Shown here: one piece after another, positions 1-64,000 of the stretch
Layout of the letters: every line of letters starts with the position of its first letter
How positions within the stretch are numbered: position 1 is the first letter of the stretch
From: an uncultured Ruficoccus sp.
GTDB lineage: Bacteria > Verrucomicrobiota > Verrucomicrobiia > Opitutales > Cerasicoccaceae
Length of the DNA stretch: 64,000 nt
Direction of reading: 5' to 3'
NCBI GenBank assembly: GCA_965140785.1
Contig: OZ223484.1
Coordinates: 32,001 to 96,000 of the forward strand
Position numbers and translations under genes: made by a program
Notes under the pieces: model-generated
The model's database searches: none
The model's input: the letters and a program-made list of their open reading frames with translations, nothing else
Told to the model about the DNA's origin: nothing

Positions 1-225
1 GAGGATGGCGGTATCTGTTTCTACCCCAAAACGTTCCGGAAAAGGCCGGAACTCCTTGCTAAAACTCGTATTCTGAAAGTTTCTGACTGATATGTGCGAA
101 ATAAGTTCCAGAAAAATTAAATTTTTCCAAAACCAAACCATACTATTTACCCAAGAACCTTAACCATCTGTCTCAGGAAGCCGCATTAGCGGCCTGCCTT
201 GAGTGAGGCCGAACAAGTATATCAC

Positions 226-1107
226 TTAATTCTGCTTAAAATTGACGAAATTTGCCTCATTGTAGCGGATGGCCTGATTGGACCAGTGCCGCATGTCTCG
301 CAGTTCCTCCTCGCTCATGGTGCGGACACTGCCGTCCATCATGGCGGTGACAGCCTTATCGTCGTGCCGCAGATGGACGAAGCCCATGTTGGAGGGGATA
401 TTCTCCGAGTAGCTGCCCCAGCGGATGCCGTCGGGCGAAATGGGCGGATTGGCGATGTAGTAGCCGATATCTTCCCAGTTCTCCGCATACTCACTGAAGG
501 TCGAGACAAACACGATTAACTCGCCGGGCTTATAGGCGACGTCGGGTCGGGTCACACAATAATCGTGCGGATAGGTGGGCGTCCCCACCCGGTCCCGGCG
601 GTCGGCATAGGTGACCGACTCTGGCGAGAGCGTGCTACTGCGGAAGTTGCCGCCGACAAAGGTCATGTTCAGGCCAAAGGACGGCGTCAGACTGACCCCA
701 TACTCGTCGCGGCGCTTATGCAGGTACTGGAAGTAGTCCTGGTGTTCCCCGATGAACAGGCCGCTCGGGCCGTCGCTCATGAGATTGGCCAGTTTCCAGG
801 GCCAGCGCATGGCCGCTTCCTCGCCCGAAGACAGAACGTGCCCGTCGAAGCCCCGGACGCTCTTCCTGGGCTCGGTTCCCTTGCCCCGTGGGAAAAACCC
901 GCCGTTATCCTGCGGATAGAGCAGGAAGGTTGTAACCAACTGCCGGGCGGCGGCACATTCGTTCGTCAGAGCGGCATGGTCCTTAACCTTCACCGTAACG
1001 GCGAAAGCCATGCTGCTGAGCAGCCCGACAACCGCGATAGCGGCTAGTAACTCTATCAGGGACAGGCCGCTGCGGGCCCGTCCAAGTCGTAGCGTATTGT
1101 TCCTCAT
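226..1107 (-). CDS. Prepilin-type N-terminal cleavage/methylation protein (pseudopilin) with H-X9-DG C-terminal motif
   Basis: Class III signal RSG|LSLIELLAAIAVVGLL; C-terminal RHDDKAVTAMMDGSV. Confidence 0.88.
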   Translation of the reverse strand: MRNNTLRLGRARSGLSLIELLAAIAVVGLLSSMAFAVTVKVKDHAALTNECAAARQLVTTFLLYPQDNGGFFPRGKGTEPRKSVRGFDGHVLSSGEEAAMRWPWKLANLMSDGPSGLFIGEHQDYFQYLHKRRDEYGVSLTPSFGLNMTFVGGNFRSSTLSPESVTYADRRDRVGTPTYPHDYCVTRPDVAYKPGELIVFVSTFSEYAENWEDIGYYIANPPISPDGIRWGSYSENIPSNMGFVHLRHDDKAVTAMMDGSVRTMSEEELRDMRHWSNQAIRYNEANFVNFKQN

Positions 1108-1120
1108 GATTCGTAGTCGT

Positions 1121-2461
1121 TTAATTATCCAGTGTGATTTGCAGGCGCATCTGCCGGACGGTTCCCTCCGGCAGGGTGTTGAGGTCGGTCATGTCGGTAA
1201 CAATAACGGTCTGGGTCCCATCTTCGTTGATGGTAGGGGAAATGTCTTCGGTAGTGTAGGTCTGGCCGGAGCCGTCGCCGTTGGAGTTCCAGGTCTCCAT
1301 GTCATTGGAAACCACCACGCGGTACTCCAGATCGGTCGCCACGGGCTGACGGCGGTAGGTCAGGGTCAGGTGCTTGCCGTCCTCGCTGATTCCGGCCTGG
1401 GGGAAGGCCGCCGGATCGCTCATCTCTTCCGGGGTACCGCCAAAGGCGTACTCAAGGAGGTTGATCAAGCCATTCTGGTTCGGGTCGGCATCGGGCTTAC
1501 CGTTGACCTCCGGATCACTGCCGGTGAAGGAGGGCAGGATGATATTATCCTTCCACTTGTCGTAGGTCTGCGGCGCGAAGACGGCCTTGACGTCGAGGTT
1601 GCCGTCGATGGTCGTCACGACGGAGGGGTTGGTCGAGTCCACGTCGCCGGTCCAACGGACGAAAACCCAGCCCGGCTCAGCCACGGCGGTCAGCACCACC
1701 TCGTCGCCCGGCTCGTAGGTGATCCGGGGACCACCGCCCCCGGAGAGCTCGTGCTCAACGGAGCCCACCGCGCCGGTGGCGAAATTCGTGTTGGTCTTCG
1801 GGAAGATGGCGTTGCTCAGCTCAGCCGAGAACCCGTCCCAGGTGTCCAGTGTGGCCCACCACAGGCTCATGCTCTCACTGGTAGAGCCAAACTCGATATA
1901 ATACTCGACCACGTCGTAGGCGCTCAGGTCCCACTCCCAGGCCATGATGCCCTGCCCGTCGTTGCTTGTCAGAAAACCGATATGGGTGTACGCGATCGGG
2001 CCGATCACGGGTCCACCCTCGGTCTCGCGGAGGTAAATGACGGCCTCCTTGTCAGGCAAGCTCCCCACCGTATTGACCTGAAAAACCACCTGGCCGGGAC
2101 TGTAGGCCGGGTCGTCATAGACCAGAAATGACGTGGGTTCGGAAAAGCTGTAGATGCCCCCGGAGCTTTGTATATACCATGCCGTATCGGTCCCGATCTG
2201 TGCCAGCACCGCGTCCCCGTTTGTGCTGTGGCTCTCGGCGGTGGGTGTGTTCACATCCTCGGGAACGGGCGTGTAAAAGGGGTTCTCCCACTCCGTGTAA
2301 GCCTCCTGTAAGCTGTCAAACTGCGCGAACTCACTGTTAGGCAAGCCATCGAAAGCCGGAATAATGTAGTTCTCCCGGAAAAACTGCGTTTCTCCGTACA
2401 GCCCTGTCGCGATCAAAGAGAAAGACAGAACTCCCAGCGCCTGCTTGCCCAACCGATACAT
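1121..2461 (-). CDS. Secreted multidomain surface protein (N-terminal domain related to the neighbouring PEP-CTERM protein; InlB-B-like repeat; DxxxNGLxNLLEYAFG tail)
   Basis: Signal peptide from ATG 2461; repeat-like TYEPGDEVVLTAVAEPGWVFVRWTGD; DPNQNGLINLLEYAFG motif. Confidence 0.75.
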   Translation of the reverse strand: MYRLGKQALGVLSFSLIATGLYGETQFFRENYIIPAFDGLPNSEFAQFDSLQEAYTEWENPFYTPVPEDVNTPTAESHSTNGDAVLAQIGTDTAWYIQSSGGIYSFSEPTSFLVYDDPAYSPGQVVFQVNTVGSLPDKEAVIYLRETEGGPVIGPIAYTHIGFLTSNDGQGIMAWEWDLSAYDVVEYYIEFGSTSESMSLWWATLDTWDGFSAELSNAIFPKTNTNFATGAVGSVEHELSGGGGPRITYEPGDEVVLTAVAEPGWVFVRWTGDVDSTNPSVVTTIDGNLDVKAVFAPQTYDKWKDNIILPSFTGSDPEVNGKPDADPNQNGLINLLEYAFGGTPEEMSDPAAFPQAGISEDGKHLTLTYRRQPVATDLEYRVVVSNDMETWNSNGDGSGQTYTTEDISPTINEDGTQTVIVTDMTDLNTLPEGTVRQMRLQITLDN

Positions 2462-2486
2462 TTTTTTTGAAAAAATCTCTTGCATT

Positions 2487-2531
2487 TGAAACTCAGTCTC
2501 AGTTTTATGCGTCTATTGTTATCGAGTCTCA
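2487..2531. promoter_or_regulatory. Fur-box-like 7-1-7 inverted repeat(s) in a divergent promoter
   Basis: TGAAACT-C-AGTCTCA at 2487-2501; weaker TGTTATC-G-AGTCTCA at 2517-2531; same motif upstream of hemS. Confidence 0.6.
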
Positions 2532-2554
2532 TTACCACAGTCAACAACGAACCT

Positions 2555-3256
2555 ATGAAAACTACGCAACTTATCGCCCTGACCGCCGCTTTGCTCGCGC
2601 CGGCTCTTTCGCACGCCGATTTTATGGCCTTCAATCTGGGCAGCCTGACCGAATCCGGAACATGGACTGACCTGAGCAATGCCAATTACACCAGCGGTGA
2701 CGGCTACCCCGGCAACTTCCCCGGCGGTTCCTCCTGGACGACGCCCATCACAGCCAGTGGCCTGGATGCCGATCTCGACATGGTCTCCGGCCAATCGTGG
2801 TTCAGCAGCTCCAGCTATATCTATAATTTCTCCGCCTCGAGCTACACGATCAGCACCACTACGCCGATCACCGGCCTGGAAACGCTCGTGCTCCAGCTAG
2901 AGAACAACGAAGGCTTCAGCAGCATCACACTGAACTATAACGGGGGCACCCAGGAGCTGGCCGCCAGCTACATCGGAACCTACACCGGTACCCATAGCTC
3001 CAGTGGTCCGGAAGGCACCAGCTATAGCAACGTAGATGTCTATCAGTGGGACCTCTCGAGCGTGGTCGGCAGCATCACCGACTATACGATCAACCTGACC
3101 ACCAACGACCACACCGTCTTGTACGGCATCAGCCTGAGCGAGGGGAACACCTACTCCACCATCGCCGTTCCCGAGCCCTCGACCTATGCCGCCCTGGCCG
3201 GTCTAGGCATTCTCGGGTTCGTGCTGCTGCGCCGCCGCAAGCTTTCCCAGAAGTAA
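2555..3256 (+). CDS. PEP-CTERM sorting domain protein (Ser/Thr/Tyr-rich)
   Basis: Signal peptide MKTTQLIALTAALLAPALSHA; C-terminal VPEPSTYAALAGLGILGFVLLRRRK. Confidence 0.93.
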   Translation: MKTTQLIALTAALLAPALSHADFMAFNLGSLTESGTWTDLSNANYTSGDGYPGNFPGGSSWTTPITASGLDADLDMVSGQSWFSSSSYIYNFSASSYTISTTTPITGLETLVLQLENNEGFSSITLNYNGGTQELAASYIGTYTGTHSSSGPEGTSYSNVDVYQWDLSSVVGSITDYTINLTTNDHTVLYGISLSEGNTYSTIAVPEPSTYAALAGLGILGFVLLRRRKLSQK

Positions 3257-3291
3257 AGTCATACAGTCATAGATCCCTCATAAGAAACCTG

Positions 3292-3322
3292 AAGGCCGGT
3301 CGTTCGCGACCGGCCTTTTCTT
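3292..3322 (+). terminator. Rho-independent terminator
   Basis: AAGGCCGGTCG-TTCG-CGACCGGCCTT followed by TTCTT. Confidence 0.85.
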
Positions 3323-3400
3323 GTCTCGGGGAACAAAGCTCGGCGACGGTGCAGGGCGCACTTTCCCCTACCCTGGTTATCTATAAAAAAAGAAAAGGAT

Positions 3401-3427
3401 CTCACACGGAGGCACGGGGGCACGGAG
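3401..3427. repeat. Short REP-like repeat with 9-bp period (CACGGAGG type)
   Basis: CTCACACGGAGGCACGGGGGCACGGAG; near-identical inverted copy at 54985-55005. Confidence 0.55.
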
Positions 3428-3508
3428 TGGACTCCTAATACCGTTTTCAAGCAGTATCGATGAAGAGATGGCCCGCGAAGTCACGCGACAAGACTCCCCC
3501 CCGGCCAC

Positions 3509-3541
3509 AAAAAACCGCGGGCCGTTGCGGACCCGCGGTTT
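3509..3541 (-). terminator. Rho-independent terminator of hemS
   Basis: Minus strand AAACCGCGGGTCCGCAACGGCCCGCGGTTTTTT. Confidence 0.8.
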
Positions 3542-3573
3542 GCACAGTAAAGATCAGGGAGGCTGATCAAATA

Positions 3574-4647
3574 TTACCCAATGGCCTTGAGGAGTTCGCG
3601 CCAGCTCTCCAGTTCGGGGCTGCCGGGCTTACGCTCGCCGAAGAACTGGACGATGACCTCGCCGTCCTTGTCGAAGACTTCCAGGGAGTTGACTTCGCCG
3701 TCGGCGGTGGGCTTGCGGACGAGCCAGCAGGAGGCGATGCCGGACTCCTTCAGGTGCAGGTTAAAGCCCGGATCGAGCACGTTGTACCAGTCCTGATACT
3801 CCATCACCTTCTTGACCGGGCCGGTGTGGATCTGGATGCAGTGGTCGTTGCCGACAAAGACCATGATCGAGTTCTGGCGTTCGCTGGCCAGGTCGAGCAC
3901 TTTGCGGGCGGCGTTGTTGTCCACCTTCTGCGTAAAGCTGCCCTCGGCCAGGCGCAGGGCCTGCTCGCGGCCGACACGGTGCTTCATCAGCAGGGGGAAA
4001 AAGTCGTGCGTGTCCTTGAGGTTCTTCCAGCCCTCGAGCAGGCTTTCCTTGTCGATCTCGGCGTCCGGGCGGTCTTCCTTGCGCGGGGCCGGGGCCTCCA
4101 CGCTGGCGCCCTGCGACTGGTCCTCGGAGCGGTACTGCTCCACGATCTGGTGGAACGGCTCGATGCCCTCGTCGCTTTTAACGTAAATCTTGTGGATGGC
4201 CGTCCCGGTCGGGTCGAAAATCTGGAGCGAACGGCTGTGCCCGCCGGGGATGGAGAGGTCCTCGACCGCGAAGGCGTGCTGCCAGCCGGCCATGAAAAGC
4301 CGCAGGTCAATGTCCTTGCCGGTGGTCAGGCCGACCTTGCCGCCGTGCACAAGCGGGTGGATCTGCTCGTATTCGCCGGTCTTCTCATGCACGCAGTTGT
4401 CGTTGCGGGTGAGGACCATGACCTTGCCCAGGCTCTTCCAGGCTTGCATGAACGGCTCCCAGTCCTTCACCTCCAGGCGCGTCACGGTGTCTCCGCACTG
4501 GGTGGCCAGCAGTTCCATCTCGCTCACGCCGAGTTCTTCAGCCGCGTTGCGGATCCGCAGTTTGGGATTGGCCTCCAGCAGCTCCGCCCAGCGGGCTTTA
4601 AGTTCCTGGGGCGACGAAGTAGCGTCGGTAATGGTCGTATTCATCAT
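3574..4647 (-). CDS. hemS: Hemin-degrading/transport factor HemS/ChuS/HmuS
   Basis: LRIRNAAEELGVSEMEL, TRNDNCVHEKTG, IQIHTGPV, QFFGERKPG; duplicated ChuX/HemS domain; start ATG 4647 or 4644. Confidence 0.95.
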   Translation of the reverse strand: MMNTTITDATSSPQELKARWAELLEANPKLRIRNAAEELGVSEMELLATQCGDTVTRLEVKDWEPFMQAWKSLGKVMVLTRNDNCVHEKTGEYEQIHPLVHGGKVGLTTGKDIDLRLFMAGWQHAFAVEDLSIPGGHSRSLQIFDPTGTAIHKIYVKSDEGIEPFHQIVEQYRSEDQSQGASVEAPAPRKEDRPDAEIDKESLLEGWKNLKDTHDFFPLLMKHRVGREQALRLAEGSFTQKVDNNAARKVLDLASERQNSIMVFVGNDHCIQIHTGPVKKVMEYQDWYNVLDPGFNLHLKESGIASCWLVRKPTADGEVNSLEVFDKDGEVIVQFFGERKPGSPELESWRELLKAIG

Positions 4648-4663
4648 AGCTTTTTTATAAGTT

Positions 4664-4678
4664 TGAGATTGAGTCACA
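4664..4678. promoter_or_regulatory. Fur-box-like site between the divergent hemS and hmuT
   Basis: TGAGATT-G-AGTCACA, a 7-1-7 imperfect palindrome. Confidence 0.6.
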
Positions 4679-4718
4679 AATACATGTCCTTTTAGCTGTC
4701 AGGTCAACACCGGAAACC

Positions 4719-5690
4719 GTGAAAAAGCCTTATCCATTCCTCCTCCAGCATCTCGGCCTCCTGGCCACGCTGCTCATCGCCCCCGCTCTGCACGCGGAAA
4801 ACTCGGCCGCCCCCGCCGTCTGCCCCATCACCGGCAAGACCGGCCCCATGCCCGCCGGCCATCCCGGCGCTGCCAGCCACCAGGCCGAGGCTCCGCAGGA
4901 GAAGGAGCGCATCATCACCATCGGCGGCGCCCCCACGGAGATTGTCTTCGCACTGGGCCGGGGGGATGAAGTTGTCGCCGACGACCTCTCCAGCACTTAC
5001 CCGCCCGAGGCGGCCCGCCTGCCCAAGGTCGGCTACATCCGGCAGATTTCGCCCGAGGGCGTGCTGTCGATGAATCCGGATCTGGTCGTGACGAGTGAGT
5101 CGCTCGGCCCGCCCCCAGCCAAGCAGGCCATGAAGCGCGTCTCCATCCCCGTCGTCTGGTGCCCGGAACCGGAGAGCCCGGAAGCCCTTTACGCTTCCCT
5201 TGAAAAGGTCGGCCAGGCCCTCGACCGCGAGGAGAATGCCGCCGCCCTGATTGCTGATATCAAAAAGCAGCTGGCCGACGTCCAGGCCGCGACCGCCGCG
5301 TGGGAAACCCAGCCGCGGGTCATCTTTTTCATGCGTCCCCCCTCCATGGACCGCCCCGGCATGGTCGCTGGAGCCAACACCCGGGCCGACGCGCTCATCG
5401 TGCTGGCCGGCGGGCAAAATGCCGCCACCGGGGTCAAGGGCTACCAGCCCTACGCGCTGGAGTCGCTCATTGCCGCTCAGCCGGACGTGATCCTGCTCGG
5501 CACCGGTATGGGCCACGGAGCCGGCCCCGGCGATGCCGATTACCTGCTGGGGCTCGATGAGCTGAGTCAGGTCCCCGCCGTGCAAAACGGACGTGTCGTC
5601 GCCGTGCCGATGGACGACCTCAGCTTCGGCCCCCGCCTCGGCGAGGCCGCCGCCCGCTGGTCCGAAACGATCTCGCCCGCCGACAGCTGA
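4719..5690 (+). CDS. hmuT: Heme ABC transporter periplasmic binding protein
   Basis: RIITIGGAPTEIVFALG, DLSSTYP, VGYIRQISPEGVLSMNPD (Tyr heme-ligand motif), LSFGPR. Confidence 0.9.
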   Translation: MKKPYPFLLQHLGLLATLLIAPALHAENSAAPAVCPITGKTGPMPAGHPGAASHQAEAPQEKERIITIGGAPTEIVFALGRGDEVVADDLSSTYPPEAARLPKVGYIRQISPEGVLSMNPDLVVTSESLGPPPAKQAMKRVSIPVVWCPEPESPEALYASLEKVGQALDREENAAALIADIKKQLADVQAATAAWETQPRVIFFMRPPSMDRPGMVAGANTRADALIVLAGGQNAATGVKGYQPYALESLIAAQPDVILLGTGMGHGAGPGDADYLLGLDELSQVPAVQNGRVVAVPMDDLSFGPRLGEAAARWSETISPADS

Positions 5691-5843
5691 TAAGCGCTGG
5701 CGACAGGAGGTGTTTTTAGGACTCCGCCCGGAATCCTTTCTTGTTACGTACGCGCGAACTGCCTTAACTGACACCTTGAACTCAAGCCGCTGCGCGGCGC
5801 CTTCCGCCCGGAAGCGCCCCGCTGGCCGTTCCCGCACCCGAGG

Positions 5844-6903
5844 ATGAATCCCGCCCGTTCCCAAACTGTTAAAACGCTGCTGCTCGTTCTGCTCGGCCTC
5901 TTCACTGTAGCCATCTCGCTGCTCAGCCTGAATGTCGGCACGGTCGAGCTGGAAACAAGCGAAACCGCCCACGTCCTCGCCTACCGCCTCGGTCTGGACG
6001 CGGAAAAACCCTCCATCCTGGCCGACACCGTGGTCTGGGATCTGCGCCTGCCGCGCATTGTGCTCGGGCTGGCCGTGGGCGCGGGCATCTCGCTGGCCGG
6101 CGCGGCCATGCAGGGACTTTTTCGTAACCCACTGGCCGATCCGGGCATCATCGGCGTCTCCAGCGGTGCCGCCACCGGCGGTGTGCTGGCAATCCTTTTC
6201 GGGGGGGTTAATGTTCCAATCCGTCCCCTTCTTCACCCAGTACGCGCTGCCGATCTGCGCCATGGTCGGCGGGGTGGTCGCAACCTTTCTCATTTACCGG
6301 CTCTCCAGTATCGGGGGGCGCACCCACATCGCCACCATGCTGCTGACCGGGATCGCGGTCAACGCCATCTCCGCCGCGCTAATCGGCTTCATCGTCACGC
6401 GTTTCGCCGACGATGCGCAGATCCGCTCCATCACCTTCTGGACGCTGGGCAGCCTGGCCGGAGCCAACTGGCACAGCGCCATCCTCGCCACCGTGCTGAC
6501 CGTCCTCGGCGGCGTCTGGGTGCTCAGCCAGTGGCGCGCGCTCAACGCCTTCCTCCTGGGCGAGGCCGAAGCCTTCCAACTCGGTATCTCCGTCCAACTG
6601 GTTAAGCGCGGCCTGATCTTCGTCACCGCGGCCATGGTCGGCGTGACCGTCGCCGCCTGCGGCATCATCGGCTTTGTCGGGCTGGTCGTCCCGCACATGA
6701 TCCGGCTCAGCCTCGGCCCCGACCACCGCTGGCTGCTGCCCGGATCGGCCATCCTCGGGGGCGCGGTCATGGTCGGCGCCGACCTGGGCGCCCGCACCCT
6801 TGTCGCCCCGGCCGAGCTCCAGATCGGCATCCTCACCGCGCTGATCGGCGGCCCGTTCTTCCTCGGGCTGCTGTTGTCGGCCAAACGCAAACTCTCGATC
6901 TGA
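5844..6903 (+). CDS. hmuU: Heme/iron-chelate ABC permease (FecCD family), split by a +1 frameshift at a G7 tract
   Basis: LRLPR and MQGLFRNPLADPGIIGVSSGA in one frame; FWTLGSL and GIIGFVGLVVPH in another; removing one G at 6201-6207 joins them. Confidence 0.9.
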
Positions 6904-6907
6904 CGCC

Positions 6908-7694
6908 ATGCTGGAGGCCCGCCAACTGACCTTTTCCTACGGCAAGCACCCCGTGCTCGACGGGGTCTCGCTCAAGCTCGTGCCCGGCAAGCTCGTCGCC
7001 CTCCTCGGCACCAACGGCGCGGGCAAGTCCACCCTGCTCAAGCTCCTCACCGGCGAGCTTCACGCCTCCGCCGGCGATGTCACCCTGGAGGATAAACCGC
7101 TGCGCACCTGGCACGCCCGCGAGCTGGCCCAGGCCCGGGCCGTCCTCCCGCAGGAGCCCCGGCTGGCTTTTAATTTCACCGTACGCGACGTTGTCCTGAT
7201 GGGGCGCACGCCGCACGTCCAGCGCGGCGAGACTTACCGCGACCGCGAGATCTGCCAGCTCGCCCTTCGCCGCGTGGATCTGCAGGACTTTGAACACCGC
7301 TACTACCTGGAGCTCTCCGGCGGCGAACGCCAGCGCGTCCACCTGGCCCGCGTCCTGGCCCAGATCTGGGAACCGCTGGAGCAAAGACCGCGCTACCTGC
7401 TGATGGACGAGCCGGTGGCCGGGCTCGACCTGGCACACCAGCACGGCACCCTGCGCATCGCCCGCGAATTGGCCGCCGAGGGCGTCGGCGTGCTCGCTAT
7501 TCTCCACGACATCAACCTCGCCCTCGCCTACGCCGACGAAACCGTTCTGATCAGCGGCGGCTGTGTCGCTGCCGACGGCCCGACCGCCGAGGTCCTGACC
7601 GAGGAGCGCGTGGAGGATGTCCTTCGATGTCCGCGCCATCCTCCACCCCAATGCCAGCGGCGCCCCCTTCATGCAGACCCTCCCCCGCGCCTGA
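6908..7694 (+). CDS. hmuV: Heme ABC transporter ATP-binding protein (apparent +1 near 7621 alters the C-terminus)
   Basis: GTNGAGKST, LSGGERQRVHLARVLAQ, LLMDEP; deleting one C at 7621-7622 gives DVFDVRAILHP...RA* ending at 7694. Confidence 0.9.
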
Positions 7695-7787
7695 GATTTT
7701 AAGCTTTTGCCCGTGGAAAAGACGTTGACAGCGCCGCCCCGGGCCGGTTGTTTAGCCGCTTACTGACCGCAACCCGGTTGCTGGTTT

Positions 7788-7878
<91 letters not shown>

Positions 7879-8355
7879 CAAACGCTCGGCGTTTGATCCG
7901 ATTGAGGGGCTCCCCCCCTACGGTGTTGCGCACCTACCCCTCGTGGTTTCGATGGCATAGGAAAAGTTCGCATTCTCTTCCCCCGCGCCCCGCCATTTGG
8001 GCCGAAAGTCGAGCTTTCACCCGAACTTGCTTAAGAATCTGGTATCAGGCCGCTAGTGATAAACGTAGGCTGTACCAAAATAGAGCGAAGTTCGTATTTT
8101 GAACACTGTGCAGGGGTTTCCGCTGGAGAGGTGGTCGTTGGTCGGGTCGAACTTTTTGATGCCAATGCCCTTCAGGATGAGGGCGTCGCACATCCTTCTG
8201 ATCTCCGTCAAAGGTGTCCTTGAAGCGCCTCAAGCGCTCGGCAATGACCGGATGATGTTTTCCAGCTACGATTACAACCCAAGCCCGTCACACGGCATCC
8301 CTATGTGAACCTTTCGCCGAAAGATAGCTGTCAAATGGTCACTTCAACTGCGACT

Positions 8356-8967
8356 CTATTCGAGGTAGTTGATAACGCAGCCATCGGGCTCGGTCTTTGC
8401 TTGCGAGACAGGCGTTCCCGCCTTGGCTTCGGCAATGGCGAGGTTGACGTAGTTTGTGATCTCTTTGATGTCAGCCGAAGCAGTTGACCGAGTGCTATCG
8501 AACGCTCCACGGTAGAAAACCTTTCCTTTGGGATCGATGATAAGTATCTCCGGTGTGAGTGTTGCTCCGTACGCCTTGCCCACTGCACCGGTTGGATCAA
8601 GCAGGATTTCGGTGGCATCCGAACCGTGTTCCGCCGCGGCTTTAAGCGCCTCTTCCTGGGGCGTGTAGCCTGGTTCCCGGGGCACAGACGAGAGAATGCT
8701 CAGCCAGACGACACCCTCAGCCGTCTGCTTCTTCTGGGCAGCCTGCATATTTCCGCTGTCATAGTTCTTTTGTACCTGAGGGCAGGAGTAATTCAGCCAC
8801 TCAAGCACAATGTACATGCCGTCATAGTTCGACAGTTTGTGCGAATTTCCATCCGCACCCTGCAAGGTGAAGGCAGGAGCTTTGTCGCCCGGTTCGATGC
8901 CAGCTGTAGCGCTCATGGTGGCGACGAGGAGACTGGTAAGTATCAGAAAATAAGTATGTTTGTTCAC
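8356..8967 (-). CDS. Secreted redoxin (AhpC/TSA thioredoxin-fold) protein
   Basis: GDKAPAFTL, VLEWLNYSCPQV, YGATLTPE, YRGAFD, GC near the C-terminus. Confidence 0.85.
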   Translation of the reverse strand: MNKHTYFLILTSLLVATMSATAGIEPGDKAPAFTLQGADGNSHKLSNYDGMYIVLEWLNYSCPQVQKNYDSGNMQAAQKKQTAEGVVWLSILSSVPREPGYTPQEEALKAAAEHGSDATEILLDPTGAVGKAYGATLTPEILIIDPKGKVFYRGAFDSTRSTASADIKEITNYVNLAIAEAKAGTPVSQAKTEPDGCVINYLE

Positions 8968-9029
8968 CGTGCAAGATGTGTGGTTGCCTGAATCTGGACC
9001 GAACCCGGTCTGGACTCAGAGTATGAAGA

Positions 9030-9250
9030 AAAAGAGAACGATAGAGTATTTGCGCATGGCGAGCCACATTCGTGAGGGCGCTCCTGCGCGACACGGTAGA
9101 GCACTGTACGCCAGGCATTGTCGAGGTTTTCCACTTCGGCAAAGGCCGTGAAGCGGATGCTCAATCCCTTGCTCCCCGCCAAGCCCTTAATGAAGGAACG
9201 CAGGGCCGGGATCAACCCGAGGTCGTCGAGCATCGCCGATCGTAAGTACG
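9030..9250 (-). pseudogene. Remnant of a NarX/HisKA_3-type sensor histidine kinase
   Basis: LRSAMLDDLGLIPALRSF...LYRVAQE then, in a shifted frame, ALTNVARHA (N-box); no H-box or G-boxes; boundaries approximate. Confidence 0.75.
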
Positions 9251-9612
9251 GCACCAGTGCGCACTGATAGCGTTTCAGGTAGAATGTTCGAGTGTTGGGG
9301 GACATCGTCGGGGGGAGAGTGAATTCCCACCGAGTGGCAGGTCGTCTGTAGCTTTCGCCTGAAGCAACATACGAGACGTCCTTGTCGTTAGCGAGTCCGT
9401 ATTTACGGGGGGGTGAAGACCTACCCGGTGGTATCGCTCATGGGTTAAAGCGGCGACAGGGCGGCGCTTGCCGGGTTGTCCACATCGTGGGGAGAAGAAG
9501 CTGTGGTCATGCCCTCCCTACATGGTTTGCAGAGCCCGTGGAAGCAAAGATCGAAGTGCCGCCAGGGAAGCGGATTCGACCTTACTTTTTTGAGTACCCG
9601 AAAGCGTAACAG

Positions 9613-10173
9613 TCAGCTTCGGATCGATTTGATCAGCTTGATGCCCTCCATCGCCATGACGCGGACGCCATTCTCCAGAAAGCCCAAAGCACTTCCGGCC
9701 AGAAACGAGAGCTTCCCTTTGCCATGGATTTTGGTCACGAAAAGTTCAAAACAAAACTTAGAACCGTTGTCGGGACGCACCTCATCATAGAAAACGGTGC
9801 GCCCAACTTCCCGCGCCCGGCCCACGCCGGGGATGCCCGCCCATGCCAGATACAGACCGGCGAGCTGAAGTACCGCCTCAATCTGGAGCGTTCCCGGCAT
9901 AACCGGATCACCGTGGAAGTGATTGGCAAAAAACCATGTATCCGCGGTGAAGTCGAACTCCGCCTTTGCATATCCATAGACACCATCAGCGTTTTTCTCG
10001 TATTTACAAAAATGCGCTCGATTGATCAGCAGGAACCTGCCATTAGGGAGTTTGCCAAACTCTGTCCCAAAGAGACTGCCTGTCTCGCAGTGATGAATTT
10101 GTGGCTCTTCAAGGGTCTCTTCTTTTTCAGTGACGTAATTCGAGGAGCTAGGTGTATTAAAAAAACTAATCAT
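9613..10173 (-). CDS. fabA: FabA-like 3-hydroxyacyl-ACP dehydratase (hot-dog fold)
   Basis: LFG..LP, GYAKAEFD, WFFANHFHGDPVMPG, QLAGLYLAWAG..GVGRA all align with FabA; nearest in-frame ATG is 10173. Confidence 0.8.
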   Translation of the reverse strand: MISFFNTPSSSNYVTEKEETLEEPQIHHCETGSLFGTEFGKLPNGRFLLINRAHFCKYEKNADGVYGYAKAEFDFTADTWFFANHFHGDPVMPGTLQIEAVLQLAGLYLAWAGIPGVGRAREVGRTVFYDEVRPDNGSKFCFELFVTKIHGKGKLSFLAGSALGFLENGVRVMAMEGIKLIKSIRS

Positions 10174-11458
10174 GGAATCTATTGTTATTACAGGAATGGG
10201 CGGAGTATCCCCGATCGGAATTGGAAATGCAGCTATGGACGAAAGTCTGAAGCAATGCAAACACGGATATAAAGATATCTCAACGTTTACGAGCAGCGAG
10301 AAATACCCACTAATGCAGGGTGCGGCTATCACAGACTTCTCCGCGGACGAGTATTTGAGCTTTCCGGCTGATGCAAAATACCGCAGCACGGTGCGGCCCA
10401 AGCGCCTGGACCGTATGTCGCAATTCGGGCTGGTCGCCGCCAAACTTGCGGCAAAGCAGGCTGGACTGCTCGGAGATGACGACCAACTGCTTGTTCCCGC
10501 TGCCACTCGCAGCGCAGTCATCATGGGCATCGCCTTGCTCGGGGTCGAAAGTTACGACCGGCTGCGTAAGGACTTTGACAATGGCAAAAAGATATCCCCC
10601 TTTGCCATCCCCATGTACATGACGAGTGCTCCTGCCGCCGCCATCAGCACCTACTTTAATTTCCAGGGAGCCCCTTTCACGGTGAATACCGCCTGTGCCT
10701 CTTCGCTGACGGCCATTCTCCGGGCCTGCGACATTCTCCAGCTTAACCGCCCCGGTGGCCCCAGTATGATACTGGCCGGTGGGACGGAAGCCTCGTTGAC
10801 GGACTTTGTCAGTGCCGGGTTTCTCTCCGCCCATGCCATGAGCCCCGAGGGGATTTCGCGCCCCTTTGATGTTAGTCGCAACGGATTTGGTCCCGCCGAG
10901 GGCGCAGGTGTTTTGGTTCTTGAACGCAAGAGCGATGCGCTCAAGCGGGGTGCCAAACCGCTGGCTGAAATTGTTGGGTTCAATGAACAGCACGACCACT
11001 ACGACGCGGAAAATGCGCCAACCGTGAACTTCACCTCGCCCGATACGAGCGGCGAACAGCTTGCCCAGTCAATTTTGGCCGCTCTGGAGCAAGGGCAATG
11101 CCCGCTGGAAAGCATTGATGTTTACAATGCGCACGGGACGGGCACCCAGATAAACGACCTGACGGAAGCCTATGCGCTTAAGCGGTTGTTTGGCGACAAC
11201 ATGCCCGCCATCATGGCCTTGAAAGGCTTCATGGGACATTCAGGTGGAGCCAGTGCCGTACTCGAAATCGTTGGCGGCATCTTGAGTATGCATGGGAACT
11301 ATCTGCCGGGTAATCCGCAGCTTGAGCAGGTCGACCCGAAGATTTCCCTATCGCTTGCAAAAGAGACAAAAGAACTTTCCCATCAAATCCACGTGAAAAC
11401 CGCGATGGGATTCGGCGGAGCGCGCGCCGCCATCGCTTATAAGAAATGCCCGAATTGA
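10172..11458 (+). CDS. Beta-ketoacyl-ACP synthase (FabF/FabB family, divergent)
   Basis: IVITGMGGVSPIG, TACASS (Cys), NAHGTGT, KGFMGH, GFGG. Confidence 0.92.
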   Translation: MESIVITGMGGVSPIGIGNAAMDESLKQCKHGYKDISTFTSSEKYPLMQGAAITDFSADEYLSFPADAKYRSTVRPKRLDRMSQFGLVAAKLAAKQAGLLGDDDQLLVPAATRSAVIMGIALLGVESYDRLRKDFDNGKKISPFAIPMYMTSAPAAAISTYFNFQGAPFTVNTACASSLTAILRACDILQLNRPGGPSMILAGGTEASLTDFVSAGFLSAHAMSPEGISRPFDVSRNGFGPAEGAGVLVLERKSDALKRGAKPLAEIVGFNEQHDHYDAENAPTVNFTSPDTSGEQLAQSILAALEQGQCPLESIDVYNAHGTGTQINDLTEAYALKRLFGDNMPAIMALKGFMGHSGGASAVLEIVGGILSMHGNYLPGNPQLEQVDPKISLSLAKETKELSHQIHVKTAMGFGGARAAIAYKKCPN

Positions 11459-12138
11459 GCCGGGCGTTCACCCAACGGATCTGACACGCGGGTATCAAAC
11501 GGATAGAGATATCCACCGTTTTTCTGGCGAAAGACGGGTAGAGACCCCCTATCGACTCGCGTGTTGATCCGTCTAAAATCTGATCAGCGCAAGCAGTGCC
11601 GTCAAAGCCGTCTTCCTCCGATGGGAAAACGCTTCATGCTGATGATAAAGGAAGCTCTCGGTAGGGTTGAGCGCGTCGTGACTCCGCATGCTTAAGCATG
11701 CACCGGCTTAGCGTAGCTGCCGCTGCCCGGATAATTATGCGGTATGAACAAAATAAAGAGGGGATAGCTGTGACGACTGCGGGACAAGATAGTCCGTAAT
11801 AAAGCTTGCGTTCCCCCCGATTCCTGAAAGTGTGGGCGCATTCAAGCAGAGAAATCTGCGGGTGGCCGGTCAACGAAACTTGCGCGGTTCCCAGCCCTGA
11901 CCGGTCTGTAATCGATGAGAGGTTTGCCAGGGGTTTACGACTCGTCGACAACGGCACAGTAGCCACATTCTTTCCCGCACCTATTCTGATCGCGCTGTTT
12001 TACGGAAGCGCGTCTCTCTCTGACCACTTTTATTTTTTACCTGGGGGTATTGTATCCGCAGGCTGTGCAATCCCGGGCATTCACGTCATTCGTCCGGCTT
12101 TGCCCGACACGTAACAATGACGAAGAAAGTATAAGACA

Positions 12139-12477
12139 ATGGATATATTCGTAGGCAACCTGCCTTATGAAATCACCGAGAACGAACTTAAGGACATGTT
12201 CTCCGAACACGGCACCGTCAACCGCATCAAGCTGCTGACTGACCGTGACACCGGCCGCCCTCGCGGCATCGCCTTCGTCACCATGGACGACTTCAAGGAA
12301 GCCCAGGCCGCCATCAAAGCGACCGACGGCCAGGAACTCGGCGGACGCCCGATGAAGGTCAATCAGGCCCGTGAACGCGACCCGCAGGGTGGCGGTGGTG
12401 CCCCGCGTCATGGCGGCGGCAACTTCAACCGCGGCGGCGGCGGCGGTGGAGGCTCACGCGGTCGTGACCGCTACTAG
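12139..12477 (+). CDS. RRM RNA-binding protein with Gly/Arg-rich tail
   Basis: RNP2 IFVGNL, RNP1 RGIAFVTM, GRPMKVNQAR. Confidence 0.95.
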   Translation: MDIFVGNLPYEITENELKDMFSEHGTVNRIKLLTDRDTGRPRGIAFVTMDDFKEAQAAIKATDGQELGGRPMKVNQARERDPQGGGGAPRHGGGNFNRGGGGGGGSRGRDRY

Positions 12478-12502
12478 GCCCTCGCCTCAACCCGTTTCAT
12501 CG

Positions 12503-12528
12503 CTGTGCCCGGGGAAACCCGGGCACGG
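12503..12528 (+). other. Stable GAAA-tetraloop hairpin between the RRM gene and the desaturase
   Basis: GTGCCCGGG-GAAA-CCCGGGCAC at 12505-12526; no U tract follows. Confidence 0.7.
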
Positions 12529-13513
12529 CCCTGAGACGCCCCCGCGCACAGGCAAGGCGCTGATCCAGGCGACCCGGCCTTTCGTTCGCGAAAACCGTCT
12601 GCGCAGTTGGTGGGAAGTGCTTTTCACGCTTGCTCTTCTCGCCCTGAGTGTCCTCGGAGCGCTAGCCCCGTGGGCTTGGCCCGCGAGGCTCATTTGCAGC
12701 ATTCTTACTGGTTTGTTGATGGTGCGTACGTTTGTGATCTTTCACGACCACCAGCACCACGCCATCCTGGAGCGTTCCGCCTTAGCCGATTTCATCATGC
12801 GCTTTATCGGCATCCTCTCACTGACGCCGAGCAGCATCTGGAAAAGCTCTCACAACTACCATCATCACAATAACTCACGCCTGCTGAGTGCCCGTATCGG
12901 CTCCTATCCGGTGATGACCAGTGAGCACTACGCCCGGGCGAGTTTCCGCGCGCGCTTCGAGTACCGCTTCATGCGGCATCCGCTAAATATGCTCTGCGGG
13001 TACCTAACCGTCTTTTTCCTGGGCATGGCCCTGCTGCCTTTCATCGAAAGCCCGAAAAAGCATCTCGACGGCCTGCTGGCCATCGCTCTGCACGCTACCT
13101 TTGCCGCCACGCTTTTTATCTTTGGTGGATTCTGGGCGCTGTTTTTCGCGCTGCTATTGCCCTACATGCTGGCCACGGCGCTGGGCTCCTATCTCTTTTA
13201 CGTGCAGCATAACTTCCCTGACGTGACCTTTCGCGACTCAGCGGGCTGGACCTACGAGGGTGCGGCTCTCGACTCCTCCAGCTTCCTGCGCCTGCCGCAC
13301 CTCATGCATTGGTTCACCGGCAATATCGGCTACCACCATATCCATCACCTCAACGCAAAGATTCCTTTCTATCGTCTGCCGGAAGCCATGCGTGCCCTGC
13401 CGGAATTACAGAACCCGAAAAGCTCCTCACTGAGCCCGCGCGATATCTGGACCTGCCTGCGCCTGTGCGTCTGGGACGTTAAAATGCAGCGGATGATTCC
13501 GCTCCCGCGCTAG
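12503..13513 (+). CDS. Membrane fatty acid desaturase (start uncertain)
   Basis: Three His boxes: HDHQH, HNYHH, HHIHH; IPFYRL. Confidence 0.9.
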   Translation: MCPGKPGHGPETPPRTGKALIQATRPFVRENRLRSWWEVLFTLALLALSVLGALAPWAWPARLICSILTGLLMVRTFVIFHDHQHHAILERSALADFIMRFIGILSLTPSSIWKSSHNYHHHNNSRLLSARIGSYPVMTSEHYARASFRARFEYRFMRHPLNMLCGYLTVFFLGMALLPFIESPKKHLDGLLAIALHATFAATLFIFGGFWALFFALLLPYMLATALGSYLFYVQHNFPDVTFRDSAGWTYEGAALDSSSFLRLPHLMHWFTGNIGYHHIHHLNAKIPFYRLPEAMRALPELQNPKSSSLSPRDIWTCLRLCVWDVKMQRMIPLPR

Positions 13514-13751
13514 CTGTTGATTGCATAGAAACACGTAGCCCGTTTCGCTTGATCCTGGGCATGAGACCCATCTGTTCATGAGTACCGTCACTTTTGTCCG
13601 GCACTGCATTGTATTCACGCGAGCTCTCCTGTTCCTATCCGCGCTGCCGCTGTTGCTTTGTTCCAGCGCATAGGACCCTGCTTCGCACTTGGTGTCCGCG
13701 TCGCTCTGGCGCCCATAAAGACGACTGCCCGCCCCGCCCTATTAAAGGTGC

Positions 13752-16379
13752 TTACTTGATCAGCACAACGTCATCGATCTGAAGTTCGCTCTCAGGGGTT
13801 TCCAGGCCGATCAGTGCGACGGCCAGGGTGTTCTGCCCCTGGATATCGCCTTCGACACAGACCGTTTCCCACTCACCCGTCCCGGTAAAGGACTGGGTAA
13901 GGACCTTGTTCCAGACGCCGCCCTGGTTCTGCTTCAGCGTCAGAAACCCCTTCGCTCCGGCGGGGGCTTTGACCTCCGCCGAAAAAGACCATAGCCCCGG
14001 ATAGTCGAGCGTGAGCACCTGCCCGGCGATGACCGGATGCGAGGTGGCGGACGACTTCAGCAGGAGGGAGTACTCGCCGCTGAAACCCTCGGTGAAACTC
14101 ATGGCCGAGGGAGGCGTTTCAGACGGGCGAAGCGTCCAGGACGAAGGCCGCGCCGCGCTCTCCTCCGCCAGGTAGTCGCCTTCCCGGATTTCGAATCCGC
14201 CGTTGGCCAGTGCGTTGCCGTACTCGCGTTCCGAGTCCACTATTTCGAGATCAGCCGAGGTGGTCAGATAAACCAACGACGAGAACACGAAAGGCTGGTC
14301 GAGATCGAAGGGACCGCGCTGCAGGACATCACCGTAGAGGTCGGTCACGATAGCCTCGGGCGAGTTCCCGGACGCGGAAAAGCGCAGCCGGACAGTGCCG
14401 TTGTTGGCGGCGAACACATAGAGGTACGAGCCGTCGCTACGGCGCAGCTTCCAGGTGGAGTAAGTGCTCCCGGCTCCCTCTACCGGCCCGAGATACTCGT
14501 CGCACACCCGCAGTTGGCGGCTGAGTTCGGCGCTGACCGCATAAAAAGGCGTGATGTTGAGCCGGTCGAAGTTCCGATCCAGCTCGCCCCAGATGATGAA
14601 GTATTTGGAGAAGCCTTGCGAAAGAAACCAGAAGGCCTTGGTCGTGACCTGATAATCATCCGTGGGCTTCTCGTACATGTATTCGGTCATCCACAGCGGC
14701 ACGCCGGGCTTGGCCTCGCGGGCGGCACGCACCGTTTTCTCGATCGTTTCGCGATTGGTGTAGCCGTGGACATTGAAGATATCGAAATACGGGGCGGCTC
14801 CCATATTGAGCAGATCGATCGGCATCTGCACATCGGTGACGCCCGGCGTCAGGCTGAAGCCTGAGATCAGGAGACGGCAGCTCGGGTCGATCTCCTGAAT
14901 AATTTCATGCGTGGCCTTAAGAAGTTCGAAGTAGTCTTCGGTCGTCCCGCTGAAGGTCGCGTGCATGGCCGGTGGATGAAAGTCCACCTCGTTATAGAGT
15001 TCCCAGTACTTGACATCCTCGTGGTAACGGGAAACCACTGCCCGGATATAGACCTTCCACTCTTCAAGGCTGCGCGGCTGAAAGCGATGAGGGCTGGTCG
15101 AGTATGTTTTGTTGGGCCGTTTAATCTTTTTGTATTCATCGGGTGAATACGTGCTGGCCCAGGCCGGGGGATAACCCAGCACACCGACCAGATGAACATC
15201 GTCCGCCTTTGCCTCCGCGACGAGCTTATCGGCGGCGGCCCAATAAAACTCCCCCTGCTCCGGCTCGACGTAGCACCATAGAAACTGCCGATCGTCCGCC
15301 CAGGTGCGCACCCACTGGTAGCCGATATCTTTAAAGGCCATGAGGTGATGCCCGAGGTAACCGGCGAGCTTGCCCGGCTGAAGCGATTCGGCGATCTGTA
15401 CGATGTACCGGATCTCGTGGCTCTCCGACGTGCCCCAGGGTGTGGTAAAGGTCAGGAGCGCCCGGTAGTAGCCGGGCGCATCCAGTACCGGCAGTGCCAC
15501 CTCCAGCGGCTGATACTCAGCGCCGGCGGGAACAGTGACCGATGTCTCCGCCTGAGCAACCGGTTCGCCGTCGGAATCCCATACGTCGGCATGAACCTGG
15601 AATAGGCAGGGCTGAGACTGGAAATTGACACCGCGCAGGGGAAGCACCAGCGGCACGCCCTCATCAGTGGCGAACCGCTGAGCAGCCCGGTACGGAAAGA
15701 GCGCGGCCCGGAACTGCTCAGTCTGCCAGGCAGTCTTTCCGGTGACGACGGAGCCGTCTTCACGGTAAAGATACGTGGTATGCGCATCTGACTCCAAGGG
15801 CTCGGCCTTGACCACTTCGCTGCCGGGCACGGTGCAGTCGGATATCCGCACCGCCTCGATCTGGTAGCTGGCGGGCAAGCCGACACTATAGTCATAACCG
15901 GCGAAGAACTCTGCCGGCAGCAACCCCAGCGACCCCTCAAAGGCCTGCCGCCCCATCAGCTTTCCATCGAGCCAGAAATCCATCCGCCCGTCGCCCCAGC
16001 TCAGAACAAAACGGTGCGTACTCTGCGGAGCAAAGTCCGGTATCTCGTCCTGCGTGCTGGCGGAGGAATCCTCTCCGCGCGCGAGCACCAGCATACCCCG
16101 CGCGTCCATCGAGGGACACAGGACCATGGCAAGGATGCTCGTGCCGCCATCGGGCGCGTTACCGGAAAGACGGAAGAGGAAGTTCCAGTCGGTGACCATA
16201 GCTTTCTGGTCGTGGAAGAAAGTAACGTCGAGCTCGACCGTGCCCTCCTCACGGTTGATGATGCCCGGCGCCCAATAGGCGACCTCGGAGTCGGGTTCGT
16301 CCGCCACGCAAAAGGGTGAGAACAAGGCAAGGGCGGCGACCAGGGAGGCGGCCTTGGATAAAAGAGAAAGCGATGACAT
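13752..16379 (-). CDS. Secreted modular clan GH-A glycoside hydrolase (LamG-like + GH39/GH5-like + CBM-like)
   Basis: Signal peptide; WCYVEPEQGEFYW; YWELYNE (acid/base); NVHGY; LWMTE (nucleophile); LANGGFE CBM4/16-like start. Confidence 0.8.
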   Translation of the reverse strand: MSSLSLLSKAASLVAALALFSPFCVADEPDSEVAYWAPGIINREEGTVELDVTFFHDQKAMVTDWNFLFRLSGNAPDGGTSILAMVLCPSMDARGMLVLARGEDSSASTQDEIPDFAPQSTHRFVLSWGDGRMDFWLDGKLMGRQAFEGSLGLLPAEFFAGYDYSVGLPASYQIEAVRISDCTVPGSEVVKAEPLESDAHTTYLYREDGSVVTGKTAWQTEQFRAALFPYRAAQRFATDEGVPLVLPLRGVNFQSQPCLFQVHADVWDSDGEPVAQAETSVTVPAGAEYQPLEVALPVLDAPGYYRALLTFTTPWGTSESHEIRYIVQIAESLQPGKLAGYLGHHLMAFKDIGYQWVRTWADDRQFLWCYVEPEQGEFYWAAADKLVAEAKADDVHLVGVLGYPPAWASTYSPDEYKKIKRPNKTYSTSPHRFQPRSLEEWKVYIRAVVSRYHEDVKYWELYNEVDFHPPAMHATFSGTTEDYFELLKATHEIIQEIDPSCRLLISGFSLTPGVTDVQMPIDLLNMGAAPYFDIFNVHGYTNRETIEKTVRAAREAKPGVPLWMTEYMYEKPTDDYQVTTKAFWFLSQGFSKYFIIWGELDRNFDRLNITPFYAVSAELSRQLRVCDEYLGPVEGAGSTYSTWKLRRSDGSYLYVFAANNGTVRLRFSASGNSPEAIVTDLYGDVLQRGPFDLDQPFVFSSLVYLTTSADLEIVDSEREYGNALANGGFEIREGDYLAEESAARPSSWTLRPSETPPSAMSFTEGFSGEYSLLLKSSATSHPVIAGQVLTLDYPGLWSFSAEVKAPAGAKGFLTLKQNQGGVWNKVLTQSFTGTGEWETVCVEGDIQGQNTLAVALIGLETPESELQIDDVVLIK

Positions 16380-16395
16380 GACAGGAGTGTTTTTT

Positions 16396-17037
16396 TTATT
16401 CAGCTAAACGGTAGGAAAAAGTGAGCGTTACCGGCACATCCTTCTCCACGAAGACAATCTGCTGGAACCGCGAATTGTGCCACACGCGCACCGCGTTGGT
16501 TCCGTCGGCCGCCTCTGCGCTCACGATCCTCGCCCGGTTATCCGCCGTGTTGGGCGGGTTGCCGTCGATCTCCCGCAGATTCCAATAGGCGGGCAGGCCG
16601 GAGTCCGCCACGGTCTTTTCGAAGCTGCCGTTCTTGATCACGGCGTTGACCACCCGCACGTCATCGTACTCCACCAGAACCGGACGAAGCTCGCGGGTCT
16701 CTTCGTTCACGCGGATGTACGGTCCGAGCAGCGTAATAACCACGTTGCCGTCCTCAGAGGCGGTGAAGGTGGCGGAGCCACTCTGCCACTCCGAAGTGGC
16801 AGGCAACTGGAGGTCTATAATGCGATCCATCATCTCGCCGGCCCAGGTGGCGGGATAGACACGCGCCCCGGTCGAAGTTTGGTCAGCCGTCAACTTCTGA
16901 TTGGGCTGCTTGCTGCTGCCAGATATCTGGACGCGGACCATCGTGGACTGAGCGTGGCCGGTAGCGGCAAGCCCAAAGGCGAGCATGAGGGTAAGGGCCA
17001 CGAGCCGGCCCCCGGTTAGGTTCGGATATTTTTTCAT
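16396..17037 (-). CDS. Secreted protein with CBM-like (galactose-binding fold) signature
   Basis: Signal peptide MKKYPNL...GHA; IKNGSFE motif; lies within the operon. Confidence 0.7.
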   Translation of the reverse strand: MKKYPNLTGGRLVALTLMLAFGLAATGHAQSTMVRVQISGSSKQPNQKLTADQTSTGARVYPATWAGEMMDRIIDLQLPATSEWQSGSATFTASEDGNVVITLLGPYIRVNEETRELRPVLVEYDDVRVVNAVIKNGSFEKTVADSGLPAYWNLREIDGNPPNTADNRARIVSAEAADGTNAVRVWHNSRFQQIVFVEKDVPVTLTFSYRLAE

Positions 17038-17053
17038 GATGCGTAAAGGGTGA

Positions 17054-17659
17054 TTACTTTCTAAACCAGCGAGGGTCCGAAGGAGGAACCAGGCCGCTAA
17101 TCGCCTCCACATGGCCATCCGCAAAGAGATAGTTCGAGGTCTCGTTGGGATGACGATGCGGGACTTCTCCATTGGAGAGCGGGGAGAAGAGTTCGTTGTT
17201 CATGGCACACTCCACGACCAGGAAGGCCTCACTATCGACATTCAGGCGGTTGTAGTTCCAAGTCTTGAAGCTGTACTTGGGATCGATGGAGGCATTCATC
17301 GCATAGGAGACGGAGCGATCGGCGGTCATCTCCCACTCCGGACAGACGAAGATTCCGGCCGCCTTTGGCAGTGGCGAATATCCCATCGAGTCCTCCGGCA
17401 TATCCACGTACGGCTTCAAGGACCACATCCAGGTCTGGTCATAGCCCTTGGCCGGATCATAAGCATGGGGGAAACGGTTGTCGTTGTCGTTGGCATAGGC
17501 CGTCATGGCGATGCCGATCTGGCGCAGATTCGACGCGCAGGCCGTCGCCCGGCTCATGCGGAGCGAATGATTCACAGCGGGAATCAAAATAACGGCCAAA
17601 ATAGCGATCACGGATAGACAGGTGAGCACTTCGACCAGTGTGAATCCTCGTCGCGTCAT
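17054..17659 (-). CDS. Prepilin-type pseudopilin, DUF1559/H-X9-DG-like
   Basis: RRG|FTLVEVL, CASNLRQIGIA, RHPNETSNYLFADGHVE. Confidence 0.92.
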   Translation of the reverse strand: MTRRGFTLVEVLTCLSVIAILAVILIPAVNHSLRMSRATACASNLRQIGIAMTAYANDNDNRFPHAYDPAKGYDQTWMWSLKPYVDMPEDSMGYSPLPKAAGIFVCPEWEMTADRSVSYAMNASIDPKYSFKTWNYNRLNVDSEAFLVVECAMNNELFSPLSNGEVPHRHPNETSNYLFADGHVEAISGLVPPSDPRWFRK

Positions 17660-17692
17660 GGGATAGGGAAATGGGGATGGTTTAAACAAAAC

Positions 17693-18529
17693 TTATCGCC
17701 GACGCTTGCGCAGTAGCAGCCAGGCACCGGTGAGAAAAAGAAACGCAACCGTAGCCGGCTCCGGCACTGAGCTTACCGAAACATTGTCGAAGTCGGCGGT
17801 GATGGTGTCGTTGCTGCCGGTGACAAAGCTGAAGTACATGTCGGGGCTGAGGTCATGCAGGTGGGGAAGCGTGCCGTTATTGTAAGCCTGAACCGTGGCT
17901 GTCTTGTCAACCGCTCCGCTCACGGTGCCAGTCAGAACCACACTCGTGTACGTAAACTCCGTCGGGTCGATCGTCACGTCGAAGGTGATGTATTCGCCCA
18001 ACTGTGAAAAATCCGTATACGCGCCGAGATTGACTCCGCTGTTGTAGTCCCCGCTCGGGGTGTTCACACCCAGATAGAGGAAGCCGTCGGTGTAGTAGGT
18101 GGAAAACCAGTAAGAGCTGGTTGTGGTCGCGGCACCGAAATAGACCTGCGCCTGGTTACCGGTTCCCGCGCTGATATTGTCCAGCGCCATGCCGAAGTGG
18201 ATATGCACCGGATTGGTCATGCTCAGGGCGGCACTCAAGTTCACCGAAGCCGACAGAGCAGCCGTTCCATTACCGTCCAAGCGCAAGGCCTGTAGTCCGG
18301 TTTGCGGGTTGGCGGTCGATGAGGTAATCCGGCTGTCAACACTGGAGCTCCCAAAGAGCCGGTTCCAGTTGGCGCCGGCGGGAGCGTCGGTGTCATGGAC
18401 GCCGATTACGGTCGTGTCAGTGCCGTAGCCACTGGAGGTTTCGAAGCCGGTATCGAAGCTGGCCACAGAGGCCGCGGTTCCGCCCAGTAGGGACAGGAGG
18501 GTGGAGATGAGGATATGCTTGGGATTCAT
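17693..18529 (-). CDS. PEP-CTERM protein
   Basis: Signal peptide; VPEPATVAFLFLTGAWLLLRKRRR. Confidence 0.93.
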   Translation of the reverse strand: MNPKHILISTLLSLLGGTAASVASFDTGFETSSGYGTDTTVIGVHDTDAPAGANWNRLFGSSSVDSRITSSTANPQTGLQALRLDGNGTAALSASVNLSAALSMTNPVHIHFGMALDNISAGTGNQAQVYFGAATTTSSYWFSTYYTDGFLYLGVNTPSGDYNSGVNLGAYTDFSQLGEYITFDVTIDPTEFTYTSVVLTGTVSGAVDKTATVQAYNNGTLPHLHDLSPDMYFSFVTGSNDTITADFDNVSVSSVPEPATVAFLFLTGAWLLLRKRRR

Positions 18530-18549
18530 GGGTCGTATGGGTTTGAGTT

Positions 18550-19725
18550 TTAGGGTTGGAAATCAAAGCGTCTTTCCGGGCGGCAGAACCAGCGCTGGAG
18601 CATGTTCGCGGCGGGCTTGCCCCAGACGGTGAAGCCCTTGTCACCACGGGGATCGCTCCTCATGCCGGGGCGGTCGTTCTGCTCGTCCCACTTCCAGAGG
18701 TAGAATCCCATCCACCAGGGCTCGTTCCAGAAGGCGGTGAGCACGGCGTCGAAATAGCGGGCCTGCACCTCGCCGTCATAGCCGCCGTCATTGTCCCAAC
18801 GGTACGGCACGGCGGTCGCGCCGGCGGCCGAACAGCAACCGCATTCGGCAAAGTAAAACGGCTTGCCCAGTTGCCGGGAAATCTCGCGGAAATATTTTCT
18901 CGGCCCCTCAAACCAACGCACAATCTCCTCGACGGTGGCGTCCGGGCCGTTGGGCGGGAGGTCTGGCTCCATGTGGTACAGGTCCGGGCCGTGGCCCACG
19001 TTTTCCCAACCCCCGGTGCGCACCGAGCCCGGTGCGTAAAAGCTCGTCCCGAGTGAGTCGAGATCCTTGAACCAGTGATCGGGCCGGTTACTCAACTCCT
19101 GCAGGAAATCCACGTGCGGCGTATGGCCGGTGGTCAGATGGCCGTCGAAAACGCTGCGCGCGGCGGCGACGACCCGCTTCCAGTGAGCGTTCTGCCCCGT
19201 GGTCTGATCTAACTCGCTGTCCAGACCGTAGGCCTCGCACCCGCTACGCTGGGCCAGGGAGGCGTAGTGGAGCGTACGGTCGATCATGCTGTCGAACCAA
19301 CGCGTCCAGTGGTTGACCGGCATCCCGGGGATAACCTCCCCCTCCCAGGGAAAGGTGATGTGGCAGCGCATGCTGCCGTCCCAACACTGCTGCATGGGGC
19401 GCAACTGCACGTGCATGCCGCGTGCGTGGATGTAGTCGATGATGTCCCGCAGTTCGTCATCGGCCGGCGTGATCCGGAAATCCCGGTACTGACGGGTGCT
19501 TGAGAATGTGTCCTGCATCACCGTCACGATCAGGCACACCCAGTCCACGGACAGCTCGGCCATTCGGTCCACCTCGGCACGGGCCTGTGCCGAGCCGAAG
19601 TACCCGTTACGAGCAAAGAAACCGAAATTCACCCCCCGATGGATGGGCACGGCGTCATGGGTTGATGATACGCGCGCTTTCTCATGGGGTAGCTCAAGCG
19701 ACGGGGCATGGGATGTCGTTTTCAT
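18550..19725 (-). CDS. Glycoside hydrolase, GH113-like, no signal peptide
   Basis: GMHVQLRP, RWFDS, GLDSEL (acid/base), KPFYFAECG (nucleophile), QARYF, GFYLWKW. Confidence 0.78.
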   Translation of the reverse strand: MKTTSHAPSLELPHEKARVSSTHDAVPIHRGVNFGFFARNGYFGSAQARAEVDRMAELSVDWVCLIVTVMQDTFSSTRQYRDFRITPADDELRDIIDYIHARGMHVQLRPMQQCWDGSMRCHITFPWEGEVIPGMPVNHWTRWFDSMIDRTLHYASLAQRSGCEAYGLDSELDQTTGQNAHWKRVVAAARSVFDGHLTTGHTPHVDFLQELSNRPDHWFKDLDSLGTSFYAPGSVRTGGWENVGHGPDLYHMEPDLPPNGPDATVEEIVRWFEGPRKYFREISRQLGKPFYFAECGCCSAAGATAVPYRWDNDGGYDGEVQARYFDAVLTAFWNEPWWMGFYLWKWDEQNDRPGMRSDPRGDKGFTVWGKPAANMLQRWFCRPERRFDFQP

Positions 19726-21104
19726 ACGTGCTGGTGAGAAAGAGTCAAGCTCTGGCTGGCTGACTGGGGCTCAATGCAGAGGTCAAAGGTGTGAGAGCCG
19801 GCACGGGAGAAATCGATGGTCTGGGTAAAGGCGCGGCCCTTGTGTTCGACCGTCACCTCGTATTGGCCAAAGAAAGCACGGCCACTCCACTGTGTATCGG
19901 TCGCCTCGTCCACGCGCGTGGTCCACTCCTCCCGGATCAGTTGCCGGAGCATGTCATAAGCAGGCTTACGCTGGAGATCCTCGCGCAACAGCCCTCCGTG
20001 CAGCAGGCTTTCTTTACCATGCGAGCCGCCGTCGGCCAGATTCCACCAGTGAATGGCCTCGACCCCCGGATGGCTGAACCAGAGCCGGTAGAGCGCGCGC
20101 AGCAGGCGCGCCTGAAAGTCCTCGCCCACTGCGTTCGCGCCATAAGCCGGGAGCGTGATTTCGGAGATATCAATCGGAAGGCCGAACCCGGAGTAGTGAT
20201 CGAGAATGGAGGTCAGGCGAGCCGGGTTCAGATAAATGTCGCGGGCTTCCCACAACAAAGCCGGATCGGCACTCATCCCGTTCTCGTCATAGAAGAAAAG
20301 GTGGTACTGTAACCCCAATCCGTCCACTCGCAGGCCGCGCAAGCGGAGGTTTTCCAGCAGCAGGGACAGCCCCGTGGTCTGCTGGTGAAATTCGCGCCAG
20401 GAGTAGGCGGTCGCCTCGTTCAGGTAAAGCTTGGCCTCCGGCCCGAAGCACTGTCCGGCCACCCGGAAAGACTGCCTCACATAGTCGGGCGGCAGTTGCT
20501 TGACCTGAGGAAACAGAAAGCGCTCCATCGCCTCGTTGACCACGTCCCAGCGCAGGATGCGATCCCCGTAGCGTTGAGCGATCTCCCGCAGGCGGCGCTC
20601 GATTTTCTTCGCACTTTGCGCCAAGTCTGATGGGAGCCAGTCCGGCACCCATTGATGCCAGACCAGGCAGTGCCCCTTGGTGGACAAGTGGTGTTTGTCA
20701 CAAAATTCCAATACACGATCAGGCGGAGGTCGTCGGGGAATAAACGGACTGTCCGATTCGAAGCGCGGCCTCCCCTCCTCTGGCTCAAGATCGGACCAGT
20801 AGAAAGGCACCACGGCGGAGTTAAACAGCTCCAGAAACGCCTGCTCGTATGCGCGGTTCTGCGCAGCCTCTTCATAACCCTCAAGCATGAAGAGGTTGGC
20901 CCCGAATAAAAACTCGTGCCGGTTCTGACGCAGGCACAGGCGCACGGGCCCCGCTGGCTCGCCATCCTTATCGACCACACGCACAGTCAGGTGACCCTGA
21001 CGATGCGCACGGATTTGCGCGTCAATATGTGCCTCGTGCTCTCGCTCCTCAAATGGCGCGAGGAGAGACTTAAATTGCGAAGGGGATAGGCTGGGAACGG
21101 ACAT
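19722..21104 (-). CDS. GH10-family glycoside hydrolase, no signal peptide
   Basis: KGHCLVW, WDVVNE, LYLNE, DGLGLQYH, ISE, KPAY. Confidence 0.88.
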   Translation of the reverse strand: MSVPSLSPSQFKSLLAPFEEREHEAHIDAQIRAHRQGHLTVRVVDKDGEPAGPVRLCLRQNRHEFLFGANLFMLEGYEEAAQNRAYEQAFLELFNSAVVPFYWSDLEPEEGRPRFESDSPFIPRRPPPDRVLEFCDKHHLSTKGHCLVWHQWVPDWLPSDLAQSAKKIERRLREIAQRYGDRILRWDVVNEAMERFLFPQVKQLPPDYVRQSFRVAGQCFGPEAKLYLNEATAYSWREFHQQTTGLSLLLENLRLRGLRVDGLGLQYHLFFYDENGMSADPALLWEARDIYLNPARLTSILDHYSGFGLPIDISEITLPAYGANAVGEDFQARLLRALYRLWFSHPGVEAIHWWNLADGGSHGKESLLHGGLLREDLQRKPAYDMLRQLIREEWTTRVDEATDTQWSGRAFFGQYEVTVEHKGRAFTQTIDFSRAGSHTFDLCIEPQSASQSLTLSHQHV

Positions 21105-21171
21105 GAAAGAAAACGGATTAATTCGATAGCGGGTCTACAATCCAGGTTGACCGGACGCAATGGCCGCCTAG

Positions 21172-21185
21172 TTTAATCTATTAAA
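21172..21185. promoter_or_regulatory. Candidate LacI operator
   Basis: TTTAAT-CT-ATTAAA palindrome touching the LacI start codon in an 80-bp divergent gap. Confidence 0.4.
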
Positions 21186-22231
21186 TGAGTTTTTCGTCCC
21201 CCTCGCTCAAAGACGTTGGCCAGCGCATCGGAGTCAGCGCAGCCACGGTATCCATGGCCTTGCGGGGCGATTCGCGCATTTCAAAGGCGACCCAGGAACG
21301 CGTGCGCCAAGCGGCTCAGGAAATCGGCTACCAGCCTGATCCCATGCTCTCGGCGCTGGTCGCCCGACGCGACCGAGGCCGCAAGCGCCGGACGATGGCC
21401 AACGTAGCCGCCCTGGTGGACGACCGCTGGAACAACATCCGTGAACCCTGGATAGAGCGCATCCTGGACGGCATGCGTACGGCCTGCCAGGTGTTCGGTT
21501 ACGAGTTGAGTGTGTTTGTGCTCCAGCAGGATCTCGGCCCCGCGCCCGGACGCATCCTCCAGGCCCGGGGAATGCGTGGCATTGTCCTGCTACCGCAGGT
21601 AGATGACAACCTCGATATCCCGCTGGACTGGGAACACTATGTGACGGTGGTGATCGGAAATTCGCCGCTGAGCCGCCGGATGCACCGGGTCGGCAATGAC
21701 GGCTTCGCAGGCATGAACCTTGTCTGTGAAAAATTGTCCGCCCGGGGCTACCGCCGGCTGGGACTGGCCCACCCTTTTGGCGCCGAGCACCGCCTGCGCT
21801 ACGAATGGCTGGGGGCCTTGAGCAAGGAGCACTTCCTGAAAGCCAATCGCCTCAAAGTGGCTCACCCCCACCTCCCCGAGCGCATGCACCCCGAGCGCTT
21901 CCTGGAGTGGGTCCGCAAGGAAAAACCCGACTGCGTGATCACCGACACACCCGATGTACTTCGCTGGCTCAATACCGGCGGGTACCGCGTACCCGAGGAC
22001 ATCGGGCTGGTCTATCTGACGATGAATACCGGTGAGGAGCCGGGGTACTCCGGGGTCGCGCCACGCCTGAACGTCGCTGGTGAAAGCGCGATCGAGCAGT
22101 TGCACGCTTCCTTATTACGCGGCGACAGGGGCTTCCCGGAGAACCCGAAGGAAATTCTCATTCAGCCCCTCTGGGTCGATGGCACCACCATTCGGCATCC
22201 GGTGGAGGACACCCAAGCCCAAAACACGTAG
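21185..22231 (+). CDS. LacI-family transcriptional regulator
   Basis: SLKDVGQRIGVSAATVSMALR HTH; GYQPD hinge; sugar-binding domain. Confidence 0.95.
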   Translation: MSFSSPSLKDVGQRIGVSAATVSMALRGDSRISKATQERVRQAAQEIGYQPDPMLSALVARRDRGRKRRTMANVAALVDDRWNNIREPWIERILDGMRTACQVFGYELSVFVLQQDLGPAPGRILQARGMRGIVLLPQVDDNLDIPLDWEHYVTVVIGNSPLSRRMHRVGNDGFAGMNLVCEKLSARGYRRLGLAHPFGAEHRLRYEWLGALSKEHFLKANRLKVAHPHLPERMHPERFLEWVRKEKPDCVITDTPDVLRWLNTGGYRVPEDIGLVYLTMNTGEEPGYSGVAPRLNVAGESAIEQLHASLLRGDRGFPENPKEILIQPLWVDGTTIRHPVEDTQAQNT

Positions 22232-22236
22232 CAGAC

Positions 22237-23040
22237 CTACTGTCCGGCTTCGGTCATGACCACATTGACTTCAAAGGCGAGCTTATCCCCGGCACTGTAG
22301 GTGAAGGGCTTTTTCCATTTCTCTCGCTGAGACAAGTTCACCCCGATGTAATCACCGCCCCATGTGCGCGTATCCTGGATGTGCAGGGCCGTGCCCTTGG
22401 CCGGATCAATGCGAATCTGCCGTTGATCGCTGGTGATCGTAGCCGTTTGAAAACCATAGCCCTCATACTTGTCCGGCTCGTTGCTGATGGTGTAGGTGCG
22501 TTCCGTGCCCGAGCTGTCAACGATGGCCAAGGCCGCCCCCGTGAACTTCGACGGGGGAAAATTGAGCGAGAATCGCGGCGAGGCCTGCCATTGGCTGTCC
22601 TTAAGCAGAGTGATTTCCACCTGAATGTTAAGTGTGCCCTCGCCCGCCTTCCGATAGACGATGGTATAATCCGCTACCTTCGAAGTCTTATCCGAGGGCG
22701 TCTCCAAAAGCGTGCCGGAGGCCGTGACCTCCGTATTCGAGCGCTGAATCCGTACCTCATCATCCACCACAAAACCAGGCCCCTGGTAGATGGTCCCGCC
22801 CTTGTTTGCCTTGAGCAAAAATATCTGACCGGAGCCGATCACAATTTGGCCATCGGCGGTGACTCTGGCCAACCGTCCCGAGGGTGCGATCTGTGCCTCT
22901 AGCCCGGTGCCAATAGGCCAGAAAATGTCTCCCTTCGCCATGGCAGCGGTCGACATGGCCACCGCGATCAGCCCAAGAACGAGTCGATAAAAATAAGGTT
23001 TCATCATAGTCATCACAGATTCGTGTGTGTTTGTTTCCAT
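22237..23040 (-). CDS. Secreted hypothetical protein (beta-rich)
   Basis: Signal peptide ending AAMA; last gene of cassette. Confidence 0.7.
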   Translation of the reverse strand: METNTHESVMTMMKPYFYRLVLGLIAVAMSTAAMAKGDIFWPIGTGLEAQIAPSGRLARVTADGQIVIGSGQIFLLKANKGGTIYQGPGFVVDDEVRIQRSNTEVTASGTLLETPSDKTSKVADYTIVYRKAGEGTLNIQVEITLLKDSQWQASPRFSLNFPPSKFTGAALAIVDSSGTERTYTISNEPDKYEGYGFQTATITSDQRQIRIDPAKGTALHIQDTRTWGGDYIGVNLSQREKWKKPFTYSAGDKLAFEVNVVMTEAGQ

Positions 23041-23063
23041 GCGTGCTCAGGTGATAGCCGGGT

Positions 23064-25772
23064 CTATCGGATGATATCCAATTCGACATCATCGATTTCG
23101 ACCACACCGCCCGGCTCTTCCAGGCCAATCATGGCACGCATCCATCCGTACATTTCCGGTATTTGTTTGGTAACCTCGATCTCTTGCCACTCGCCCGTTC
23201 CCGTCACAGCGAGGGCATCTTCTTTCTTCGGCCAGCGACCGTTTTCGTCTACGATACTGAAGCGCAGCAGCAGTTCCTGGCCTTCTTCAATCCGTACCCA
23301 CGCCCGCAGGCACCACTGTCCGGCGCTGGTCCGCTTGAGCCGTTGCTGAACCCAGGCACCGGTTGAGGCCTGCCGGGTATCCAGGCGTATTGCCTCTTCC
23401 CCGGATCGACCCTCGACAAAAGAGAGCACGGACGGCGAGGCCTGCTGCGGGCTCAGCTTCCAATCCGTCGGCCAGGCCGTAGAAGCATCCATGATCAGGT
23501 CTCCCGTTTTCTCTTCGAAGCTGCCGTTCTTCAGCCAGTTCTCGTCTTGCCGAGAGACGGCTGTGACCGACAGCGGCTTTGGCGAGATCACGTAAGCGTC
23601 GTCAGGAAGGGCCAGCGTCAGTTCCTCCCCGATCGGCCCATCGTGCAGTGTCTCCCCATAGAGATTGGTCACCTGAACCACATCCTCCGGCTCCAGCCCT
23701 TCCACGGTCAGTTCGACACCCGTCGGGCCTGAGGCAAAATACTGGAGATACTTTCCATCGGCCCGCGACAGCTGCCAGGCTTCAAAGCGACCCTCGACAC
23801 CCGGGACCGGCCCCTCCAGGGCCTCGGCGGCAGCCAACTGCCGCGCCAGCTCCGCCGTCACGGCGAAGTAACGGGTGGGTTTCAAGTTCCCATAGTGCTT
23901 ATCGGTGTCCGTCCCCAGCAGGAAGAACTTATCCCAATCCTGAGAGAGGCCCCAAAAGGCCAGGCGAACCGTTTGGTAATCGTCGCGGGGGCTCTCGCCC
24001 ATCATGTATTGCCGTTCCGTCTGCCACAGCGGTACACCCGGCTGATCCTCGCGGGCGGCCCGCGTCGCATCCTCGATCAGCTCCCGGCGTGCGTACCCAT
24101 GAAAGGCAAAGGCATCGAGGTAATCTCCCCCGCCCAACTCTAGCATCTCGCGCGGCATGCCCAGGTCTGTGGCCTTGTCGCTGACCATACTGAACCCGGA
24201 GGACAGCACGACCGCATCCGGGTCGATCGCGTGCACTTCCTCACTGACGATTTCCAACAGGTCGACATAATCCTGCGTGGTGCCGCTGAACGAGGCTAGA
24301 CGGTTCGGCGGATGAAAATCGACCTCATTATAGACTTCCCAGTATTTGACGCGGTCATGATAGCGCTCCACCACGGCTCGCACGTAGTTCCGCCATTCCT
24401 CCAGGCTGCGGGGCTGATAGCGATCCGGGCGACGGCTCCAGTCGGTCCCGCGTCTAAACTTTTCGATGACGGGCAGAAACTTTTGATATTCCGCCGGCGA
24501 ATAGGTGCTGGCCCAGGCGGGCGGACCGGCCAACAGACCCACGGTCTGGATGACCTGTTCGGTGGATCGGTCCATGGCTTCATCGGGCACGTTCCATTCA
24601 AAATTCCCCGGCTCCGGCTCCACATTACACCAGAGGAAAAAGCGGTTGAGCCCGAAGCCCCACGCCCGGTTCCAGTGGATACCGATCTGGGTGAAGAAAT
24701 CGGGTTTAATATCCAATAGCTGATGGTGCCCCAAGTAGTCCGCCAGCGCGCCCTCGGTAGCGTCCTCCGCTGGCCACACGACAAAAGACACCTCGTAGGT
24801 CGCTGTCCGCTCGCCCGGCCCCGTCACCGTGAGCTCGGCGTCAAAGTAACCCGTCTCTTTCAGCGCAGGTAGTTGAATGGACTGCGATTGATAGTCCTCA
24901 CGGGGAACGGCAGTGAGTTGATAGTCCTGGGTGGCCACCTCGTCACCGTCCCGGTTGCGGACCCGGGCATGAATGGCGAAATCAACGTTGTGGTCGGAAT
25001 AGTTCACCACCCGCAGGGGGACTTCTAAGCCGACACCTGCTTTTCCCACCAGTACAGCCGCCCGACGGTCCGGAAAAATCCCCGCGATGTAGTCCTTTAC
25101 CTGCCAATACGTATCTCCGCGCACCAGCCCCTGCTCGGGGTCATAGGCCAGCGTCGTATGGTCATCGGGCTGGAGCGGCTCCTGCACGTTCGAGAGCTGA
25201 GCGTCCGTGCGCACATGATCGGAAATCCGCACGCCATGAATTTCAAACGCTCGCGGGTCCCCCACCGTAAAGAAACCCGGCAGCGTCGACAACTCCCCAA
25301 CAAAGCTTGTTCGGGCGACTTTGCGGCCATCGAACCACAGGCTCGACTCATCGTTGCCCCAACGCAAGGCGATCCGATACGGTCGATCCAGATCGTAATC
25401 AGGCGTAGAAGTCGACAGAGATTTCGGTCGCTGGCTGTCCTGCACGATCCCAGTGAACTCGCGGCTATCATTCGACGGACAGAAGGCAATTCCCAGCATG
25501 CTGTTACCCCCATCGCGAGCATTACCCACCGCACGAAACGGCACATACCAGTCGGTTTTCATGCCCGCCGGGCTTCGGCGCATCGATACGTCCAGTTCGA
25601 TCGTTCCTTCCTCTCGATTGATCACACCAGGGGCCCAGTAGCGCACTTGCTCAATGCTCGCTTCAACCTCTTGGGCTTGCGTGGAAACGATCCCACCAAA
25701 GAGAGCCACAGCGACCATGCCATACAAGTGAATGGCCAAGGCGGACGAAAGTATTATACCATTTTTTATCAT
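23064..25772 (-). CDS. Secreted modular clan GH-A glycoside hydrolase, paralog of 13752-16379
   Basis: YWAPGVINREEGTIELDV, YWEVYNEVDFHPP, FHGY, LWQTE, LKNGSFE; start uncertain. Confidence 0.8.
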   Translation of the reverse strand: MIKNGIILSSALAIHLYGMVAVALFGGIVSTQAQEVEASIEQVRYWAPGVINREEGTIELDVSMRRSPAGMKTDWYVPFRAVGNARDGGNSMLGIAFCPSNDSREFTGIVQDSQRPKSLSTSTPDYDLDRPYRIALRWGNDESSLWFDGRKVARTSFVGELSTLPGFFTVGDPRAFEIHGVRISDHVRTDAQLSNVQEPLQPDDHTTLAYDPEQGLVRGDTYWQVKDYIAGIFPDRRAAVLVGKAGVGLEVPLRVVNYSDHNVDFAIHARVRNRDGDEVATQDYQLTAVPREDYQSQSIQLPALKETGYFDAELTVTGPGERTATYEVSFVVWPAEDATEGALADYLGHHQLLDIKPDFFTQIGIHWNRAWGFGLNRFFLWCNVEPEPGNFEWNVPDEAMDRSTEQVIQTVGLLAGPPAWASTYSPAEYQKFLPVIEKFRRGTDWSRRPDRYQPRSLEEWRNYVRAVVERYHDRVKYWEVYNEVDFHPPNRLASFSGTTQDYVDLLEIVSEEVHAIDPDAVVLSSGFSMVSDKATDLGMPREMLELGGGDYLDAFAFHGYARRELIEDATRAAREDQPGVPLWQTERQYMMGESPRDDYQTVRLAFWGLSQDWDKFFLLGTDTDKHYGNLKPTRYFAVTAELARQLAAAEALEGPVPGVEGRFEAWQLSRADGKYLQYFASGPTGVELTVEGLEPEDVVQVTNLYGETLHDGPIGEELTLALPDDAYVISPKPLSVTAVSRQDENWLKNGSFEEKTGDLIMDASTAWPTDWKLSPQQASPSVLSFVEGRSGEEAIRLDTRQASTGAWVQQRLKRTSAGQWCLRAWVRIEEGQELLLRFSIVDENGRWPKKEDALAVTGTGEWQEIEVTKQIPEMYGWMRAMIGLEEPGGVVEIDDVELDIIR

Positions 25773-25810
25773 AGAAAAATTAACAATTAGGTAAGAGATT
25801 GCAAACGAGG

Positions 25811-26446
25811 CTAAGGCCGATGGTACCAACGCGGATCAGACGCAGACACCGCTTCGCCCGGGATGGATTCGACATGGCCATCAACAAAAAGATAGTTCGC
25901 ACTCGGACCCGGGTGCCTTGCGTCGAAATACTGCGCCCCCGAGTAGGGTGAATAGAGCTGGATGGCAGCATCCACCTCTACCACCAGGAAGGTTGAAGCC
26001 GGGTCGGGCACGTCCGCCCGGTAATTCCAATGCCGAGCATACCGGGGCGATACAAATGCATTATAAGCATAGCAAATTTCATTCTGCCGGGGACTGTTTT
26101 CATACGTATACTCGGGGCAGACGAATATTTCGGAAATTTTGGGCAGTGTTCCAGTCCCCATTGAACCTTCCAGGATTCCCGCATAGGGCTCCAGTTGCCA
26201 ATACCAGGTGGGTGAAGTTTCTCCCGAGGGGAAAACGCCTCCATGCTCCCCGGCGTACAGGTGGAGGGCGACCCCGATCTGGCGCAAGTTCGAAGCACAT
26301 CCCGTCATCCTGGCCCGGCTGCTCAGATGACTCACACCCATCAAAGACAACACGGTCAACACGCCGATAACAGCGATGGCAGCCAGTATCTCGATCAAAG
26401 AAAATCCTCTGTGGGAACTCGGTGAACAATCGGGATGGGGCAGCAT
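25811..26446 (-). CDS. Prepilin-type pseudopilin, DUF1559/H-X9-DG-like
   Basis: HRG|FSLIEIL, CASNLRQIGVA, RHPGPSANYLFVDGHVE. Confidence 0.92.
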   Translation of the reverse strand: MLPHPDCSPSSHRGFSLIEILAAIAVIGVLTVLSLMGVSHLSSRARMTGCASNLRQIGVALHLYAGEHGGVFPSGETSPTWYWQLEPYAGILEGSMGTGTLPKISEIFVCPEYTYENSPRQNEICYAYNAFVSPRYARHWNYRADVPDPASTFLVVEVDAAIQLYSPYSGAQYFDARHPGPSANYLFVDGHVESIPGEAVSASDPRWYHRP

Positions 26447-26514
26447 GGGGAAGGGAAAAATTTGAACGTTTATTATCATCTTTCGACATTAATATAGAGG
26501 CAATAAATGAAGAA

Positions 26515-26527
26515 TGTTACCCGTAAT
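26515..26527. promoter_or_regulatory. Operator copy 1 (TGTTACCCGTAAT)
   Basis: Identical 13-mer in three intergenic regions; this copy is upstream of the pseudopilin. Confidence 0.75.
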
Positions 26528-26561
26528 TCCATTCCACATTATAAAAGTCAAAATCCCGTTT

Positions 26562-28451
26562 CTATGGCACCTTTTCTCCATTAATACCAAGAGTCAATTC
26601 GACGCTTAGTGTGGCATCTTTTGTCTCCAGTAGTAAAAGCCGATAGATGCCATTACGGTTCGCCAACGATGACTCTTGCCAGTGAACAGTAACGGAGGCG
26701 GGGTCAAAACGGAGGATACATTCTTCGCCATCCCAGCGCCAGCGGACGATTCCGTTCTCGCCCGCGTTCAATATTTGGGTGGAAGCTCCGCCATCGGTGT
26801 GCAGGACAGGAATTTGCACGCCCAAAGTCTCACTGTCACCGATTTCTTCGCAGACTGTAGTCGTGAAACGCACTCCGTTTTCGTGAATGGAATACGCTTC
26901 GGCCAGACGGTGCTCGTTCCAATGATAGTAAATCGTAAAGTCGATGCCCGAGGACGTACACATCTCTACATGCAGTCGGTGATCCAACGATTCACTCAGA
27001 TCGGCCAGACGGTGCAACGTGCCCGCGGTTTTCCAGTACGACGAAAACGAAGCGTTCGCAAGGGGCCTGTGATGCTTGGGCAGGCGATAGCTCGGAGTTG
27101 CGGTAAAGGGTGTGTGCCATCCCAGCAGGTAAGACTGTCCGGTGTGGTGCACCCGCCCTAAGCCGGTAGCGTCATAGTGGAGATCTGCGCGGGTATCTAT
27201 CTCCACGTGATATCCAGCACCCGTTGCAAATACCTTGTGGAAGGCTTCGTCCAGGTGGAGGACAAAACCACCCAACTCCGCCGGACAGGGAGACTCGGCA
27301 ACAGAATCGTCTGCATAGCTGGCCGCCAGCGTCAAAAACGACGCCGCGGTAAGACCATAGCATGAATAGTGCGCGTACTTGTCTCCGCCCCAGTTGTCCT
27401 CAATGGCGAAACGGTTGCGCGCATAGCGGAATGGCTGCATGTCCAGAATCCACGGGCGGATGGCCAGGGCGGACAGATGGGCCTGTCTTTTAAACGCCCC
27501 AGCTAAAGCGGGATCGCGGGTGGCGTAGGATTGTGCTTCGGCCTCGCAGATAGCACAGACGATTGCTTCTTGAAAATGAAACTGGCTGGACCGGCCGCCG
27601 TAGGGCACCAGCCCCAGCGGGGAAAGATAGAAGAGCTGAGTAAGTGCCCCCCGGCGAAGTAATTCCTTAAAAGTGCCCAGCAGTGGCCCACGGTAACCTG
27701 ACCGCAAGGCAGCGGTAATCTGCAAGCGGGTAGTCAGGTCATAGGTAAAGGGATCGTTGGGGTCGCGATACATCCCGTAGTCCGTGAAGTGCGTCAACTG
27801 CGCGGGCATATACTTCTCGAAAAACTCGATCCCGGAAAACGCTGGAGAATCCGCGCCCACCAAGCCGTTCAACTCCCGGATGACTTCCCCTCCTGCCGCG
27901 TAAACCGTCCAGTTATTCAACTCGTGAAGATTGCAGCCGTCCGGACGCACTTGCAGGTAATGGCTTTCCGGGGCCACACGCCGCAGCGCCTCCGCCCATT
28001 GCTCCAGCAATGCCGGCGAGGTATCCGCCTCTCGAAAGGCCCCATAGGCCGTGGCCAGCTCCCGCATCCAGAAGTCGGGCGCATCGGCCTTCCCCGCCGC
28101 TAGACGCTCGCAGGCGGAGGTCATGGCTTTTTCGACCGCCGAGCGCCACTCCGGGATACGCCCCTGCCTGAGCAGGTACGCACCCGGACAGGCAAACCGC
28201 GGGGTGGCCTGTCCCCATTCCTCCCCTGTGACGGGATCGGTGATGCCGCCAGAACTATTTTGGTAGGGCGCGAACGTACGCACGATGGCCTCGGCCATGT
28301 CGAGATAGAGCTCGCGCGTCGTGCCGCTTGGACTCCAGGGAGAAAGAGGCTCCTGAGCCAACACGCGCGTCACCTCCTCCTCCAGAGGAAAGCATCCAAA
28401 CGATGGCGGACAGACTGGAGCGACAGAAGCGGATGTAGAGTCCGGTGCCAT
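26562..28451 (-). CDS. Uncharacterised 629-aa cytoplasmic protein, probably carbohydrate-active
   Basis: Long ORF inside the cassette; helical N-terminal half with NNW motif; beta-rich C-terminus. Confidence 0.75.
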   Translation of the reverse strand: MAPDSTSASVAPVCPPSFGCFPLEEEVTRVLAQEPLSPWSPSGTTRELYLDMAEAIVRTFAPYQNSSGGITDPVTGEEWGQATPRFACPGAYLLRQGRIPEWRSAVEKAMTSACERLAAGKADAPDFWMRELATAYGAFREADTSPALLEQWAEALRRVAPESHYLQVRPDGCNLHELNNWTVYAAGGEVIRELNGLVGADSPAFSGIEFFEKYMPAQLTHFTDYGMYRDPNDPFTYDLTTRLQITAALRSGYRGPLLGTFKELLRRGALTQLFYLSPLGLVPYGGRSSQFHFQEAIVCAICEAEAQSYATRDPALAGAFKRQAHLSALAIRPWILDMQPFRYARNRFAIEDNWGGDKYAHYSCYGLTAASFLTLAASYADDSVAESPCPAELGGFVLHLDEAFHKVFATGAGYHVEIDTRADLHYDATGLGRVHHTGQSYLLGWHTPFTATPSYRLPKHHRPLANASFSSYWKTAGTLHRLADLSESLDHRLHVEMCTSSGIDFTIYYHWNEHRLAEAYSIHENGVRFTTTVCEEIGDSETLGVQIPVLHTDGGASTQILNAGENGIVRWRWDGEECILRFDPASVTVHWQESSLANRNGIYRLLLLETKDATLSVELTLGINGEKVP

Positions 28452-28463
28452 AAAAGCCTGCCT

Positions 28464-29315
28464 CTAGTTGTGAGACCGCTTGCGGCGTGCGAGTCCGAGG
28501 CAAAGCAATCCCACTGTGCCGGCGATCAGGCCGGTCGTTCCAGGCTCGGGAATGGCTGTGCTCACCTCGATATTGCTATAGGTTAACGCACCGTTGGCTC
28601 CCCCTGCATACATGGAGATCATGTCGAACGTAAGGTTGCCAGGAGACGTGTCGGTATAGGTGAGCGTGCGGCCGTTGATGCTGGAGGTAACGATCAGCTC
28701 GTCGTCGATGGTACGGGTAAGCGTGAGCGTAGCGGTATAGGTTGTATCGGCTGAGGTCGGACCTGATCCGTCGGGATCCGCGGCCAGCGTGCCGGGAAAG
28801 GCACTCGAGCTCCAGAGCGTGTCATTGGTAGCGGTACGCTCTTCCAGCGTGTACGTACCGCCTTCCTCAGAAATCAAATAGGAGTAAACGCCGTAGCCAA
28901 GGTCGCTATTGAATGCCGGATCGGTGGTGCCGCCATCAGCGCTCACCTTGGAGCCATTGGAATTGAACAGGCCGAAGCGAAAGTGATTCGTGATAGTCGT
29001 GCTTGCGCCAATATCATAGGAGAAGTCGAAGGAGAAGGTCATCGTTTCTTCCACCCCGATGGTGGTGGGGGTGAAGTAGGTCACGACGTAGCCGTTGCCG
29101 GATCCGGTCGAGTTACCGACCGTCCACGCGTTTGAGGCGACGGAATCCACCCGGTCAGACGTCAAATTGGTCCGCCAGTACCAGGCAGGGTCAGAGGTGC
29201 GGTTACCGTTGGAGAATGTATCATCAATCAAGGGCGCGGCTTGGCCCGGGCAGGCCGCAAGGGCGAGCATCCCGAGCGTGAGGATCAGGGAGATATGGGT
29301 AGAATGTTTTTTCAT
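28464..29315 (-). CDS. PEP-CTERM protein
   Basis: Signal peptide; IPEPGTTGLIAGTVGLLCLGLARRKR. Confidence 0.92.
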   Translation of the reverse strand: MKKHSTHISLILTLGMLALAACPGQAAPLIDDTFSNGNRTSDPAWYWRTNLTSDRVDSVASNAWTVGNSTGSGNGYVVTYFTPTTIGVEETMTFSFDFSYDIGASTTITNHFRFGLFNSNGSKVSADGGTTDPAFNSDLGYGVYSYLISEEGGTYTLEERTATNDTLWSSSAFPGTLAADPDGSGPTSADTTYTATLTLTRTIDDELIVTSSINGRTLTYTDTSPGNLTFDMISMYAGGANGALTYSNIEVSTAIPEPGTTGLIAGTVGLLCLGLARRKRSHN

Positions 29316-29363
29316 GAAGTTCAGGTTACGTTCAACCCGGCAAACCCGTCAAACCGCGCGAGG

Positions 29364-29376
29364 TGTTACCCGTAAT
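29364..29376. promoter_or_regulatory. Operator copy 2 (TGTTACCCGTAAT)
   Basis: About 50 bp upstream of the PEP-CTERM start. Confidence 0.75.
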
Positions 29377-29458
29377 CCTGCAATAGGGAACGCCCATATA
29401 AATAGACCTTCAACCATTGAGAAGATCTGTTGAAGGCGTGTGGTGACTCACACTAAAG

Positions 29459-30487
29459 CTAAGCCTTTTCTCGCTTCATGGGCAACAGGGAGGCCCCCTC
29501 CTCCCAGGTGGTATCGACGGAAACGACCTTGGGCACGTCAGGGATACCGCGCTCGTTGCGCTGGAGTTGATCGATGACTAAATCCACGAGCGCCGAACCG
29601 ATAGACACATAATCACGACGGATGTGAGCCAGCCCGGGAATCACCGTATCGGAAAACACCTGCACCACCCCCATGGCTTCCGGGATTTGGATGCGGCGCT
29701 TGCGCAGCCACTGATGCATCACGGGCTCTGTGATCAAAATGGCATCGGGGCAGGTCGCCTCCAGCCAGCCGTCGAAGGCTTTCTCATCAAATCCCTCCAG
29801 GTAGCAGGGATCAATCCGGTGCTCTGGCTCCTGGAGAAATTGCCACCCCAGGTAACTGCCAAGAATAGCGTGGTTGGTCTGCTGGTCCGTTCTGCGACGG
29901 ATGACCAGTCCAATGCGCCGGTAGCCGCGGTGGCGCAAGAGTCGCAGGACAAGAGAAAGCGTCTGGGAATGATTACTGGCCACCCGATGAAAATCGGGCC
30001 GGGCCAGAGTATAGCCAAGCGTGGCTACGGCATAACGATCCCAGATCAGCCGAAGATGACTCAGTGGGCGCAGGGTTCCGATGATCAGACCATGGACCCC
30101 CCGGGCGAGAAGCACCTGATCCAAGCGATGCCATGTCATCTTGGGTTGACTTATCCAGATCGGGCTGAGGCCGTAACCTCTTTCCGTTGCCCGGTCTTCC
30201 GCACCGTTGAACACGTGTCCGAGGAAGTTTTTCCGCCAGCTGTTTTCGTTGGTACCCGCTGTCAGAAAGGCGATAAAGGGGCGTTGGCGGGGAGGATGCG
30301 CGGCCCGCAATTGCGCCATATGAGCGGCAATCAGAGGGTTGGGACGATAGCCGATTTGCTCGGCGATGGCCCGGACCTTCTCTGCCGTGGCAACGGAGAT
30401 AGCGCGGTCGTTGCGCAAGACCCGGGAGACAGTCATGCGGCTAACACCGGCCAATTCGGCAATCGTTTTAAGGGTAGGAGCCGACAT
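29459..30487 (-). CDS. LacI-family transcriptional regulator
   Basis: TLKTIAELAGVSRMTVSRVLR; GYRPN. Confidence 0.95.
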   Translation of the reverse strand: MSAPTLKTIAELAGVSRMTVSRVLRNDRAISVATAEKVRAIAEQIGYRPNPLIAAHMAQLRAAHPPRQRPFIAFLTAGTNENSWRKNFLGHVFNGAEDRATERGYGLSPIWISQPKMTWHRLDQVLLARGVHGLIIGTLRPLSHLRLIWDRYAVATLGYTLARPDFHRVASNHSQTLSLVLRLLRHRGYRRIGLVIRRRTDQQTNHAILGSYLGWQFLQEPEHRIDPCYLEGFDEKAFDGWLEATCPDAILITEPVMHQWLRKRRIQIPEAMGVVQVFSDTVIPGLAHIRRDYVSIGSALVDLVIDQLQRNERGIPDVPKVVSVDTTWEEGASLLPMKREKA

Positions 30488-30502
30488 GATTATGCGGATA
30501 GA

Positions 30503-30515
30503 ATTACGGGTAACA
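30503..30515. promoter_or_regulatory. Operator copy 3, inverted (ATTACGGGTAACA)
   Basis: About 15 bp upstream of the LacI start, an autoregulatory position. Confidence 0.75.
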
Positions 30516-30891
30516 TATAGGCCGTCTTGCCCATGTCAATTCTCCGAGAACAATCCGCTTCCAACCTGATGCTGTAAACGAGCCTCCAGCGTGTAGGTAT
30601 TTATCGGTTGGAACCAGGCACAGAGAAAGAAGATTACCGAGATGTTAAAATAATAAAAACCAGGGTGAAGAACCGATCATCGATGCACTTCACCGAGTTA
30701 CAGGCAACAGTTTGTTGCGCACCCGCTTTTCACTCTGTTTTCGGTCTTCTTTTCTAGTCACTCAGCCTCGCGCATCGGCCTCACGCAATGACGCACATAC
30801 ACACCGACAAAGAGGAAGCCTGTGTTCCGATTTCATCGTGATCGATGACGCTCCCCTTTTCGACAAACCCGAACCTGGCTAGTGTTGTCCT

Positions 30892-31935
30892 ATGAAGTTA
30901 CCCGAGAAATCTCCGGCCATTCTGTTTCACGGCCCGGATGACATCCGCATCCAGGACGTGCAGCTCCCGCCGCTCGGTGACGAGGACGTCGCCGTGCGCA
31001 CGCGCTACACCATGGTGTCCACCGGCACCGAGTTGAGAGCCCTGAGCGGCTTTTATAAAAGCGTCCCCTTCCCCTTTATCCCCGGCTACTCAAGCGTCGG
31101 CGAGGTCGTGGCCTGCGGCAAGGACGCCAGCGGCTACCGGCCCGGCGACCTCGTGTCCTGCCGCAACGCGAATCCGTTTCCGGAAACAAATATCTGCTGG
31201 GGCGGGCAGGTCGGCTACCATCTGCACAACGTCAAGGACCCCGAGAGCAAGCCGGTCCTCCTGCCCGAGGGAGCCGATCCGCTCGACTACGTCGGGACGG
31301 AGGTCGGCGCGATCAGCCTGCGTGGCGTGAAGTCGGCCCAGCCGCAAGCCGGGCAAACGGCGGTCGTGATCGGGCTGGGCGTTATCGGCGCATACGCCGC
31401 GGCCTGGCTCCAGCAAGCCGGCTGCCGCGTTATCGTGAGCGACTTGAGCCCGAGCCGCCTGAAGCGGATAGCCGCCTGGGGGCCGACGCCCGTTCTCGGC
31501 GGCAACCTCGACTCCGAGGCGCGCCTGCGGGAACGGATGGGTGAAGGCGCCGATATCGTGGTGGAGTGCTCTGGCTCCATGATCGGGCTCGCCCTGGCCA
31601 CTCGTCTGACGCGTGCCGTGCCCGAGAGGTCGCAAACATCCATGCTGCAACATCGCGGCCGCTGGCCCAAACTGCTACTGCAGGCCACCTACCGCGAACC
31701 TGTCTCCTTCTCCAAACTGCCCGGCGAAGGTGTCATCCTGCTCACGCCCAAGGACCGGAGCGTGGAAGACCGTCTCGACACCATTGAGGCCATCCGCACC
31801 GGAAAACTCTGTGCCGCCAACTTCCGTGACCGCGTCGTCCCTTACCGCGAAGCACCCGCGCACTACCTGGCCGTACGGGATAATCCCGACGCGGTTTTCT
31901 CCCTCGTCTTTGATTGGGCCGATCTCAACAGCTAA
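30892..31935 (+). CDS. MDR-family (alcohol/sugar) dehydrogenase
   Basis: VSTGTE, PGYSSVGEV (instead of GHE), VIGLGVIG Rossmann motif, DIVVECSG. Confidence 0.88.
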   Translation: MKLPEKSPAILFHGPDDIRIQDVQLPPLGDEDVAVRTRYTMVSTGTELRALSGFYKSVPFPFIPGYSSVGEVVACGKDASGYRPGDLVSCRNANPFPETNICWGGQVGYHLHNVKDPESKPVLLPEGADPLDYVGTEVGAISLRGVKSAQPQAGQTAVVIGLGVIGAYAAAWLQQAGCRVIVSDLSPSRLKRIAAWGPTPVLGGNLDSEARLRERMGEGADIVVECSGSMIGLALATRLTRAVPERSQTSMLQHRGRWPKLLLQATYREPVSFSKLPGEGVILLTPKDRSVEDRLDTIEAIRTGKLCAANFRDRVVPYREAPAHYLAVRDNPDAVFSLVFDWADLNS

Positions 31936-31950
31936 ACGGAGCACACGACC

Positions 31951-33052
31951 ATGAATACACTACGACTCGGCATCGTCGGCATGGGCGTCATGGGGCGCAA
32001 CCACGCACGCAACATTCTCGACGGTTAAAGTACCGCGCCTAAGCCTCGGAGCAGTTTGCGACGCGACACAAACCAACCGCGAAGCCTTTCCGGATGTTCC
32101 CGGTTTTGCCTCGCTGGAGGCAATGCTTGAGGCGAAATCCGTCGATGCCGTTCTCGTCGCCACGCCCCACCCCTCCCACGTCGCCCTGGGCCTGAAAATC
32201 CTGGAGGCGGGACTTCCCCTGCTGATGGAGAAACCGCTCGGCGTCCACGTCGAAGAGGCGCGTCGGCTAACCGATGCGGCGAAGGCCTCCGGCATCGCCT
32301 TCGGGGCCATGTTTAACCAGCGCACCGATCCTCTCTACCAACGCCTGCGGGAGCTCGTCCGCAGCGGCAAACTCGGCGCCATCCAGCGCGTCAACTGGAC
32401 CGTGACCGACTGGTTCCGTCCCGACGCCTACTACCGCTCCAGCAGCTGGCGGGCGACCTGGGAAGGCGAAGGCGGCGGCGTCCTGCTCAACCAATGCCCG
32501 CACAACCTGGACCTGTGGCAGTGGATATTCGGTATGCCCGCCGGCATTCAGGCGCAGGCGGCGTTTGGCCGGCATCACGCCATTGCGGTGGAGGACGAGG
32601 TCGTCGCGCTGATGACTTACCCGGACCGCATGTGCGGCCAGTTCATCACCTCGACCGGCGAGGCCCCGGGCGTTAACCGCCTGGAAGTCGCCACCGAAGG
32701 CGGTCGCATTGTGCTGGAAAACCGCCAGCTGATCTGGCACCGGCTCAAGGAGTCCTTACCCGCCTTCAATCACCGGAACACCGAACTTTTCGCTTCCCCG
32801 GAACACGAAACGGTGATCGAGGATTATCCGGAGAGCGGCGAACAGCACATCGGGATTTTGCGTAACTTTACCGACCACCTGCTCGACGGCGCTCCCCTGC
32901 TCGCACCGGGCGAGGACGGGCTGGCCTCCCTCGAGCTGGCCAACGCCGCCATCCTCTCCGCGCTGGAAGAGCGGCGGGTGGATCTGCCTATCGCCGGGCA
33001 AGCCTATACCCAACACCTGCAAGAACTGATCGAAAAAGAACGTGAAAACTGA
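31951..33052 (+). CDS. Gfo/Idh/MocA oxidoreductase, +1 frameshift near 32025
   Basis: MNTLRLGIVGMGVMG stops at TAA 32026; continues as KVPRLSLGAVCD...EKPL...GGGVLLNQCPH after deleting one T. Confidence 0.88.
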
Positions 33053-33079
33053 TCGCGTTCATGCAAACTTAAGCCACTC

Positions 33080-35305
33080 ATGAATTCTTCGCTTCAAACC
33101 TCCGACATCAAGGCAGGAGTTCAGTACCTCCCCGACCACGAGGCCTTCTTCCTGCAGGCCGGAGGTGCCACCTATGGCATGCAGGTCGCCAGCCACAATG
33201 TTCTCTGCCACGCCTACTGGGGTGCCCCTCTGGAAGCGCAAAGCCTGGCGGGCACCCACGACAGGCAGGAACGCTGCATGAGCCATAACCCGGTGCCCGG
33301 CGAGATGGACTTCTCGCTCGATACGCTGCCACAGGAGTACCCAACCTACGGACGCACCGACTTTCGCTCCCCGGCGATCGAGGTGCTTCATCCGGAGACC
33401 GGTTCGCGCATCGCTGACCTGCGCACCCACACGCACCGCATCGAGCCCGGCAAGCCGCAGTTGAAGGGCCTCCCAGCGACCTTCGCCGAGGCGGATGAGG
33501 CGACGACGCTCGTCATCACGATGCGGGACGAGGCGGTCAATCTTGTAGTTGAACTCAACTACACGGCATTCGCCCATCACCCTGTGATTGCACGCTCAGC
33601 CCGGATCATAAACGAAGGGGCCAAGCCGATAACGCTCAAGCGCGCCCTGTCCTGCTCACTCGACTTGCCCGCAAGCTTTGCGGGTTATCACTTTCTTCAC
33701 ACTCAGGGCGCTTGGATGCGTGAGATGCATCCGGTCTCACAGCCGCTGCGCCCCGGCATGCAGTCGGTCGAAAGCCGACGCGGCGCCAGCAGCCACAACC
33801 ACAACCCTTTTTTCGCGCTGACCGAGCTCGACGCGCATGAGGAGTACGGTGCGGCCTATGGTTTCAACCTCGTTTACAGCGGCAACTTCCTGGCCGCGGC
33901 GGAAGTGGACGTGTACGGAGGCGTGCGCTGCCAGATGGGGCTCAACCCCTTCGACTTTGCCTGGGAACTGCGGCCCGGTGAATCTTTCCAGACACCCGAG
34001 GTGGTCATGGCGTATTCCGGAGAAGGGCTGGGCGGCATGTCCCGCGCTTTTCATCGCTTCTACCGTCACCACCTCATCGCCAAAGACTGGCAGAAGAAAG
34101 ATCGGCCCGTCGTCATTAACAGTTGGGAGGCCACCTACTTCGATTTCGACGCCGACAAGATCGAGCGCTTCGCCGAGCAAGCGGCCTCGCTGGGCATCGA
34201 CCTGCTCGTCCTCGACGATGGCTGGTTCGGCCACCGCAACGACGCCAAGAGCTCCTTGGGAGACTGGTTTGTGAACGAGGAAAAGCTGCCCAAGGGCTTG
34301 CCCGATCTCGTCGAACGGGTCCAGGCCAAGGGCATCGACTTCGGTCTCTGGTTTGAGCCCGAAATGATTTCGCCCGACAGCGACCTGTTCCGCGCCCATC
34401 CGGACTGGTGTCTGCACGTCCCCACCCACGCGTGCAGCGAAGGGCGCCACCAACTCGCCCTCGACCTGTCCCGTCCGGAGATCTGCGACGAAGTTTACCG
34501 ACGCGTGGCCGACATCCTCAAGTGCGCCCCGATCCGCTTCGTCAAATGGGACATGAACCGCAACCTGACGGAGATCGGATCGCCCACGCAAAAGCCGGAG
34601 CGCCAGCAGGAGACCGCCCACCGCTACATCCTCGGCCTCTACTCGATCCTGGAGCGGCTGCGGGAGAGCTTCCCCGACATTCTTTTCGAAGGCTGCGCCA
34701 GCGGCGGCGGGCGCTTCGACCCGGGCATCCTCGCCTACATGCCCCAAATCTGGACCAGCGACGACAGCGATGCCATCGCCCGCCTGCGCATCCAGCACGG
34801 CACCAGCCTGGTCTATCCCTTCAACACAATTTCCGCGCATGTCTCCCCGGTCCCGAATCACTTTCTCGGACGTATCACGCCGTTGAGCACGCGCTGCCAT
34901 GTCGCCATGACGGGCATCTACGGCTACGAGCTGGACCCCGGTGAGATGACCGAGGAGGAAAAGGAATCCACACGCCGCGACATCGAACACTTCAAAAAGC
35001 TGCGACAGCTCCTCTCCCACGGGGACCTCTACCGGCTGCGCAATCCCTTTCACGGAAATGAGGCCGCGTGGATGGTGGTTTCCGAGGACCGGCGGGAGGC
35101 ACTCGTCACGCACGTCAATATCCTTTCCCAGCCCAACCCCGCCCCGATCTACCTGCATCTGCGCGGGCTGAATCCGGAGGGGCGCTACCGTATCGAAGGG
35201 AGCGACACCATTCTCCGGGGCGACTTCCTGCAACAGGCCGGCCTGATTGTCCCCGCAGCGAAGAGCGATTTTACTAGCCACCAATGGCACTTGTGTCAGA
35301 TTTAG
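33080..35305 (+). CDS. Alpha-galactosidase GH36
   Basis: NSWEATYFDF, LDDGWFG, FGLWFEPEM, KWDMNR, CASGGGRFD, WTSD. Confidence 0.96.
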   Translation: MNSSLQTSDIKAGVQYLPDHEAFFLQAGGATYGMQVASHNVLCHAYWGAPLEAQSLAGTHDRQERCMSHNPVPGEMDFSLDTLPQEYPTYGRTDFRSPAIEVLHPETGSRIADLRTHTHRIEPGKPQLKGLPATFAEADEATTLVITMRDEAVNLVVELNYTAFAHHPVIARSARIINEGAKPITLKRALSCSLDLPASFAGYHFLHTQGAWMREMHPVSQPLRPGMQSVESRRGASSHNHNPFFALTELDAHEEYGAAYGFNLVYSGNFLAAAEVDVYGGVRCQMGLNPFDFAWELRPGESFQTPEVVMAYSGEGLGGMSRAFHRFYRHHLIAKDWQKKDRPVVINSWEATYFDFDADKIERFAEQAASLGIDLLVLDDGWFGHRNDAKSSLGDWFVNEEKLPKGLPDLVERVQAKGIDFGLWFEPEMISPDSDLFRAHPDWCLHVPTHACSEGRHQLALDLSRPEICDEVYRRVADILKCAPIRFVKWDMNRNLTEIGSPTQKPERQQETAHRYILGLYSILERLRESFPDILFEGCASGGGRFDPGILAYMPQIWTSDDSDAIARLRIQHGTSLVYPFNTISAHVSPVPNHFLGRITPLSTRCHVAMTGIYGYELDPGEMTEEEKESTRRDIEHFKKLRQLLSHGDLYRLRNPFHGNEAAWMVVSEDRREALVTHVNILSQPNPAPIYLHLRGLNPEGRYRIEGSDTILRGDFLQQAGLIVPAAKSDFTSHQWHLCQI

Positions 35306-35334
35306 CGTCTTATTCTTATTCGTTGTCCACACCT

Positions 35335-37389
35335 ATGAAAACTTCCTCCGTGCTCCGCTGCCTGCTGCTGGCAGCCGCTCCCTTCGGCATTAGCCAGGCG
35401 GCCGTCCAACTGCCCGCCATCTTCTCGGACCATATGGTTCTGGAAAAATCCGATGAGGTGCCCGTCTGGGGCACGGCTGATCCCGGCGAATCCGTCACCG
35501 TAACGCTGGACGAGGTGACGGCGCAGACCGAAGCCGACGCCTCGGGTAAGTGGATGCTCGCACTCGACCTGTCGGAGTCCCCTCAGGGCCCGTTTGAGAT
35601 GACGGTCCAGGGCGACAACACCCTGCGCATCGCAGATGTCGTGGTGGGAGAGGTCTGGGTGGCCTCCGGCCAATCCAATATGGAGTTCGTGGTGCGTAAT
35701 AGTATCGACGCGAGTGCGATCATCGCCGACTCAGCTAACCCCATGCTCCGCCATTTCAAGGTCAGTAAGCACGCCACGCCCGTCCCGCAGGAAGCACTCA
35801 AAGGCCAGTGGCAGTTGGCCTCACCCGAAACAACCGGCGGCTTCACCGCGGTCGGCTACTTCTTTGCCCGCCGACTGCAGCAGGAGCTTCAGGTGCCCAT
35901 CGGCATCGTCCACACCTCTTGGGGCGGCACGCCGGTCGAAGCCTGGACCAGCCAGGAAGCCCTAGCCAGCGTGCCCGCGCTGAAATCCTCCAGCGAGCGT
36001 TACTGGGCCGTTATGGACAAATACGCAAAGGACAAACCGGCCTTTGTCGCGGCGATGGACGCGTGGATCACAGCTAACCGGCGCGAAGACAAAACAGATG
36101 CCGACCCGGCAGCCTACACGGCAGCGGCCGTCGATACCCAGGACTGGACCCCGGTTGAGCTACCGGGCAAAGTCGAAGCGCCCGGCCTCCCCGAGGCGGG
36201 AGCCGTCTGGCTGCGTAAGACGGTCACGGTCTCGGAGAAACCAGCCAGAATCCTCCGCCTGCGCCTGCCCATTGACGGCTTTGACAGTGTTTACTGGAAC
36301 GGCAAGCTGCTGCGCCAAACGAACTATCAGAATTTCCCCGGACAGGGCTATGTACGCTTGTACGGCCCCTTTGATGTCCCGGCCAGCGATGTGAATGAGG
36401 GCGAAAACATCCTCGCCATTCGCCTCTACGAACCGGTCGAACCGGCGGTCTTCACCGCCGATCCCAAGGCCGGCGGCCAGTCCCTGAGCGGCACCTGGCT
36501 GGCCAAGGCCGAATACGCCTTCCCGGAGGTCGATGCAAAACAGCAGGCCCAGGCTCCGAAATTACTGGCCTCCGCCCCCCGTCCGAAGAATGTGGCCAGC
36601 TACCTGTACAACGGTATGATCAACCCCATCGTTCCCTACGCGATCCGCGGGGCCATCTGGTACCAGGGAGAGGCCAATGCCGGACGCGCCTACCAGTACC
36701 GCACCTCCTTTCCGCTCATGATCGAAGACTGGCGCAACCAGTGGGACCAGGGCGATTTCCCCTTCTACTTTGTCCAACTGGCAAACTACACGGGCAAAAC
36801 CCAGGAACCCGGCGAAAGCGCCTGGGCAGAGCTACGCGAGGCGCAGAGCATGACACTCGACCTACCCAATACCGGCCAGGCAGTCATCATCGACCTGGGC
36901 GAGTCCGGCGACATCCACCCGCGCAACAAGCATGACGTGGGCGAACGCCTCGCGCGCATCGCCCTGGCCAAGGACTACGGCCAGGACATCCCCTACTCCG
37001 GCCCGGTCTATGAATCCATGGACATCGAAGATGGTCAGGTAGTGCTTCACTTCTCGCAGATCGACGGCGGCCTCGTGGCCCAACCGCTGCCTGAAACCTA
37101 TCTGGTGCAGTCCGAAAGCGATAAAACCGCCCCGCTCAAGCGCAACACCCCCGAGAGCGAACTGGAAGGCTTCGCCATCTGCGGCCCGAACCACAAATGG
37201 GTATGGGCGCAGGCCCGGATCGAGGGTGACACCGTTGTCGTGTGGTCGGACGAGGTGGACGAGCCCGTGGCCGTCCGCTATGGCTGGGCCAACAACCCGA
37301 CCTGCAATCTTTATAATACCGCCGGCCTGCCGGCCTCGCCCTTCCGCACGGACGATTTTACGCCTGCAACCAAAAACAATCAGTATTAG
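35335..37389 (+). CDS. Sialate O-acetylesterase-like (SASA) secreted esterase
   Basis: LPAIFSDHMVL, GEVWVASGQSNM, WYQGE, DIHPRNK, LPASPFRTD. Confidence 0.93.
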   Translation: MKTSSVLRCLLLAAAPFGISQAAVQLPAIFSDHMVLEKSDEVPVWGTADPGESVTVTLDEVTAQTEADASGKWMLALDLSESPQGPFEMTVQGDNTLRIADVVVGEVWVASGQSNMEFVVRNSIDASAIIADSANPMLRHFKVSKHATPVPQEALKGQWQLASPETTGGFTAVGYFFARRLQQELQVPIGIVHTSWGGTPVEAWTSQEALASVPALKSSSERYWAVMDKYAKDKPAFVAAMDAWITANRREDKTDADPAAYTAAAVDTQDWTPVELPGKVEAPGLPEAGAVWLRKTVTVSEKPARILRLRLPIDGFDSVYWNGKLLRQTNYQNFPGQGYVRLYGPFDVPASDVNEGENILAIRLYEPVEPAVFTADPKAGGQSLSGTWLAKAEYAFPEVDAKQQAQAPKLLASAPRPKNVASYLYNGMINPIVPYAIRGAIWYQGEANAGRAYQYRTSFPLMIEDWRNQWDQGDFPFYFVQLANYTGKTQEPGESAWAELREAQSMTLDLPNTGQAVIIDLGESGDIHPRNKHDVGERLARIALAKDYGQDIPYSGPVYESMDIEDGQVVLHFSQIDGGLVAQPLPETYLVQSESDKTAPLKRNTPESELEGFAICGPNHKWVWAQARIEGDTVVVWSDEVDEPVAVRYGWANNPTCNLYNTAGLPASPFRTDDFTPATKNNQY

Positions 37390-37404
37390 AGCCATGCTCT
37401 GCGG

Positions 37405-38286
37405 CTACGCGGACACATCCCCGGTGAGCCACCGCCGGTAGGCGAGCGGATTCGTGTGGTAGTGCCTGCGAAAGGCTCGGTAGAACTGGGCGGTCGTAGC
37501 GTAGCCACAGGAAAAAGCGATCTCGGTCACGGTATCGGAGGTCAGACGCAGGGATTGCTCCGCGTGATCCATCCGAACCTGCTCGATAATGTGCCGGGGT
37601 GTCCGCCCGAGGTACTTCTGACAGGAGCGCGCCAAGTGCTCGGGGGAACGGCGCGACTCCCGGGCCATTCCCGCCACCCCCTGCATAAAGACGGACCGCT
37701 CCCTGCACTTGAGCAAGGCGTTGCGCAGCCAGTCGGGACAATTCTGCAAACCTGGCAGGGCAATCGGCTCGGGCTCGACAATGCGGACGATATCGAGCAG
37801 GAAGGCCTCCGTGTGGAGCATGTCCGGGGTACGGGCGGTGTAGTCCAGGGTGCAACGCTGCATCTGCTGAAGCCTGCCACCCTCCAGCCGGATCTTCAGC
37901 GGCATGTCCGCGCTCAGGGAGAACCAGTGGGCAAAGGGCTCGGCATGCCGGTTCTGTAAATGCACGAGCAGGTCCGGGTAGCACTCCACATTCGTCATGG
38001 TGAAGCGCTGGTGCCCGATGGCCGAGAGCTGGTGACGGTCCTTGTGTCCACGGATGAAGACCATATCGCCCGCTTGCAGGCGCTCTGAAACGCCGTTGAT
38101 CCGGTGCTGGCAGACTCCCTCTTCGATCCAGAATAGCTCGGAGTAATCGTGCGTGTGCTCCGCCAGGAGGGCACCCCGCTCGCACGAGACCTTCACCACC
38201 TGCCCGTATTGGCCGGCCTTGTAGCGCCATTTGAGGTTCAGCATACCAAGATCATATAAGGATACAAATTTGTCATAATTCAGCAA
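37405..38286 (-). CDS. AraC-family regulator (cupin + HTH)
   Basis: HTHDYSELFW; VTEIAFSCGY...FYRAFRR. Confidence 0.93.
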   Translation of the reverse strand: MLNYDKFVSLYDLGMLNLKWRYKAGQYGQVVKVSCERGALLAEHTHDYSELFWIEEGVCQHRINGVSERLQAGDMVFIRGHKDRHQLSAIGHQRFTMTNVECYPDLLVHLQNRHAEPFAHWFSLSADMPLKIRLEGGRLQQMQRCTLDYTARTPDMLHTEAFLLDIVRIVEPEPIALPGLQNCPDWLRNALLKCRERSVFMQGVAGMARESRRSPEHLARSCQKYLGRTPRHIIEQVRMDHAEQSLRLTSDTVTEIAFSCGYATTAQFYRAFRRHYHTNPLAYRRWLTGDVSA

Positions 38287-38320
38287 TGAAAAATCAATTT
38301 CAACCCGCTATAATCGGATA

Positions 38321-39343
38321 ATGAAAATACTCTTTATCGGCGGAACCGGCCTCATCAGCACTGCCAGCACCCAGCTGGCCATCGAACGCGGGCACGACCT
38401 GTACCTCCTGCACCGCGGCCACAGTGAAACGCCCGCCGCGGCAAAATCGCTCATCGGCGATATCAACAAAGACCCCGGTGGTGTGGCCGCCCTGCTCGAC
38501 GAGCACCAGTTCGACGCGGTCGTCAACTGGATCGTCTTCACCCCCCAGCAACTCCAACGGGACATCGAGTTGTTCAGCGGAAAGACCAAGCAGTACATGC
38601 TGATCAGCTCGGCCAGTGCCTACCAGAAGCCCTGCCTCGACTACCTCATCCGCGAAGACACGCCGCTGTGTAATCCCTACTGGGAATACTCCCGCAATAA
38701 GATCGCCACCGAGGAAATACTTCTGAAGGCGTACCGCGAGAGCGGCTTCCCCGGCACCATCGTCCGCCCCTCCCTGACCTACGGCGACACGCAGATCCCG
38801 CTTGTGGTCAATAGCTGGGCGAAACCCTACACGATCATCCAGCGCATGAAGGCCAATAAGCCTATCATCGTCCCCGGCGACGGGAACTCACTGTGGACCT
38901 GCACCCACAACTCCGACTTCGCCAAGGGGCTGGTGGGGCTGCTGGGACACACCCAGTCCATCGGGCAGGCCTTCCACATCACCTCGGACGAGGTACTTAC
39001 GTGGAACCAGTACTACGAAATCGTCGGCGAAGCCATTGGGGTAAAGCCGAAGCTCGTCCACATCGCCTCGGACTTCATCGCGGCCTGCCTGCCGGGCACG
39101 CGGGGCGGCCTCCTGGGCGACAAGGCGGTCAGCACGGTTTTCGATAACAGCAAAATCAAGCGCTACGTGCCGGGCTTTGTCGCCACGACTTCTTTCCGGG
39201 AAGGCATCCGCCAGACGCTCGACTGGTTCGAGGCCGACCCCGCGCGCCAGGAAATCGACGCGGAGCTCGACACGCAGTGGGACAAGCTCGTAGCCGCCTA
39301 CGAGGACGGCCTCAAGCAGGCCACATCCATTTTTAACCAATAA
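38321..39343 (+). CDS. NAD-dependent epimerase/dehydratase (extended SDR)
   Basis: ILFIGGTGLIS, ISSASAY, YSRNK. Confidence 0.92.
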   Translation: MKILFIGGTGLISTASTQLAIERGHDLYLLHRGHSETPAAAKSLIGDINKDPGGVAALLDEHQFDAVVNWIVFTPQQLQRDIELFSGKTKQYMLISSASAYQKPCLDYLIREDTPLCNPYWEYSRNKIATEEILLKAYRESGFPGTIVRPSLTYGDTQIPLVVNSWAKPYTIIQRMKANKPIIVPGDGNSLWTCTHNSDFAKGLVGLLGHTQSIGQAFHITSDEVLTWNQYYEIVGEAIGVKPKLVHIASDFIAACLPGTRGGLLGDKAVSTVFDNSKIKRYVPGFVATTSFREGIRQTLDWFEADPARQEIDAELDTQWDKLVAAYEDGLKQATSIFNQ

Positions 39344-39353
39344 GCCCAACACC

Positions 39354-40370
39354 ATGTCATCGTTACAACTCGGCATCGTCGGCTGCGGGGACTTCCTGCG
39401 GCTCCAGAAACCCGCCATCGACAAAACCCCGGCCGTGAAGGTCGTCGGTCTCTACGACCCCATGCAGGAGCGCAGCCAGGCTTTCGCCAAGGACTGGTCC
39501 AGCGCCCGCCTCTACGAAAGTGCGGAGGCGCTGATCGATGATCCGGCGATCGACGCGGTAGCGATTTTCGTCCCGCCGTGGCTGCGCAGACCGCTGCTGG
39601 TGCAGGCCGCCCAGAACGGCAAGCACATCATCACCACCAAGCCTCTGGCCCCCACACTCGAGGACTGCAAAGCCATGGTGAAGGCGGTCGAAGAGGCGGG
39701 CGTCACCGCCGCGGTCATTTATAATCGCACCTCTGACCTGCGGGCGCAAACGCTCAAAAAAATCTTCGAAGGCGGCGAGCTGGGCCAACTGGCGCTCTAT
39801 AAACAGGACTGGCTCCACCACTACCCGCACTGGAACACCTGGGCCCTCGACCCCGAGAAAAACGGCGGCCCGTTCATGGATGCGATGATCCACAACCTCA
39901 ACATCGCCCGCCACCTGATGGGCCGGGAAGCGACGAAGGGCACTTTTTTCTCGGACCACCATGCCCACCCGGACCTCCCCTGCGCCGACACGGAGTTTCT
40001 CAAGCTGGACTTCCCGGACAATAGCTCGGCCCACTTATTCATCACCTGGGCCGCCGACCTCAACCTGCTCGAAAAAGGCGGTAACTACCGCGAGCATTTC
40101 GACATCTGGTACGCCATCACCAACCAGGGCTGGCGCCTTACCTCGGAAAAGACCGACGGCAAGTCCGTCGTTATCGCCAGCCGCATGGGCGAGAACCGGA
40201 TCTTCCCCTTCATCGAGCCCACGGAGACTCACTACGAGGAGTTCATCGCCCGCATCGAGGGCAAGCGAAACTGCCTGGGCGTGCTCGCCACGCTGCCGGA
40301 AGCCCTTGAGGACATCCGTATCATCCGTGGCTGCGGCGCCCAGCCCGGCGAGGCCGTCCGCCTCTCTTAA
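39354..40370 (+). CDS. Gfo/Idh/MocA oxidoreductase
   Basis: LGIVGCG, TKPLA, NGGPFMDAMIH. Confidence 0.9.
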   Translation: MSSLQLGIVGCGDFLRLQKPAIDKTPAVKVVGLYDPMQERSQAFAKDWSSARLYESAEALIDDPAIDAVAIFVPPWLRRPLLVQAAQNGKHIITTKPLAPTLEDCKAMVKAVEEAGVTAAVIYNRTSDLRAQTLKKIFEGGELGQLALYKQDWLHHYPHWNTWALDPEKNGGPFMDAMIHNLNIARHLMGREATKGTFFSDHHAHPDLPCADTEFLKLDFPDNSSAHLFITWAADLNLLEKGGNYREHFDIWYAITNQGWRLTSEKTDGKSVVIASRMGENRIFPFIEPTETHYEEFIARIEGKRNCLGVLATLPEALEDIRIIRGCGAQPGEAVRLS

Positions 40371-40411
40371 GCATTGCCAGAGGCAGGCCGTCTGCTTTCC
40401 ATGAATCAACC

Positions 40412-41440
40412 ATGCCCAGTCAGCGAGAAATTGCCCGGCACCTGGGGCTGACTCAATCGACCGTCTCCCTGGCCCTTCGCCGGGGCTCCGGGGTGTCCCC
40501 GGCCACCCGGCGGCTCGTGGAAAAGGCGGCTGAGGAGTTGGGGTATCGGCCCAGCCCGATGGTGACCACGCTGATGTCGCATATCCGCAATGGTCGCAAG
40601 GTGTCTGACCAGGGTTGCCTGGCAATCCTGGTCGATGCCGTCGACCAGCGGGAATGGCTGGCCGACTCCAAGGGCCCCTATGTGCAACACCATCGCGGCT
40701 ACTGCGAGCAGGCATGCATGCGCGGCTACCGCACGGAGTGCTTTTATCTGCGCGCACCGGGCATGAGCGCCCGGCGCATCGATGACATCCTGCAGGCCCG
40801 CGGCATCCTGGGGTTGGTTCTGGCCGCCCCCAAATCAAAACAAACTCCAATCCCGGAGCTCTCGTGGGAGCGCTATGCCTGCGCCACGACGAGCTACTCC
40901 TGGTCCCATCCCGCCCTCGACCGGGTGGCGACAGATTTCCGCCAATGCGTCGAGACCGCTTTCGAGACACTTCGCCAGCGCGGCGTACGGCGCATCGGTA
41001 TGTGCCTGGACCCCGAAACCCAGCGGAGCCTCAGCTCTCACTGGCGGGCCGGCTACCTGCTTTACCAGGAGATGCTTCCGCCCCCGGAGCGCATCCCGTT
41101 GTTTCTCGGTAAGCCCGGCCTGAGCCCACTGGACACTTTTAAAGACTGGCTCCACCAGTATCGTCCCGAGGTGCTGATCTCACTCGATGGACGCGAACGG
41201 GTATGGCTGGAGCAAATGAAGATGCGCGTCCCCGAAGATATCGGACTGGCTTGCCTGAATCGCCCGACAGGCTCACACTACGCCGGCATCGATGAGAACA
41301 ACGAAGCGGTGGGGCGGCTGGTCTGCGACCTGGTTATCAATCGCATCACCAGCAATACCCTCGGCCTTCCCGAGCGCCCGCAGACAATTCTCATCAACGG
41401 CTGTTGGGTGGACGGGAGTAGCGTCGCCCATAGCGCGTAG
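40412..41440 (+). CDS. LacI-family transcriptional regulator
   Basis: SQREIARHLGLTQSTVSLALR; GYRP. Confidence 0.94.
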   Translation: MPSQREIARHLGLTQSTVSLALRRGSGVSPATRRLVEKAAEELGYRPSPMVTTLMSHIRNGRKVSDQGCLAILVDAVDQREWLADSKGPYVQHHRGYCEQACMRGYRTECFYLRAPGMSARRIDDILQARGILGLVLAAPKSKQTPIPELSWERYACATTSYSWSHPALDRVATDFRQCVETAFETLRQRGVRRIGMCLDPETQRSLSSHWRAGYLLYQEMLPPPERIPLFLGKPGLSPLDTFKDWLHQYRPEVLISLDGRERVWLEQMKMRVPEDIGLACLNRPTGSHYAGIDENNEAVGRLVCDLVINRITSNTLGLPERPQTILINGCWVDGSSVAHSA

Positions 41441-41824
41441 GGCGTACCAGTTTTAGGCTGAGCGCAGTTGTGTTATTACCTGCGCCCCAACTCGATCACA
41501 GCGGCATCGTTGGCCGGTATCAGCAGAGTCTCCGCCTCCAGGGCCTCACCGCGGATAACGGGGTCCAGTTTCCAGCCAAGGTCGACCTCGAGCTCTGCCT
41601 GCACCGCTCAGGACTGTAGGTGATAATCACTACAATACCACGGTCATCGTTGAGCGGATACTCGGTAACGCCGCCCGGCTGCTGAACAAGGGCGGTTTTC
41701 CAGTGGAACGGTGAGGAAATAGACTTCGCCCTCCCCCATTCACACGCGCCTAAAGTCGGGGTTGCCGTCCGGCCCGAAGGCAAGGACTTCGCAACCGACG
41801 GACGAAATTAACCCCAAAAAAACA

Positions 41825-41859
41825 AAAAGCCCGCTAAGTGCTTGACCTAGCGGGCTTTT
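41825..41859 (-). terminator. Terminator hairpin next to the displaced tRNA 3' end (also usable on the + strand)
   Basis: AAAAGCCCGCTA...TAGCGGGCTTTT; long T run follows on the minus strand. Confidence 0.8.
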
Positions 41860-41862
41860 AAA

Positions 41863-41909
41863 TGGGTGCAGGGCTTGGATTTGAACCAAGGACCTTCAGG
41901 TTATGAGCC
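41863..41909 (-). repeat. att site: 47-bp duplicate of the tRNA-Met 3' half
   Basis: Identical to 52931-52977. Confidence 0.95.
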
Positions 41910-41978
41910 GCGAGGCCCATTTCCCGCAATCCCTTTACAGCAAACAACCTGTAAGCTTTCTCACCCCTAAAAAATGCC

Positions 41979-42003
41979 TTAGTGGGGCCAAAAGAGGGGC
42001 TTT
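41979..42003 (+). repeat. Candidate integrase arm-type site
   Basis: TTAGTGGGGCCAAAAGAGGGGCTTT; 24/25 match at 52782-52806; inverted copy at 52519-52539. Confidence 0.75.
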
Positions 42004-42066
42004 ACCATCGGGAGGCGTTTCAAGCCGCTCAAATACGTTCCAAATTGCTGCAAAATCAGCTCCCCT

Positions 42067-43401
42067 TTATACTTCACTGGGAGGCGCATCGTCCTCACTC
42101 CATTCTCTAGATTGCTCTCCCAATGTTGCTTCTCGCCAAACCGTAGAACCGTTGCACGGCATATCCTCGGGAGGATTTTCACCGTCATATTGCCATTGAA
42201 GATTCACATCCCGGACTCCCCCCATCCCAAAATAGTAACCACCCGGGGTTTTTCTCCACGCCGCCCAAGCTTGTCCATCACTCTGGACCTTCCATTCAAT
42301 AGGGTAATCATCAGATAATCGTTTATTTGCCACAGGTGAAATAAGCAACCCCAACTCCGATTGGTAACGGCCCCCCTGGTTGCGATACCACCCCATCTGG
42401 CAAAAATACAAGTGCATCAATTCATCCTTGGTCTCGTAAAACTCCCGTCGATCAAGCCAGAGACCATTTTCACCTCTCCCAGTAAGCCCCGCATATTTTT
42501 CAAGGCGAACTTTACGCTCTAGCATCGCTCTGGCTTTCTCCTTCACCGTACAACGATACCTCTTCATCGTTCTCCATGCGGCTGCAAATGTACGCTCTCG
42601 GGCCACCTCTGGAAGCCATATACCACAAAAACGGGATGCATAGTGTAAGCGCCCCAGGAAACCCAAACCAACAGCTATATAAACGCGAAACAAAGGCTTC
42701 CTATCCTTACTAAAAAAACCAAGACGAACAAATGTCCCTTCGCACGCAGCAATATAGGCAAATGAATACATAAACGGCACCAGCATTATTGGTAACCATA
42801 TCGACATCGCATAGGCTCTCACCTGCGCCAACCAGTCAAAGTCATCAAACCGATCAATAAGTTGAATTGTCGTTTTTGCAAAAAGAGATAGACCAATAAT
42901 CCCAAGAAGGCACTGCGCGATTTTTGTGATGGTTCCACCCCCCTCCATTCTTTTGCTAACTGCTTCAATCAGGACGAGGAACAACGCAATTATTTGCATG
43001 AGAACTTCCCCCCACAACGGGAACGGGGCTAGGTTTACATAGATTACTAGTATTGCGGAAAGACTAAAAACACTTCGCCATACATGGGAGATTAACTCCT
43101 GAGCGTCTTTCATTTTCACAACTTTAACAATCATGGGAAACCCCATGAAAATCACGATAATCAACGTATCCTTGAGCAAATCCCAAGACCATACATTGAA
43201 AACCTGGGCAAGAAGAACGACAGCAGCTACATACACCAAGTAAAATAAAACAGTAAATATTATTTTGCGGTGTAATAAGGCGTTAATTACGGACAAAAAA
43301 GAACGCGCGATATCTCTTCGATTCGATGAATAAACAAGGACTAACGAAATAAATCCGATTAGAATAATCAGCGTTGCTATTTCGCGCGTAGAAAACTCCA
43401 T
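42067..43401 (-). CDS. Hypothetical multi-pass membrane protein with soluble C-terminal domain
   Basis: 444-aa ORF, about 7 hydrophobic segments; AT-rich. Confidence 0.8.
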   Translation of the reverse strand: MEFSTREIATLIILIGFISLVLVYSSNRRDIARSFLSVINALLHRKIIFTVLFYLVYVAAVVLLAQVFNVWSWDLLKDTLIIVIFMGFPMIVKVVKMKDAQELISHVWRSVFSLSAILVIYVNLAPFPLWGEVLMQIIALFLVLIEAVSKRMEGGGTITKIAQCLLGIIGLSLFAKTTIQLIDRFDDFDWLAQVRAYAMSIWLPIMLVPFMYSFAYIAACEGTFVRLGFFSKDRKPLFRVYIAVGLGFLGRLHYASRFCGIWLPEVARERTFAAAWRTMKRYRCTVKEKARAMLERKVRLEKYAGLTGRGENGLWLDRREFYETKDELMHLYFCQMGWYRNQGGRYQSELGLLISPVANKRLSDDYPIEWKVQSDGQAWAAWRKTPGGYYFGMGGVRDVNLQWQYDGENPPEDMPCNGSTVWREATLGEQSREWSEDDAPPSEV

Positions 43402-43694
43402 ATAAACGAATCGCTATATTAAATCATAGACCAGTCACATAAACCCACCATAAATAGTATCCTACAATATCATTTCAAGCAGTTCCGCAAGTCTAGAGTC
43501 AGCGCCAAAAGCCAATTCCCAAGGACATCCCCCCACCCTTGAGGCCTTGACTAATCAGGCTTCGACCACTAGGTTATTTATCCTCAATCAGCCAACTGAA
43601 GCTGTTTTTCAGTCCGCTGAAATCGCCTGAATCCTGCTGAATCAGTGTCCTCCAGAAGAGACCATCAGCGGAGCTGAATAGGCCGTACAATCGG

Positions 43695-45227
43695 GTGGTG
43701 AAGGAATACCACCAACTCGAACCGCCGCCGGTAGGTGGCAAGGCTTATTCCATTTCAACGAAAGGCGAGAGCGTGGCACTCCAGATAAAGCCCACTTCCA
43801 AGTGGTTCTATGGGCGCATCATGGTTAACGGCGTCAAAAAGTCGGTTAACCTGGGCATTGAAGTCAAGGGGCGGCGGCCCCGTTCCCTCCGAGAGAAGGG
43901 TGACGCCCTCTTCGAGCGCTCCCGGGGACAGGCCGAGGAAAAGCTGAGCCGGATGCAGGCGGAATCCAAAAAGAAGAAAGCCAGCGTTGAAATCCTCCAG
44001 ACGATCCATGAAGCTCGAACCGGCCAACGGGCAACCTCGATTCCGCTGCGTGCGCACGGAGATGCCAAAGGCATGTTCGAAGCCTGGCAGGCGGTTCCCC
44101 GCAAACGTCGGCAGTCCCCCAGCTACGTTGCGCAAATGAAGTCTCTCTTCAGCCGCTTCATCGCCTTTATCGAAAGTGAGTACCCCGACAGGCAAGCCCG
44201 CGAGATGTCCGATGTGCGCAGCCACATGGCCCGCGCGTTCATGCAGGCCGAAGAAAAACGCGGCGTGTCCGCCAAAACCTACAACAACGCGCTCATTGCG
44301 CTCCGCTCGGCCTTCGGACTACTGGCCAAGGAGGCCGCCTTGTTCGAAAACCCTTTTGAGGGCATCCCCACCCGTGAGGAAGATACCGCCTTCCGCAAGC
44401 CCTTCGACATCGACGAGCTTTCCCGGATCGTGGAAGTCGCCAACCGCACGGAGCACGCCTTCATTCGCCCGATCATCATTACCGGCATCAGCACCGCCAT
44501 GCGGCGCGGCGACTGCTGCCTGCTCGCTCCGCCGTCCGTCGATTTCGGCCAGAAGTTCATCAAGGTCAAAGTCGGCAAAACCCATAAAATCGCGGAGATT
44601 CCGCTCTTCCCCTTGCTGGAAGAAGAACTCAAACGCTTCCCGCTGACGAAAAAACGGGAGTACTTTTTCCCCGCACAGGCAAAGATGTACCAGGAGAATC
44701 CAGATGGAATCACCTGGCGCGTCAAAAAAGTGCTCCAGGACGCCGGTTACTATGACGCCGCCAGCAAGAAACCCGATCAGGCAAGCCCGGCCCACGTAGC
44801 CGATGTCCACGCCAAGCGCGAAACCGGTCTGCGCACGGCCTCCATCCGCGACTTTCATTCCTTCCGGGTTAGCTGGGTAACCCTCGCCCTGACCTCGGGC
44901 GTCGATCTTGAGCTCGTACGCATGGTCACGGGCCACAAAACCGTCGATATCGTGCTCAAGCACTACTTCCAGCCGGGTCGCGAGTATTTCCGGAACAATC
45001 TCCAATCCAAGATGCCCGGCCTACTGATGAACCGCGTGGATTCGCAAGCACCAAGCGACAGCGATCAGCAACAGACACTCCTCAACCTAATGGAGCTCAC
45101 CTCTCAGTTGAACGCGACCAACGCAGAACAGATCAAACCTCAGTTGATGAATGGTTTAAAACACCTGCTGGAAAACGTCGCCACCGACTCAAGCAACCGA
45201 TGGGCAAAATTTCTCGTCCAGACCTGA
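43695..45227 (+). CDS. Tyrosine recombinase/integrase
   Basis: AMRRGD (R), KT (K), FHSFR (HxxR), GH, HY (catalytic Tyr); SAM-like VSAKTYNN; start uncertain. Confidence 0.92.
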   Translation: MVKEYHQLEPPPVGGKAYSISTKGESVALQIKPTSKWFYGRIMVNGVKKSVNLGIEVKGRRPRSLREKGDALFERSRGQAEEKLSRMQAESKKKKASVEILQTIHEARTGQRATSIPLRAHGDAKGMFEAWQAVPRKRRQSPSYVAQMKSLFSRFIAFIESEYPDRQAREMSDVRSHMARAFMQAEEKRGVSAKTYNNALIALRSAFGLLAKEAALFENPFEGIPTREEDTAFRKPFDIDELSRIVEVANRTEHAFIRPIIITGISTAMRRGDCCLLAPPSVDFGQKFIKVKVGKTHKIAEIPLFPLLEEELKRFPLTKKREYFFPAQAKMYQENPDGITWRVKKVLQDAGYYDAASKKPDQASPAHVADVHAKRETGLRTASIRDFHSFRVSWVTLALTSGVDLELVRMVTGHKTVDIVLKHYFQPGREYFRNNLQSKMPGLLMNRVDSQAPSDSDQQQTLLNLMELTSQLNATNAEQIKPQLMNGLKHLLENVATDSSNRWAKFLVQT

Positions 45228-45235
45228 CATACCCC

Positions 45236-45595
45236 TCAGACGGCGATTCGCATGTCCTTGGTAACACCTCGAAGCTTGGGCCGATAATCCGCGCGCTGTT
45301 GAGAAAGCGCGATCAAGTCCTCATAGCTGTAGCGAAAGACTCCCTCAAAGATTTCGACCGGTCGAATCGCCCCGGAATGGACGAGTCGCCAGAACGTCAC
45401 TCGACTCACCCCCAGCTTTTTGGCCGCATCGTTCAGCTTCAGCAGCATGGGCTCGCCCGCCGGGCGGGCTCTCGGCCCCTCTTGGACTGGCAATTTTCCC
45501 GCCAACGCCAGTTTAATAGCTTCGGCAACTCTGGCGTCGATCTGATCGTCATTATTGATCGCCAGCTCAATGATGGTCTTCGTGGCTTCTTTCAT
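45236..45595 (-). CDS. Excisionase-like HTH protein
   Basis: LLKLNDAAKKLGVSRVTFWRLVHSGAI...FRYS; convergent with the integrase. Confidence 0.8.
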   Translation of the reverse strand: MKEATKTIIELAINNDDQIDARVAEAIKLALAGKLPVQEGPRARPAGEPMLLKLNDAAKKLGVSRVTFWRLVHSGAIRPVEIFEGVFRYSYEDLIALSQQRADYRPKLRGVTKDMRIAV

Positions 45596-46237
45596 GGCAT
45601 CCTCTCGATGCTTCCATTGTAGCCCAGACCATCCGTCATAAATAGGGGAACTTGACGGTAGCCGTTTTCCCTATTGTTCAGACAGACACCATTATAAACC
45701 GCCATAAATGACGTCTTAGCTCACAAATCTCACATCAATACGCCATATGTGACTTATTGTTCCGATACGGATTAATCATCATTGTACCACAACCAAGATT
45801 TACTGGTTCACCTATAACAGGAATGTTCGTTCTTTTAATGCTCATAATCATTAATTTACAAAACAATCATGCCCGGGTTTTGTCAGAAAAACCTACCTGA
45901 TTTTCTGACAACCCCATTTCCCTAATCTGCGAGATCAGCAGAAAGGATCCCCTGACCCATCGGAAAAACCGTCCGTGCACATCCGCCCCTCCATTAACAA
46001 ATGGCTCCCCAAGTTCCCAATTTTCCCTCTCTCGTGAATTCCTCAGGAAACTAACATTCATGAGTTAACTAAATGTTATTTTAGATGACATTCAGCTAAT
46101 GGTTTGACTTTAAACCCCAAATAATATTCACAACTTGCATTTAGTGAATTTTAAATAAGGTATCTATTCATTGACCGTGTCCACTTAAACTGTGCCACTT
46201 GCAAAGTTAGTCTGAGTGCTTAGAAAGGACTCAGACG

Positions 46238-46504
46238 ATGAAAGGCAAGCGATACAGTACAGAGCAAAAAATCCGCATTTTACGCGCCGCTGATGCTGGC
46301 AGAGCGATCGTGGATGTCTGCCGCGAGGCAGGGATCAGCGAGCAGACGTTCCACCGCTGGAAGCGGGAGCTTGGGATGCTGGAAGTCGATCAGGCCAAGC
46401 AACTGAAGGAACTGCAAAAGGAGAACGCTCGGCTGAAGCGTATGCTGGCGGACGAGATACTTGGTAAGGAGCTGCTGAAGGAGGCGCTCGAAAAAAAATG
46501 GTAA
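46238..46504 (+). CDS. IS3 transposase OrfA
   Basis: KRYSTEQKIRIL, VCREAGISEQTFHRWK, LKELQKENARLKRMLA. Confidence 0.93.
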   Translation: MKGKRYSTEQKIRILRAADAGRAIVDVCREAGISEQTFHRWKRELGMLEVDQAKQLKELQKENARLKRMLADEILGKELLKEALEKKW

Positions 46505-47478
46505 GCCCTGCACACAAGCGCGAGATGGCGCAAACTCTGGTGTCGCAGGGCAGATGTTCAGCGCGGGCGGCCTGCCGTCACTTTGGGTTGCATCGCAGTA
46601 CCTTCGGCTATCAGGCGAAGGAGACTACGCCCTGGTTGGCAAAGTTACGTGGGGCTTTGCGTCGCAAGAGCGAAGCGCATCCCGAGCTGGGTTACCCGAA
46701 AATCACTCATCTACTCAAGCGCGATGGTTGGGACGTAGGTAAGCGGCTGGTGCAGCGCCTGCGCCAGGAGATGGGGCTGAAGTGTCCGACTAAGAAGCCT
46801 CGTCAGCGTCGGCGCGGCCCCTCGACGGGCTTACCGACAAAGGCTACTCATCAGGGCCACGTGTGGACCTGCGACTTCGTGGCCGACCGTACGGCTAAGG
46901 GCGGATCAATCCGCATGCTCACGGTACTCGATGAGTACACCCGTGAGTGCCTGTGCATCCACGTCGATCGCCACCTCAACGCCGCCAAGGTGCGAGCCGT
47001 CATGAGCGAGTTGATCAGTGCCTACGGCAGCCCCGAGCACATCCGTAGCGACAACGGCAGCGAGTTTATCGAGAAGAGCCTGCGTAAATGGTACGCGGAC
47101 GAGGAGATCAAGACGCTCTACATTGAGCCGGGCAGTCCCTGGCAGAACGGCTACATAGAATCCTTCAACGGCAGACTCCGCGATGAGTGCCTCAACCGCG
47201 AGTGGTTTTATACGCTCACCGAGGCACGCGTCGTCATCGAGGACTGGCGATGGAAGTACAACAACATCCGACCCCACCGTTCACTCGGACTGCTCACACC
47301 ACTGGAGTTTGCAGCCAAAGAAACCGCACCAACCCCCTTCGACATCAACTTCCAAGGCATGGGCTACACTCGGGCTACGCCCTCCTTCCGCCCAAGCCTT
47401 GACACCCTCTACAACCTAACCCTAAATCACATCATTAACCCGCTCAGACTAACTCTCAATGCGGTACAGTTTGCGTAG
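46498..47478 (+). CDS. IS3 transposase OrfB (DDE), -1 frame relative to orfA
   Basis: VWTCDF, IRSDNGSEF, PGSPWQNGYIESFNGRLRDE, YNNIRPHRSLG. Confidence 0.95.
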   Translation: MVSPAHKREMAQTLVSQGRCSARAACRHFGLHRSTFGYQAKETTPWLAKLRGALRRKSEAHPELGYPKITHLLKRDGWDVGKRLVQRLRQEMGLKCPTKKPRQRRRGPSTGLPTKATHQGHVWTCDFVADRTAKGGSIRMLTVLDEYTRECLCIHVDRHLNAAKVRAVMSELISAYGSPEHIRSDNGSEFIEKSLRKWYADEEIKTLYIEPGSPWQNGYIESFNGRLRDECLNREWFYTLTEARVVIEDWRWKYNNIRPHRSLGLLTPLEFAAKETAPTPFDINFQGMGYTRATPSFRPSLDTLYNLTLNHIINPLRLTLNAVQFA

Positions 47479-47486
47479 GCAGGTCA

Positions 47487-48445
47487 ATCTGACTGGCCTC
47501 ATCGATAATCACGCAGTCAAAATCCGCCCGCTTGAGCCGCTCGCTAAACGCGGCAAAGGGCGTCGCCCCGATGACGTAACCCTCCGTACTGTCATCAAAC
47601 CCGCACTCAGCAAAGTTTTCATAGACGGGTGCCTCCAACGTCTCGTCATAACCGGCCACACCGACCTTAGCGACCCGTTCGAGCTCCGGATTCATCTCGC
47701 ACACCTTGTTCAGGGCCTCGTGAATGGCCCGGTGCGTACAAGCCGTGACCAGAATACGCTGGCCCAGAGCCAGTCGCTGCCGGACGATTTGGGCCAGCAC
47801 ACGCGTTTTCCCCGTCCCCGGAGGGCCCTGGACCAGCGCGCACCAATTAGTGGCTGCGCCCATCCCCACGGCCTCCTGCTGAGAATCGTTAAAACCAGCC
47901 TCGGTGGCGGCAGAGGCCGCCGCGTCGTACTCGTAAGGATCTAACCCGTCGGACTGCGCATGGCCTTCGATCAGGGGAAGAATCCGGCTCCGCCCACGCT
48001 CCGTCGCCCCCATTTCGTCCAGGGCCCGATTCAATTGCGGGGCTAAATCGATGAAGCCCGCATCCAGCGTAAAAACGCCCTGTCCCTGGGTGATATGCTT
48101 GGCGTCGGACTCAGAGAAAGAGACCTCAATGAATTCACGCCCGCTCTGGCTCGGACCATCGCCCACCCAAAATCCCAGCGCCAACGGCTCAAAGGGTTTA
48201 CCCGTATGGAGCATAATCCGATCCCTCTCGCGAAACTCGGACAGGTTCTCCTCACACTCGAAGCGCAGGATATTGCCCTCTCGCCGCTGCTGGTACGTTA
48301 TGCGCTCCAGACACTTGCCTTGCAACACCCGCTCCCCCACGGACATCCGCAGCAGCTTTTCATGGCTCGCCTGCTGCGCCCGGGATTCTTCGGCAACCAG
48401 CTCTTTAAGCTCCTGAAAGATGGCTAGATAGTTCTGCGGCGGCAT
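47487..48445 (-). pseudogene. DNA2/UPF1-like SF1 helicase, N-terminal half only, cut by the IS3
   Basis: NDSQQEA, VQGPPGTGKT, FDCVIIDEASQ then the IS end; motifs III-VI absent. Confidence 0.88.
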
Positions 48446-48583
48446 CGCGTGGGATTATTTACACAAAAAGACTCTCGATCGCCACAGCGTCCAGGGCACG
48501 AAGCATCGAACTAGCATAACGATCCATTGCGCCAGTAGATTGTTAATTCCCCTCACTTTCAATCGCTTAGTGAGTTCAAGGGC

Positions 48584-49351
48584 CTATTTCTTGCCCTTTC
48601 TTTCAGTCTTCCTGGGGGCACCCGGGCTGGAGTCCAGAGTAATCCCCACCGAACGGCAGAAGTGACGCAGGGTCTTGAGAGTCGGCATGGCAGTAGCCCC
48701 GACCTCTACCTCGAAATAACGGACAAATTCGCGCATCGGGTATTTGTCCTTGGGGTGCTCCAACACGTAGAGCAACAGGTAAAATTGCCACCACTGGCCC
48801 GGATCATGGTTCCACTGGCCGTTAGCGTGAAATTCCTCTTCCTGGAGAAAAGTCAGTGTGTCTTTGATCTGCTGAAAGAAATCCGTTCGATTTTCGGCGA
48901 TAGCCCGGCCCAGATAGTCGAGCGTCAGTTGTCTCAGACGGGGGTCGATCGAGGCATCCGCTCCGGCCATGAACCTCTTCCAGGCGCGTACCAACAGATA
49001 GACCCCCAAGTCCCGATTGCCTGACTTGTACCGCTCCAAGAAAATCAGCAGCTCTTTACGAGTCAGGCCGCCATAGGACTGGGACAGACGCTCTTCAACC
49101 TCAGTGGTAAAGACGGCTTTTCGCTCGTGATCCAAAGACTCCTCTTCCGGTGAGCTCACCGTCCCGCCCCCTACACGGCTCGCCGACTTCCCTCCGGCAT
49201 TCTCAACGAATTGCCGGATAAGTAACTTCATGCTCTCGGAAGATCGCCACAAGGAAAGAAACTCCCCAAAACCGGCCTCAATTTCGCTGCCCATCGCACG
49301 CGACAGGAAATCTTCAAAAGTGATTAACGAACGTTTTTCAGAAACGGACAT
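48584..49351 (-). CDS. Hypothetical protein
   Basis: 255-aa ORF with ATG start; basic tail PGAPRKTERKGKK. Confidence 0.7.
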   Translation of the reverse strand: MSVSEKRSLITFEDFLSRAMGSEIEAGFGEFLSLWRSSESMKLLIRQFVENAGGKSASRVGGGTVSSPEEESLDHERKAVFTTEVEERLSQSYGGLTRKELLIFLERYKSGNRDLGVYLLVRAWKRFMAGADASIDPRLRQLTLDYLGRAIAENRTDFFQQIKDTLTFLQEEEFHANGQWNHDPGQWWQFYLLLYVLEHPKDKYPMREFVRYFEVEVGATAMPTLKTLRHFCRSVGITLDSSPGAPRKTERKGKK

Positions 49352-49494
49352 AGGCGAGAAGACGGATAGGCAGTTTGCATGAAGCTCACTTCAGGGTCAA
49401 CCCCTGCCCCAACCGTCCGGCCATCCCCATGGCCTTTAACCCTTTTTTAGCATGCAGGGCTTGCAGTCTCGAAACTGTCCTACGGCCAAGACGA

Positions 49495-50139
49495 TCACGC
49501 CTGCCCATACGTGCTTATGGCCGCCGCTACAATGGGCTTCGCCCACTCTGGGGTCCGAGACAGATCACCCGGACCAAGGATCTTCTGAGCACCAACATCT
49601 AGCAGAAGCATCGGTTGGGGCTGTTGTCCCTCACGGGGGTCCGCTTGCCATGAATTGTCAAACAGCCGTAAGCTGTGTACATAGGGAAGCAGGCGAATCA
49701 GGTTTCGACGGCTGCCATCCCAACGCTCACGAATCTTCTCCTCGGGAATCGGATGCCCGCCTTGCTGGACGCGCTGATGCACCCGCTCAATATTCAATTC
49801 GACCGATCCCAGCCCCACATACCAGATTTTGACATGAGCCTCCCTCTTTGCGGCTTCAATGAGTAAAGCCGGAATGGTCTGCCCTCCCAGAGTCGTTTCA
49901 AACGCATAAGTTGCCTTGTTCGAAATCGCATTCTCCAGCAGCGTCTTTCCCAGCGTCCATGCGTGGCTATTCGCCATGGCCTGAGAAGCATTCGGGTTGT
50001 CTTCCAGAAATCTGCGGGCGACTTCATCCGGATTGTAATACTCAACTCCTTTGGCGCGAAATGTCGCGCCAGCGACACTGCTCTTACCTGAGCCATTGAC
50101 CCCCGCAAGAACGTAAATCACCGGCTGCCTGACAGCCAT
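49495..50139 (-). CDS. Zeta-toxin-like/COG4185-type P-loop kinase
   Basis: IYVLAGVNGSGKSS, YNPD, FETTL, RVQQGGHPIPEEKIRER, FDNS. Confidence 0.88.
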   Translation of the reverse strand: MAVRQPVIYVLAGVNGSGKSSVAGATFRAKGVEYYNPDEVARRFLEDNPNASQAMANSHAWTLGKTLLENAISNKATYAFETTLGGQTIPALLIEAAKREAHVKIWYVGLGSVELNIERVHQRVQQGGHPIPEEKIRERWDGSRRNLIRLLPYVHSLRLFDNSWQADPREGQQPQPMLLLDVGAQKILGPGDLSRTPEWAKPIVAAAISTYGQA

Positions 50140-50492
50140 TACCTTGTCGGTTGAGAGCCAATTGCCGCCTTGCCCAGTTCATCAGGCGAAGCATTGAAAG
50201 CATCCTCGTAGGCCTCCTGAGCCTTGCCAGACTGCATCTTAGCAAACCGTGCCTCATACTCCTTTCGAAAGACTTCCAGCGGGTCCCTCGCCGCCAGTTC
50301 TTCAATCATCTGATCGTAAAGTTCTACCGGAAGCAGAATCGCCTCGGGCTTACGACTGCGTGTGATCGTGACCGGCCCTGACTGTAAGACCTTCTGGTAA
50401 ACGCTCTTGAAAGCATTTTTCAGGTCTGATGCGGGCGCCGCAGGCAGACTCTTTGAGCGATGCAAGGTATGGATGTCGTGAACAACCGGCAT
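50139..50492 (-). CDS. Phd/YefM-like antitoxin
   Basis: ASDLKNAF...GPVTITRSRKPEAILLPVELYDQM; TAATG stop/start overlap with the P-loop gene. Confidence 0.78.
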   Translation of the reverse strand: MPVVHDIHTLHRSKSLPAAPASDLKNAFKSVYQKVLQSGPVTITRSRKPEAILLPVELYDQMIEELAARDPLEVFRKEYEARFAKMQSGKAQEAYEDAFNASPDELGKAAIGSQPTR

Positions 50493-50527
50493 AATGGCAA
50501 TATTTGCCATTTTTACCATTTTGTCAA
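50493..50527 (-). promoter_or_regulatory. Sigma70 promoter with overlapping palindromic operator
   Basis: TTGACA-17-AATATT-6-ATG on the minus strand; AATGGCAA-TAT-TTGCCATT at 50493-50511. Confidence 0.65.
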
Positions 50528-50659
50528 TATCACTCAAGGCTCAAACAGTGACAACGTCACCGTACAAGTCGGTGCAGATTCTTTAAGCGAGCGCAGGAAT
50601 GCAAAGTCACAGAATGAGCTTAAACTCCCATAATAGATTCAAATTGTTACGTTTTTCAG

Positions 50660-51334
50660 TTGAAAGTCACACAGAAATCCACAACCTCGATGGAAATGAA
50701 GCATTCAGAAATCGAGAAGGGGATACAATTCTTACAGCAATCACGTCTGGCTGAGACCATGAATCTCGCCTACCATTTAGTCGATGAGGTTATGAAAAGT
50801 CAGCCCTTACTCAGTTTGCAAAATAGTCACCACTGCTCTGGCTACCTCCGCTATATTCTAGTCAACAATGTCCTTTTTAGTGCTTTTGAATCCGGACATC
50901 TAACTGGTTTTGAATGCCGCTGGGAAGAAACCAATACAAATGCTTCACCCGAATCAAATGCATTAAAAGCGCTTGTCATGGAGATTGAGGAGTTCTCATT
51001 CGAACCGCATCATCTCAGAAACCCTAAGGCGAAGCCGCGGCGATGCATTAGACGCGACGACTACTGCATGCAAAACCAACGCATGTTGTCTTTCGTCGAG
51101 CAAGCACAGCAGAACAAATACCACTTTGTTCTCTTACATGGGGATAAAGGGCTTGAATTTCTCAACTTAGCACTGATCGATGATGTGGAAGAGAATACTC
51201 ACAGCTACTCTTACTAAAGTCCGTCACTGTTGGTCCGAGAGGTCAGGAGTGACGTCATTGAAATAGAAGATTATAAACCAGTTCTCAAAGACGCAGTAAA
51301 GCAGCTGAATGCTTTAAAAAAAGAGGCTGAGTAA
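50660..51334 (+). pseudogene. Hypothetical protein with an internal in-frame TAA (51215-51217)
   Basis: Frame stays open 38 more codons to TAA 51332-51334, 2 bp before the next ATG. Confidence 0.6.
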
Positions 51335-51336
51335 TC

Positions 51337-52455
51337 ATGTTAGCTTTGATTGCAAAGAACATAACGAAGGCTCGAATATATAGCGGATTGACAAAAAAAG
51401 ACCTTGGCGATCGCGTTGATATATCGCCCCAAGCTATCTCTCAGTACGAAAATGGCTCTAGGATTCCACAGCCCGACATATTGAGTCGCATTGCGGATGC
51501 CCTTGAAGTCCCGCTATCTTTCTTTCACAAGGACAAAGAATATGAGGTAGTGACACATACCCCTGTATTTCATAGGGCTAAAGCGAATCAGAGGACAAAT
51601 TCAAAATACCTTCGACGAACTGAAATAGTCTTGGAAGTCGTGGAATATTACCACTGGCTGAATCAGTATGTAGAACTTCCAGTACAATTTCAGCCGGATG
51701 AATTCTCTGCGAACCCAGAAGAAGCGGCTGCTCAATTGAGAGAGCGCTGGGGGTTAGGCCTAGCGCCCGTAGGTAAATTTGCCACGCTGCTCGAAGCAAA
51801 GGGAATCATTATTATAGATTTATCGTTTCCTGATGCCGACATTACGGATGGTTGCTCCGGTTTTTTTGATGGACGTCCCTTCATTTTCACAAACGTGGAG
51901 CAAATCGACGCCGCTCGAACTCGCTTCACGCTGGCACATGAGCTAGGCCACATTGTTTTACACTCTCATTTGTCCGAGGAAGATTTAAGCAACCCATCAA
52001 CGTATAAAGAGATCGAGAATGAGGCTGACGCCTTTGCCTCTGCCTTCTTGATGCCAGAGGAAACTTTTGGCGCTGAAGTGTACTCGACAACGTTAAATAG
52101 CCTATTGCAGCTTAAACCAAGATGGGGCGTCTCCGTTGCGGCCATGATTATGCGAAGTTATCAACTTGGACTTATTGATGATGAGAGGAAATCATCCTTG
52201 TTCAGACAGTTAAGTTACCGTGGTTGGCGCAAAAATGAACCGTTAAATCAGCAGGTAGTTTTTGACGCTCCTAAAGTAGGCAAGTCCGCGTTAACGCTAC
52301 TATTGGAGACCGACCGGTCATATGGCGATCGCCTTCTTTGCGAGCAAAACACCGTCTTTGAACGCGTCCAAAGAGCATTTAATGTAGAACGCAGCTTATT
52401 TGCTTTCGCCGAAGACCCAACTCCATTCTCGGTCAATTTGCGAACAATAGAATAA
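51337..52455 (+). CDS. XRE HTH fused to ImmA/IrrE (COG2856) metallopeptidase
   Basis: ISPQAISQYENG HTH; RFTLAHELGH; ENEADAFASAFLMP. Confidence 0.94.
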   Translation: MLALIAKNITKARIYSGLTKKDLGDRVDISPQAISQYENGSRIPQPDILSRIADALEVPLSFFHKDKEYEVVTHTPVFHRAKANQRTNSKYLRRTEIVLEVVEYYHWLNQYVELPVQFQPDEFSANPEEAAAQLRERWGLGLAPVGKFATLLEAKGIIIIDLSFPDADITDGCSGFFDGRPFIFTNVEQIDAARTRFTLAHELGHIVLHSHLSEEDLSNPSTYKEIENEADAFASAFLMPEETFGAEVYSTTLNSLLQLKPRWGVSVAAMIMRSYQLGLIDDERKSSLFRQLSYRGWRKNEPLNQQVVFDAPKVGKSALTLLLETDRSYGDRLLCEQNTVFERVQRAFNVERSLFAFAEDPTPFSVNLRTIE

Positions 52456-52518
52456 TCAGAGAAAGTCTGATCCTTGATCGAATCATTCAAACGCGTGCTA
52501 CAATAAACAAGCTAAACT

Positions 52519-52539
52519 GGCCCCATTTTTGGCCCCACT
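52519..52539 (-). repeat. Inverted copy of the arm-type repeat
   Basis: Reverse complement AGTGGGGCCAAAAATGGGGCC. Confidence 0.7.
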
Positions 52540-52781
52540 CGGGAGGGTAAAGCCGCTTTAGGATGGCAAAGATTACCGGACGCAAAGAGCGGCGCACAAC
52601 TTGAGTCCCGATGGAAAAAGGGTTCGCGGAGGGCTAACTTGAGCTGTTTCGGCAGAGCTGGAGGGTTGGAGCCGAGCAGTTGGACTTGGGCTTTGGGGTG
52701 ACCCATGATTGGACGCACTTGGAAGCCGCAACCAGTTGGTTTTAATGTAAGTCAAGGACTTAAGAAACAGAGAAGGCGGAT

Positions 52782-52806
52782 TTAGTGGGGCCAAAAGTGG
52801 GGCTTT
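52782..52806 (+). repeat. Candidate integrase arm-type site
   Basis: TTAGTGGGGCCAAAAGTGGGGCTTT. Confidence 0.75.
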
Positions 52807-52897
52807 GGCCCACGAAATTCGCCCTTATTTCAGAATGTTTCGCCCTTTTCGGGCAAAGGGGCTTTTGCGGGCCGATTGCCTGGGAAGCGGCATAAAT

Positions 52898-52926
52898 AAA
52901 GCCCTCGGCGTTAACCGAGGGCTTTT
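52898..52926 (-). terminator. Island-supplied terminator downstream of tRNA-Met
   Basis: AAAGCCCTCGG-CGTTAA-CCGAGGGCTTT. Confidence 0.75.
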
Positions 52927-52930
52927 AAAT

Positions 52931-53007
<77 letters not shown>

Positions 53008-53302
53008 ATAAAGTGAAAGACGCTAAAGCATCATTTTTCAGACGCTTTTCAAGCAGTTTTTTTATTTTTTTTCATTCAGTCACTTTTCGGGAAAGATTTT
53101 ACCCTCTTCTTTTGGGTCTGAGGCAGCAGCCGGTCGGCTTCTTTGGGAAAAAAGTGGTTGCCTTCGTCCGGGCGGGGCCTATCTTCCCTGCTCTTTTGGC
53201 TCATTGCCATTTCAAGCAAACGCATTAAACCAATCGCAAATTAACAACCCTACGATCCAAGACCCGCCGGTTATGCCGAGCAGGTACGGAGACTAAAGAT
53301 CC

Positions 53303-54169
53303 ATGAACATCACGATTAAAGACCTCCTCGACGCCGGCGTGCACTTCGGACACCAAGTCCGCCGCTGGAACCCGAAGTCCAAGCCGTACGTGTACGACCA
53401 CCGTCACGGCATCTCGATCATCAACCTCGAAAAGACCTACGGTCTGCTCGAAAAGGCCTGCACCTATGCCGAGGACCTCGTTGCCTCCGGTAAGGACATC
53501 CTCTTCGTCGGCACCAAGCGCCAGGCCCAGGAAATCATCCGCGAGGGCGGCAACACCGTGGGCATGCCCTTCTGCGCCAACCGCTGGCTCGGCGGCACCC
53601 TGACCAATTTCCAAACTGTCGAGAAGAGCCTCGAGAAGTACAAGCGCTTCCTCGCCATGGAAGCCGACGGCTCCCTGCAGAAGCTGCCGGGTAAGGAATC
53701 CGCCGCCATCCGCCGCGAGATGTCCCGCATGCACCGTAATTTCGAGGGTATCCTTGAGATGAAGAAGGTCCCCGCCGCGATGTTCGTGATCGACGTCAAG
53801 ACCGAGGCGATCGCCGTGGCCGAAGCCAAGCGCCTGAAGATCCCCGTCATCGCCCTGGTCGATACCAACTCCGACCCCTCGCTGGTCTCCTACCCGATCC
53901 CGGGTAACGACGACGCCGTCAAGGCCATCCGCCTGGTCGTCGAGGTCATCCTCGAAGCCATCCAGAACGGTCTCGCCCGTCGCTCCGAGCCGACCATCAC
54001 CCAGAAGGACATCACCCCGATCGTCCAACGCGATTTCACCGAGGCACAGCCCGAAGTAACCATTTCTCCCGACCTCATGGTCGATGAGGAAGAGGTGAAG
54101 CAGGAACAGGCTCCGGCCGAGGAAGCAGCTCCTGCCGCCGCTGAAACCACCACTGAAGAAAACAAGTAA
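53303..54169 (+). CDS. rpsB: 30S ribosomal protein S2
   Basis: [38 protein letters not shown]. Confidence 0.99.
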
Positions 54170-54192
54170 TTACTAGCTAACCCAGCTGAACA

Positions 54193-54783
54193 ATGGCCAC
54201 CATTTCCGCAAGCATGGTTAACGAGCTCCGCAAACGCACCGGAGCCGGATTAATGGACTGCAAGGGCGCCCTCGTCGAAGCCAATGGCGACGAAGAAGGT
54301 GCAATTGCCATCCTCAAAAAGAAGGGCATCGCCAAGGCCGCCAAGAAGGCCGGCCGCGAGGCTTCCGAAGGCGTCATCGAGTCTTACATCCACACGGGTG
54401 GCAAGGTCGGCGTGATGATCGAAATCAACTGCGAGTCCGACTTCGTCGCCAAGAACGACGACTTCAAGGCTTTCGCCCGCGACGTCTGCATGCACATTGC
54501 AGCCGCCGCCCCGATCGCCGTCAGTCGCGAAGATGTTGATCCGGCCATCCTGGAAAAGGAGAAGGAAGTTGCCATGGCTCAGGCCGAAGGCAAGCCCGCC
54601 GCCGCCATCGATAAGATCGTCGAAGGCAAGGTCAACAAGTACCTGGAGCTGAACTGCCTGCTCGAGCAGCCGTTCGTCAAAAACACCGACCAGACCGTCG
54701 GTGAACTGCTCACTCATAAGATCCAGACCATCGGCGAAAACCTCAAGATCCGCCGCTTCGCCCGCTTCGCTATCGGCGAATAA
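54193..54783 (+). CDS. tsf: Elongation factor Ts (short form)
   Basis: LRKRTGAGLMDCKGAL, EINCESDFVA, IGENLKIRRFARF. Confidence 0.99.
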   Translation: MATISASMVNELRKRTGAGLMDCKGALVEANGDEEGAIAILKKKGIAKAAKKAGREASEGVIESYIHTGGKVGVMIEINCESDFVAKNDDFKAFARDVCMHIAAAAPIAVSREDVDPAILEKEKEVAMAQAEGKPAAAIDKIVEGKVNKYLELNCLLEQPFVKNTDQTVGELLTHKIQTIGENLKIRRFARFAIGE

Positions 54784-54807
54784 TTACAAGCTTTCCAGCT
54801 TTTTCAC

Positions 54808-54841
54808 AAAAAACCCCGGTTCCTCTGGAGCCGGGGTTTTT
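54808..54841 (+). terminator. Rho-independent terminator of rpsB-tsf
   Basis: AAAAAACCCCGG...CCGGGGTTTTT. Confidence 0.88.
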
Positions 54842-54886
54842 CGTTTCCAGGCAGGGGAAACTCAACCTATACCGTGAATCATGAAG

Positions 54887-54943
54887 CACGGATGACACGG
54901 ATAACACAGACAAAACAAATCCGTGTTATCCGTGCAATCCGTG
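54887..54943. repeat. Palindromic REP/MITE-like element built from 9-bp units
   Basis: CACGGATGA CACGGATAA CACAGAC ... ATCCGTG TTATCCGTG CAATCCGTG. Confidence 0.7.
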
Positions 54944-55006
54944 GTAAAAGTCGGCTATCAAGATGAGCCCGACGGAGCACGCAACTCTCTGTGCCTCTGT
55001 GTGAGC

Positions 55007-56275
55007 CTACCGCCCGGCGGCGACGCGGACAAAGCGTCCGGTGGCCTCGGCCAGTTTCTCCTTGGCCAGGGAGCCGAAGCTGAGCCGGGCGAAGTTATTC
55101 GGCTCGCCCTCGGCCACACAGAGATCGCCCGGCACATAGAGTACGCCGTCCCGCACACACTGTTCGCAGAAGTCCGAGCCGATGGACAGGTCGAGCCCTT
55201 CCGGGGCGCGCAGCCAGTAGTAGAGGCCACCGAGCGGCTGCTCCCAGCTCCAGCCCAGTTGTCTCAGCGGAGAGGCTTCCAGCGCCTCGCCCATGATGCG
55301 GGCCTTTTCCCGGTAAATCGCCCGCACGCGCTTCAGGTGGGGCGTGTACTCCTCTGCCGCCATCACGCTCTCAATGATGGCCTGGTTGAGATTCGGCGTG
55401 CCGAAGTCCTGATGGCCCTTGAGCGAGAGCATCTTGCCCATCCATTCCGGGTGGGAGCAGATTCCGTAGCCGACCTTCAGGCCGGTAGCGAAGGGCTTGG
55501 TAAAGGTGCCCAAGTAGAGGCGCGGCAGACTGTCGAACTCGGGTAGGCTGAACACGCTCGGGGCCCCCCAGGGCCGGTCGAACCACAACTCGCGGTAGGC
55601 GGCGTCCTCGAGCACGGGCAGATGCAGGCCGTTGTCGAGCAGAGCCCGCCCCAGCGCACGCTTTTCCTCCACCGGCATGCTGCGCGAGGAGGGATTACTG
55701 AAGTAGCTGTTGAGGTAGAGGGCCTTGATCCGGGTAGCCCCGGCGGAGGTCTTGAGCTTGAGGAGGAACTCCGGCAGTGCGGCGAAATCGGTCCCCCCGT
55801 CCGGCAGCGCGGGCAGGGAAACGGCGCGGATGCCCAGCCCCCGGCACAGTTCCAAAAAAACAAAATAGGTCGGCTGCTGCACCAGGATGATGTCGCCAAC
55901 GTCGCAGAGGCTCTGCATAGCCAGATAGAGCGCCTGCTGGGAGCCGTTGGAGATGAAGACCGACTCGGGGCTGAAGGGCTCGGGAGCGGCTTCGCTTTCG
56001 CAGGCGTTGAGCCAGTTGGCCACCTCGATGAGAAGGCCCGCCCGTCCGCGGTTGGTCCCGTACTGGAGGTACTCCGCCCCCGGCATCTCGGCAGCCAGCC
56101 GCGAGAGGGCACGCTGGACAAGCTCCACCGGCAAGGTGATATTATCCGTAAAGCCGGCGGCCAGCGAGAGCAGCTCGGAGTTAGCCAGGGCCCGGTGCAT
56201 CAGGTCGGTAATCACCGGCTCGGTCGCACGGCGGCCCAGTTGAGAATAAGAAAGGGATTGCGAAGACTCGTCCAC
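55007..56275 (-). CDS. PLP-dependent aminotransferase class I/II
   Basis: LSLAAG, LQYG, NGSQQAL, EDAAY, GTFTK (PLP Lys), RLSF; GTG start inferred. Confidence 0.92.
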   Translation of the reverse strand: MDESSQSLSYSQLGRRATEPVITDLMHRALANSELLSLAAGFTDNITLPVELVQRALSRLAAEMPGAEYLQYGTNRGRAGLLIEVANWLNACESEAAPEPFSPESVFISNGSQQALYLAMQSLCDVGDIILVQQPTYFVFLELCRGLGIRAVSLPALPDGGTDFAALPEFLLKLKTSAGATRIKALYLNSYFSNPSSRSMPVEEKRALGRALLDNGLHLPVLEDAAYRELWFDRPWGAPSVFSLPEFDSLPRLYLGTFTKPFATGLKVGYGICSHPEWMGKMLSLKGHQDFGTPNLNQAIIESVMAAEEYTPHLKRVRAIYREKARIMGEALEASPLRQLGWSWEQPLGGLYYWLRAPEGLDLSIGSDFCEQCVRDGVLYVPGDLCVAEGEPNNFARLSFGSLAKEKLAEATGRFVRVAAGR

Positions 56276-56439
56276 GGGAAAAGCCAGCCATGATGACACC
56301 CGACACCCCCACTGACAAGAGGGAACCTCCCCCCTCCCCCGACCGGCCTCCCTCCACCGGCTGGGGGAAAAGCTTGCGACGGCTGCTGGCATGGGAAATC
56401 TTTCCCTCTCCCGTGCGCACGAAGCATCCTGTTTTTTCC

Positions 56440-57226
56440 ATGATCCAAACCGTCCTGATCTTTTTTCTGGTTCTCTACCTGGCGGGCGCGCTCTTCGCCC
56501 TGTTCTTCGCCCGCGGAATGATCTTCCCGGCGCCCGCCGCCAATTACAACCGACGAGACCCCGGGCGTCTTCAAGCTCCCCCTGCCCGGCGGCGGCACCG
56601 TCTCAGCCCTGTATTTCGAGAACCCCGCCGCGACCCACACGCTGCTCTACAGCCACGGCAACGGCGAGGACATCGGCTCGAACCCCGAGCTGTGGCCCTG
56701 GCTGCGGGACATGGGGTTCAATGTCCTGGCCTACGACTATCCCGGCTACGGCACCAGCGGGGGCCGCGCCAGCGAGCAGGGCTGCTACGACGCCATCGGG
56801 GCCGCCTACTCCTGGCTGCGCGAAGAGAAAGGCATCCCCGCCGAACAAATCGTGCTCTTTGGCCGCTCGGTCGGGGGCGGCCCGACCATCGACCTGGCCG
56901 CGCGCCAGCCGGTGGGCGGGGTGATACTCGACGGGCAGCTTCACCAGCGCTTTCCGGGTCATGACGCGCACGCGCATCCTCCCCTGGGACTGCTTCAACT
57001 CCATCGCCAAAATCGACCGCATCGACTCCCCGCTGCTCGTTAGCTCCACGGCACCGCCGACCGGACCGTTCCCTTCTGGCACGGCCAGGCTCTTTACGAA
57101 AAAGCCGCCGAGCCCAAATACAAACTCTGGGTCGAGGGGGCGGGACATAACAACTTGATTGAAACCGCCGGGGATGCCTATGCTGAGGCGATTGTCAACT
57201 TTCGGCAAAGCCTGAACCATGAGTAA
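56440..57226 (+). CDS. Alpha/beta hydrolase (ABHD17-like), several apparent frameshifts
   Basis: YSHGNGED, YDYPGYGTS, GRSVG, HGTAD, GAGHN spread across frames. Confidence 0.8.
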
Positions 57227-57773
57227 AACCGCCCTGATCATCCTGCACGAAGGCTTCGAGGAGATGGAAGCCATCGCCCCCATCGACATCCTGCGCCGTG
57301 GCGAGATCGCCGTGACCGTCGCCAGCCGCGAATTTCACGCCACGGTCAAGGGCCGCAACGGCGTCAGCGTCAAGGCCGACGTGCTCCTCGACGAGGCGCT
57401 CAAGCAAACCTATGACTGCCTGATCCTGCCGGGCGGGCCGGGGGTCGGCAAGCTGCGCGACGACCGGCGCGTGCTGGACGCCCTCACCCGCTACCAGAAG
57501 GACGGTCGCCTCATCGCCGCCATCTGCGCCGCCCCGCTGTGCCTGCTGGACGCCGGGCTGCTGCCGGGCAAGCCCTTCACCTCGCACCCGACGACGGCCC
57601 AGGAGCTGCCCGGACGCGATACCGACCAGGCCGTGGTCGAATCCGGCAACCTCATCACCTCGCAGGGAGCGGGCACGGCCACCGCCTTTGCCCTGGCCGT
57701 GCTGGCCCGGCTCAGCGACGCCGCCACCGCCCAAGGCGTGGCCGAGAGCATCTGCCTGTCCTCCCCCCAATAA
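57219..57773 (+). CDS. DJ-1/PfpI (YajL-like) protein
   Basis: GFEEMEA, LILPGG, AAICAAP, ITSQGAGTA. Confidence 0.93.
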   Translation: MSKTALIILHEGFEEMEAIAPIDILRRGEIAVTVASREFHATVKGRNGVSVKADVLLDEALKQTYDCLILPGGPGVGKLRDDRRVLDALTRYQKDGRLIAAICAAPLCLLDAGLLPGKPFTSHPTTAQELPGRDTDQAVVESGNLITSQGAGTATAFALAVLARLSDAATAQGVAESICLSSPQ

Positions 57774-57792
57774 CCCTCTTTACCCCACTCGC

Positions 57793-59277
57793 GTGCTCGA
57801 AGAAGAATTCCCCTCTCCGGGGCCCAGAACCCAAGGCGAAAAAGCCGTCCAGTGGCACCTGATCGCCTTTGGACTGTTCACGTTTGTGCTCTTTGGCGGA
57901 GCCGCCCACTTCGCCGTCCCCTACCTCGGGGCGATGGGTTGGATCGGATTGATCATTTATTTATGGCATTGCTCCGAGCTCCCCGATGCCAGTTCGCATC
58001 CCCGCCTCGTGCTGCTGGCCTATCTGGTACCGGTCCTCCTGTGTCTGGGAATCTTTGTCGCCGGGATATGGAACCCGCCGGTGGAGGAATTCGAAGAGGG
58101 CGGGGTCACGTACCTGCTGCTGCATGAAATCCGCAGTTGGCAGCCCGTTACCACGCTTCCTCTGGAGAGCTGGAGCGCGATTTTTCTGGCCGGCGGCATC
58201 TATGTGAGCGCGTTAAACATGCTGCTGGTCATCGGGGTCGAGGACCTCACGCGCCGCATCCTGCTGATTCTTGGGATCACCGCAGCGGTGCTGGCGGCCA
58301 TCGGCTTCTTGCAGGCCGTGCTCCAGTCGCCCCGCCTGCTGGGCATTGTCTATGCCCCGAGCGGCAGCTACTTTTCTATCTTCCCGCATCCGCACGGCTG
58401 GGCTTCGTTCGCGCTGCTGTGGACCGGGGCCATGACCGCGCTGGGCTCCCACTACCTCCGGCACATGCGCTTTCAGGCGTTTCTCGACCGCGGGGGCATC
58501 TGGTTCCTCGTCGCCGTCGCTATCCTCATCGCTTCGGTCGTACTGACCGGTACGGGGCTGCATGTGCTGTGCCTGAGCTTCCTGCTGGGGCTGTCGGCCT
58601 TTGACGCCTCCCATAATCTCAGCTCGCGCAAGAAATTCGGCAAACTCGTGCTGGGGCTGACGGGCTTTGTCGTGCTGGCGGGCGGGATCGGAGTCTTCGC
58701 CCTCAACCTCCCCCGCGCCACCCAAACACTGGTCCAGTGGAAGATGATCCCGAGCGTCGGCCTGAGCTGGCAGGAACAGCTGCTGATTTACAAGGACGCC
58801 TGGCAGCTCTTTCTGGACAAGCCGATCTTCGGGTGGGGGGCCGGGTCCTTCCGCACCATGATGACCTTCTATCAGGAGCCGGAGCTGGGTACCAGTGTTT
58901 ACCAGGCCGCCCACAGTGACGCCCTGCAGGTGCTGGTCGAATACGGGCTGGTCGGCGCGCTGGCCTGGATCAGCGTGCCGGTCATTGTCTTCATCCGCTT
59001 CCTGCGCCTGAAAGCCCAGCGCCCCTTGAGTTGGTACCTCTTCGGCACCTGCTCCCTGGGCCTGCTGCTGGCGCTGATCGGCTTCCCCTTCCGCTTCCCG
59101 GCCTTCGCCTTTTCCTTCCTGCTGCTGTGGTTCCTGGCTTACCGCTGGTCGATCATCCCGCACCTGAAGACGGCGAACATTCTGCGGCCCCAACTGGTCT
59201 TCACCCAGGGGAAGCGGCTCCCGCGCAAACTTCCCCACACCCACAGCAAGGGCCACTCCAAAAAGTCAAAGGACTGA
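57793..59277 (+). CDS. O-antigen ligase-like membrane protein
   Basis: Multi-TM; PIFGWGAGSF, AHSDALQVLVEYGLVG. Confidence 0.85.
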   Translation: MLEEEFPSPGPRTQGEKAVQWHLIAFGLFTFVLFGGAAHFAVPYLGAMGWIGLIIYLWHCSELPDASSHPRLVLLAYLVPVLLCLGIFVAGIWNPPVEEFEEGGVTYLLLHEIRSWQPVTTLPLESWSAIFLAGGIYVSALNMLLVIGVEDLTRRILLILGITAAVLAAIGFLQAVLQSPRLLGIVYAPSGSYFSIFPHPHGWASFALLWTGAMTALGSHYLRHMRFQAFLDRGGIWFLVAVAILIASVVLTGTGLHVLCLSFLLGLSAFDASHNLSSRKKFGKLVLGLTGFVVLAGGIGVFALNLPRATQTLVQWKMIPSVGLSWQEQLLIYKDAWQLFLDKPIFGWGAGSFRTMMTFYQEPELGTSVYQAAHSDALQVLVEYGLVGALAWISVPVIVFIRFLRLKAQRPLSWYLFGTCSLGLLLALIGFPFRFPAFAFSFLLLWFLAYRWSIIPHLKTANILRPQLVFTQGKRLPRKLPHTHSKGHSKKSKD

Positions 59278-59321
59278 GCCTCCCCCACCCCTAAGGGATG
59301 GGAACGAAGGTGGGCAGGGAA

Positions 59322-60332
59322 TTACTCCGGCTGGACGGTTTCTTCCGACTGCTCGACATCGGTGAAGAGGATGGTCGGTGCTTTCATCCCGTCGCGAAAA
59401 AAGAGCGCACGGTTGTGCTCATCGTCGATCCGGGCTAGCAGGATACCGTGCCCGCGGACCTTGAAACTGCCGTCGGCTTGGACAAAGGCGGTCCCGAGCG
59501 CGTCCTTATAGCAGATCACCTGAAGGTTCATGGCGTTGTCTATCTGGAAGCGGTCAAAGGCCACCTCGGGAGACTCGCCTCGGGAGGACGATGAGTAGCG
59601 GTTGCTGCGAGCCGCCCGCAGCAAGGCGCGGCGGCGCAGGGAGTCAAAGCGGCGCACCAGCCGCTGGTAACCCTCCATGTACTCACTCAGGGCCGCCATC
59701 CAGTTGATGTCGGCCTTGGCCTGCAAGGCACGCGACTCGCTGCCGGATTCGGTTTCCTGCACCAGCAGGTCGTAGTCAGTGCGCATATTCTCCCCGACCT
59801 GGTTGAGCGCGGGGACCATGTTGGCCAGCGTGAGCGAGGAAATGGGGCTGGCGTAGCGCTCGTAAAGGGACTCCCGGCTCTCGAATTCACGCAGACTGCC
59901 GTTGACGGTGTAGGAAGACTTCATGCGGGGCGGAAACTCGCCCTTCAGATCCGAGAGCATATCCTCCAGGCGTCCGCGGTCACGCTCACTGAGCAGGTCC
60001 ACGCCGTTGGCCTCGGGCTCGGCACCCGCTTCGTCGCTCTCGTGCTCAGGCGGTGGAGCCAACAGCTCCGTGTAGCACTTGTGCTGTTGGTTGAGCAGCA
60101 TGATCAGCTCCGGCGTGAGCTTATCGAGCACGATAATTTCAACCGTGGAAAGGTCCACGTCCGGGAGCTCCTCCAGTTCGACCCGACCAGTCGTGATGGG
60201 CACGACCTCCGGCTGGGGCGGCGGGGGGGGCGCTTTTTCTGCGGCGGCTGGCTTTTCTTTCGAGCAGCCGGCCAGGGTCAGGATCGCGAGGGTTAAGCAG
60301 GCACAGCGGATAGGGCGGAATGAGGTATTCAT
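59322..60332 (-). CDS. Hypothetical lipoprotein
   Basis: Lipobox LAGC; ATGA overlap with the upstream gene. Confidence 0.75.
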   Translation of the reverse strand: MNTSFRPIRCACLTLAILTLAGCSKEKPAAAEKAPPPPPQPEVVPITTGRVELEELPDVDLSTVEIIVLDKLTPELIMLLNQQHKCYTELLAPPPEHESDEAGAEPEANGVDLLSERDRGRLEDMLSDLKGEFPPRMKSSYTVNGSLREFESRESLYERYASPISSLTLANMVPALNQVGENMRTDYDLLVQETESGSESRALQAKADINWMAALSEYMEGYQRLVRRFDSLRRRALLRAARSNRYSSSSRGESPEVAFDRFQIDNAMNLQVICYKDALGTAFVQADGSFKVRGHGILLARIDDEHNRALFFRDGMKAPTILFTDVEQSEETVQPE

Positions 60333-61861
60333 TTTTCGGATACAACTTCTACGGTTATCTGGCCGATCAGATCGAGCAATTCCAGCCCCAGTTCGGCCAT
60401 GGAAGTTTCCTGGAGGGAGGAAGCCATCAGCGCCAGGCGCGTGGGGGCGCACTCAGACTCGCCCATGGCGGCGTCGAAGTCCACCCACTGCCCGCCGAGG
60501 AAAAACTGCGTCCACATGTGGTAGCCCATCACGTTCTCGAGGACTTCGCCCGAGGCGTCCTTCATCTGCGGCAGGTAAACCAGCCCGGCCACGCAGCGGG
60601 AGGGGATGCCCCAGGTCCGCCCGAGAGCGGCCAGTAGGACGGCGTGCTCACTGCAGTCGCCCTGCGGGTCGCGAGCAACCTCGCTGGCAGTGGCGAAGCC
60701 CACGCTGAGGTTTTTGTCCTCGATGTAACGGGAAACGAATACACGCAGTTGGTCGGCCTGGGCGACCTTGTCATTGGGCGCGGGCTGGGCAACGGCCTGT
60801 TGGCCCAGTTTCTGGATTTCCTCGTCGTGGGTGTCGAGGATGAGGTTCGGCTCCAGGTACTCGCCCCAGACAGTCATATCCAGCTTGGGCAACATACGCG
60901 GGATCTCCGCGTGGTCGGCCCGCGTGACCGTGACCAGAAACTGCCCCACCCCGGTCTTTTCAACTTTCTGGTAATCGCTCTCGGGCAGGGTCAGGTCCGG
61001 ATGGGCTCCGTCCACCGTCACCCGGTAAACCACCTCCTGCGCGTCGGCGGAGATGGCCTTGTTAAGGGTCAGCAGGTTGGTCTCAAAAATCTCCGCCGGG
61101 GTAAAGCCCTCCAGCGCTTCCTCCTGCTCGCAGGCGATCATTTCCATCGGCATGCCCATGACGTTGACCGTGGTCTTGAGCACGCGGTGATCCTCGTCCG
61201 TCCAGATAGCGGTCGGGAGGGTGGTCGCGCCGATCTGCATGTTCATTTCCGCCCGCCAGGCCGGGACCCGCTCCTTGCCGATAAGGGCCTCCTCCGGGCC
61301 GATGACGGTGTAGGTGACATCGACCGGAAAATCCGTCGTAATCGAGGGCATGTAGAGCGTCGCGGAAAAGGTCTGTCCCGCCTCCAGGGGCAGCGCCATG
61401 GTCTTGCGGGCGAGTCCCCAGCTCATGAGCGCGCCCTCGGGGTAAGGCAGCTCGCGCTGCTGGACACGCCCCTGCTGTTCCTGGAAAACCGTGATCTGAT
61501 CCCCGTCGATCTGGCCGCGCTGGATAATCGGCTGCCCCGTCATATTCATCTCCACAGTGAAGTTCAGCGGCTGGCCGTCCACCGTCTCAACGGTCTTCTC
61601 CAGGGTCTCGAAGGCCATGGCCACCGCCCCGCGGCGCACCTGCATGTAGGTCTTGGTCTCGGTGCGGATGGTGTCGCCGGCGCGGGTCAGGGTCAGGTGG
61701 GAGTAGCCGACCTTTTGCCCGAGCAGGTAAACCTCCATCCACTCCTCATCGAAAAGGCCCTGCGGCGGATCCTGGGGGTCGAAAGCCATCTCCGCGGAAA
61801 CGGCGGCGGGCATTAAGGTGAGCAGACAGAGGACAAAAAGGGCTTTCATAAACTCGGGCAT
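60329..61861 (-). CDS. Secreted transglutaminase-like domain protein
   Basis: GDCSEHA, HMWTQ, WVDFD (Cys-His-Asp triad); signal peptide. Confidence 0.9.
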   Translation of the reverse strand: MPEFMKALFVLCLLTLMPAAVSAEMAFDPQDPPQGLFDEEWMEVYLLGQKVGYSHLTLTRAGDTIRTETKTYMQVRRGAVAMAFETLEKTVETVDGQPLNFTVEMNMTGQPIIQRGQIDGDQITVFQEQQGRVQQRELPYPEGALMSWGLARKTMALPLEAGQTFSATLYMPSITTDFPVDVTYTVIGPEEALIGKERVPAWRAEMNMQIGATTLPTAIWTDEDHRVLKTTVNVMGMPMEMIACEQEEALEGFTPAEIFETNLLTLNKAISADAQEVVYRVTVDGAHPDLTLPESDYQKVEKTGVGQFLVTVTRADHAEIPRMLPKLDMTVWGEYLEPNLILDTHDEEIQKLGQQAVAQPAPNDKVAQADQLRVFVSRYIEDKNLSVGFATASEVARDPQGDCSEHAVLLAALGRTWGIPSRCVAGLVYLPQMKDASGEVLENVMGYHMWTQFFLGGQWVDFDAAMGESECAPTRLALMASSLQETSMAELGLELLDLIGQITVEVVSEK

Positions 61862-62002
61862 TGTAAGGGCAGGCTTGCTGGATAGACTCAAAGGCAGTGT
61901 CTTCAGATTATCTCCGTAATCAGAAGGCACAGCCTAAGTGATCCCGCCTTCACTCCGCAATATTTTATCCCTCTGTCCACCGCTCAAACCAAGAAAGCTT
62001 CC

Positions 62003-63395
62003 ATGGCCGACCATTTTGACTTCATTGTAATCGGGGGCGGCAGCGCCGGTTATGCCGCCGCACGTACCGCCCGGGAGACCCGCGAACGCGTTGCCATCGT
62101 TGACGGTGGCGAAACGCTGGGCGGGCTCTGCATCCTGCGCGGGTGCATGCCCTCGAAAACCCTCATCTACTCCGCCGAGGTCCTGCACCTGGCCCGGCTG
62201 GCCGACCGCTTCGGCCTAAACATCCCCGTGGCCAAGGCCGACATGGGCCGCCTGCACGCGCGTAAACTGCGCACGATCGAGGAGTTCGCCGAGTACCGGC
62301 AGGAGCAGCTCGAGTCGGACCGCTTCAGCCTCTTCCGCAGCCGGGCGCGCTTCACCGGGGAGCGCGAGCTCACCCTGGACGACGGCACGGTGTTGAGCGC
62401 GGACCGCTTCCTCATCGCCACCGGCTCGGCCGTCTCCTGGCCGTCCATCCCCGGCCTGAAGGAGTCCGCCCCCTGGACCAGCGACGACGTACTCGAACTC
62501 GACCGGCTGCCGGAGTCGGTCATCGTGCTCGGCGGCGGAGTGGTCGCCTGCGAGCTGGCGCAGTTCCTCCACCGCATCGGCAGCCGCGTCACCCAGATTC
62601 AGCGCAGCCCGCATATTTTAAAAGAACAGTCCCCCGAGGCTGCCACCGTGATCGAGGAGGTCTTCCGGGGCGAGGGCATCGAGTTGCTCACCGACACGCA
62701 GCTCAAGCAGGTCGAGCGCACGGCCAAGGGCTTCCGCGTGACCTTCGAGCACGACGGCAAGGAAAAGGTCCGCGAGGCCGCCCACCTACTCAACGCCCTG
62801 GGCCGCCAGCCCGCCACGCAGGGGCTCGACCTGGAGAAGGCCGGGATCGACGTGCGCGACTCCGGCCACATCCGCACCAATGAATTTCAGCAGACCAGCA
62901 ACCCCGCCGTTTACGCCGCCGGGGATGTGGCCGGGCCGCATGAAATTGTCCACGTGGCCATCCTCCAAGGTGAGCTCGCCGCCCGCCACGCCACGGCCCG
63001 CCCGGCGCAGCCGGTGGATTACGACGCGCTCGTCTCCATTGTTTTCACCGACCCGCAGGTCAACCTACGCGGGCATCCCTGAAAAGGACCTGCAACAGCG
63101 CGGCATCGACTATGTGAGCGCGGACTATCCCTTCGACGACCACGGCAAGTCCATCCTCATGGAGGCCAAGCACGGCTATGTCAAAATCCACGCCGAGAAG
63201 GGCACCGGACGCGTGCTCGGGGCCGAGTGCGTGGGCAAGGACGGCTCCGAACTGATCCACAGCCTGGGCGTGGGCATCGCCCTGCGGGCCACCGCCGCCG
63301 ATTTGCTCAAAACTCACTGGTACCACCCCACCCTGTCCGAAATCTGGACTTACCCGCTGGAGGACGTGTTGGAGGCGTGTGAGAAAAGCGACTGA
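62003..63395 (+). CDS. Pyridine nucleotide-disulfide oxidoreductase (lipoamide dehydrogenase/MerA family), +1 frameshift near 63062
   Basis: VIGGGSAG, GGLCILRGCMPSK, YAAGD, FTDP; HPTLSE in the shifted frame. Confidence 0.9.
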
Positions 63396-63426
63396 CACCG
63401 CTCCCCCTCAAAAGGATACGTTAAAT

Positions 63427-63499
63427 CCACAGACGGCACAGATTTCCGCAGATGGGTTTTTATTCAGAAAGCTATCCCAGCTATCCGTGTCATCTGTGG
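63427..63499. repeat. Second palindromic 9-bp-unit REP-like element
   Basis: CCACAGACGGCACAGAT ... ATCCGTGTCATCTGTGG. Confidence 0.6.
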
Positions 63500-63594
63500 C
63501 GAAAAAGTGGTGACCGGTGAGAAGGAGACAACAAATCGCGCCCGCGCCCGGGATGTGGGTTGATTTTTCCATCCGCACCCGGTGAGATTACGCC

Positions 63595-64000
63595 GTGGTT
63601 CTGACGCTACGAAAGATCTGCCTCGCCTACGGCGGGGCTCCCCTGCTCGATGAGGCCGCGCTCGTCCTCGACGCCGGCGAACGCGCCTGCATCGTCGGGC
63701 GCAACGGCACCGGCAAGTCCACCCTGATGGGCATTGTCGCCGGGCGCGTGCAGCCCGACAGCGGCGAGGTCCTCCTGTCCACCGGGACGCGGGTCGCCTT
63801 CCTGCCGCAGGAGATTCCGGACGGGCTCCACGGCACGATCCGCGAGATCGTAGCCGGGCCCCTCCACGACCGCCACCTGCCCGAGTGGGAAATCGCCCAT
63901 CAGGTCGAGCGCACGCTGGAGCGCATGGAGCTGCCCGCCGACCCGGCCTTTGAGAGCCTCTCGGCCGGGATGCGCCGCCGCGTCCTGCTCGCCCGCGAGC
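63595..64000 (+). CDS. uup: ABC-F family ATPase (Uup-like), partial at window end
   Basis: Own translation from GTG 63595: LAYGGAPLLD...IVGRNGTGKSTLM...LSAGMRRRVLLAR. Confidence 0.82.
   Translation, partial: MVLTLRKICLAYGGAPLLDEAALVLDAGERACIVGRNGTGKSTLMGIVAGRVQPDSGEVLLSTGTRVAFLPQEIPDGLHGTIREIVAGPLHDRHLPEWEIAHQVERTLERMELPADPAFESLSAGMRRRVLLARE

Follow-up and report, generated by a model that had tools for sequence, protein, structure and literature searches.

A haem locus and many sugar-degradation loci in the genome of an uncultured Ruficoccus sp. each possess their own pilin and a putative surface-anchored PEP-CTERM protein, and TonB-type receptors are almost absent from this genome. These modules point to a poorly understood, testable route of nutrient acquisition, and we lean slightly towards the reading that the trios, made up of an H-X9-DG pilin, a PEP-CTERM protein and an exported partner, are substrate-specific acquisition modules relying on a shared type IV filament machinery. 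If so, the pilin is about as likely to serve ligand import as it is to serve the export or display of the partner proteins. The proposal builds on what the analysis shows: the gene content of the loci, the folds of their products, a linkage that is conserved and not random, and how few TonB-type receptors there are.

The earlier note on the window, that is, the whole stretch of 64,000 nucleotides analysed here, had described three such trios, and this observation is confirmed: profile matches locate all of them (Table 1), with the tail of PEP3 falling under the model thresholds (PF07589 18.4 bits, cut-off 20.7; no TIGR02595 match). Pilin1 of the haem-linked copy 1 matches TIGR02532 at its prepilin N-terminus (22.5 bits, cut-off 16.3) and TIGR04294 for the H-X9-DG signature (19.5 bits, cut-off 19), and PEP1 matches PF07589 (31.3 bits) and TIGR02595 (27.8 bits). 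The 454-aa protein has a signal-peptide-like N-terminus and a C-terminal region with the motif NLLEYAF. The neighbouring genes correspond to hemS-hmuTUV, the standard haem set, and no outer-membrane receptor gene is present among the haem utilisation genes (3574-7702).

The strongest new result of this analysis is the conservation of this haem block. The arrangement hmuVUT / hemS–PEP-CTERM–454-aa protein–pilin is retained in eight of ten related genomes from four genera, a much stronger haem link than the window alone could tell. Within the block, pilin identity drops to 32-37%; its flanks differ between genomes, and a Pfam scan of three of these loci showed unrelated neighbours and no TonB receptor. 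Of 15 other genomes of the family, 12 have a pilin1 orthologue, and in nine of ten loci an orthologue of the 454-aa protein adjoins it. PEP1 is encoded opposite to, and divergently from, the pilin1 and 454-aa genes; by synteny comparison, PEP1 and the 454-aa gene are divergent in this genus but co-directional in three other genera.

Copy 1 has only its architecture in common with copies 2 and 3, which are paralogous cassettes (pilin2 and pilin3 are 42% identical). The 875-aa hydrolase of copy 2 comprises an N-terminal LamG-like region, a TIM-barrel core that is distantly GH10-like and a CBM4_9-like C-terminus; its GH10, GH42 and CBM_4_9 Pfam matches are weak, and similarity to PDB xylanases (7e-7) covers residues 370-467 only. 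A search of 200 other genomes from the order gave no member of this family at E<=1e-20, which marks the window's sugar cassettes as young. PEP2 falls below the cut-off of the Pfam PEP-CTERM model. Family searches gave no assignment for the 213-aa, 267-aa and 629-aa proteins, and the Atlas pointed only tentatively from the last of these to DUF2264 and ulvan-lyase-like clusters. A simple hydropathy heuristic detected no N-terminal hydrophobic segment in GH113, the 460-aa GH10, GH36 or the 629-aa protein, in line with the earlier note, which had held the three GH enzymes to be without signal peptides. Its assignment of a regulatory site to each copy was not borne out: the search of the intergenic regions gave no inverted repeats, no Fur box was matched at up to three mismatches, and promoter-like or terminator-like sites are not in excess. 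LacI-family genes do adjoin both sugar copies.

Table 1. Genes of the three trios and their immediate neighbours, with positions in the window.
Feature	Position	Strand	Description
pilin1	226-1107	-	293 aa; prepilin-type H-X9-DG protein; last gene of haem-linked trio
454-aa protein	1121-2485	-	Exported; InlB B-repeat (Flg_new_2) domain, PF18998, E 6.7e-9; secreted partner, copy 1
PEP1	2555-3256 (ORF from 2480, likely start 2555)	+	233-aa PEP-CTERM protein
hemS/chuS-like	3574-4677	-	HemS/ChuX match
hmuT	4719-5690	+	Peripla_BP_2 match
hmuU	5932-6903	+	FecCD match
hmuV	6908-7702	+	ABC_tran match
875-aa hydrolase	13752-16379	-	Exported, GH-A clan type, signal peptide; copy 2
213-aa protein	16396-17037, from MKKYPN (ORF to 17172)	-	Small exported protein; copy 2
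pilin2	17054-17659 (ORF to 17689)	-	201-aa DUF1559/H-X9-DG prepilin; PF07596 34.4 bits, PF07963 28.5 bits
PEP2	17693-18529	-	278-aa PEP-CTERM protein; TIGR02595 23.7 bits
GH113	18550-19725	-	Cytoplasmic; upstream of copy 2, same direction
GH10, 460 aa	19722-21104	-	Cytoplasmic; upstream of copy 2, same direction
LacI-family regulator	21185-22231	+	Divergent from GH113, GH10 and copy 2 genes
267-aa protein	22237-23040	-	Exported; last gene of cassette 3
921-aa protein	23064-25829	-	Exported; paralogue of 875-aa hydrolase (39% identity, 900 columns)
pilin3	25811-26479	-	DUF1559/H-X9-DG prepilin; PF07596 34.6 bits, TIGR04294 19.2 bits
629-aa protein	26562-28451	-	Between PEP3 and pilin3; no signal peptide
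PEP3	28464-29315	-	283 aa; signal peptide; PEP-CTERM-like tail IPEPG...RRKR
LacI-family regulator	29459-30487	-	Upstream of cassette 3; PF00356 E 7.1e-18

The pairing of H-X9-DG pilins with PEP-CTERM proteins is not due to chance. Across the whole genome, a PEP-CTERM gene lies at most two genes away from 18 of the 30 H-X9-DG pilin genes, compared with 396 of all 4054 genes (9.8%; p 1.9e-11); thus, co-location exceeds what the size of the families predicts, the comparison on which the earlier note had made its proposal depend. When only HMM matches are counted, 10 of 30 H-X9-DG pilins but 2 of 35 other pilins are linked, and a PEP-CTERM site is found within 3 kb of 11/31 H-X9-DG pilin sites (about 2.5 expected; binomial p 1.6e-5) versus 1/35 other pilin sites. 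The genome holds 66 pilin sites and at least 58 PEP-CTERM sites in total, and for 12 of the 30 H-X9-DG pilins any PEP-CTERM gene is more than two genes away. In the surroundings of 79 pilin loci from other genomes, 45 ORFs with a PEP-CTERM tail lie on the pilin strand versus 7 on the opposite one, and at 17 of these loci such an ORF directly adjoins the pilin on the same strand; in a same-genus genome, four of ten H-X9-DG matches have a PEP-CTERM match within 3 kb.

The proposed link of the recurrent module with particular substrates is likewise upheld, by the conserved haem block and by sugar-type regulators and/or CAZyme-type genes in 24 of the 30 H-X9-DG pilin loci, the remaining six having non-sugar contexts, some of them housekeeping. 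A LacI gene is located within 5 kb of 19/52 solitary pilins and of 0/14 clustered, machine-type pilins. The sugar context is not universal, since none of 11 Planctomycetota pilin/PEP-CTERM loci scanned has CAZyme Pfam neighbours.

TonB-type receptors (TonB_dep_Rec) account for two matches in the genome, set against 55 LacI-type regulator matches, and for 0-2 matches in each of five genomes of the genus. One of the two is the SusC of a single SusC/SusD pair, which is located away from the trio loci. A Ton system with one receptor, ExbB-ExbD-ExbD-TonB ... TBDT, is encoded on contig C46 and could act as a haem carrier, and porins could provide a route for oligosaccharides. As reported earlier for 13752-41440, the gene products scanned in this interval gave no match to TonB, MFS, SSF or ABC-permease Pfam models. 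Any wider claim that conventional inner-membrane importers are missing would be overstated: SSF, MFS or ABC importers are present at 8 of the 30 H-X9-DG pilin loci, and the genome as a whole has SSF genes at 23 sites. The scarce step is the outer membrane and not the inner-membrane importers. The ABC sugar-importer operon of one locus (L021) ends with the pilin gene (SBP-permease-permease-pilin), and at another (L027), the pilin is grouped with MFS_2 and a cytoplasmic GH; at both, the importers are in the operon and no exported enzyme is adjacent. In many cassettes, a large signal-peptide-bearing enzyme directly follows the pilin.

The AF2 model of pilin2 (pLDDT 95.2) retrieved only pilins or pseudopilins among its top 19 VIA matches, at Z values of 3.3-5.9, short of what the tool rates as trustworthy; the protein models as a true pilin fold. 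It carries Gly-1, Phe+1, Glu+5 and Pro22; in 48 homologues, conservation of the first three reaches 90% or more and the consensus includes Pro22, and from these residues and the modelled fold the pilin looks able to assemble. The N-terminus of the pilins resembles that of the secretion pseudopilin GspG (TIGR01710 25 and 20.7 bits, far under the cut-off of 88.85), and no solved head structure is close to the H-X9-DG head. The PEP2 model is of moderate confidence (pLDDT 66; core blocks 74-89) and matches GH16, lectin, PL7/PL14 and CBM66 chains in VIA at Z 12-14, suggesting that the ectodomain has a ConA-like lectin/glucanase jelly-roll fold. Partners in sister loci bear CBM_4_9 or Laminin_G_3 domains.

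The trio pilins are orphans, distant from assembly genes, and the genome has one prepilin peptidase match, five secretin and seven T2SSE ATPase matches. Taken together, we infer that a shared machine, as previously suggested, is the only economical reading. We propose that each trio forms the locus-specific envelope part of one nutrient-acquisition locus. The PEP-CTERM protein would be exported by Sec, processed by exosortase, for which genes are encoded, and bind the ligand at the surface, in copy 2 through its lectin-type jelly-roll. The second exported protein might act as a further binder (the 454-aa protein of copy 1) or as the first depolymerase (the 875-aa and 921-aa hydrolases). The orphan pilin would be cleaved by the single prepilin peptidase, enter a type IV filament or T2SS-like machine common to all loci and function as an adaptor that links the binder and ligand of its own locus to the secretin channel. 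The module would hereby fill the genomic place that a TonB-dependent receptor such as HmuR or SusC/SusD has in other Gram-negative bacteria. Beyond the outer membrane, importers (HmuTUV here; SSF, MFS or ABC in sister loci) would take over, followed by the cytoplasmic enzymes HemS or GH113, GH10 and GH36. Surface location, filament assembly, machine sharing, the pilin's function as an adaptor and the direction in which transport runs are the inferred elements of this scheme, and the interpretation of the earlier note is partly supported.

Several known systems resemble parts of this scheme. With GspG/PulG pseudopilins and type IV pilins, the trio pilins share a class III signal (Gly-1, Phe+1, Glu+5), the modelled combination of a long N-terminal helix and a beta-sheet head, and the need for a prepilin peptidase, secretin and ATPase, all of which are encoded here; unlike them, they have an H-X9-DG head signature and dozens of paralogues, and their genes are orphans in substrate loci outside the machine operon. 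Competence pili import DNA through a secretin, so type IV filaments are able to import large molecules. Like SusC/SusD loci and hmuR-hmuSTUV, the loci combine a per-substrate regulator, surface binder, exported enzymes, importer and cytoplasmic enzymes, but a pilin and a PEP-CTERM protein stand in the stead of the TonB-dependent outer-membrane component. The C-terminal PEP motif, transmembrane helix and basic tail are those of PEP-CTERM/exosortase sorting; systematic pairing of PEP-CTERM and pilin genes was not found in the literature searched. In the archaeal 'bindosome', pilin-type signals on sugar-binding proteins position them for uptake; in the trios, the pilin head has a modelled pilin fold and not that of a solute-binding protein, and the binder would be the separate PEP-CTERM protein.

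It is also possible, though we rate it as less probable, that the modules are nutritional but serve export only. The pilin would then be a cargo-selecting pseudopilin that never touches the ligand, the shared T2SS would move the PEP-CTERM protein, the large hydrolase and the haemophore-like 454-aa protein over the outer membrane, and the ligand would enter through porins or the few TonB-type receptors. The GspG-like pilin N-terminus and the large exported enzyme that comes immediately after the pilin in many cassettes fit export as well as import; in addition, contig C40 bears a canonical T2SS cluster with secretin and ATPase, PEP-CTERM proteins require an outer-membrane route of some kind, and minor pilins of type IVb pili, TcpB and CofB, are known to bind secreted proteins, TcpF and CofJ. 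An export role is less easily reconciled with the L021 and L027 pilins, which lie beside importers and cytoplasmic enzymes, and with two TonB-type receptors in the genome it gives no account of how haem and oligosaccharides would cross the outer membrane; one pseudopilin per cargo is not a known requirement of the classical T2SS. A published precedent, which also counts for the acquisition reading, is the Opitutales isolate Verruconatronum alginivorum, for which a pulG-like pseudopilin with 67 paralogues in the genome is reported in an alginate-induced cluster; growth on alginate raises the expression of 17 genes, 14 of which belong to the two alginate gene clusters, and a further pseudopilin located elsewhere is over-expressed too (PMC13274419). 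This is likewise a verrucomicrobial glycan locus with its own pseudopilin, but its authors suggest alginase export via the T2SS and not import, TonB systems are reported there, and the available text has neither the term PEP-CTERM nor a haem context (PMC13274419).

Co-regulated adhesion appears unlikely. Here, the pilins would be alternative subunits of adhesive pili, made on substrate sensing for sticking to particle or host surfaces, the PEP-CTERM proteins would be independent surface lectins, and neither would take part in transport. Mucin uptake in Akkermansia requires pilus-type mul genes (PMC13174399, PMC12418764), which counts for the acquisition reading. In favour of adhesion, a function in surface attachment has been put forward for the MUL2 pilus of Akkermansiaceae (PMC13174399), and the lectin-type folds predicted for the partners would agree with it; dextran attaches to pili-like fibres in Planctomycetes (PMC5394234), which suits either reading. 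MUL and MUL2 are thus verrucomicrobial pilus-type systems for glycan uptake or attachment, but MUL2 forms a single conserved locus, Amuc_1099-1102, that encodes a PilM-like protein together with an archaeal-type pilin, unlike the per-substrate orphan pilins found here (PMC13174399, PMC12418764). Adhesion leaves unexplained why a pilin is kept inside a haem-uptake block in four genera or within an ABC-importer operon, and why PEP-CTERM genes are so tightly paired with pilins on the same strand.

That two large, fast-duplicating families have come to lie close together, and close to CAZyme genes, without any functional link is very improbable; the size of both families and the youth of the window's sugar cassettes would allow it, but it is already disfavoured by a co-location far over expectation and characteristic of the H-X9-DG class, by the strand bias in other genomes and by a haem block that stays together across genera while its flanks change.

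The three copies of a trio that the earlier note had described in the window, each consisting of an H-X9-DG pilin, a PEP-CTERM protein and another exported protein, were all found at their sites by Pfam and NCBIfam profile matches and by ORF reading (see table). On balance, we lean towards the view that each trio serves a nutrient-acquisition locus as its own envelope module and depends on type IV filament machinery common to the loci. The source genome is a draft of 4.36 Mb in 50 contigs (90.85% complete, estimated contamination 1.21%), of which the window takes up C13:32001-96000. The names attached to homologues of the window proteins (Opitutaceae, Ruficoccus, Lentimonas and other Verrucomicrobiota) point to a probable Opitutales-type verrucomicrobium. 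The hydrolases of copies 2 and 3 are 39% and their pilins 42% identical, and the likeness between PEP2 and PEP3 is confined to the C-terminal end; judged by their sequences, the two copies are paralogous cassettes. Copy 1 has the architecture in common with them and has different partner proteins. The lack of transporters reported for 13752-41440 was also borne out, as no TonB, MFS, SSF or ABC-permease match was obtained among the scanned products, and the GH113, GH10 and GH36 proteins, said to be without signal peptides, have no N-terminal hydrophobic segment according to a simple heuristic, which is likewise true of the 629-aa protein of copy 3. The claim that each copy has its own regulatory site was not confirmed. 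No Fur box was matched in the window when up to 3 mismatches were allowed, inverted repeats were absent from five of the six intergenic stretches examined, and promoter-like and terminator-like sites were not more numerous than in shuffled sequence; the two LacI genes were all that turned up. Rfam at gathering level returned tRNAs alone in the window and in four other loci of the source genome.

Coordinates of the trios and of other features in the window (window positions) and elsewhere in the source genome (G000, followed by the contig)
Feature	Position	Strand	Description
pilin1, copy 1	226-1107	-	293 aa; prepilin motif and H-X9-DG
454-aa exported protein, copy 1	1121-2485	-	InlB B-repeat domain
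PEP1 (PEP-CTERM), copy 1	ORF 2480-3256, probable start 2555	+	divergent from pilin1 and the 454-aa gene
Copy 2, transcription order		-	cytoplasmic GH10, GH113; PEP2; pilin2; small exported protein; 875-aa hydrolase
875-aa exported hydrolase, copy 2	13752-16379	-	GH-A clan type
pilin2, copy 2	17054-17659	-	201 aa
PEP2, copy 2	17693-18529	-	PEP-CTERM protein
LacI gene, copy 2	21185-22231	+	divergent, upstream of cassette
Copy 3, order		-	LacI, PEP3, 629-aa protein, pilin3, 921-aa exported protein (paralogous to the 875-aa hydrolase), 267-aa exported protein
921-aa exported protein, copy 3	23064-25829	-	
PEP3, copy 3	28464-29315	-	
LacI gene, copy 3	29459-30487	-	
Phage-type integrase	43695-45227		low-GC stretch
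IS-type rve transposase	46498-47478		low-GC stretch
Zeta-toxin-like kinase	49495-50139		low-GC stretch
Helicase-like AAA protein, HTH/M78 peptidase gene	within 42000-52500		low-GC stretch
tRNA	52934-53007		near low-GC stretch
L021, pilin locus	G000:C48:27334-38078		pilin last in ABC sugar-importer operon; adjoins LacI, 833-aa protein, exported GH66
L026, pilin locus	G000:C48:353450-364810		Fur gene, then PEP-CTERM (357 aa), 470-aa protein, 293-aa H-X9-DG pilin; second PEP-CTERM convergent
Sole SusC-like/SusD-like pair	G000:C9:15838-20567 (L140:5838-10567)		esterases, Y_Y_Y/Reg_prop sensor fragments; 44-kb contig

The best-defined context is the haem locus, where matches to HemS/ChuX (4.3e-79), Peripla_BP_2 (1e-35), FecCD (4.5e-58) and ABC_tran (2.2e-29) make up the haem set of the window. 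Other Gram-negative bacteria normally combine hemS-hmuTUV with a TonB-dependent haem receptor. The window locus shares hemS and hmuTUV with the canonical hmuR-hemS-hmuTUV locus but lacks the TonB receptor, and Pfam matched neither TonB_dep_Rec nor Plug in the window or among the 48 ORFs of three orthologous haem loci, whose flanking genes are unrelated. Orthologues of pilin1 are present in 12 of the 15 other genomes of the family (E<=1e-10). Approximately 19.8 kb were fetched around ten of them and searched by tblastn with the window proteins: the 454-aa protein and PEP1 adjoin the pilin at nine of the ten loci, and hemS and hmuTUV also adjoin at eight, the exceptions being genome G048 with a trio but no hemS-hmuTUV and genome G073 with the pilin alone. 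In five genomes from three other genera, hmuV-hmuU-hmuT share a strand and the opposite strand carries hemS-PEP-454aa-pilin, and in genome G152 gaps of only ~50-120 nt separate the four co-directional genes; within the genus of the window, the PEP gene is the sole inversion. The block remains intact at identities down to 32-37% for the pilin and 28-33% for the 454-aa protein. The haem receptor slot is occupied by the trio of pilin, PEP-CTERM protein and 454-aa exported protein, in a block conserved across four genera. This provides a ligand-defined context for the DUF1559/H-X9-DG family in Verrucomicrobiota and, as haem uptake is readily assayed, makes the role of the family directly testable. 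The 454-aa protein was considered as a haemophore; the embedding comparison (Atlas) gave Flg_new_2 clusters alone (0.77), and nothing further came from Pfam or NCBIfam. A second, non-orthologous trio lies beside an iron regulator at the Fur-adjacent locus L026; its similarity to the copy-1 trio is weak and limited to the end regions, and the two are not orthologous copies.

The pairing of the two protein families extends beyond the window. Across the whole genome there are 66 prepilin N-terminus sites, 32 H-X9-DG sites and 58 PEP-CTERM sites, and 31 of the prepilin sites are followed by a co-directional downstream H-X9-DG match. A PEP-CTERM site was found within 3 kb of 11 of these 31 pilin sites, whereas only one of the 35 other pilins has such a neighbour (~2.5 expected; Fisher p 6e-4, binomial p 1.6e-5). 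The idea of a recurring module therefore survives comparison with the expectation from family size, which the pairing exceeds. A frame-competition caller gave a set of 4054 genes; of the window genes with Pfam support, it missed only the FabA-like ORF 9613-10530. Counting HMM matches alone, a PEP-CTERM gene lies at most two genes away from 10/30 H-X9-DG pilins versus 2/35 other pilins; when a tail regular expression is added, itself able to pick up 52 of 59 HMM-flagged PEP-CTERM genes, the counts are 18/30, 10/35 and, for all genes, 396/4054 (p 1.9e-11 for 18/30 against the genome-wide count). At nine loci, the PEP-CTERM gene is directly upstream of the pilin and on the same strand. The genome contains 55 LacI matches, and a LacI gene is located within 5 kb of 19 of 52 solitary pilins versus none of 14 clustered pilins; conversely, pilins occur no further than 5 kb from 20 of the 55 LacI genes. 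Since many pilins missed by the H-X9-DG model show the same proximity to LacI genes, the class is probably larger than 31.

The neighbours of the pilins point mainly to sugars. In a survey of the window and of 27 outside loci, the latter represented by the 212 called genes with >=90 aa and at most four genes from a pilin, a sugar-type regulator (LacI, AraC, GntR-PBP or ROK) was present at 19 of the 30 loci, a CAZyme-type gene (GH, PL, CBM, sulfatase or beta-helix) at 21 and either of the two at 24, leaving six non-sugar loci (L009, L015, L020, L025, L026 and copy 1 of the window). Inner-membrane importers were found at eight loci, namely SSF at L001, L002, L012 and L013, MFS_2 at L004 and L027, MFS_3/MFS_1 at L009 and ABC at L021. 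L021, which looks like a dextran-type locus, has the gene order SBP-permease-permease-pilin, and the pilin of L027 is flanked by MFS genes and a cytoplasmic GH. Neither SusC nor SusD was found among the window proteins or the 212 neighbours.

In the same genus, a PEP-CTERM match lies within 3 kb of at least 4 of 10 H-X9-DG matches in one genome, and four more distant genomes gave at least 1/5, at least 1/7, at least 0/2 and at least 0/3; both counts are lower bounds, as they draw on 150 of the 251 PEP-CTERM matches. Among 79 pilin loci from other species, a PEP-CTERM-tail ORF directly adjoins the pilin on its own strand at 17 and lies within 3 kb at 28, and the PEP-CTERM-tail ORFs at these loci lie on the pilin strand in 45 cases versus 7 on the opposite strand. 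Pfam was run on 150 of the 156 same-strand ORFs of 17 of these loci (excluded: L032:50-646, L035:290-817, L035:824-1279, L040:422-982, L070:12036-12536 and L048:9-491). The six Verrucomicrobiota loci are sugar operons, one of which encodes a PEP-CTERM protein, an 830-aa protein, a pilin and a GH113 enzyme and resembles copy 2. The 11 Planctomycetota loci encode a pilin and then a PEP-CTERM protein; Pfam found no CAZyme neighbours, and Rfam at gathering level gave tRNAs alone. As the Planctomycetota loci carry the pair without CAZymes and the Verrucomicrobiota loci carry sugar operons, the sequences argue that the pilin/PEP-CTERM pair is the conserved core and the sugar context one use of it. 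Five Pirellulales-type loci (L044, L052, L069, L070 and L088) share a conserved unit of a ~240-aa DUF1559 pilin, a ~300-aa PEP-CTERM protein and a 340-410-aa protein, with neither a CAZyme neighbour nor an Rfam element.

DUF1559/H-X9-DG proteins are among the largest paralogous families of Planctomycetota and Verrucomicrobiota. Planctopirus limnophila has 68 DUF1559 paralogues of undescribed function, two of which are essential (PMC10632474). All three pilins of the window carry the class III signal (TIGR02532 22.5, 29.7 and 28.1 bits; cut-off 16.3), and their sequences directly show the motif with Gly-1, Phe/Leu+1 and Glu+5 ahead of a hydrophobic helix. Pilin2 matches PF07596 with 34.4 bits (cut-off 23.3) and falls marginally below the TIGR04294 cut-off of 19 with 18.2 bits; pilin3 reaches 34.6 and 19.2 bits, and pilin1 has no PF07596 match and 19.5 bits for TIGR04294. 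More than 3500 homologues of pilin2 were found, and in an alignment of 48 of these G-F-T-L-x-E is kept (F, T, L and E at >=90%), Pro22 is in the consensus and D-G-H-V is invariant. The AF2 model of pilin2 (pLDDT 95.2) has a helix at residues 8-58 and four strands. Foldseek returned nothing at E<=1e-3, the best 19 rows of the structure comparison VIA were all pilins or pseudopilins (PilA4, EpsG, PulG and minor pilins) with Z scores of just 3.3-5.9, and the match of the sequence to solved structures is restricted to the N-terminal helix. From these comparisons, pilin2 is modelled as a pilin with a head of unsolved type. A solute-binding-protein fold for the head, as the Pfam name SBP_bac_10 implies, can be dismissed, as it was absent from the 50 VIA rows shown, the top 19 being pilins.

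How such a pilin serves its locus can be read in two directions. It may carry its partners outwards, a reading favoured by the GspG-like N-terminus and by the large exported enzymes that come after the pilin. Scores for the GspG equivalog TIGR01710 stayed at 25.0 and 20.7 bits, far under the cut-off of 88.85, with the match limited to residues ~14-86, and no gsp genes were found among the scanned gene products of the window. A pulG-like pseudopilin with 67 paralogues lies inside an alginate-induced cluster of an Opitutales isolate, a second pseudopilin is also over-expressed on alginate, and T2SS export of alginases was proposed by the authors (PMC13274419). This cluster resembles the present loci in placing a pseudopilin in a glycan locus; the term PEP-CTERM does not occur in that paper. 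Alternatively, the pilin may carry ligand inwards, in favour of which are its occurrence in operons containing only importers, the empty receptor slot of the haem block and the scarcity of TonB-type receptors in the genome. Only two TonB_dep_Rec matches were found in the source genome, one after an ExbB-ExbD-ExbD-TonB-TPR operon on contig C46, the other being the SusC of the sole SusC/SusD pair on contig C9, with adjoining esterases and a hybrid-sensor-like gene. Such matches number 0-2 in five genomes of the genus and 2-9 in the eight other genomes of the family searched. SSF transporters gave 30 matches at 23 places, the closest ones being 7 kb before the window and 13 kb after it. What is missing in this lineage is the outer-membrane step, whereas inner-membrane importers are present. 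The C9 locus is a Bacteroidota-style PUL, which may have been gained horizontally or may sit on a contaminant contig.

For the locus-specific envelope modules that we favour, candidate shared machinery is encoded in the genome, with one prepilin peptidase (Peptidase_A24), five secretin and seven T2SSE-type ATPase matches, and exosortase matches (PF09721) above cut-off on contigs C34, C10 and C26. A bolder proposal, which we put forward tentatively and consider rather unlikely, is that import in PVC bacteria is modular, specific to each ligand and based on type IV filaments, with a locus-own pilin and an exosortase-anchored binder replacing TonB-dependent transporters. To this end, each nutrient locus, here for haem and several glycans, would contribute its own pilin and anchored binder, and the shared secretin/ATPase machine would use these to draw the ligand through the outer membrane. 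If true, modular type IV import would account for the hundreds of DUF1559 paralogues in PVC phyla. No description of the pilin/PEP-CTERM pairing or of the haem block was found in our literature search. The mul genes and a type IV-like pilus of Akkermansia are described as acting in glycan attachment and uptake (PMC13174399, PMC12418764), the MUL2 pilus locus being Amuc_1099-1102 with a PilM-like protein and an archaeal-type pilin (PMC13174399), and dextran is bound to pili-like fibres of Planctomycetes, for which uptake was speculated (PMC5394234).

PEP1 is recognised by PF07589 (31.3 bits) and TIGR02595 (27.8 bits), and PEP2 by TIGR02595 (23.7 bits, cut-off 16), with a Pfam score of 13.7 under the cut-off. 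PEP3 scores 18.4 bits with PF07589 against a cut-off of 20.7 and has no TIGR02595 match; its tail, IPEPGTTG...RRKR, is readable in the sequence and fits the tail regular expression. PEP2 has just eight homologues in a large protein collection, and its model (pLDDT 66, core blocks 74-89) resembles a ConA-like jelly roll with Z scores of 12-14 versus GH16 enzymes, legume lectins, PL7/PL14 lyases and CBM66. Partners at sister loci carry CBM_4_9, Laminin_G_3 or PATR domains. A kinship of the small 213-aa protein with the CBM-like end of the 875-aa protein was rejected, as the similarity is not significant. The 875/921-aa hydrolases matched GH10 xylanases over only ~100 residues, and a search of 200 further genomes from the order did not find the family at E<=1e-20; therefore, they may represent an undescribed GH-A clan family. 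Because of the absence of the 875-aa family from these genomes, the two sugar cassettes appear young, in contrast to the haem block.

A lipid cluster (9613-13513) with genes for a FabA-like dehydratase, a beta-ketoacyl synthase and a membrane fatty-acid desaturase separates the haem locus from the sugar cassettes. The low-GC stretch at 42000-52500 (GC 0.46-0.47) is probably an integrated mobile element. The sole Cobalamin riboswitch candidate of the genome (G000:C10:385505-385577) is sub-threshold (29.1 versus 31.5 bits) with no listed pilin site nearby, and similar sub-threshold matches occur in three of four other genomes of the genus. Directly after a pilin-bearing amylase/GH42 locus, an 829-aa ORF (G000:C10:609636-612125; L007:9505-11994) carries a family-B DNA polymerase domain of organellar/viral type (PF03175) and may belong to a mobile element that replicates itself.

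Follow-up and report, generated by a model that had tools for sequence, protein, structure and literature searches.

A candidate surface heme-capture domain and an associated H-X9-DG prepilin at a hemS-hmuTUV locus of an uncultured Ruficoccus

The window, i.e. the whole stretch of 64,000 nucleotides analysed here (uncultured Ruficoccus sp., contig OZ223484.1), contains near its beginning the following genes and features, in which the two surface proteins are designated P1 and P2 and the domain common to them domain A.

226..1107, minus strand: H-X9-DG prepilin, 293 aa; TIGR02532 22.5 bits (cut-off 16.3), TIGR04294 19.5 bits (cut-off 19)
1121..2485 or 1121..2461, minus strand: P1, secreted protein of three domains, 446 aa from 2461
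1124..1564, minus strand: C-terminal domain of P1, residues about 300-446, without Pfam match
1571..1723, minus strand: divergent InlB B-repeat domain (PF18998) of P1, residues 247-297, E 6e-9
1814..2392, minus strand: domain A in P1, residues 24-216; Tyr104 at 2150-2152
2487..2501, no strand: 15-bp imperfect palindrome, copy 1, between the divergent P1 and P2 genes
2555..3256, plus strand: P2, PEP-CTERM protein, 233 aa; signal peptide, domain A, PEP-CTERM tail at 3164-3238
2618..3163, plus strand: domain A in P2; Tyr90 at 2822-2824, His186 at 3110-3112
3574..4677, minus strand: hemS, two HemS/ChuX domains, PF05171 E 4e-79; likely start 4647
4664..4678, no strand: 15-bp palindrome, copy 2, between the divergent hemS and hmuT genes
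4719..5690, plus strand: hmuT-like periplasmic binding protein
5844..6903, plus strand: hmuU permease, split across two frames near 6201 in this assembly
6908..7702, plus strand: hmuV, heme ABC transporter ATPase, NF010068 304 bits (cut-off 261)

According to family models, the HemS and HmuTUV proteins of the window are ordinary members of the canonical Gram-negative Hmu system, and passages of PMC12094164 describe the import of heme by HmuTUV and the freeing of iron by HemS processing as established for these families. The frame split of hmuU is probably an assembly error, since the contig of run X2 (depth 8.5), otherwise identical, has one base fewer near 6201. The prepilin gene, which was absent from an earlier note made on this DNA from the letters alone, lies 13 bases downstream of the P1 gene on the same strand, and its product carries both marks of the class, the N-methylation motif and the H-X9-DG motif.

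P1 consists, in this order, of a signal peptide, domain A, an InlB-B-repeat-like domain and a widespread unnamed C-terminal domain; the longer start at 2485 is common to its close orthologues. The C-terminal domain, matched as many as about 40 times in a single related genome and often in reading frames of more than 1000 aa, is likely an export or anchoring module, perhaps a lineage-specific sorting domain. The tail of P2 is recognised above cut-off by PF07589 and TIGR02595, the named PEP-CTERM subfamilies all scoring below cut-off. A hydrophobic N-terminal leader is visible in both sequences, in agreement with the surface or secreted location of hemophores. Named homologues of P2 belong to Ruficoccus, Rubellicoccus, Puniceicoccales and Botrimarina. 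A 373-aa reading frame at 1010-2131 on the plus strand was set aside as an antisense shadow of P1. The palindrome is a candidate iron-repressor (Fur-like) operator. Of 14 orthologous loci, 13 have a match to it ahead of the P2 gene that agrees in at least 10 of 12 positions, a raw count without a chance baseline. The heme-uptake system is likely iron-repressed.

The earlier note had proposed that P1 and P2, whose reading frames it had placed correctly (1121-2461, minus strand, 446 aa; 2555-3256, plus strand, 233 aa), share one heme- or iron-capture domain displayed with two different anchors. The five motif pairs that it listed were all found and are colinear, and the shared domain indeed stands before two different anchors, the PEP-CTERM tail in P2 and the C-terminal domain in P1. 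As to the alignment of the two proteins, the expectation held at the level of profiles, hhalign of the orthologue profiles (15 and 13 rows) giving Prob 97.1 and E 6e-11 over 165 columns, and a deeper alignment 96.3, against 0.3 for the reversed control. It failed in pairwise comparison, which did not rise above chance: BLASTP of P1 against P2 gave no significant match (best E 0.89), and the Smith-Waterman score of 45 was reached by 66 of 500 shuffles (37.8 +/- 6.0). The two other PEP-CTERM proteins of the window lack the shared pattern, as had been noted, with hhalign values of 0.14-0.19.

Domain A is an unnamed domain of about 180 residues, for which the P2 profile (E<=0.001, 1.84 billion representatives) yielded 472 clusters at 50% identity, and which was found in environmental bacteria of the Verrucomicrobiota, Planctomycetota and Armatimonadota. 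The domain A of P1 and P2 gave no match in Pfam, among named NCBIfam models above cut-off or in PDB sequences (E<0.2), and the ESM Atlas returned just PEP-CTERM clusters without a name, whose values of 0.75-0.76 are too low to count as leads. Carriers of the domain bear PEP-CTERM tails, the C-terminal module of P1 or, in Planctomycetota, other tails, a PEP-like tail pattern ending 138 of the best 150 proteins. One protein, P0138, contains three tandem copies fused to a further secreted domain, domain B (residues 526-776), which is described below. Of the 93 PEP-CTERM-like reading frames of the genome to which the window belongs, two alone score strongly for domain A, namely P2 and a paralogue encoded on contig C47.

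In the 154 domain rows of the best 150 proteins, the Tyr of the IYxF motif, which the earlier note had singled out as a possible ligand, stands at the start of one strand and is conserved better than any other residue, in 150 of 153 non-gap rows; a His situated after a later strand is kept in 127 of 153 non-gap rows and across three phyla, and several Trp are conserved. The proposed pairing of this His with a Met of P1 proved to be one residue out of register: His186 of P2 aligns with Ser197 and not with the adjoining Met198, and in a subclade of 10 rows that includes the P1 of the window, Ser or Thr replaces the His and is followed by Met in 9 of the 10. The His is also missing in a few rows outside these 10 P1-type rows. 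In a tree of 65 rows, from which six partial or poorly aligned rows and the P2 row of the window were left out, a clade of 17 P1-like orthologues (support 100/99) is separate from one of 33 rows (99/99) that comprises most PEP-anchored copies, so that the P1/P2 pair is an old duplication.

The AlphaFold model of P2 is all-beta (pLDDT 96) and that of P1 has three domains (pLDDT 91). The two models, although independent, agree in strand order and in top structural neighbours, and the predicted fold of domain A is the jelly-roll beta-sandwich by which carbohydrate-binding modules (CBMs) are recognised, the best fold match being 8x8h for both P2 (Z 9.2, rmsd 2.7, 115 residues aligned) and P1 (Z 8.0, rmsd 2.8, 109 aligned). 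Galactose-binding-like CBMs (8x8h, 8wc1, CBM22) share the jelly-roll with a Z of 8-9 and an rmsd of about 3 Å over 110-135 residues; domain A differs from them in having about 10% identity, no Pfam CBM match and a heme-gene context. In the structure comparison advised in the earlier note the top matches were CBM-like, and no hemophore structure occurred among the 50 matches listed in each of the two wide fold searches. Foldseek gave no structural match at E<=0.001. Judging from the strand order of the models, the Tyr and the His should lie at one shared end of the sandwich.

The gene context of domain A was compared at 42 fetched loci besides the window, drawn from 40 relatives, 301 genomes of the phylum, 301 planctomycete-side genomes and a one-protein search (2 loci), a few weak matches in the phylum sample that failed the domain-A profile being left out. 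Heme markers within 6 kb were present at 24 of the 42 loci, in line with the enrichment at heme loci that had been anticipated, and absent at 18; the pilin was present at 23 and neither at 9. As a baseline, one of the 93 PEP-CTERM genes of the window's own genome adjoins hemS. Of the 40 relatives, 14 have a full-length P1, and P2 adjoins it in all 14 loci, which contain within 6 kb hmuTUV in 13 cases, hemS in 11 and the pilin in 12; HutZ occurs in two of them, namely the two hmuTUV loci without hemS. In the own family, full-length P1 is present in 12 of 15 genomes, exactly the 12 that have hemS, many of the supporting genomes being close kin.

Other heme machines accompany the domain elsewhere. 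It occurs with HutW (above cut-off), a flavodoxin, a receptor, HemS and HmuTUV at L079, with a receptor, TonB, ExbB and HutZ at L078, and with a receptor, HmuTUV and HutZ at L082 and L083. The order at L081 is receptor, domain A, ExbB-like, CobN-like, so that the domain-A gene stands beside the receptor like HmuY; no match to the HmuY family was obtained on that fetched stretch. The receptors adjacent to domain A score 284-338 bits on TIGR01786. At the planctomycete locus L119, domain A is followed by HmuTUV and HemS with neither pilin nor receptor nearby, and at L097, L098, L113 and L135 a heme receptor and HmuTUV are present, domain A being absent on the fetched stretch. On contig C47 (72148-74064, L035), a 328-aa PEP-CTERM domain-A protein is divergent from the second subfamily pilin of the genome, with no heme genes near, and similar orphan pairs of domain A and pilin were observed at L085, L086, L089, L090, L115 and L116. 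The domain-A genes at L095, L120 and L121, which come from both phylum samples, adjoin genes for Kelch-repeat proteins, one of them fused to DUF4198.

In HasA, NEAT and HtaA the iron ligand is a Tyr, often with a His in support, and NEAT and HtaA occur as repeated domains on different anchors. Domain A resembles these families in its candidate Tyr and His and in the three copies of P0138, and seems to differ from them, going by the top fold matches listed, in its predicted CBM-like jelly-roll; P1 and P2 are without a sequence match to them in Pfam, NCBIfam or PDB sequences. The Bacteroidota gene set hmuYRSTUV, as outlined in sections of PMC12094164, includes a receptor with HmuY and a CobN-like HmuS, and the combination of domain A with a heme-type receptor, an ExbB-like and a CobN-like gene at L081 is similar to it, a likeness that belongs to that locus and not to the window. 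No match to the HmuY family was found for P1 or P2 (Pfam E<=0.05, NCBIfam E<=0.1). Domain A is carried on a PEP-CTERM tail or a C-terminal domain, whereas HmuY has a lipoprotein anchor, and its candidate ligands are Tyr/His, in contrast to the His/His given for HmuY in parts of PMC6200708 and PMC12094164. The Yersinia-type Hem/Hmu system (HemR/HmuR, HemS, HmuTUV) is matched by the ordinary HemS and HmuTUV of the window, but a prepilin and two surface proteins occupy the place of the heme TonB receptor. By sequence, the domain-A family lies outside HasA, HmuY, NEAT and HtaA, yet it would appear to work like them.

Domain A is probably a new family of surface heme-capture domains, with P1 and P2 as paralogous carriers that would perform the first step of uptake, and to much the same degree it seems probable from the conserved residues that heme is bound by the Tyr and the His. 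This reading is favoured because both residues are conserved and are of the kinds usual as heme-iron ligands (His-Tyr and His-Met in passages of PMC6200708), and because the domain recurs with differing heme machines; the proposal of the earlier note is likely right in outline and was rated as partly supported. That the similarity and neighbourhood of P1 and P2 reflect chance or plain synteny, as their non-significant pairwise alignment might be taken to indicate, is refuted by the controlled profile match, the common predicted fold and the linkage across gene orders and phyla. A role in binding glycans or hemoproteins has to be considered because the fold is a CBM-like jelly-roll: domain A could be an adhesin or a docking module that keeps the cell on glycans or heme proteins when iron is scarce and does not bind heme itself. 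The top structural matches, all of them CBM or lectin-type jelly-rolls with Z 8-9, the conserved Trp and the 18 of 42 loci without a heme marker agree with such a role, which is nevertheless unlikely, as a fold shared at about 10% identity shows no function, a Pfam CBM match is lacking, the Tyr is the best-conserved residue with the His kept across three phyla, and domain A accompanies four kinds of heme machinery. It is also quite unlikely that the domain is a broader scavenger of iron or other metals (ferric chelates, other tetrapyrroles, Co/Ni) for which heme is one context. The adjacent transporters are of the heme type (NF010068 and HutW above cut-off, TIGR01786-type receptors), which speaks against this broader role, while paralogues near a flavodoxin (L111), SufBD (L090), DUF6607 (L094) and Kelch and DUF4198 genes (L095, L120, L121) would fit it, as would the subclades with Ser for His, which suggest altered ligands.

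About 50-60 H-X9-DG prepilins are encoded in the window's own genome, and two paralogues out of about 59, both beside a domain-A gene, constitute the subfamily of the heme locus; the window prepilin has one close paralogue (E 6e-34), the next match being at 2e-11. The profile of this subfamily matches 18 of the 301 genomes of the phylum. Nine loci were found by the pilin alone, and hemS and hmuV are directly adjacent in five of them, with hmuT/U where the contig allows. In the blind sample of 301 genomes, hemS was present in 12 and the pilin in 10 of these 12, across four families, a co-occurrence of 10 where 0.7 would be expected if the two were independent, kin not being independent of one another. 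The association of the pilin with heme genes is no looser than that of domain A.

Its relation to the heme receptor is the reverse. A heme-type TonB receptor, called as such above a self-chosen threshold of 230 bits on TIGR01786, was found in one of the 10 genomes with both hemS and pilin, where its neighbour is an ABC transporter of the ferric-citrate type, and beside hemS in both of the two hemS genomes without the pilin. In a larger, hand-assembled set the receptor is present in 2 of 24 pilin-bearing heme genomes versus 8 of 8 pilin-lacking ones, the latter count being biased because two of the eight genomes had been found through the receptor. Pilin and heme-type receptor occur together at none of the 42 domain-A loci, and the presence of the pilin is opposite to that of the receptor and does not follow the passenger domain. 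A canonical heme-type TonB receptor was not found at the locus of the window or in its genome, and TIGR01786 gave no match at E<=1e-30 in G000-G004 (G000, the genome of the window, 91% complete; G001 98%, in 2 contigs). Since the pilin occurs where the usual receptor is missing, it may stand in for it.

TonB receptors of other types are present. Each of the five own-genus genomes has at least one large receptor, all of 1100-1156 aa and the two classified ones TIGR01782-like, in a tally that sets aside a foreign-looking contig of G000 with 39% GC. This contig (C9, 44 kb; three other contigs have 58-61% GC) carries SusC/SusD-like genes and looks like contamination from another phylum. The sole genuine TonB receptor of G000, TIGR01782-like and 1115 aa long, sits at C46:53479-66901 (L132) in a cluster that also encodes TonB, ExbB, a 525-aa protein and a PEP-like protein, an arrangement kept across the genus. 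An apparent lack of a TonB receptor in G004, according to PF00593, was rejected when the plug model detected one of 1156 aa; the former model overlooked a FecA-like receptor of G009 as well, and some receptors were missed by family models. The pilin adjoins this FecA-like receptor in G009, and in G135 a 695-aa receptor (158 bits on TIGR01785) lies about 2.5 kb upstream of hmuT in the pilin locus. As regards pili, PilB-, PilT-, PilC- and secretin-like proteins are encoded in the window's own genome. In G004 the domain-pilin cluster (L025:2242-8201) is directly beside pilB-pilT-pilB-pilC-like genes, hemS-hmuT being elsewhere, without adjacent hmuUV.

The following sequence of events is proposed. 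In iron shortage the repressor would leave the palindromes of the two divergent promoters, P1 and P2 would be exported and displayed on the surface, and heme would be bound at one end of the sandwich by the Tyr, which is invariant, with the aid of the His; the subclade with Ser-Met, to which P1 belongs, may bind heme more weakly or have a relay role. In some lineages heme would cross the outer membrane through a TonB-dependent receptor, and the route in this organism would need the H-X9-DG pilin, which is the least certain step; HmuTUV would then import heme, and HemS would free the iron. Only tentatively can a pilus-dependent heme import free of a TonB receptor be put forward, in which the jelly-roll hemophores of the surface would pass heme on to a minor pilin dedicated to it, and a type IV pilus or pseudopilus would, by retracting, draw it through the secretin to HmuT. 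Somewhat short of an even chance is given to the pilin being a dedicated pseudopilin of type II secretion, or an adhesin, by which the surface proteins are exported or presented, combined with entry of heme via the large TIGR01782-type receptor or an unrecognised porin, a combination compatible with heme capture by domain A. The large TonB receptors in all five own-genus genomes could carry heme, receptors lie at the pilin loci of G135 and G009, every subfamily pilin beside domain A or B has a secreted protein as its neighbour, and 9 of the 23 loci with pilin and domain A are without a heme marker, all of which is consistent with an export function. However, domain-A proteins also occur at receptor-type loci in genomes in which the search for the pilin gave no match (G330, G288, G141, G202), so that their export does not depend on it, and the pilin accompanies two passenger domains that are unrelated to each other and runs opposite to the heme receptor, not with the passenger.

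As indirect precedents, pilin-like proteins have been implicated in the acquisition of substrates or iron in other bacteria: passages of PMC13174399 describe pilin-like MUL2 proteins of Akkermansia acting in mucin uptake, and sections of PMC13170364 report pilin-dependent growth in low iron for Synechocystis and Legionella. The heme locus resembles these cases in this respect but differs in that they concern mucin or inorganic iron, a minor pilin replacing the receptor in a heme operon not being described in those passages. A TonB-independent iron transport in Neisseria is mentioned in part of PMC12748263. In the full-text literature searched, largely open-access, no account was found of domain A or of this pilin at heme loci, nor of an assigned function for H-X9-DG prepilins.

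It is tempting to speculate that, if import through the pilus is true, the H-X9-DG prepilins, of which Verrucomicrobiota and Planctomycetota have dozens per genome, would be substrate-specific import adaptors replacing TonB receptors, with heme as their first assignable substrate. If domain A binds heme, it would represent a hemophore family on a fold matched here to no hemophore, and one PEP-CTERM family would gain a concrete job. The link of the pilin outweighs the domain in importance, the subfamily tracking hemS and alternating with the receptor, and could be tested by growth on hemin.

Two minor observations concern further proteins of these loci. Domain B, a second unnamed secreted domain of about 260 aa without Pfam match, lies beside the pilin subfamily in eight loci (L122:9566-10489, L123:7033-8682, L124, L125, L126, L127, L128 and L129), in five of them between hemS and the pilin; it is a candidate for a second hemophore and, with an hhalign Prob of 0.1 against domain A, not a divergent form of the latter. 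Many relatives encode a second HemS-like protein, a weaker one (L110:7401-8372, L111:7817-8824, L112:7855-8871), and its gene at L111 adjoins a flavodoxin gene, about 4 kb from the domain-A gene.
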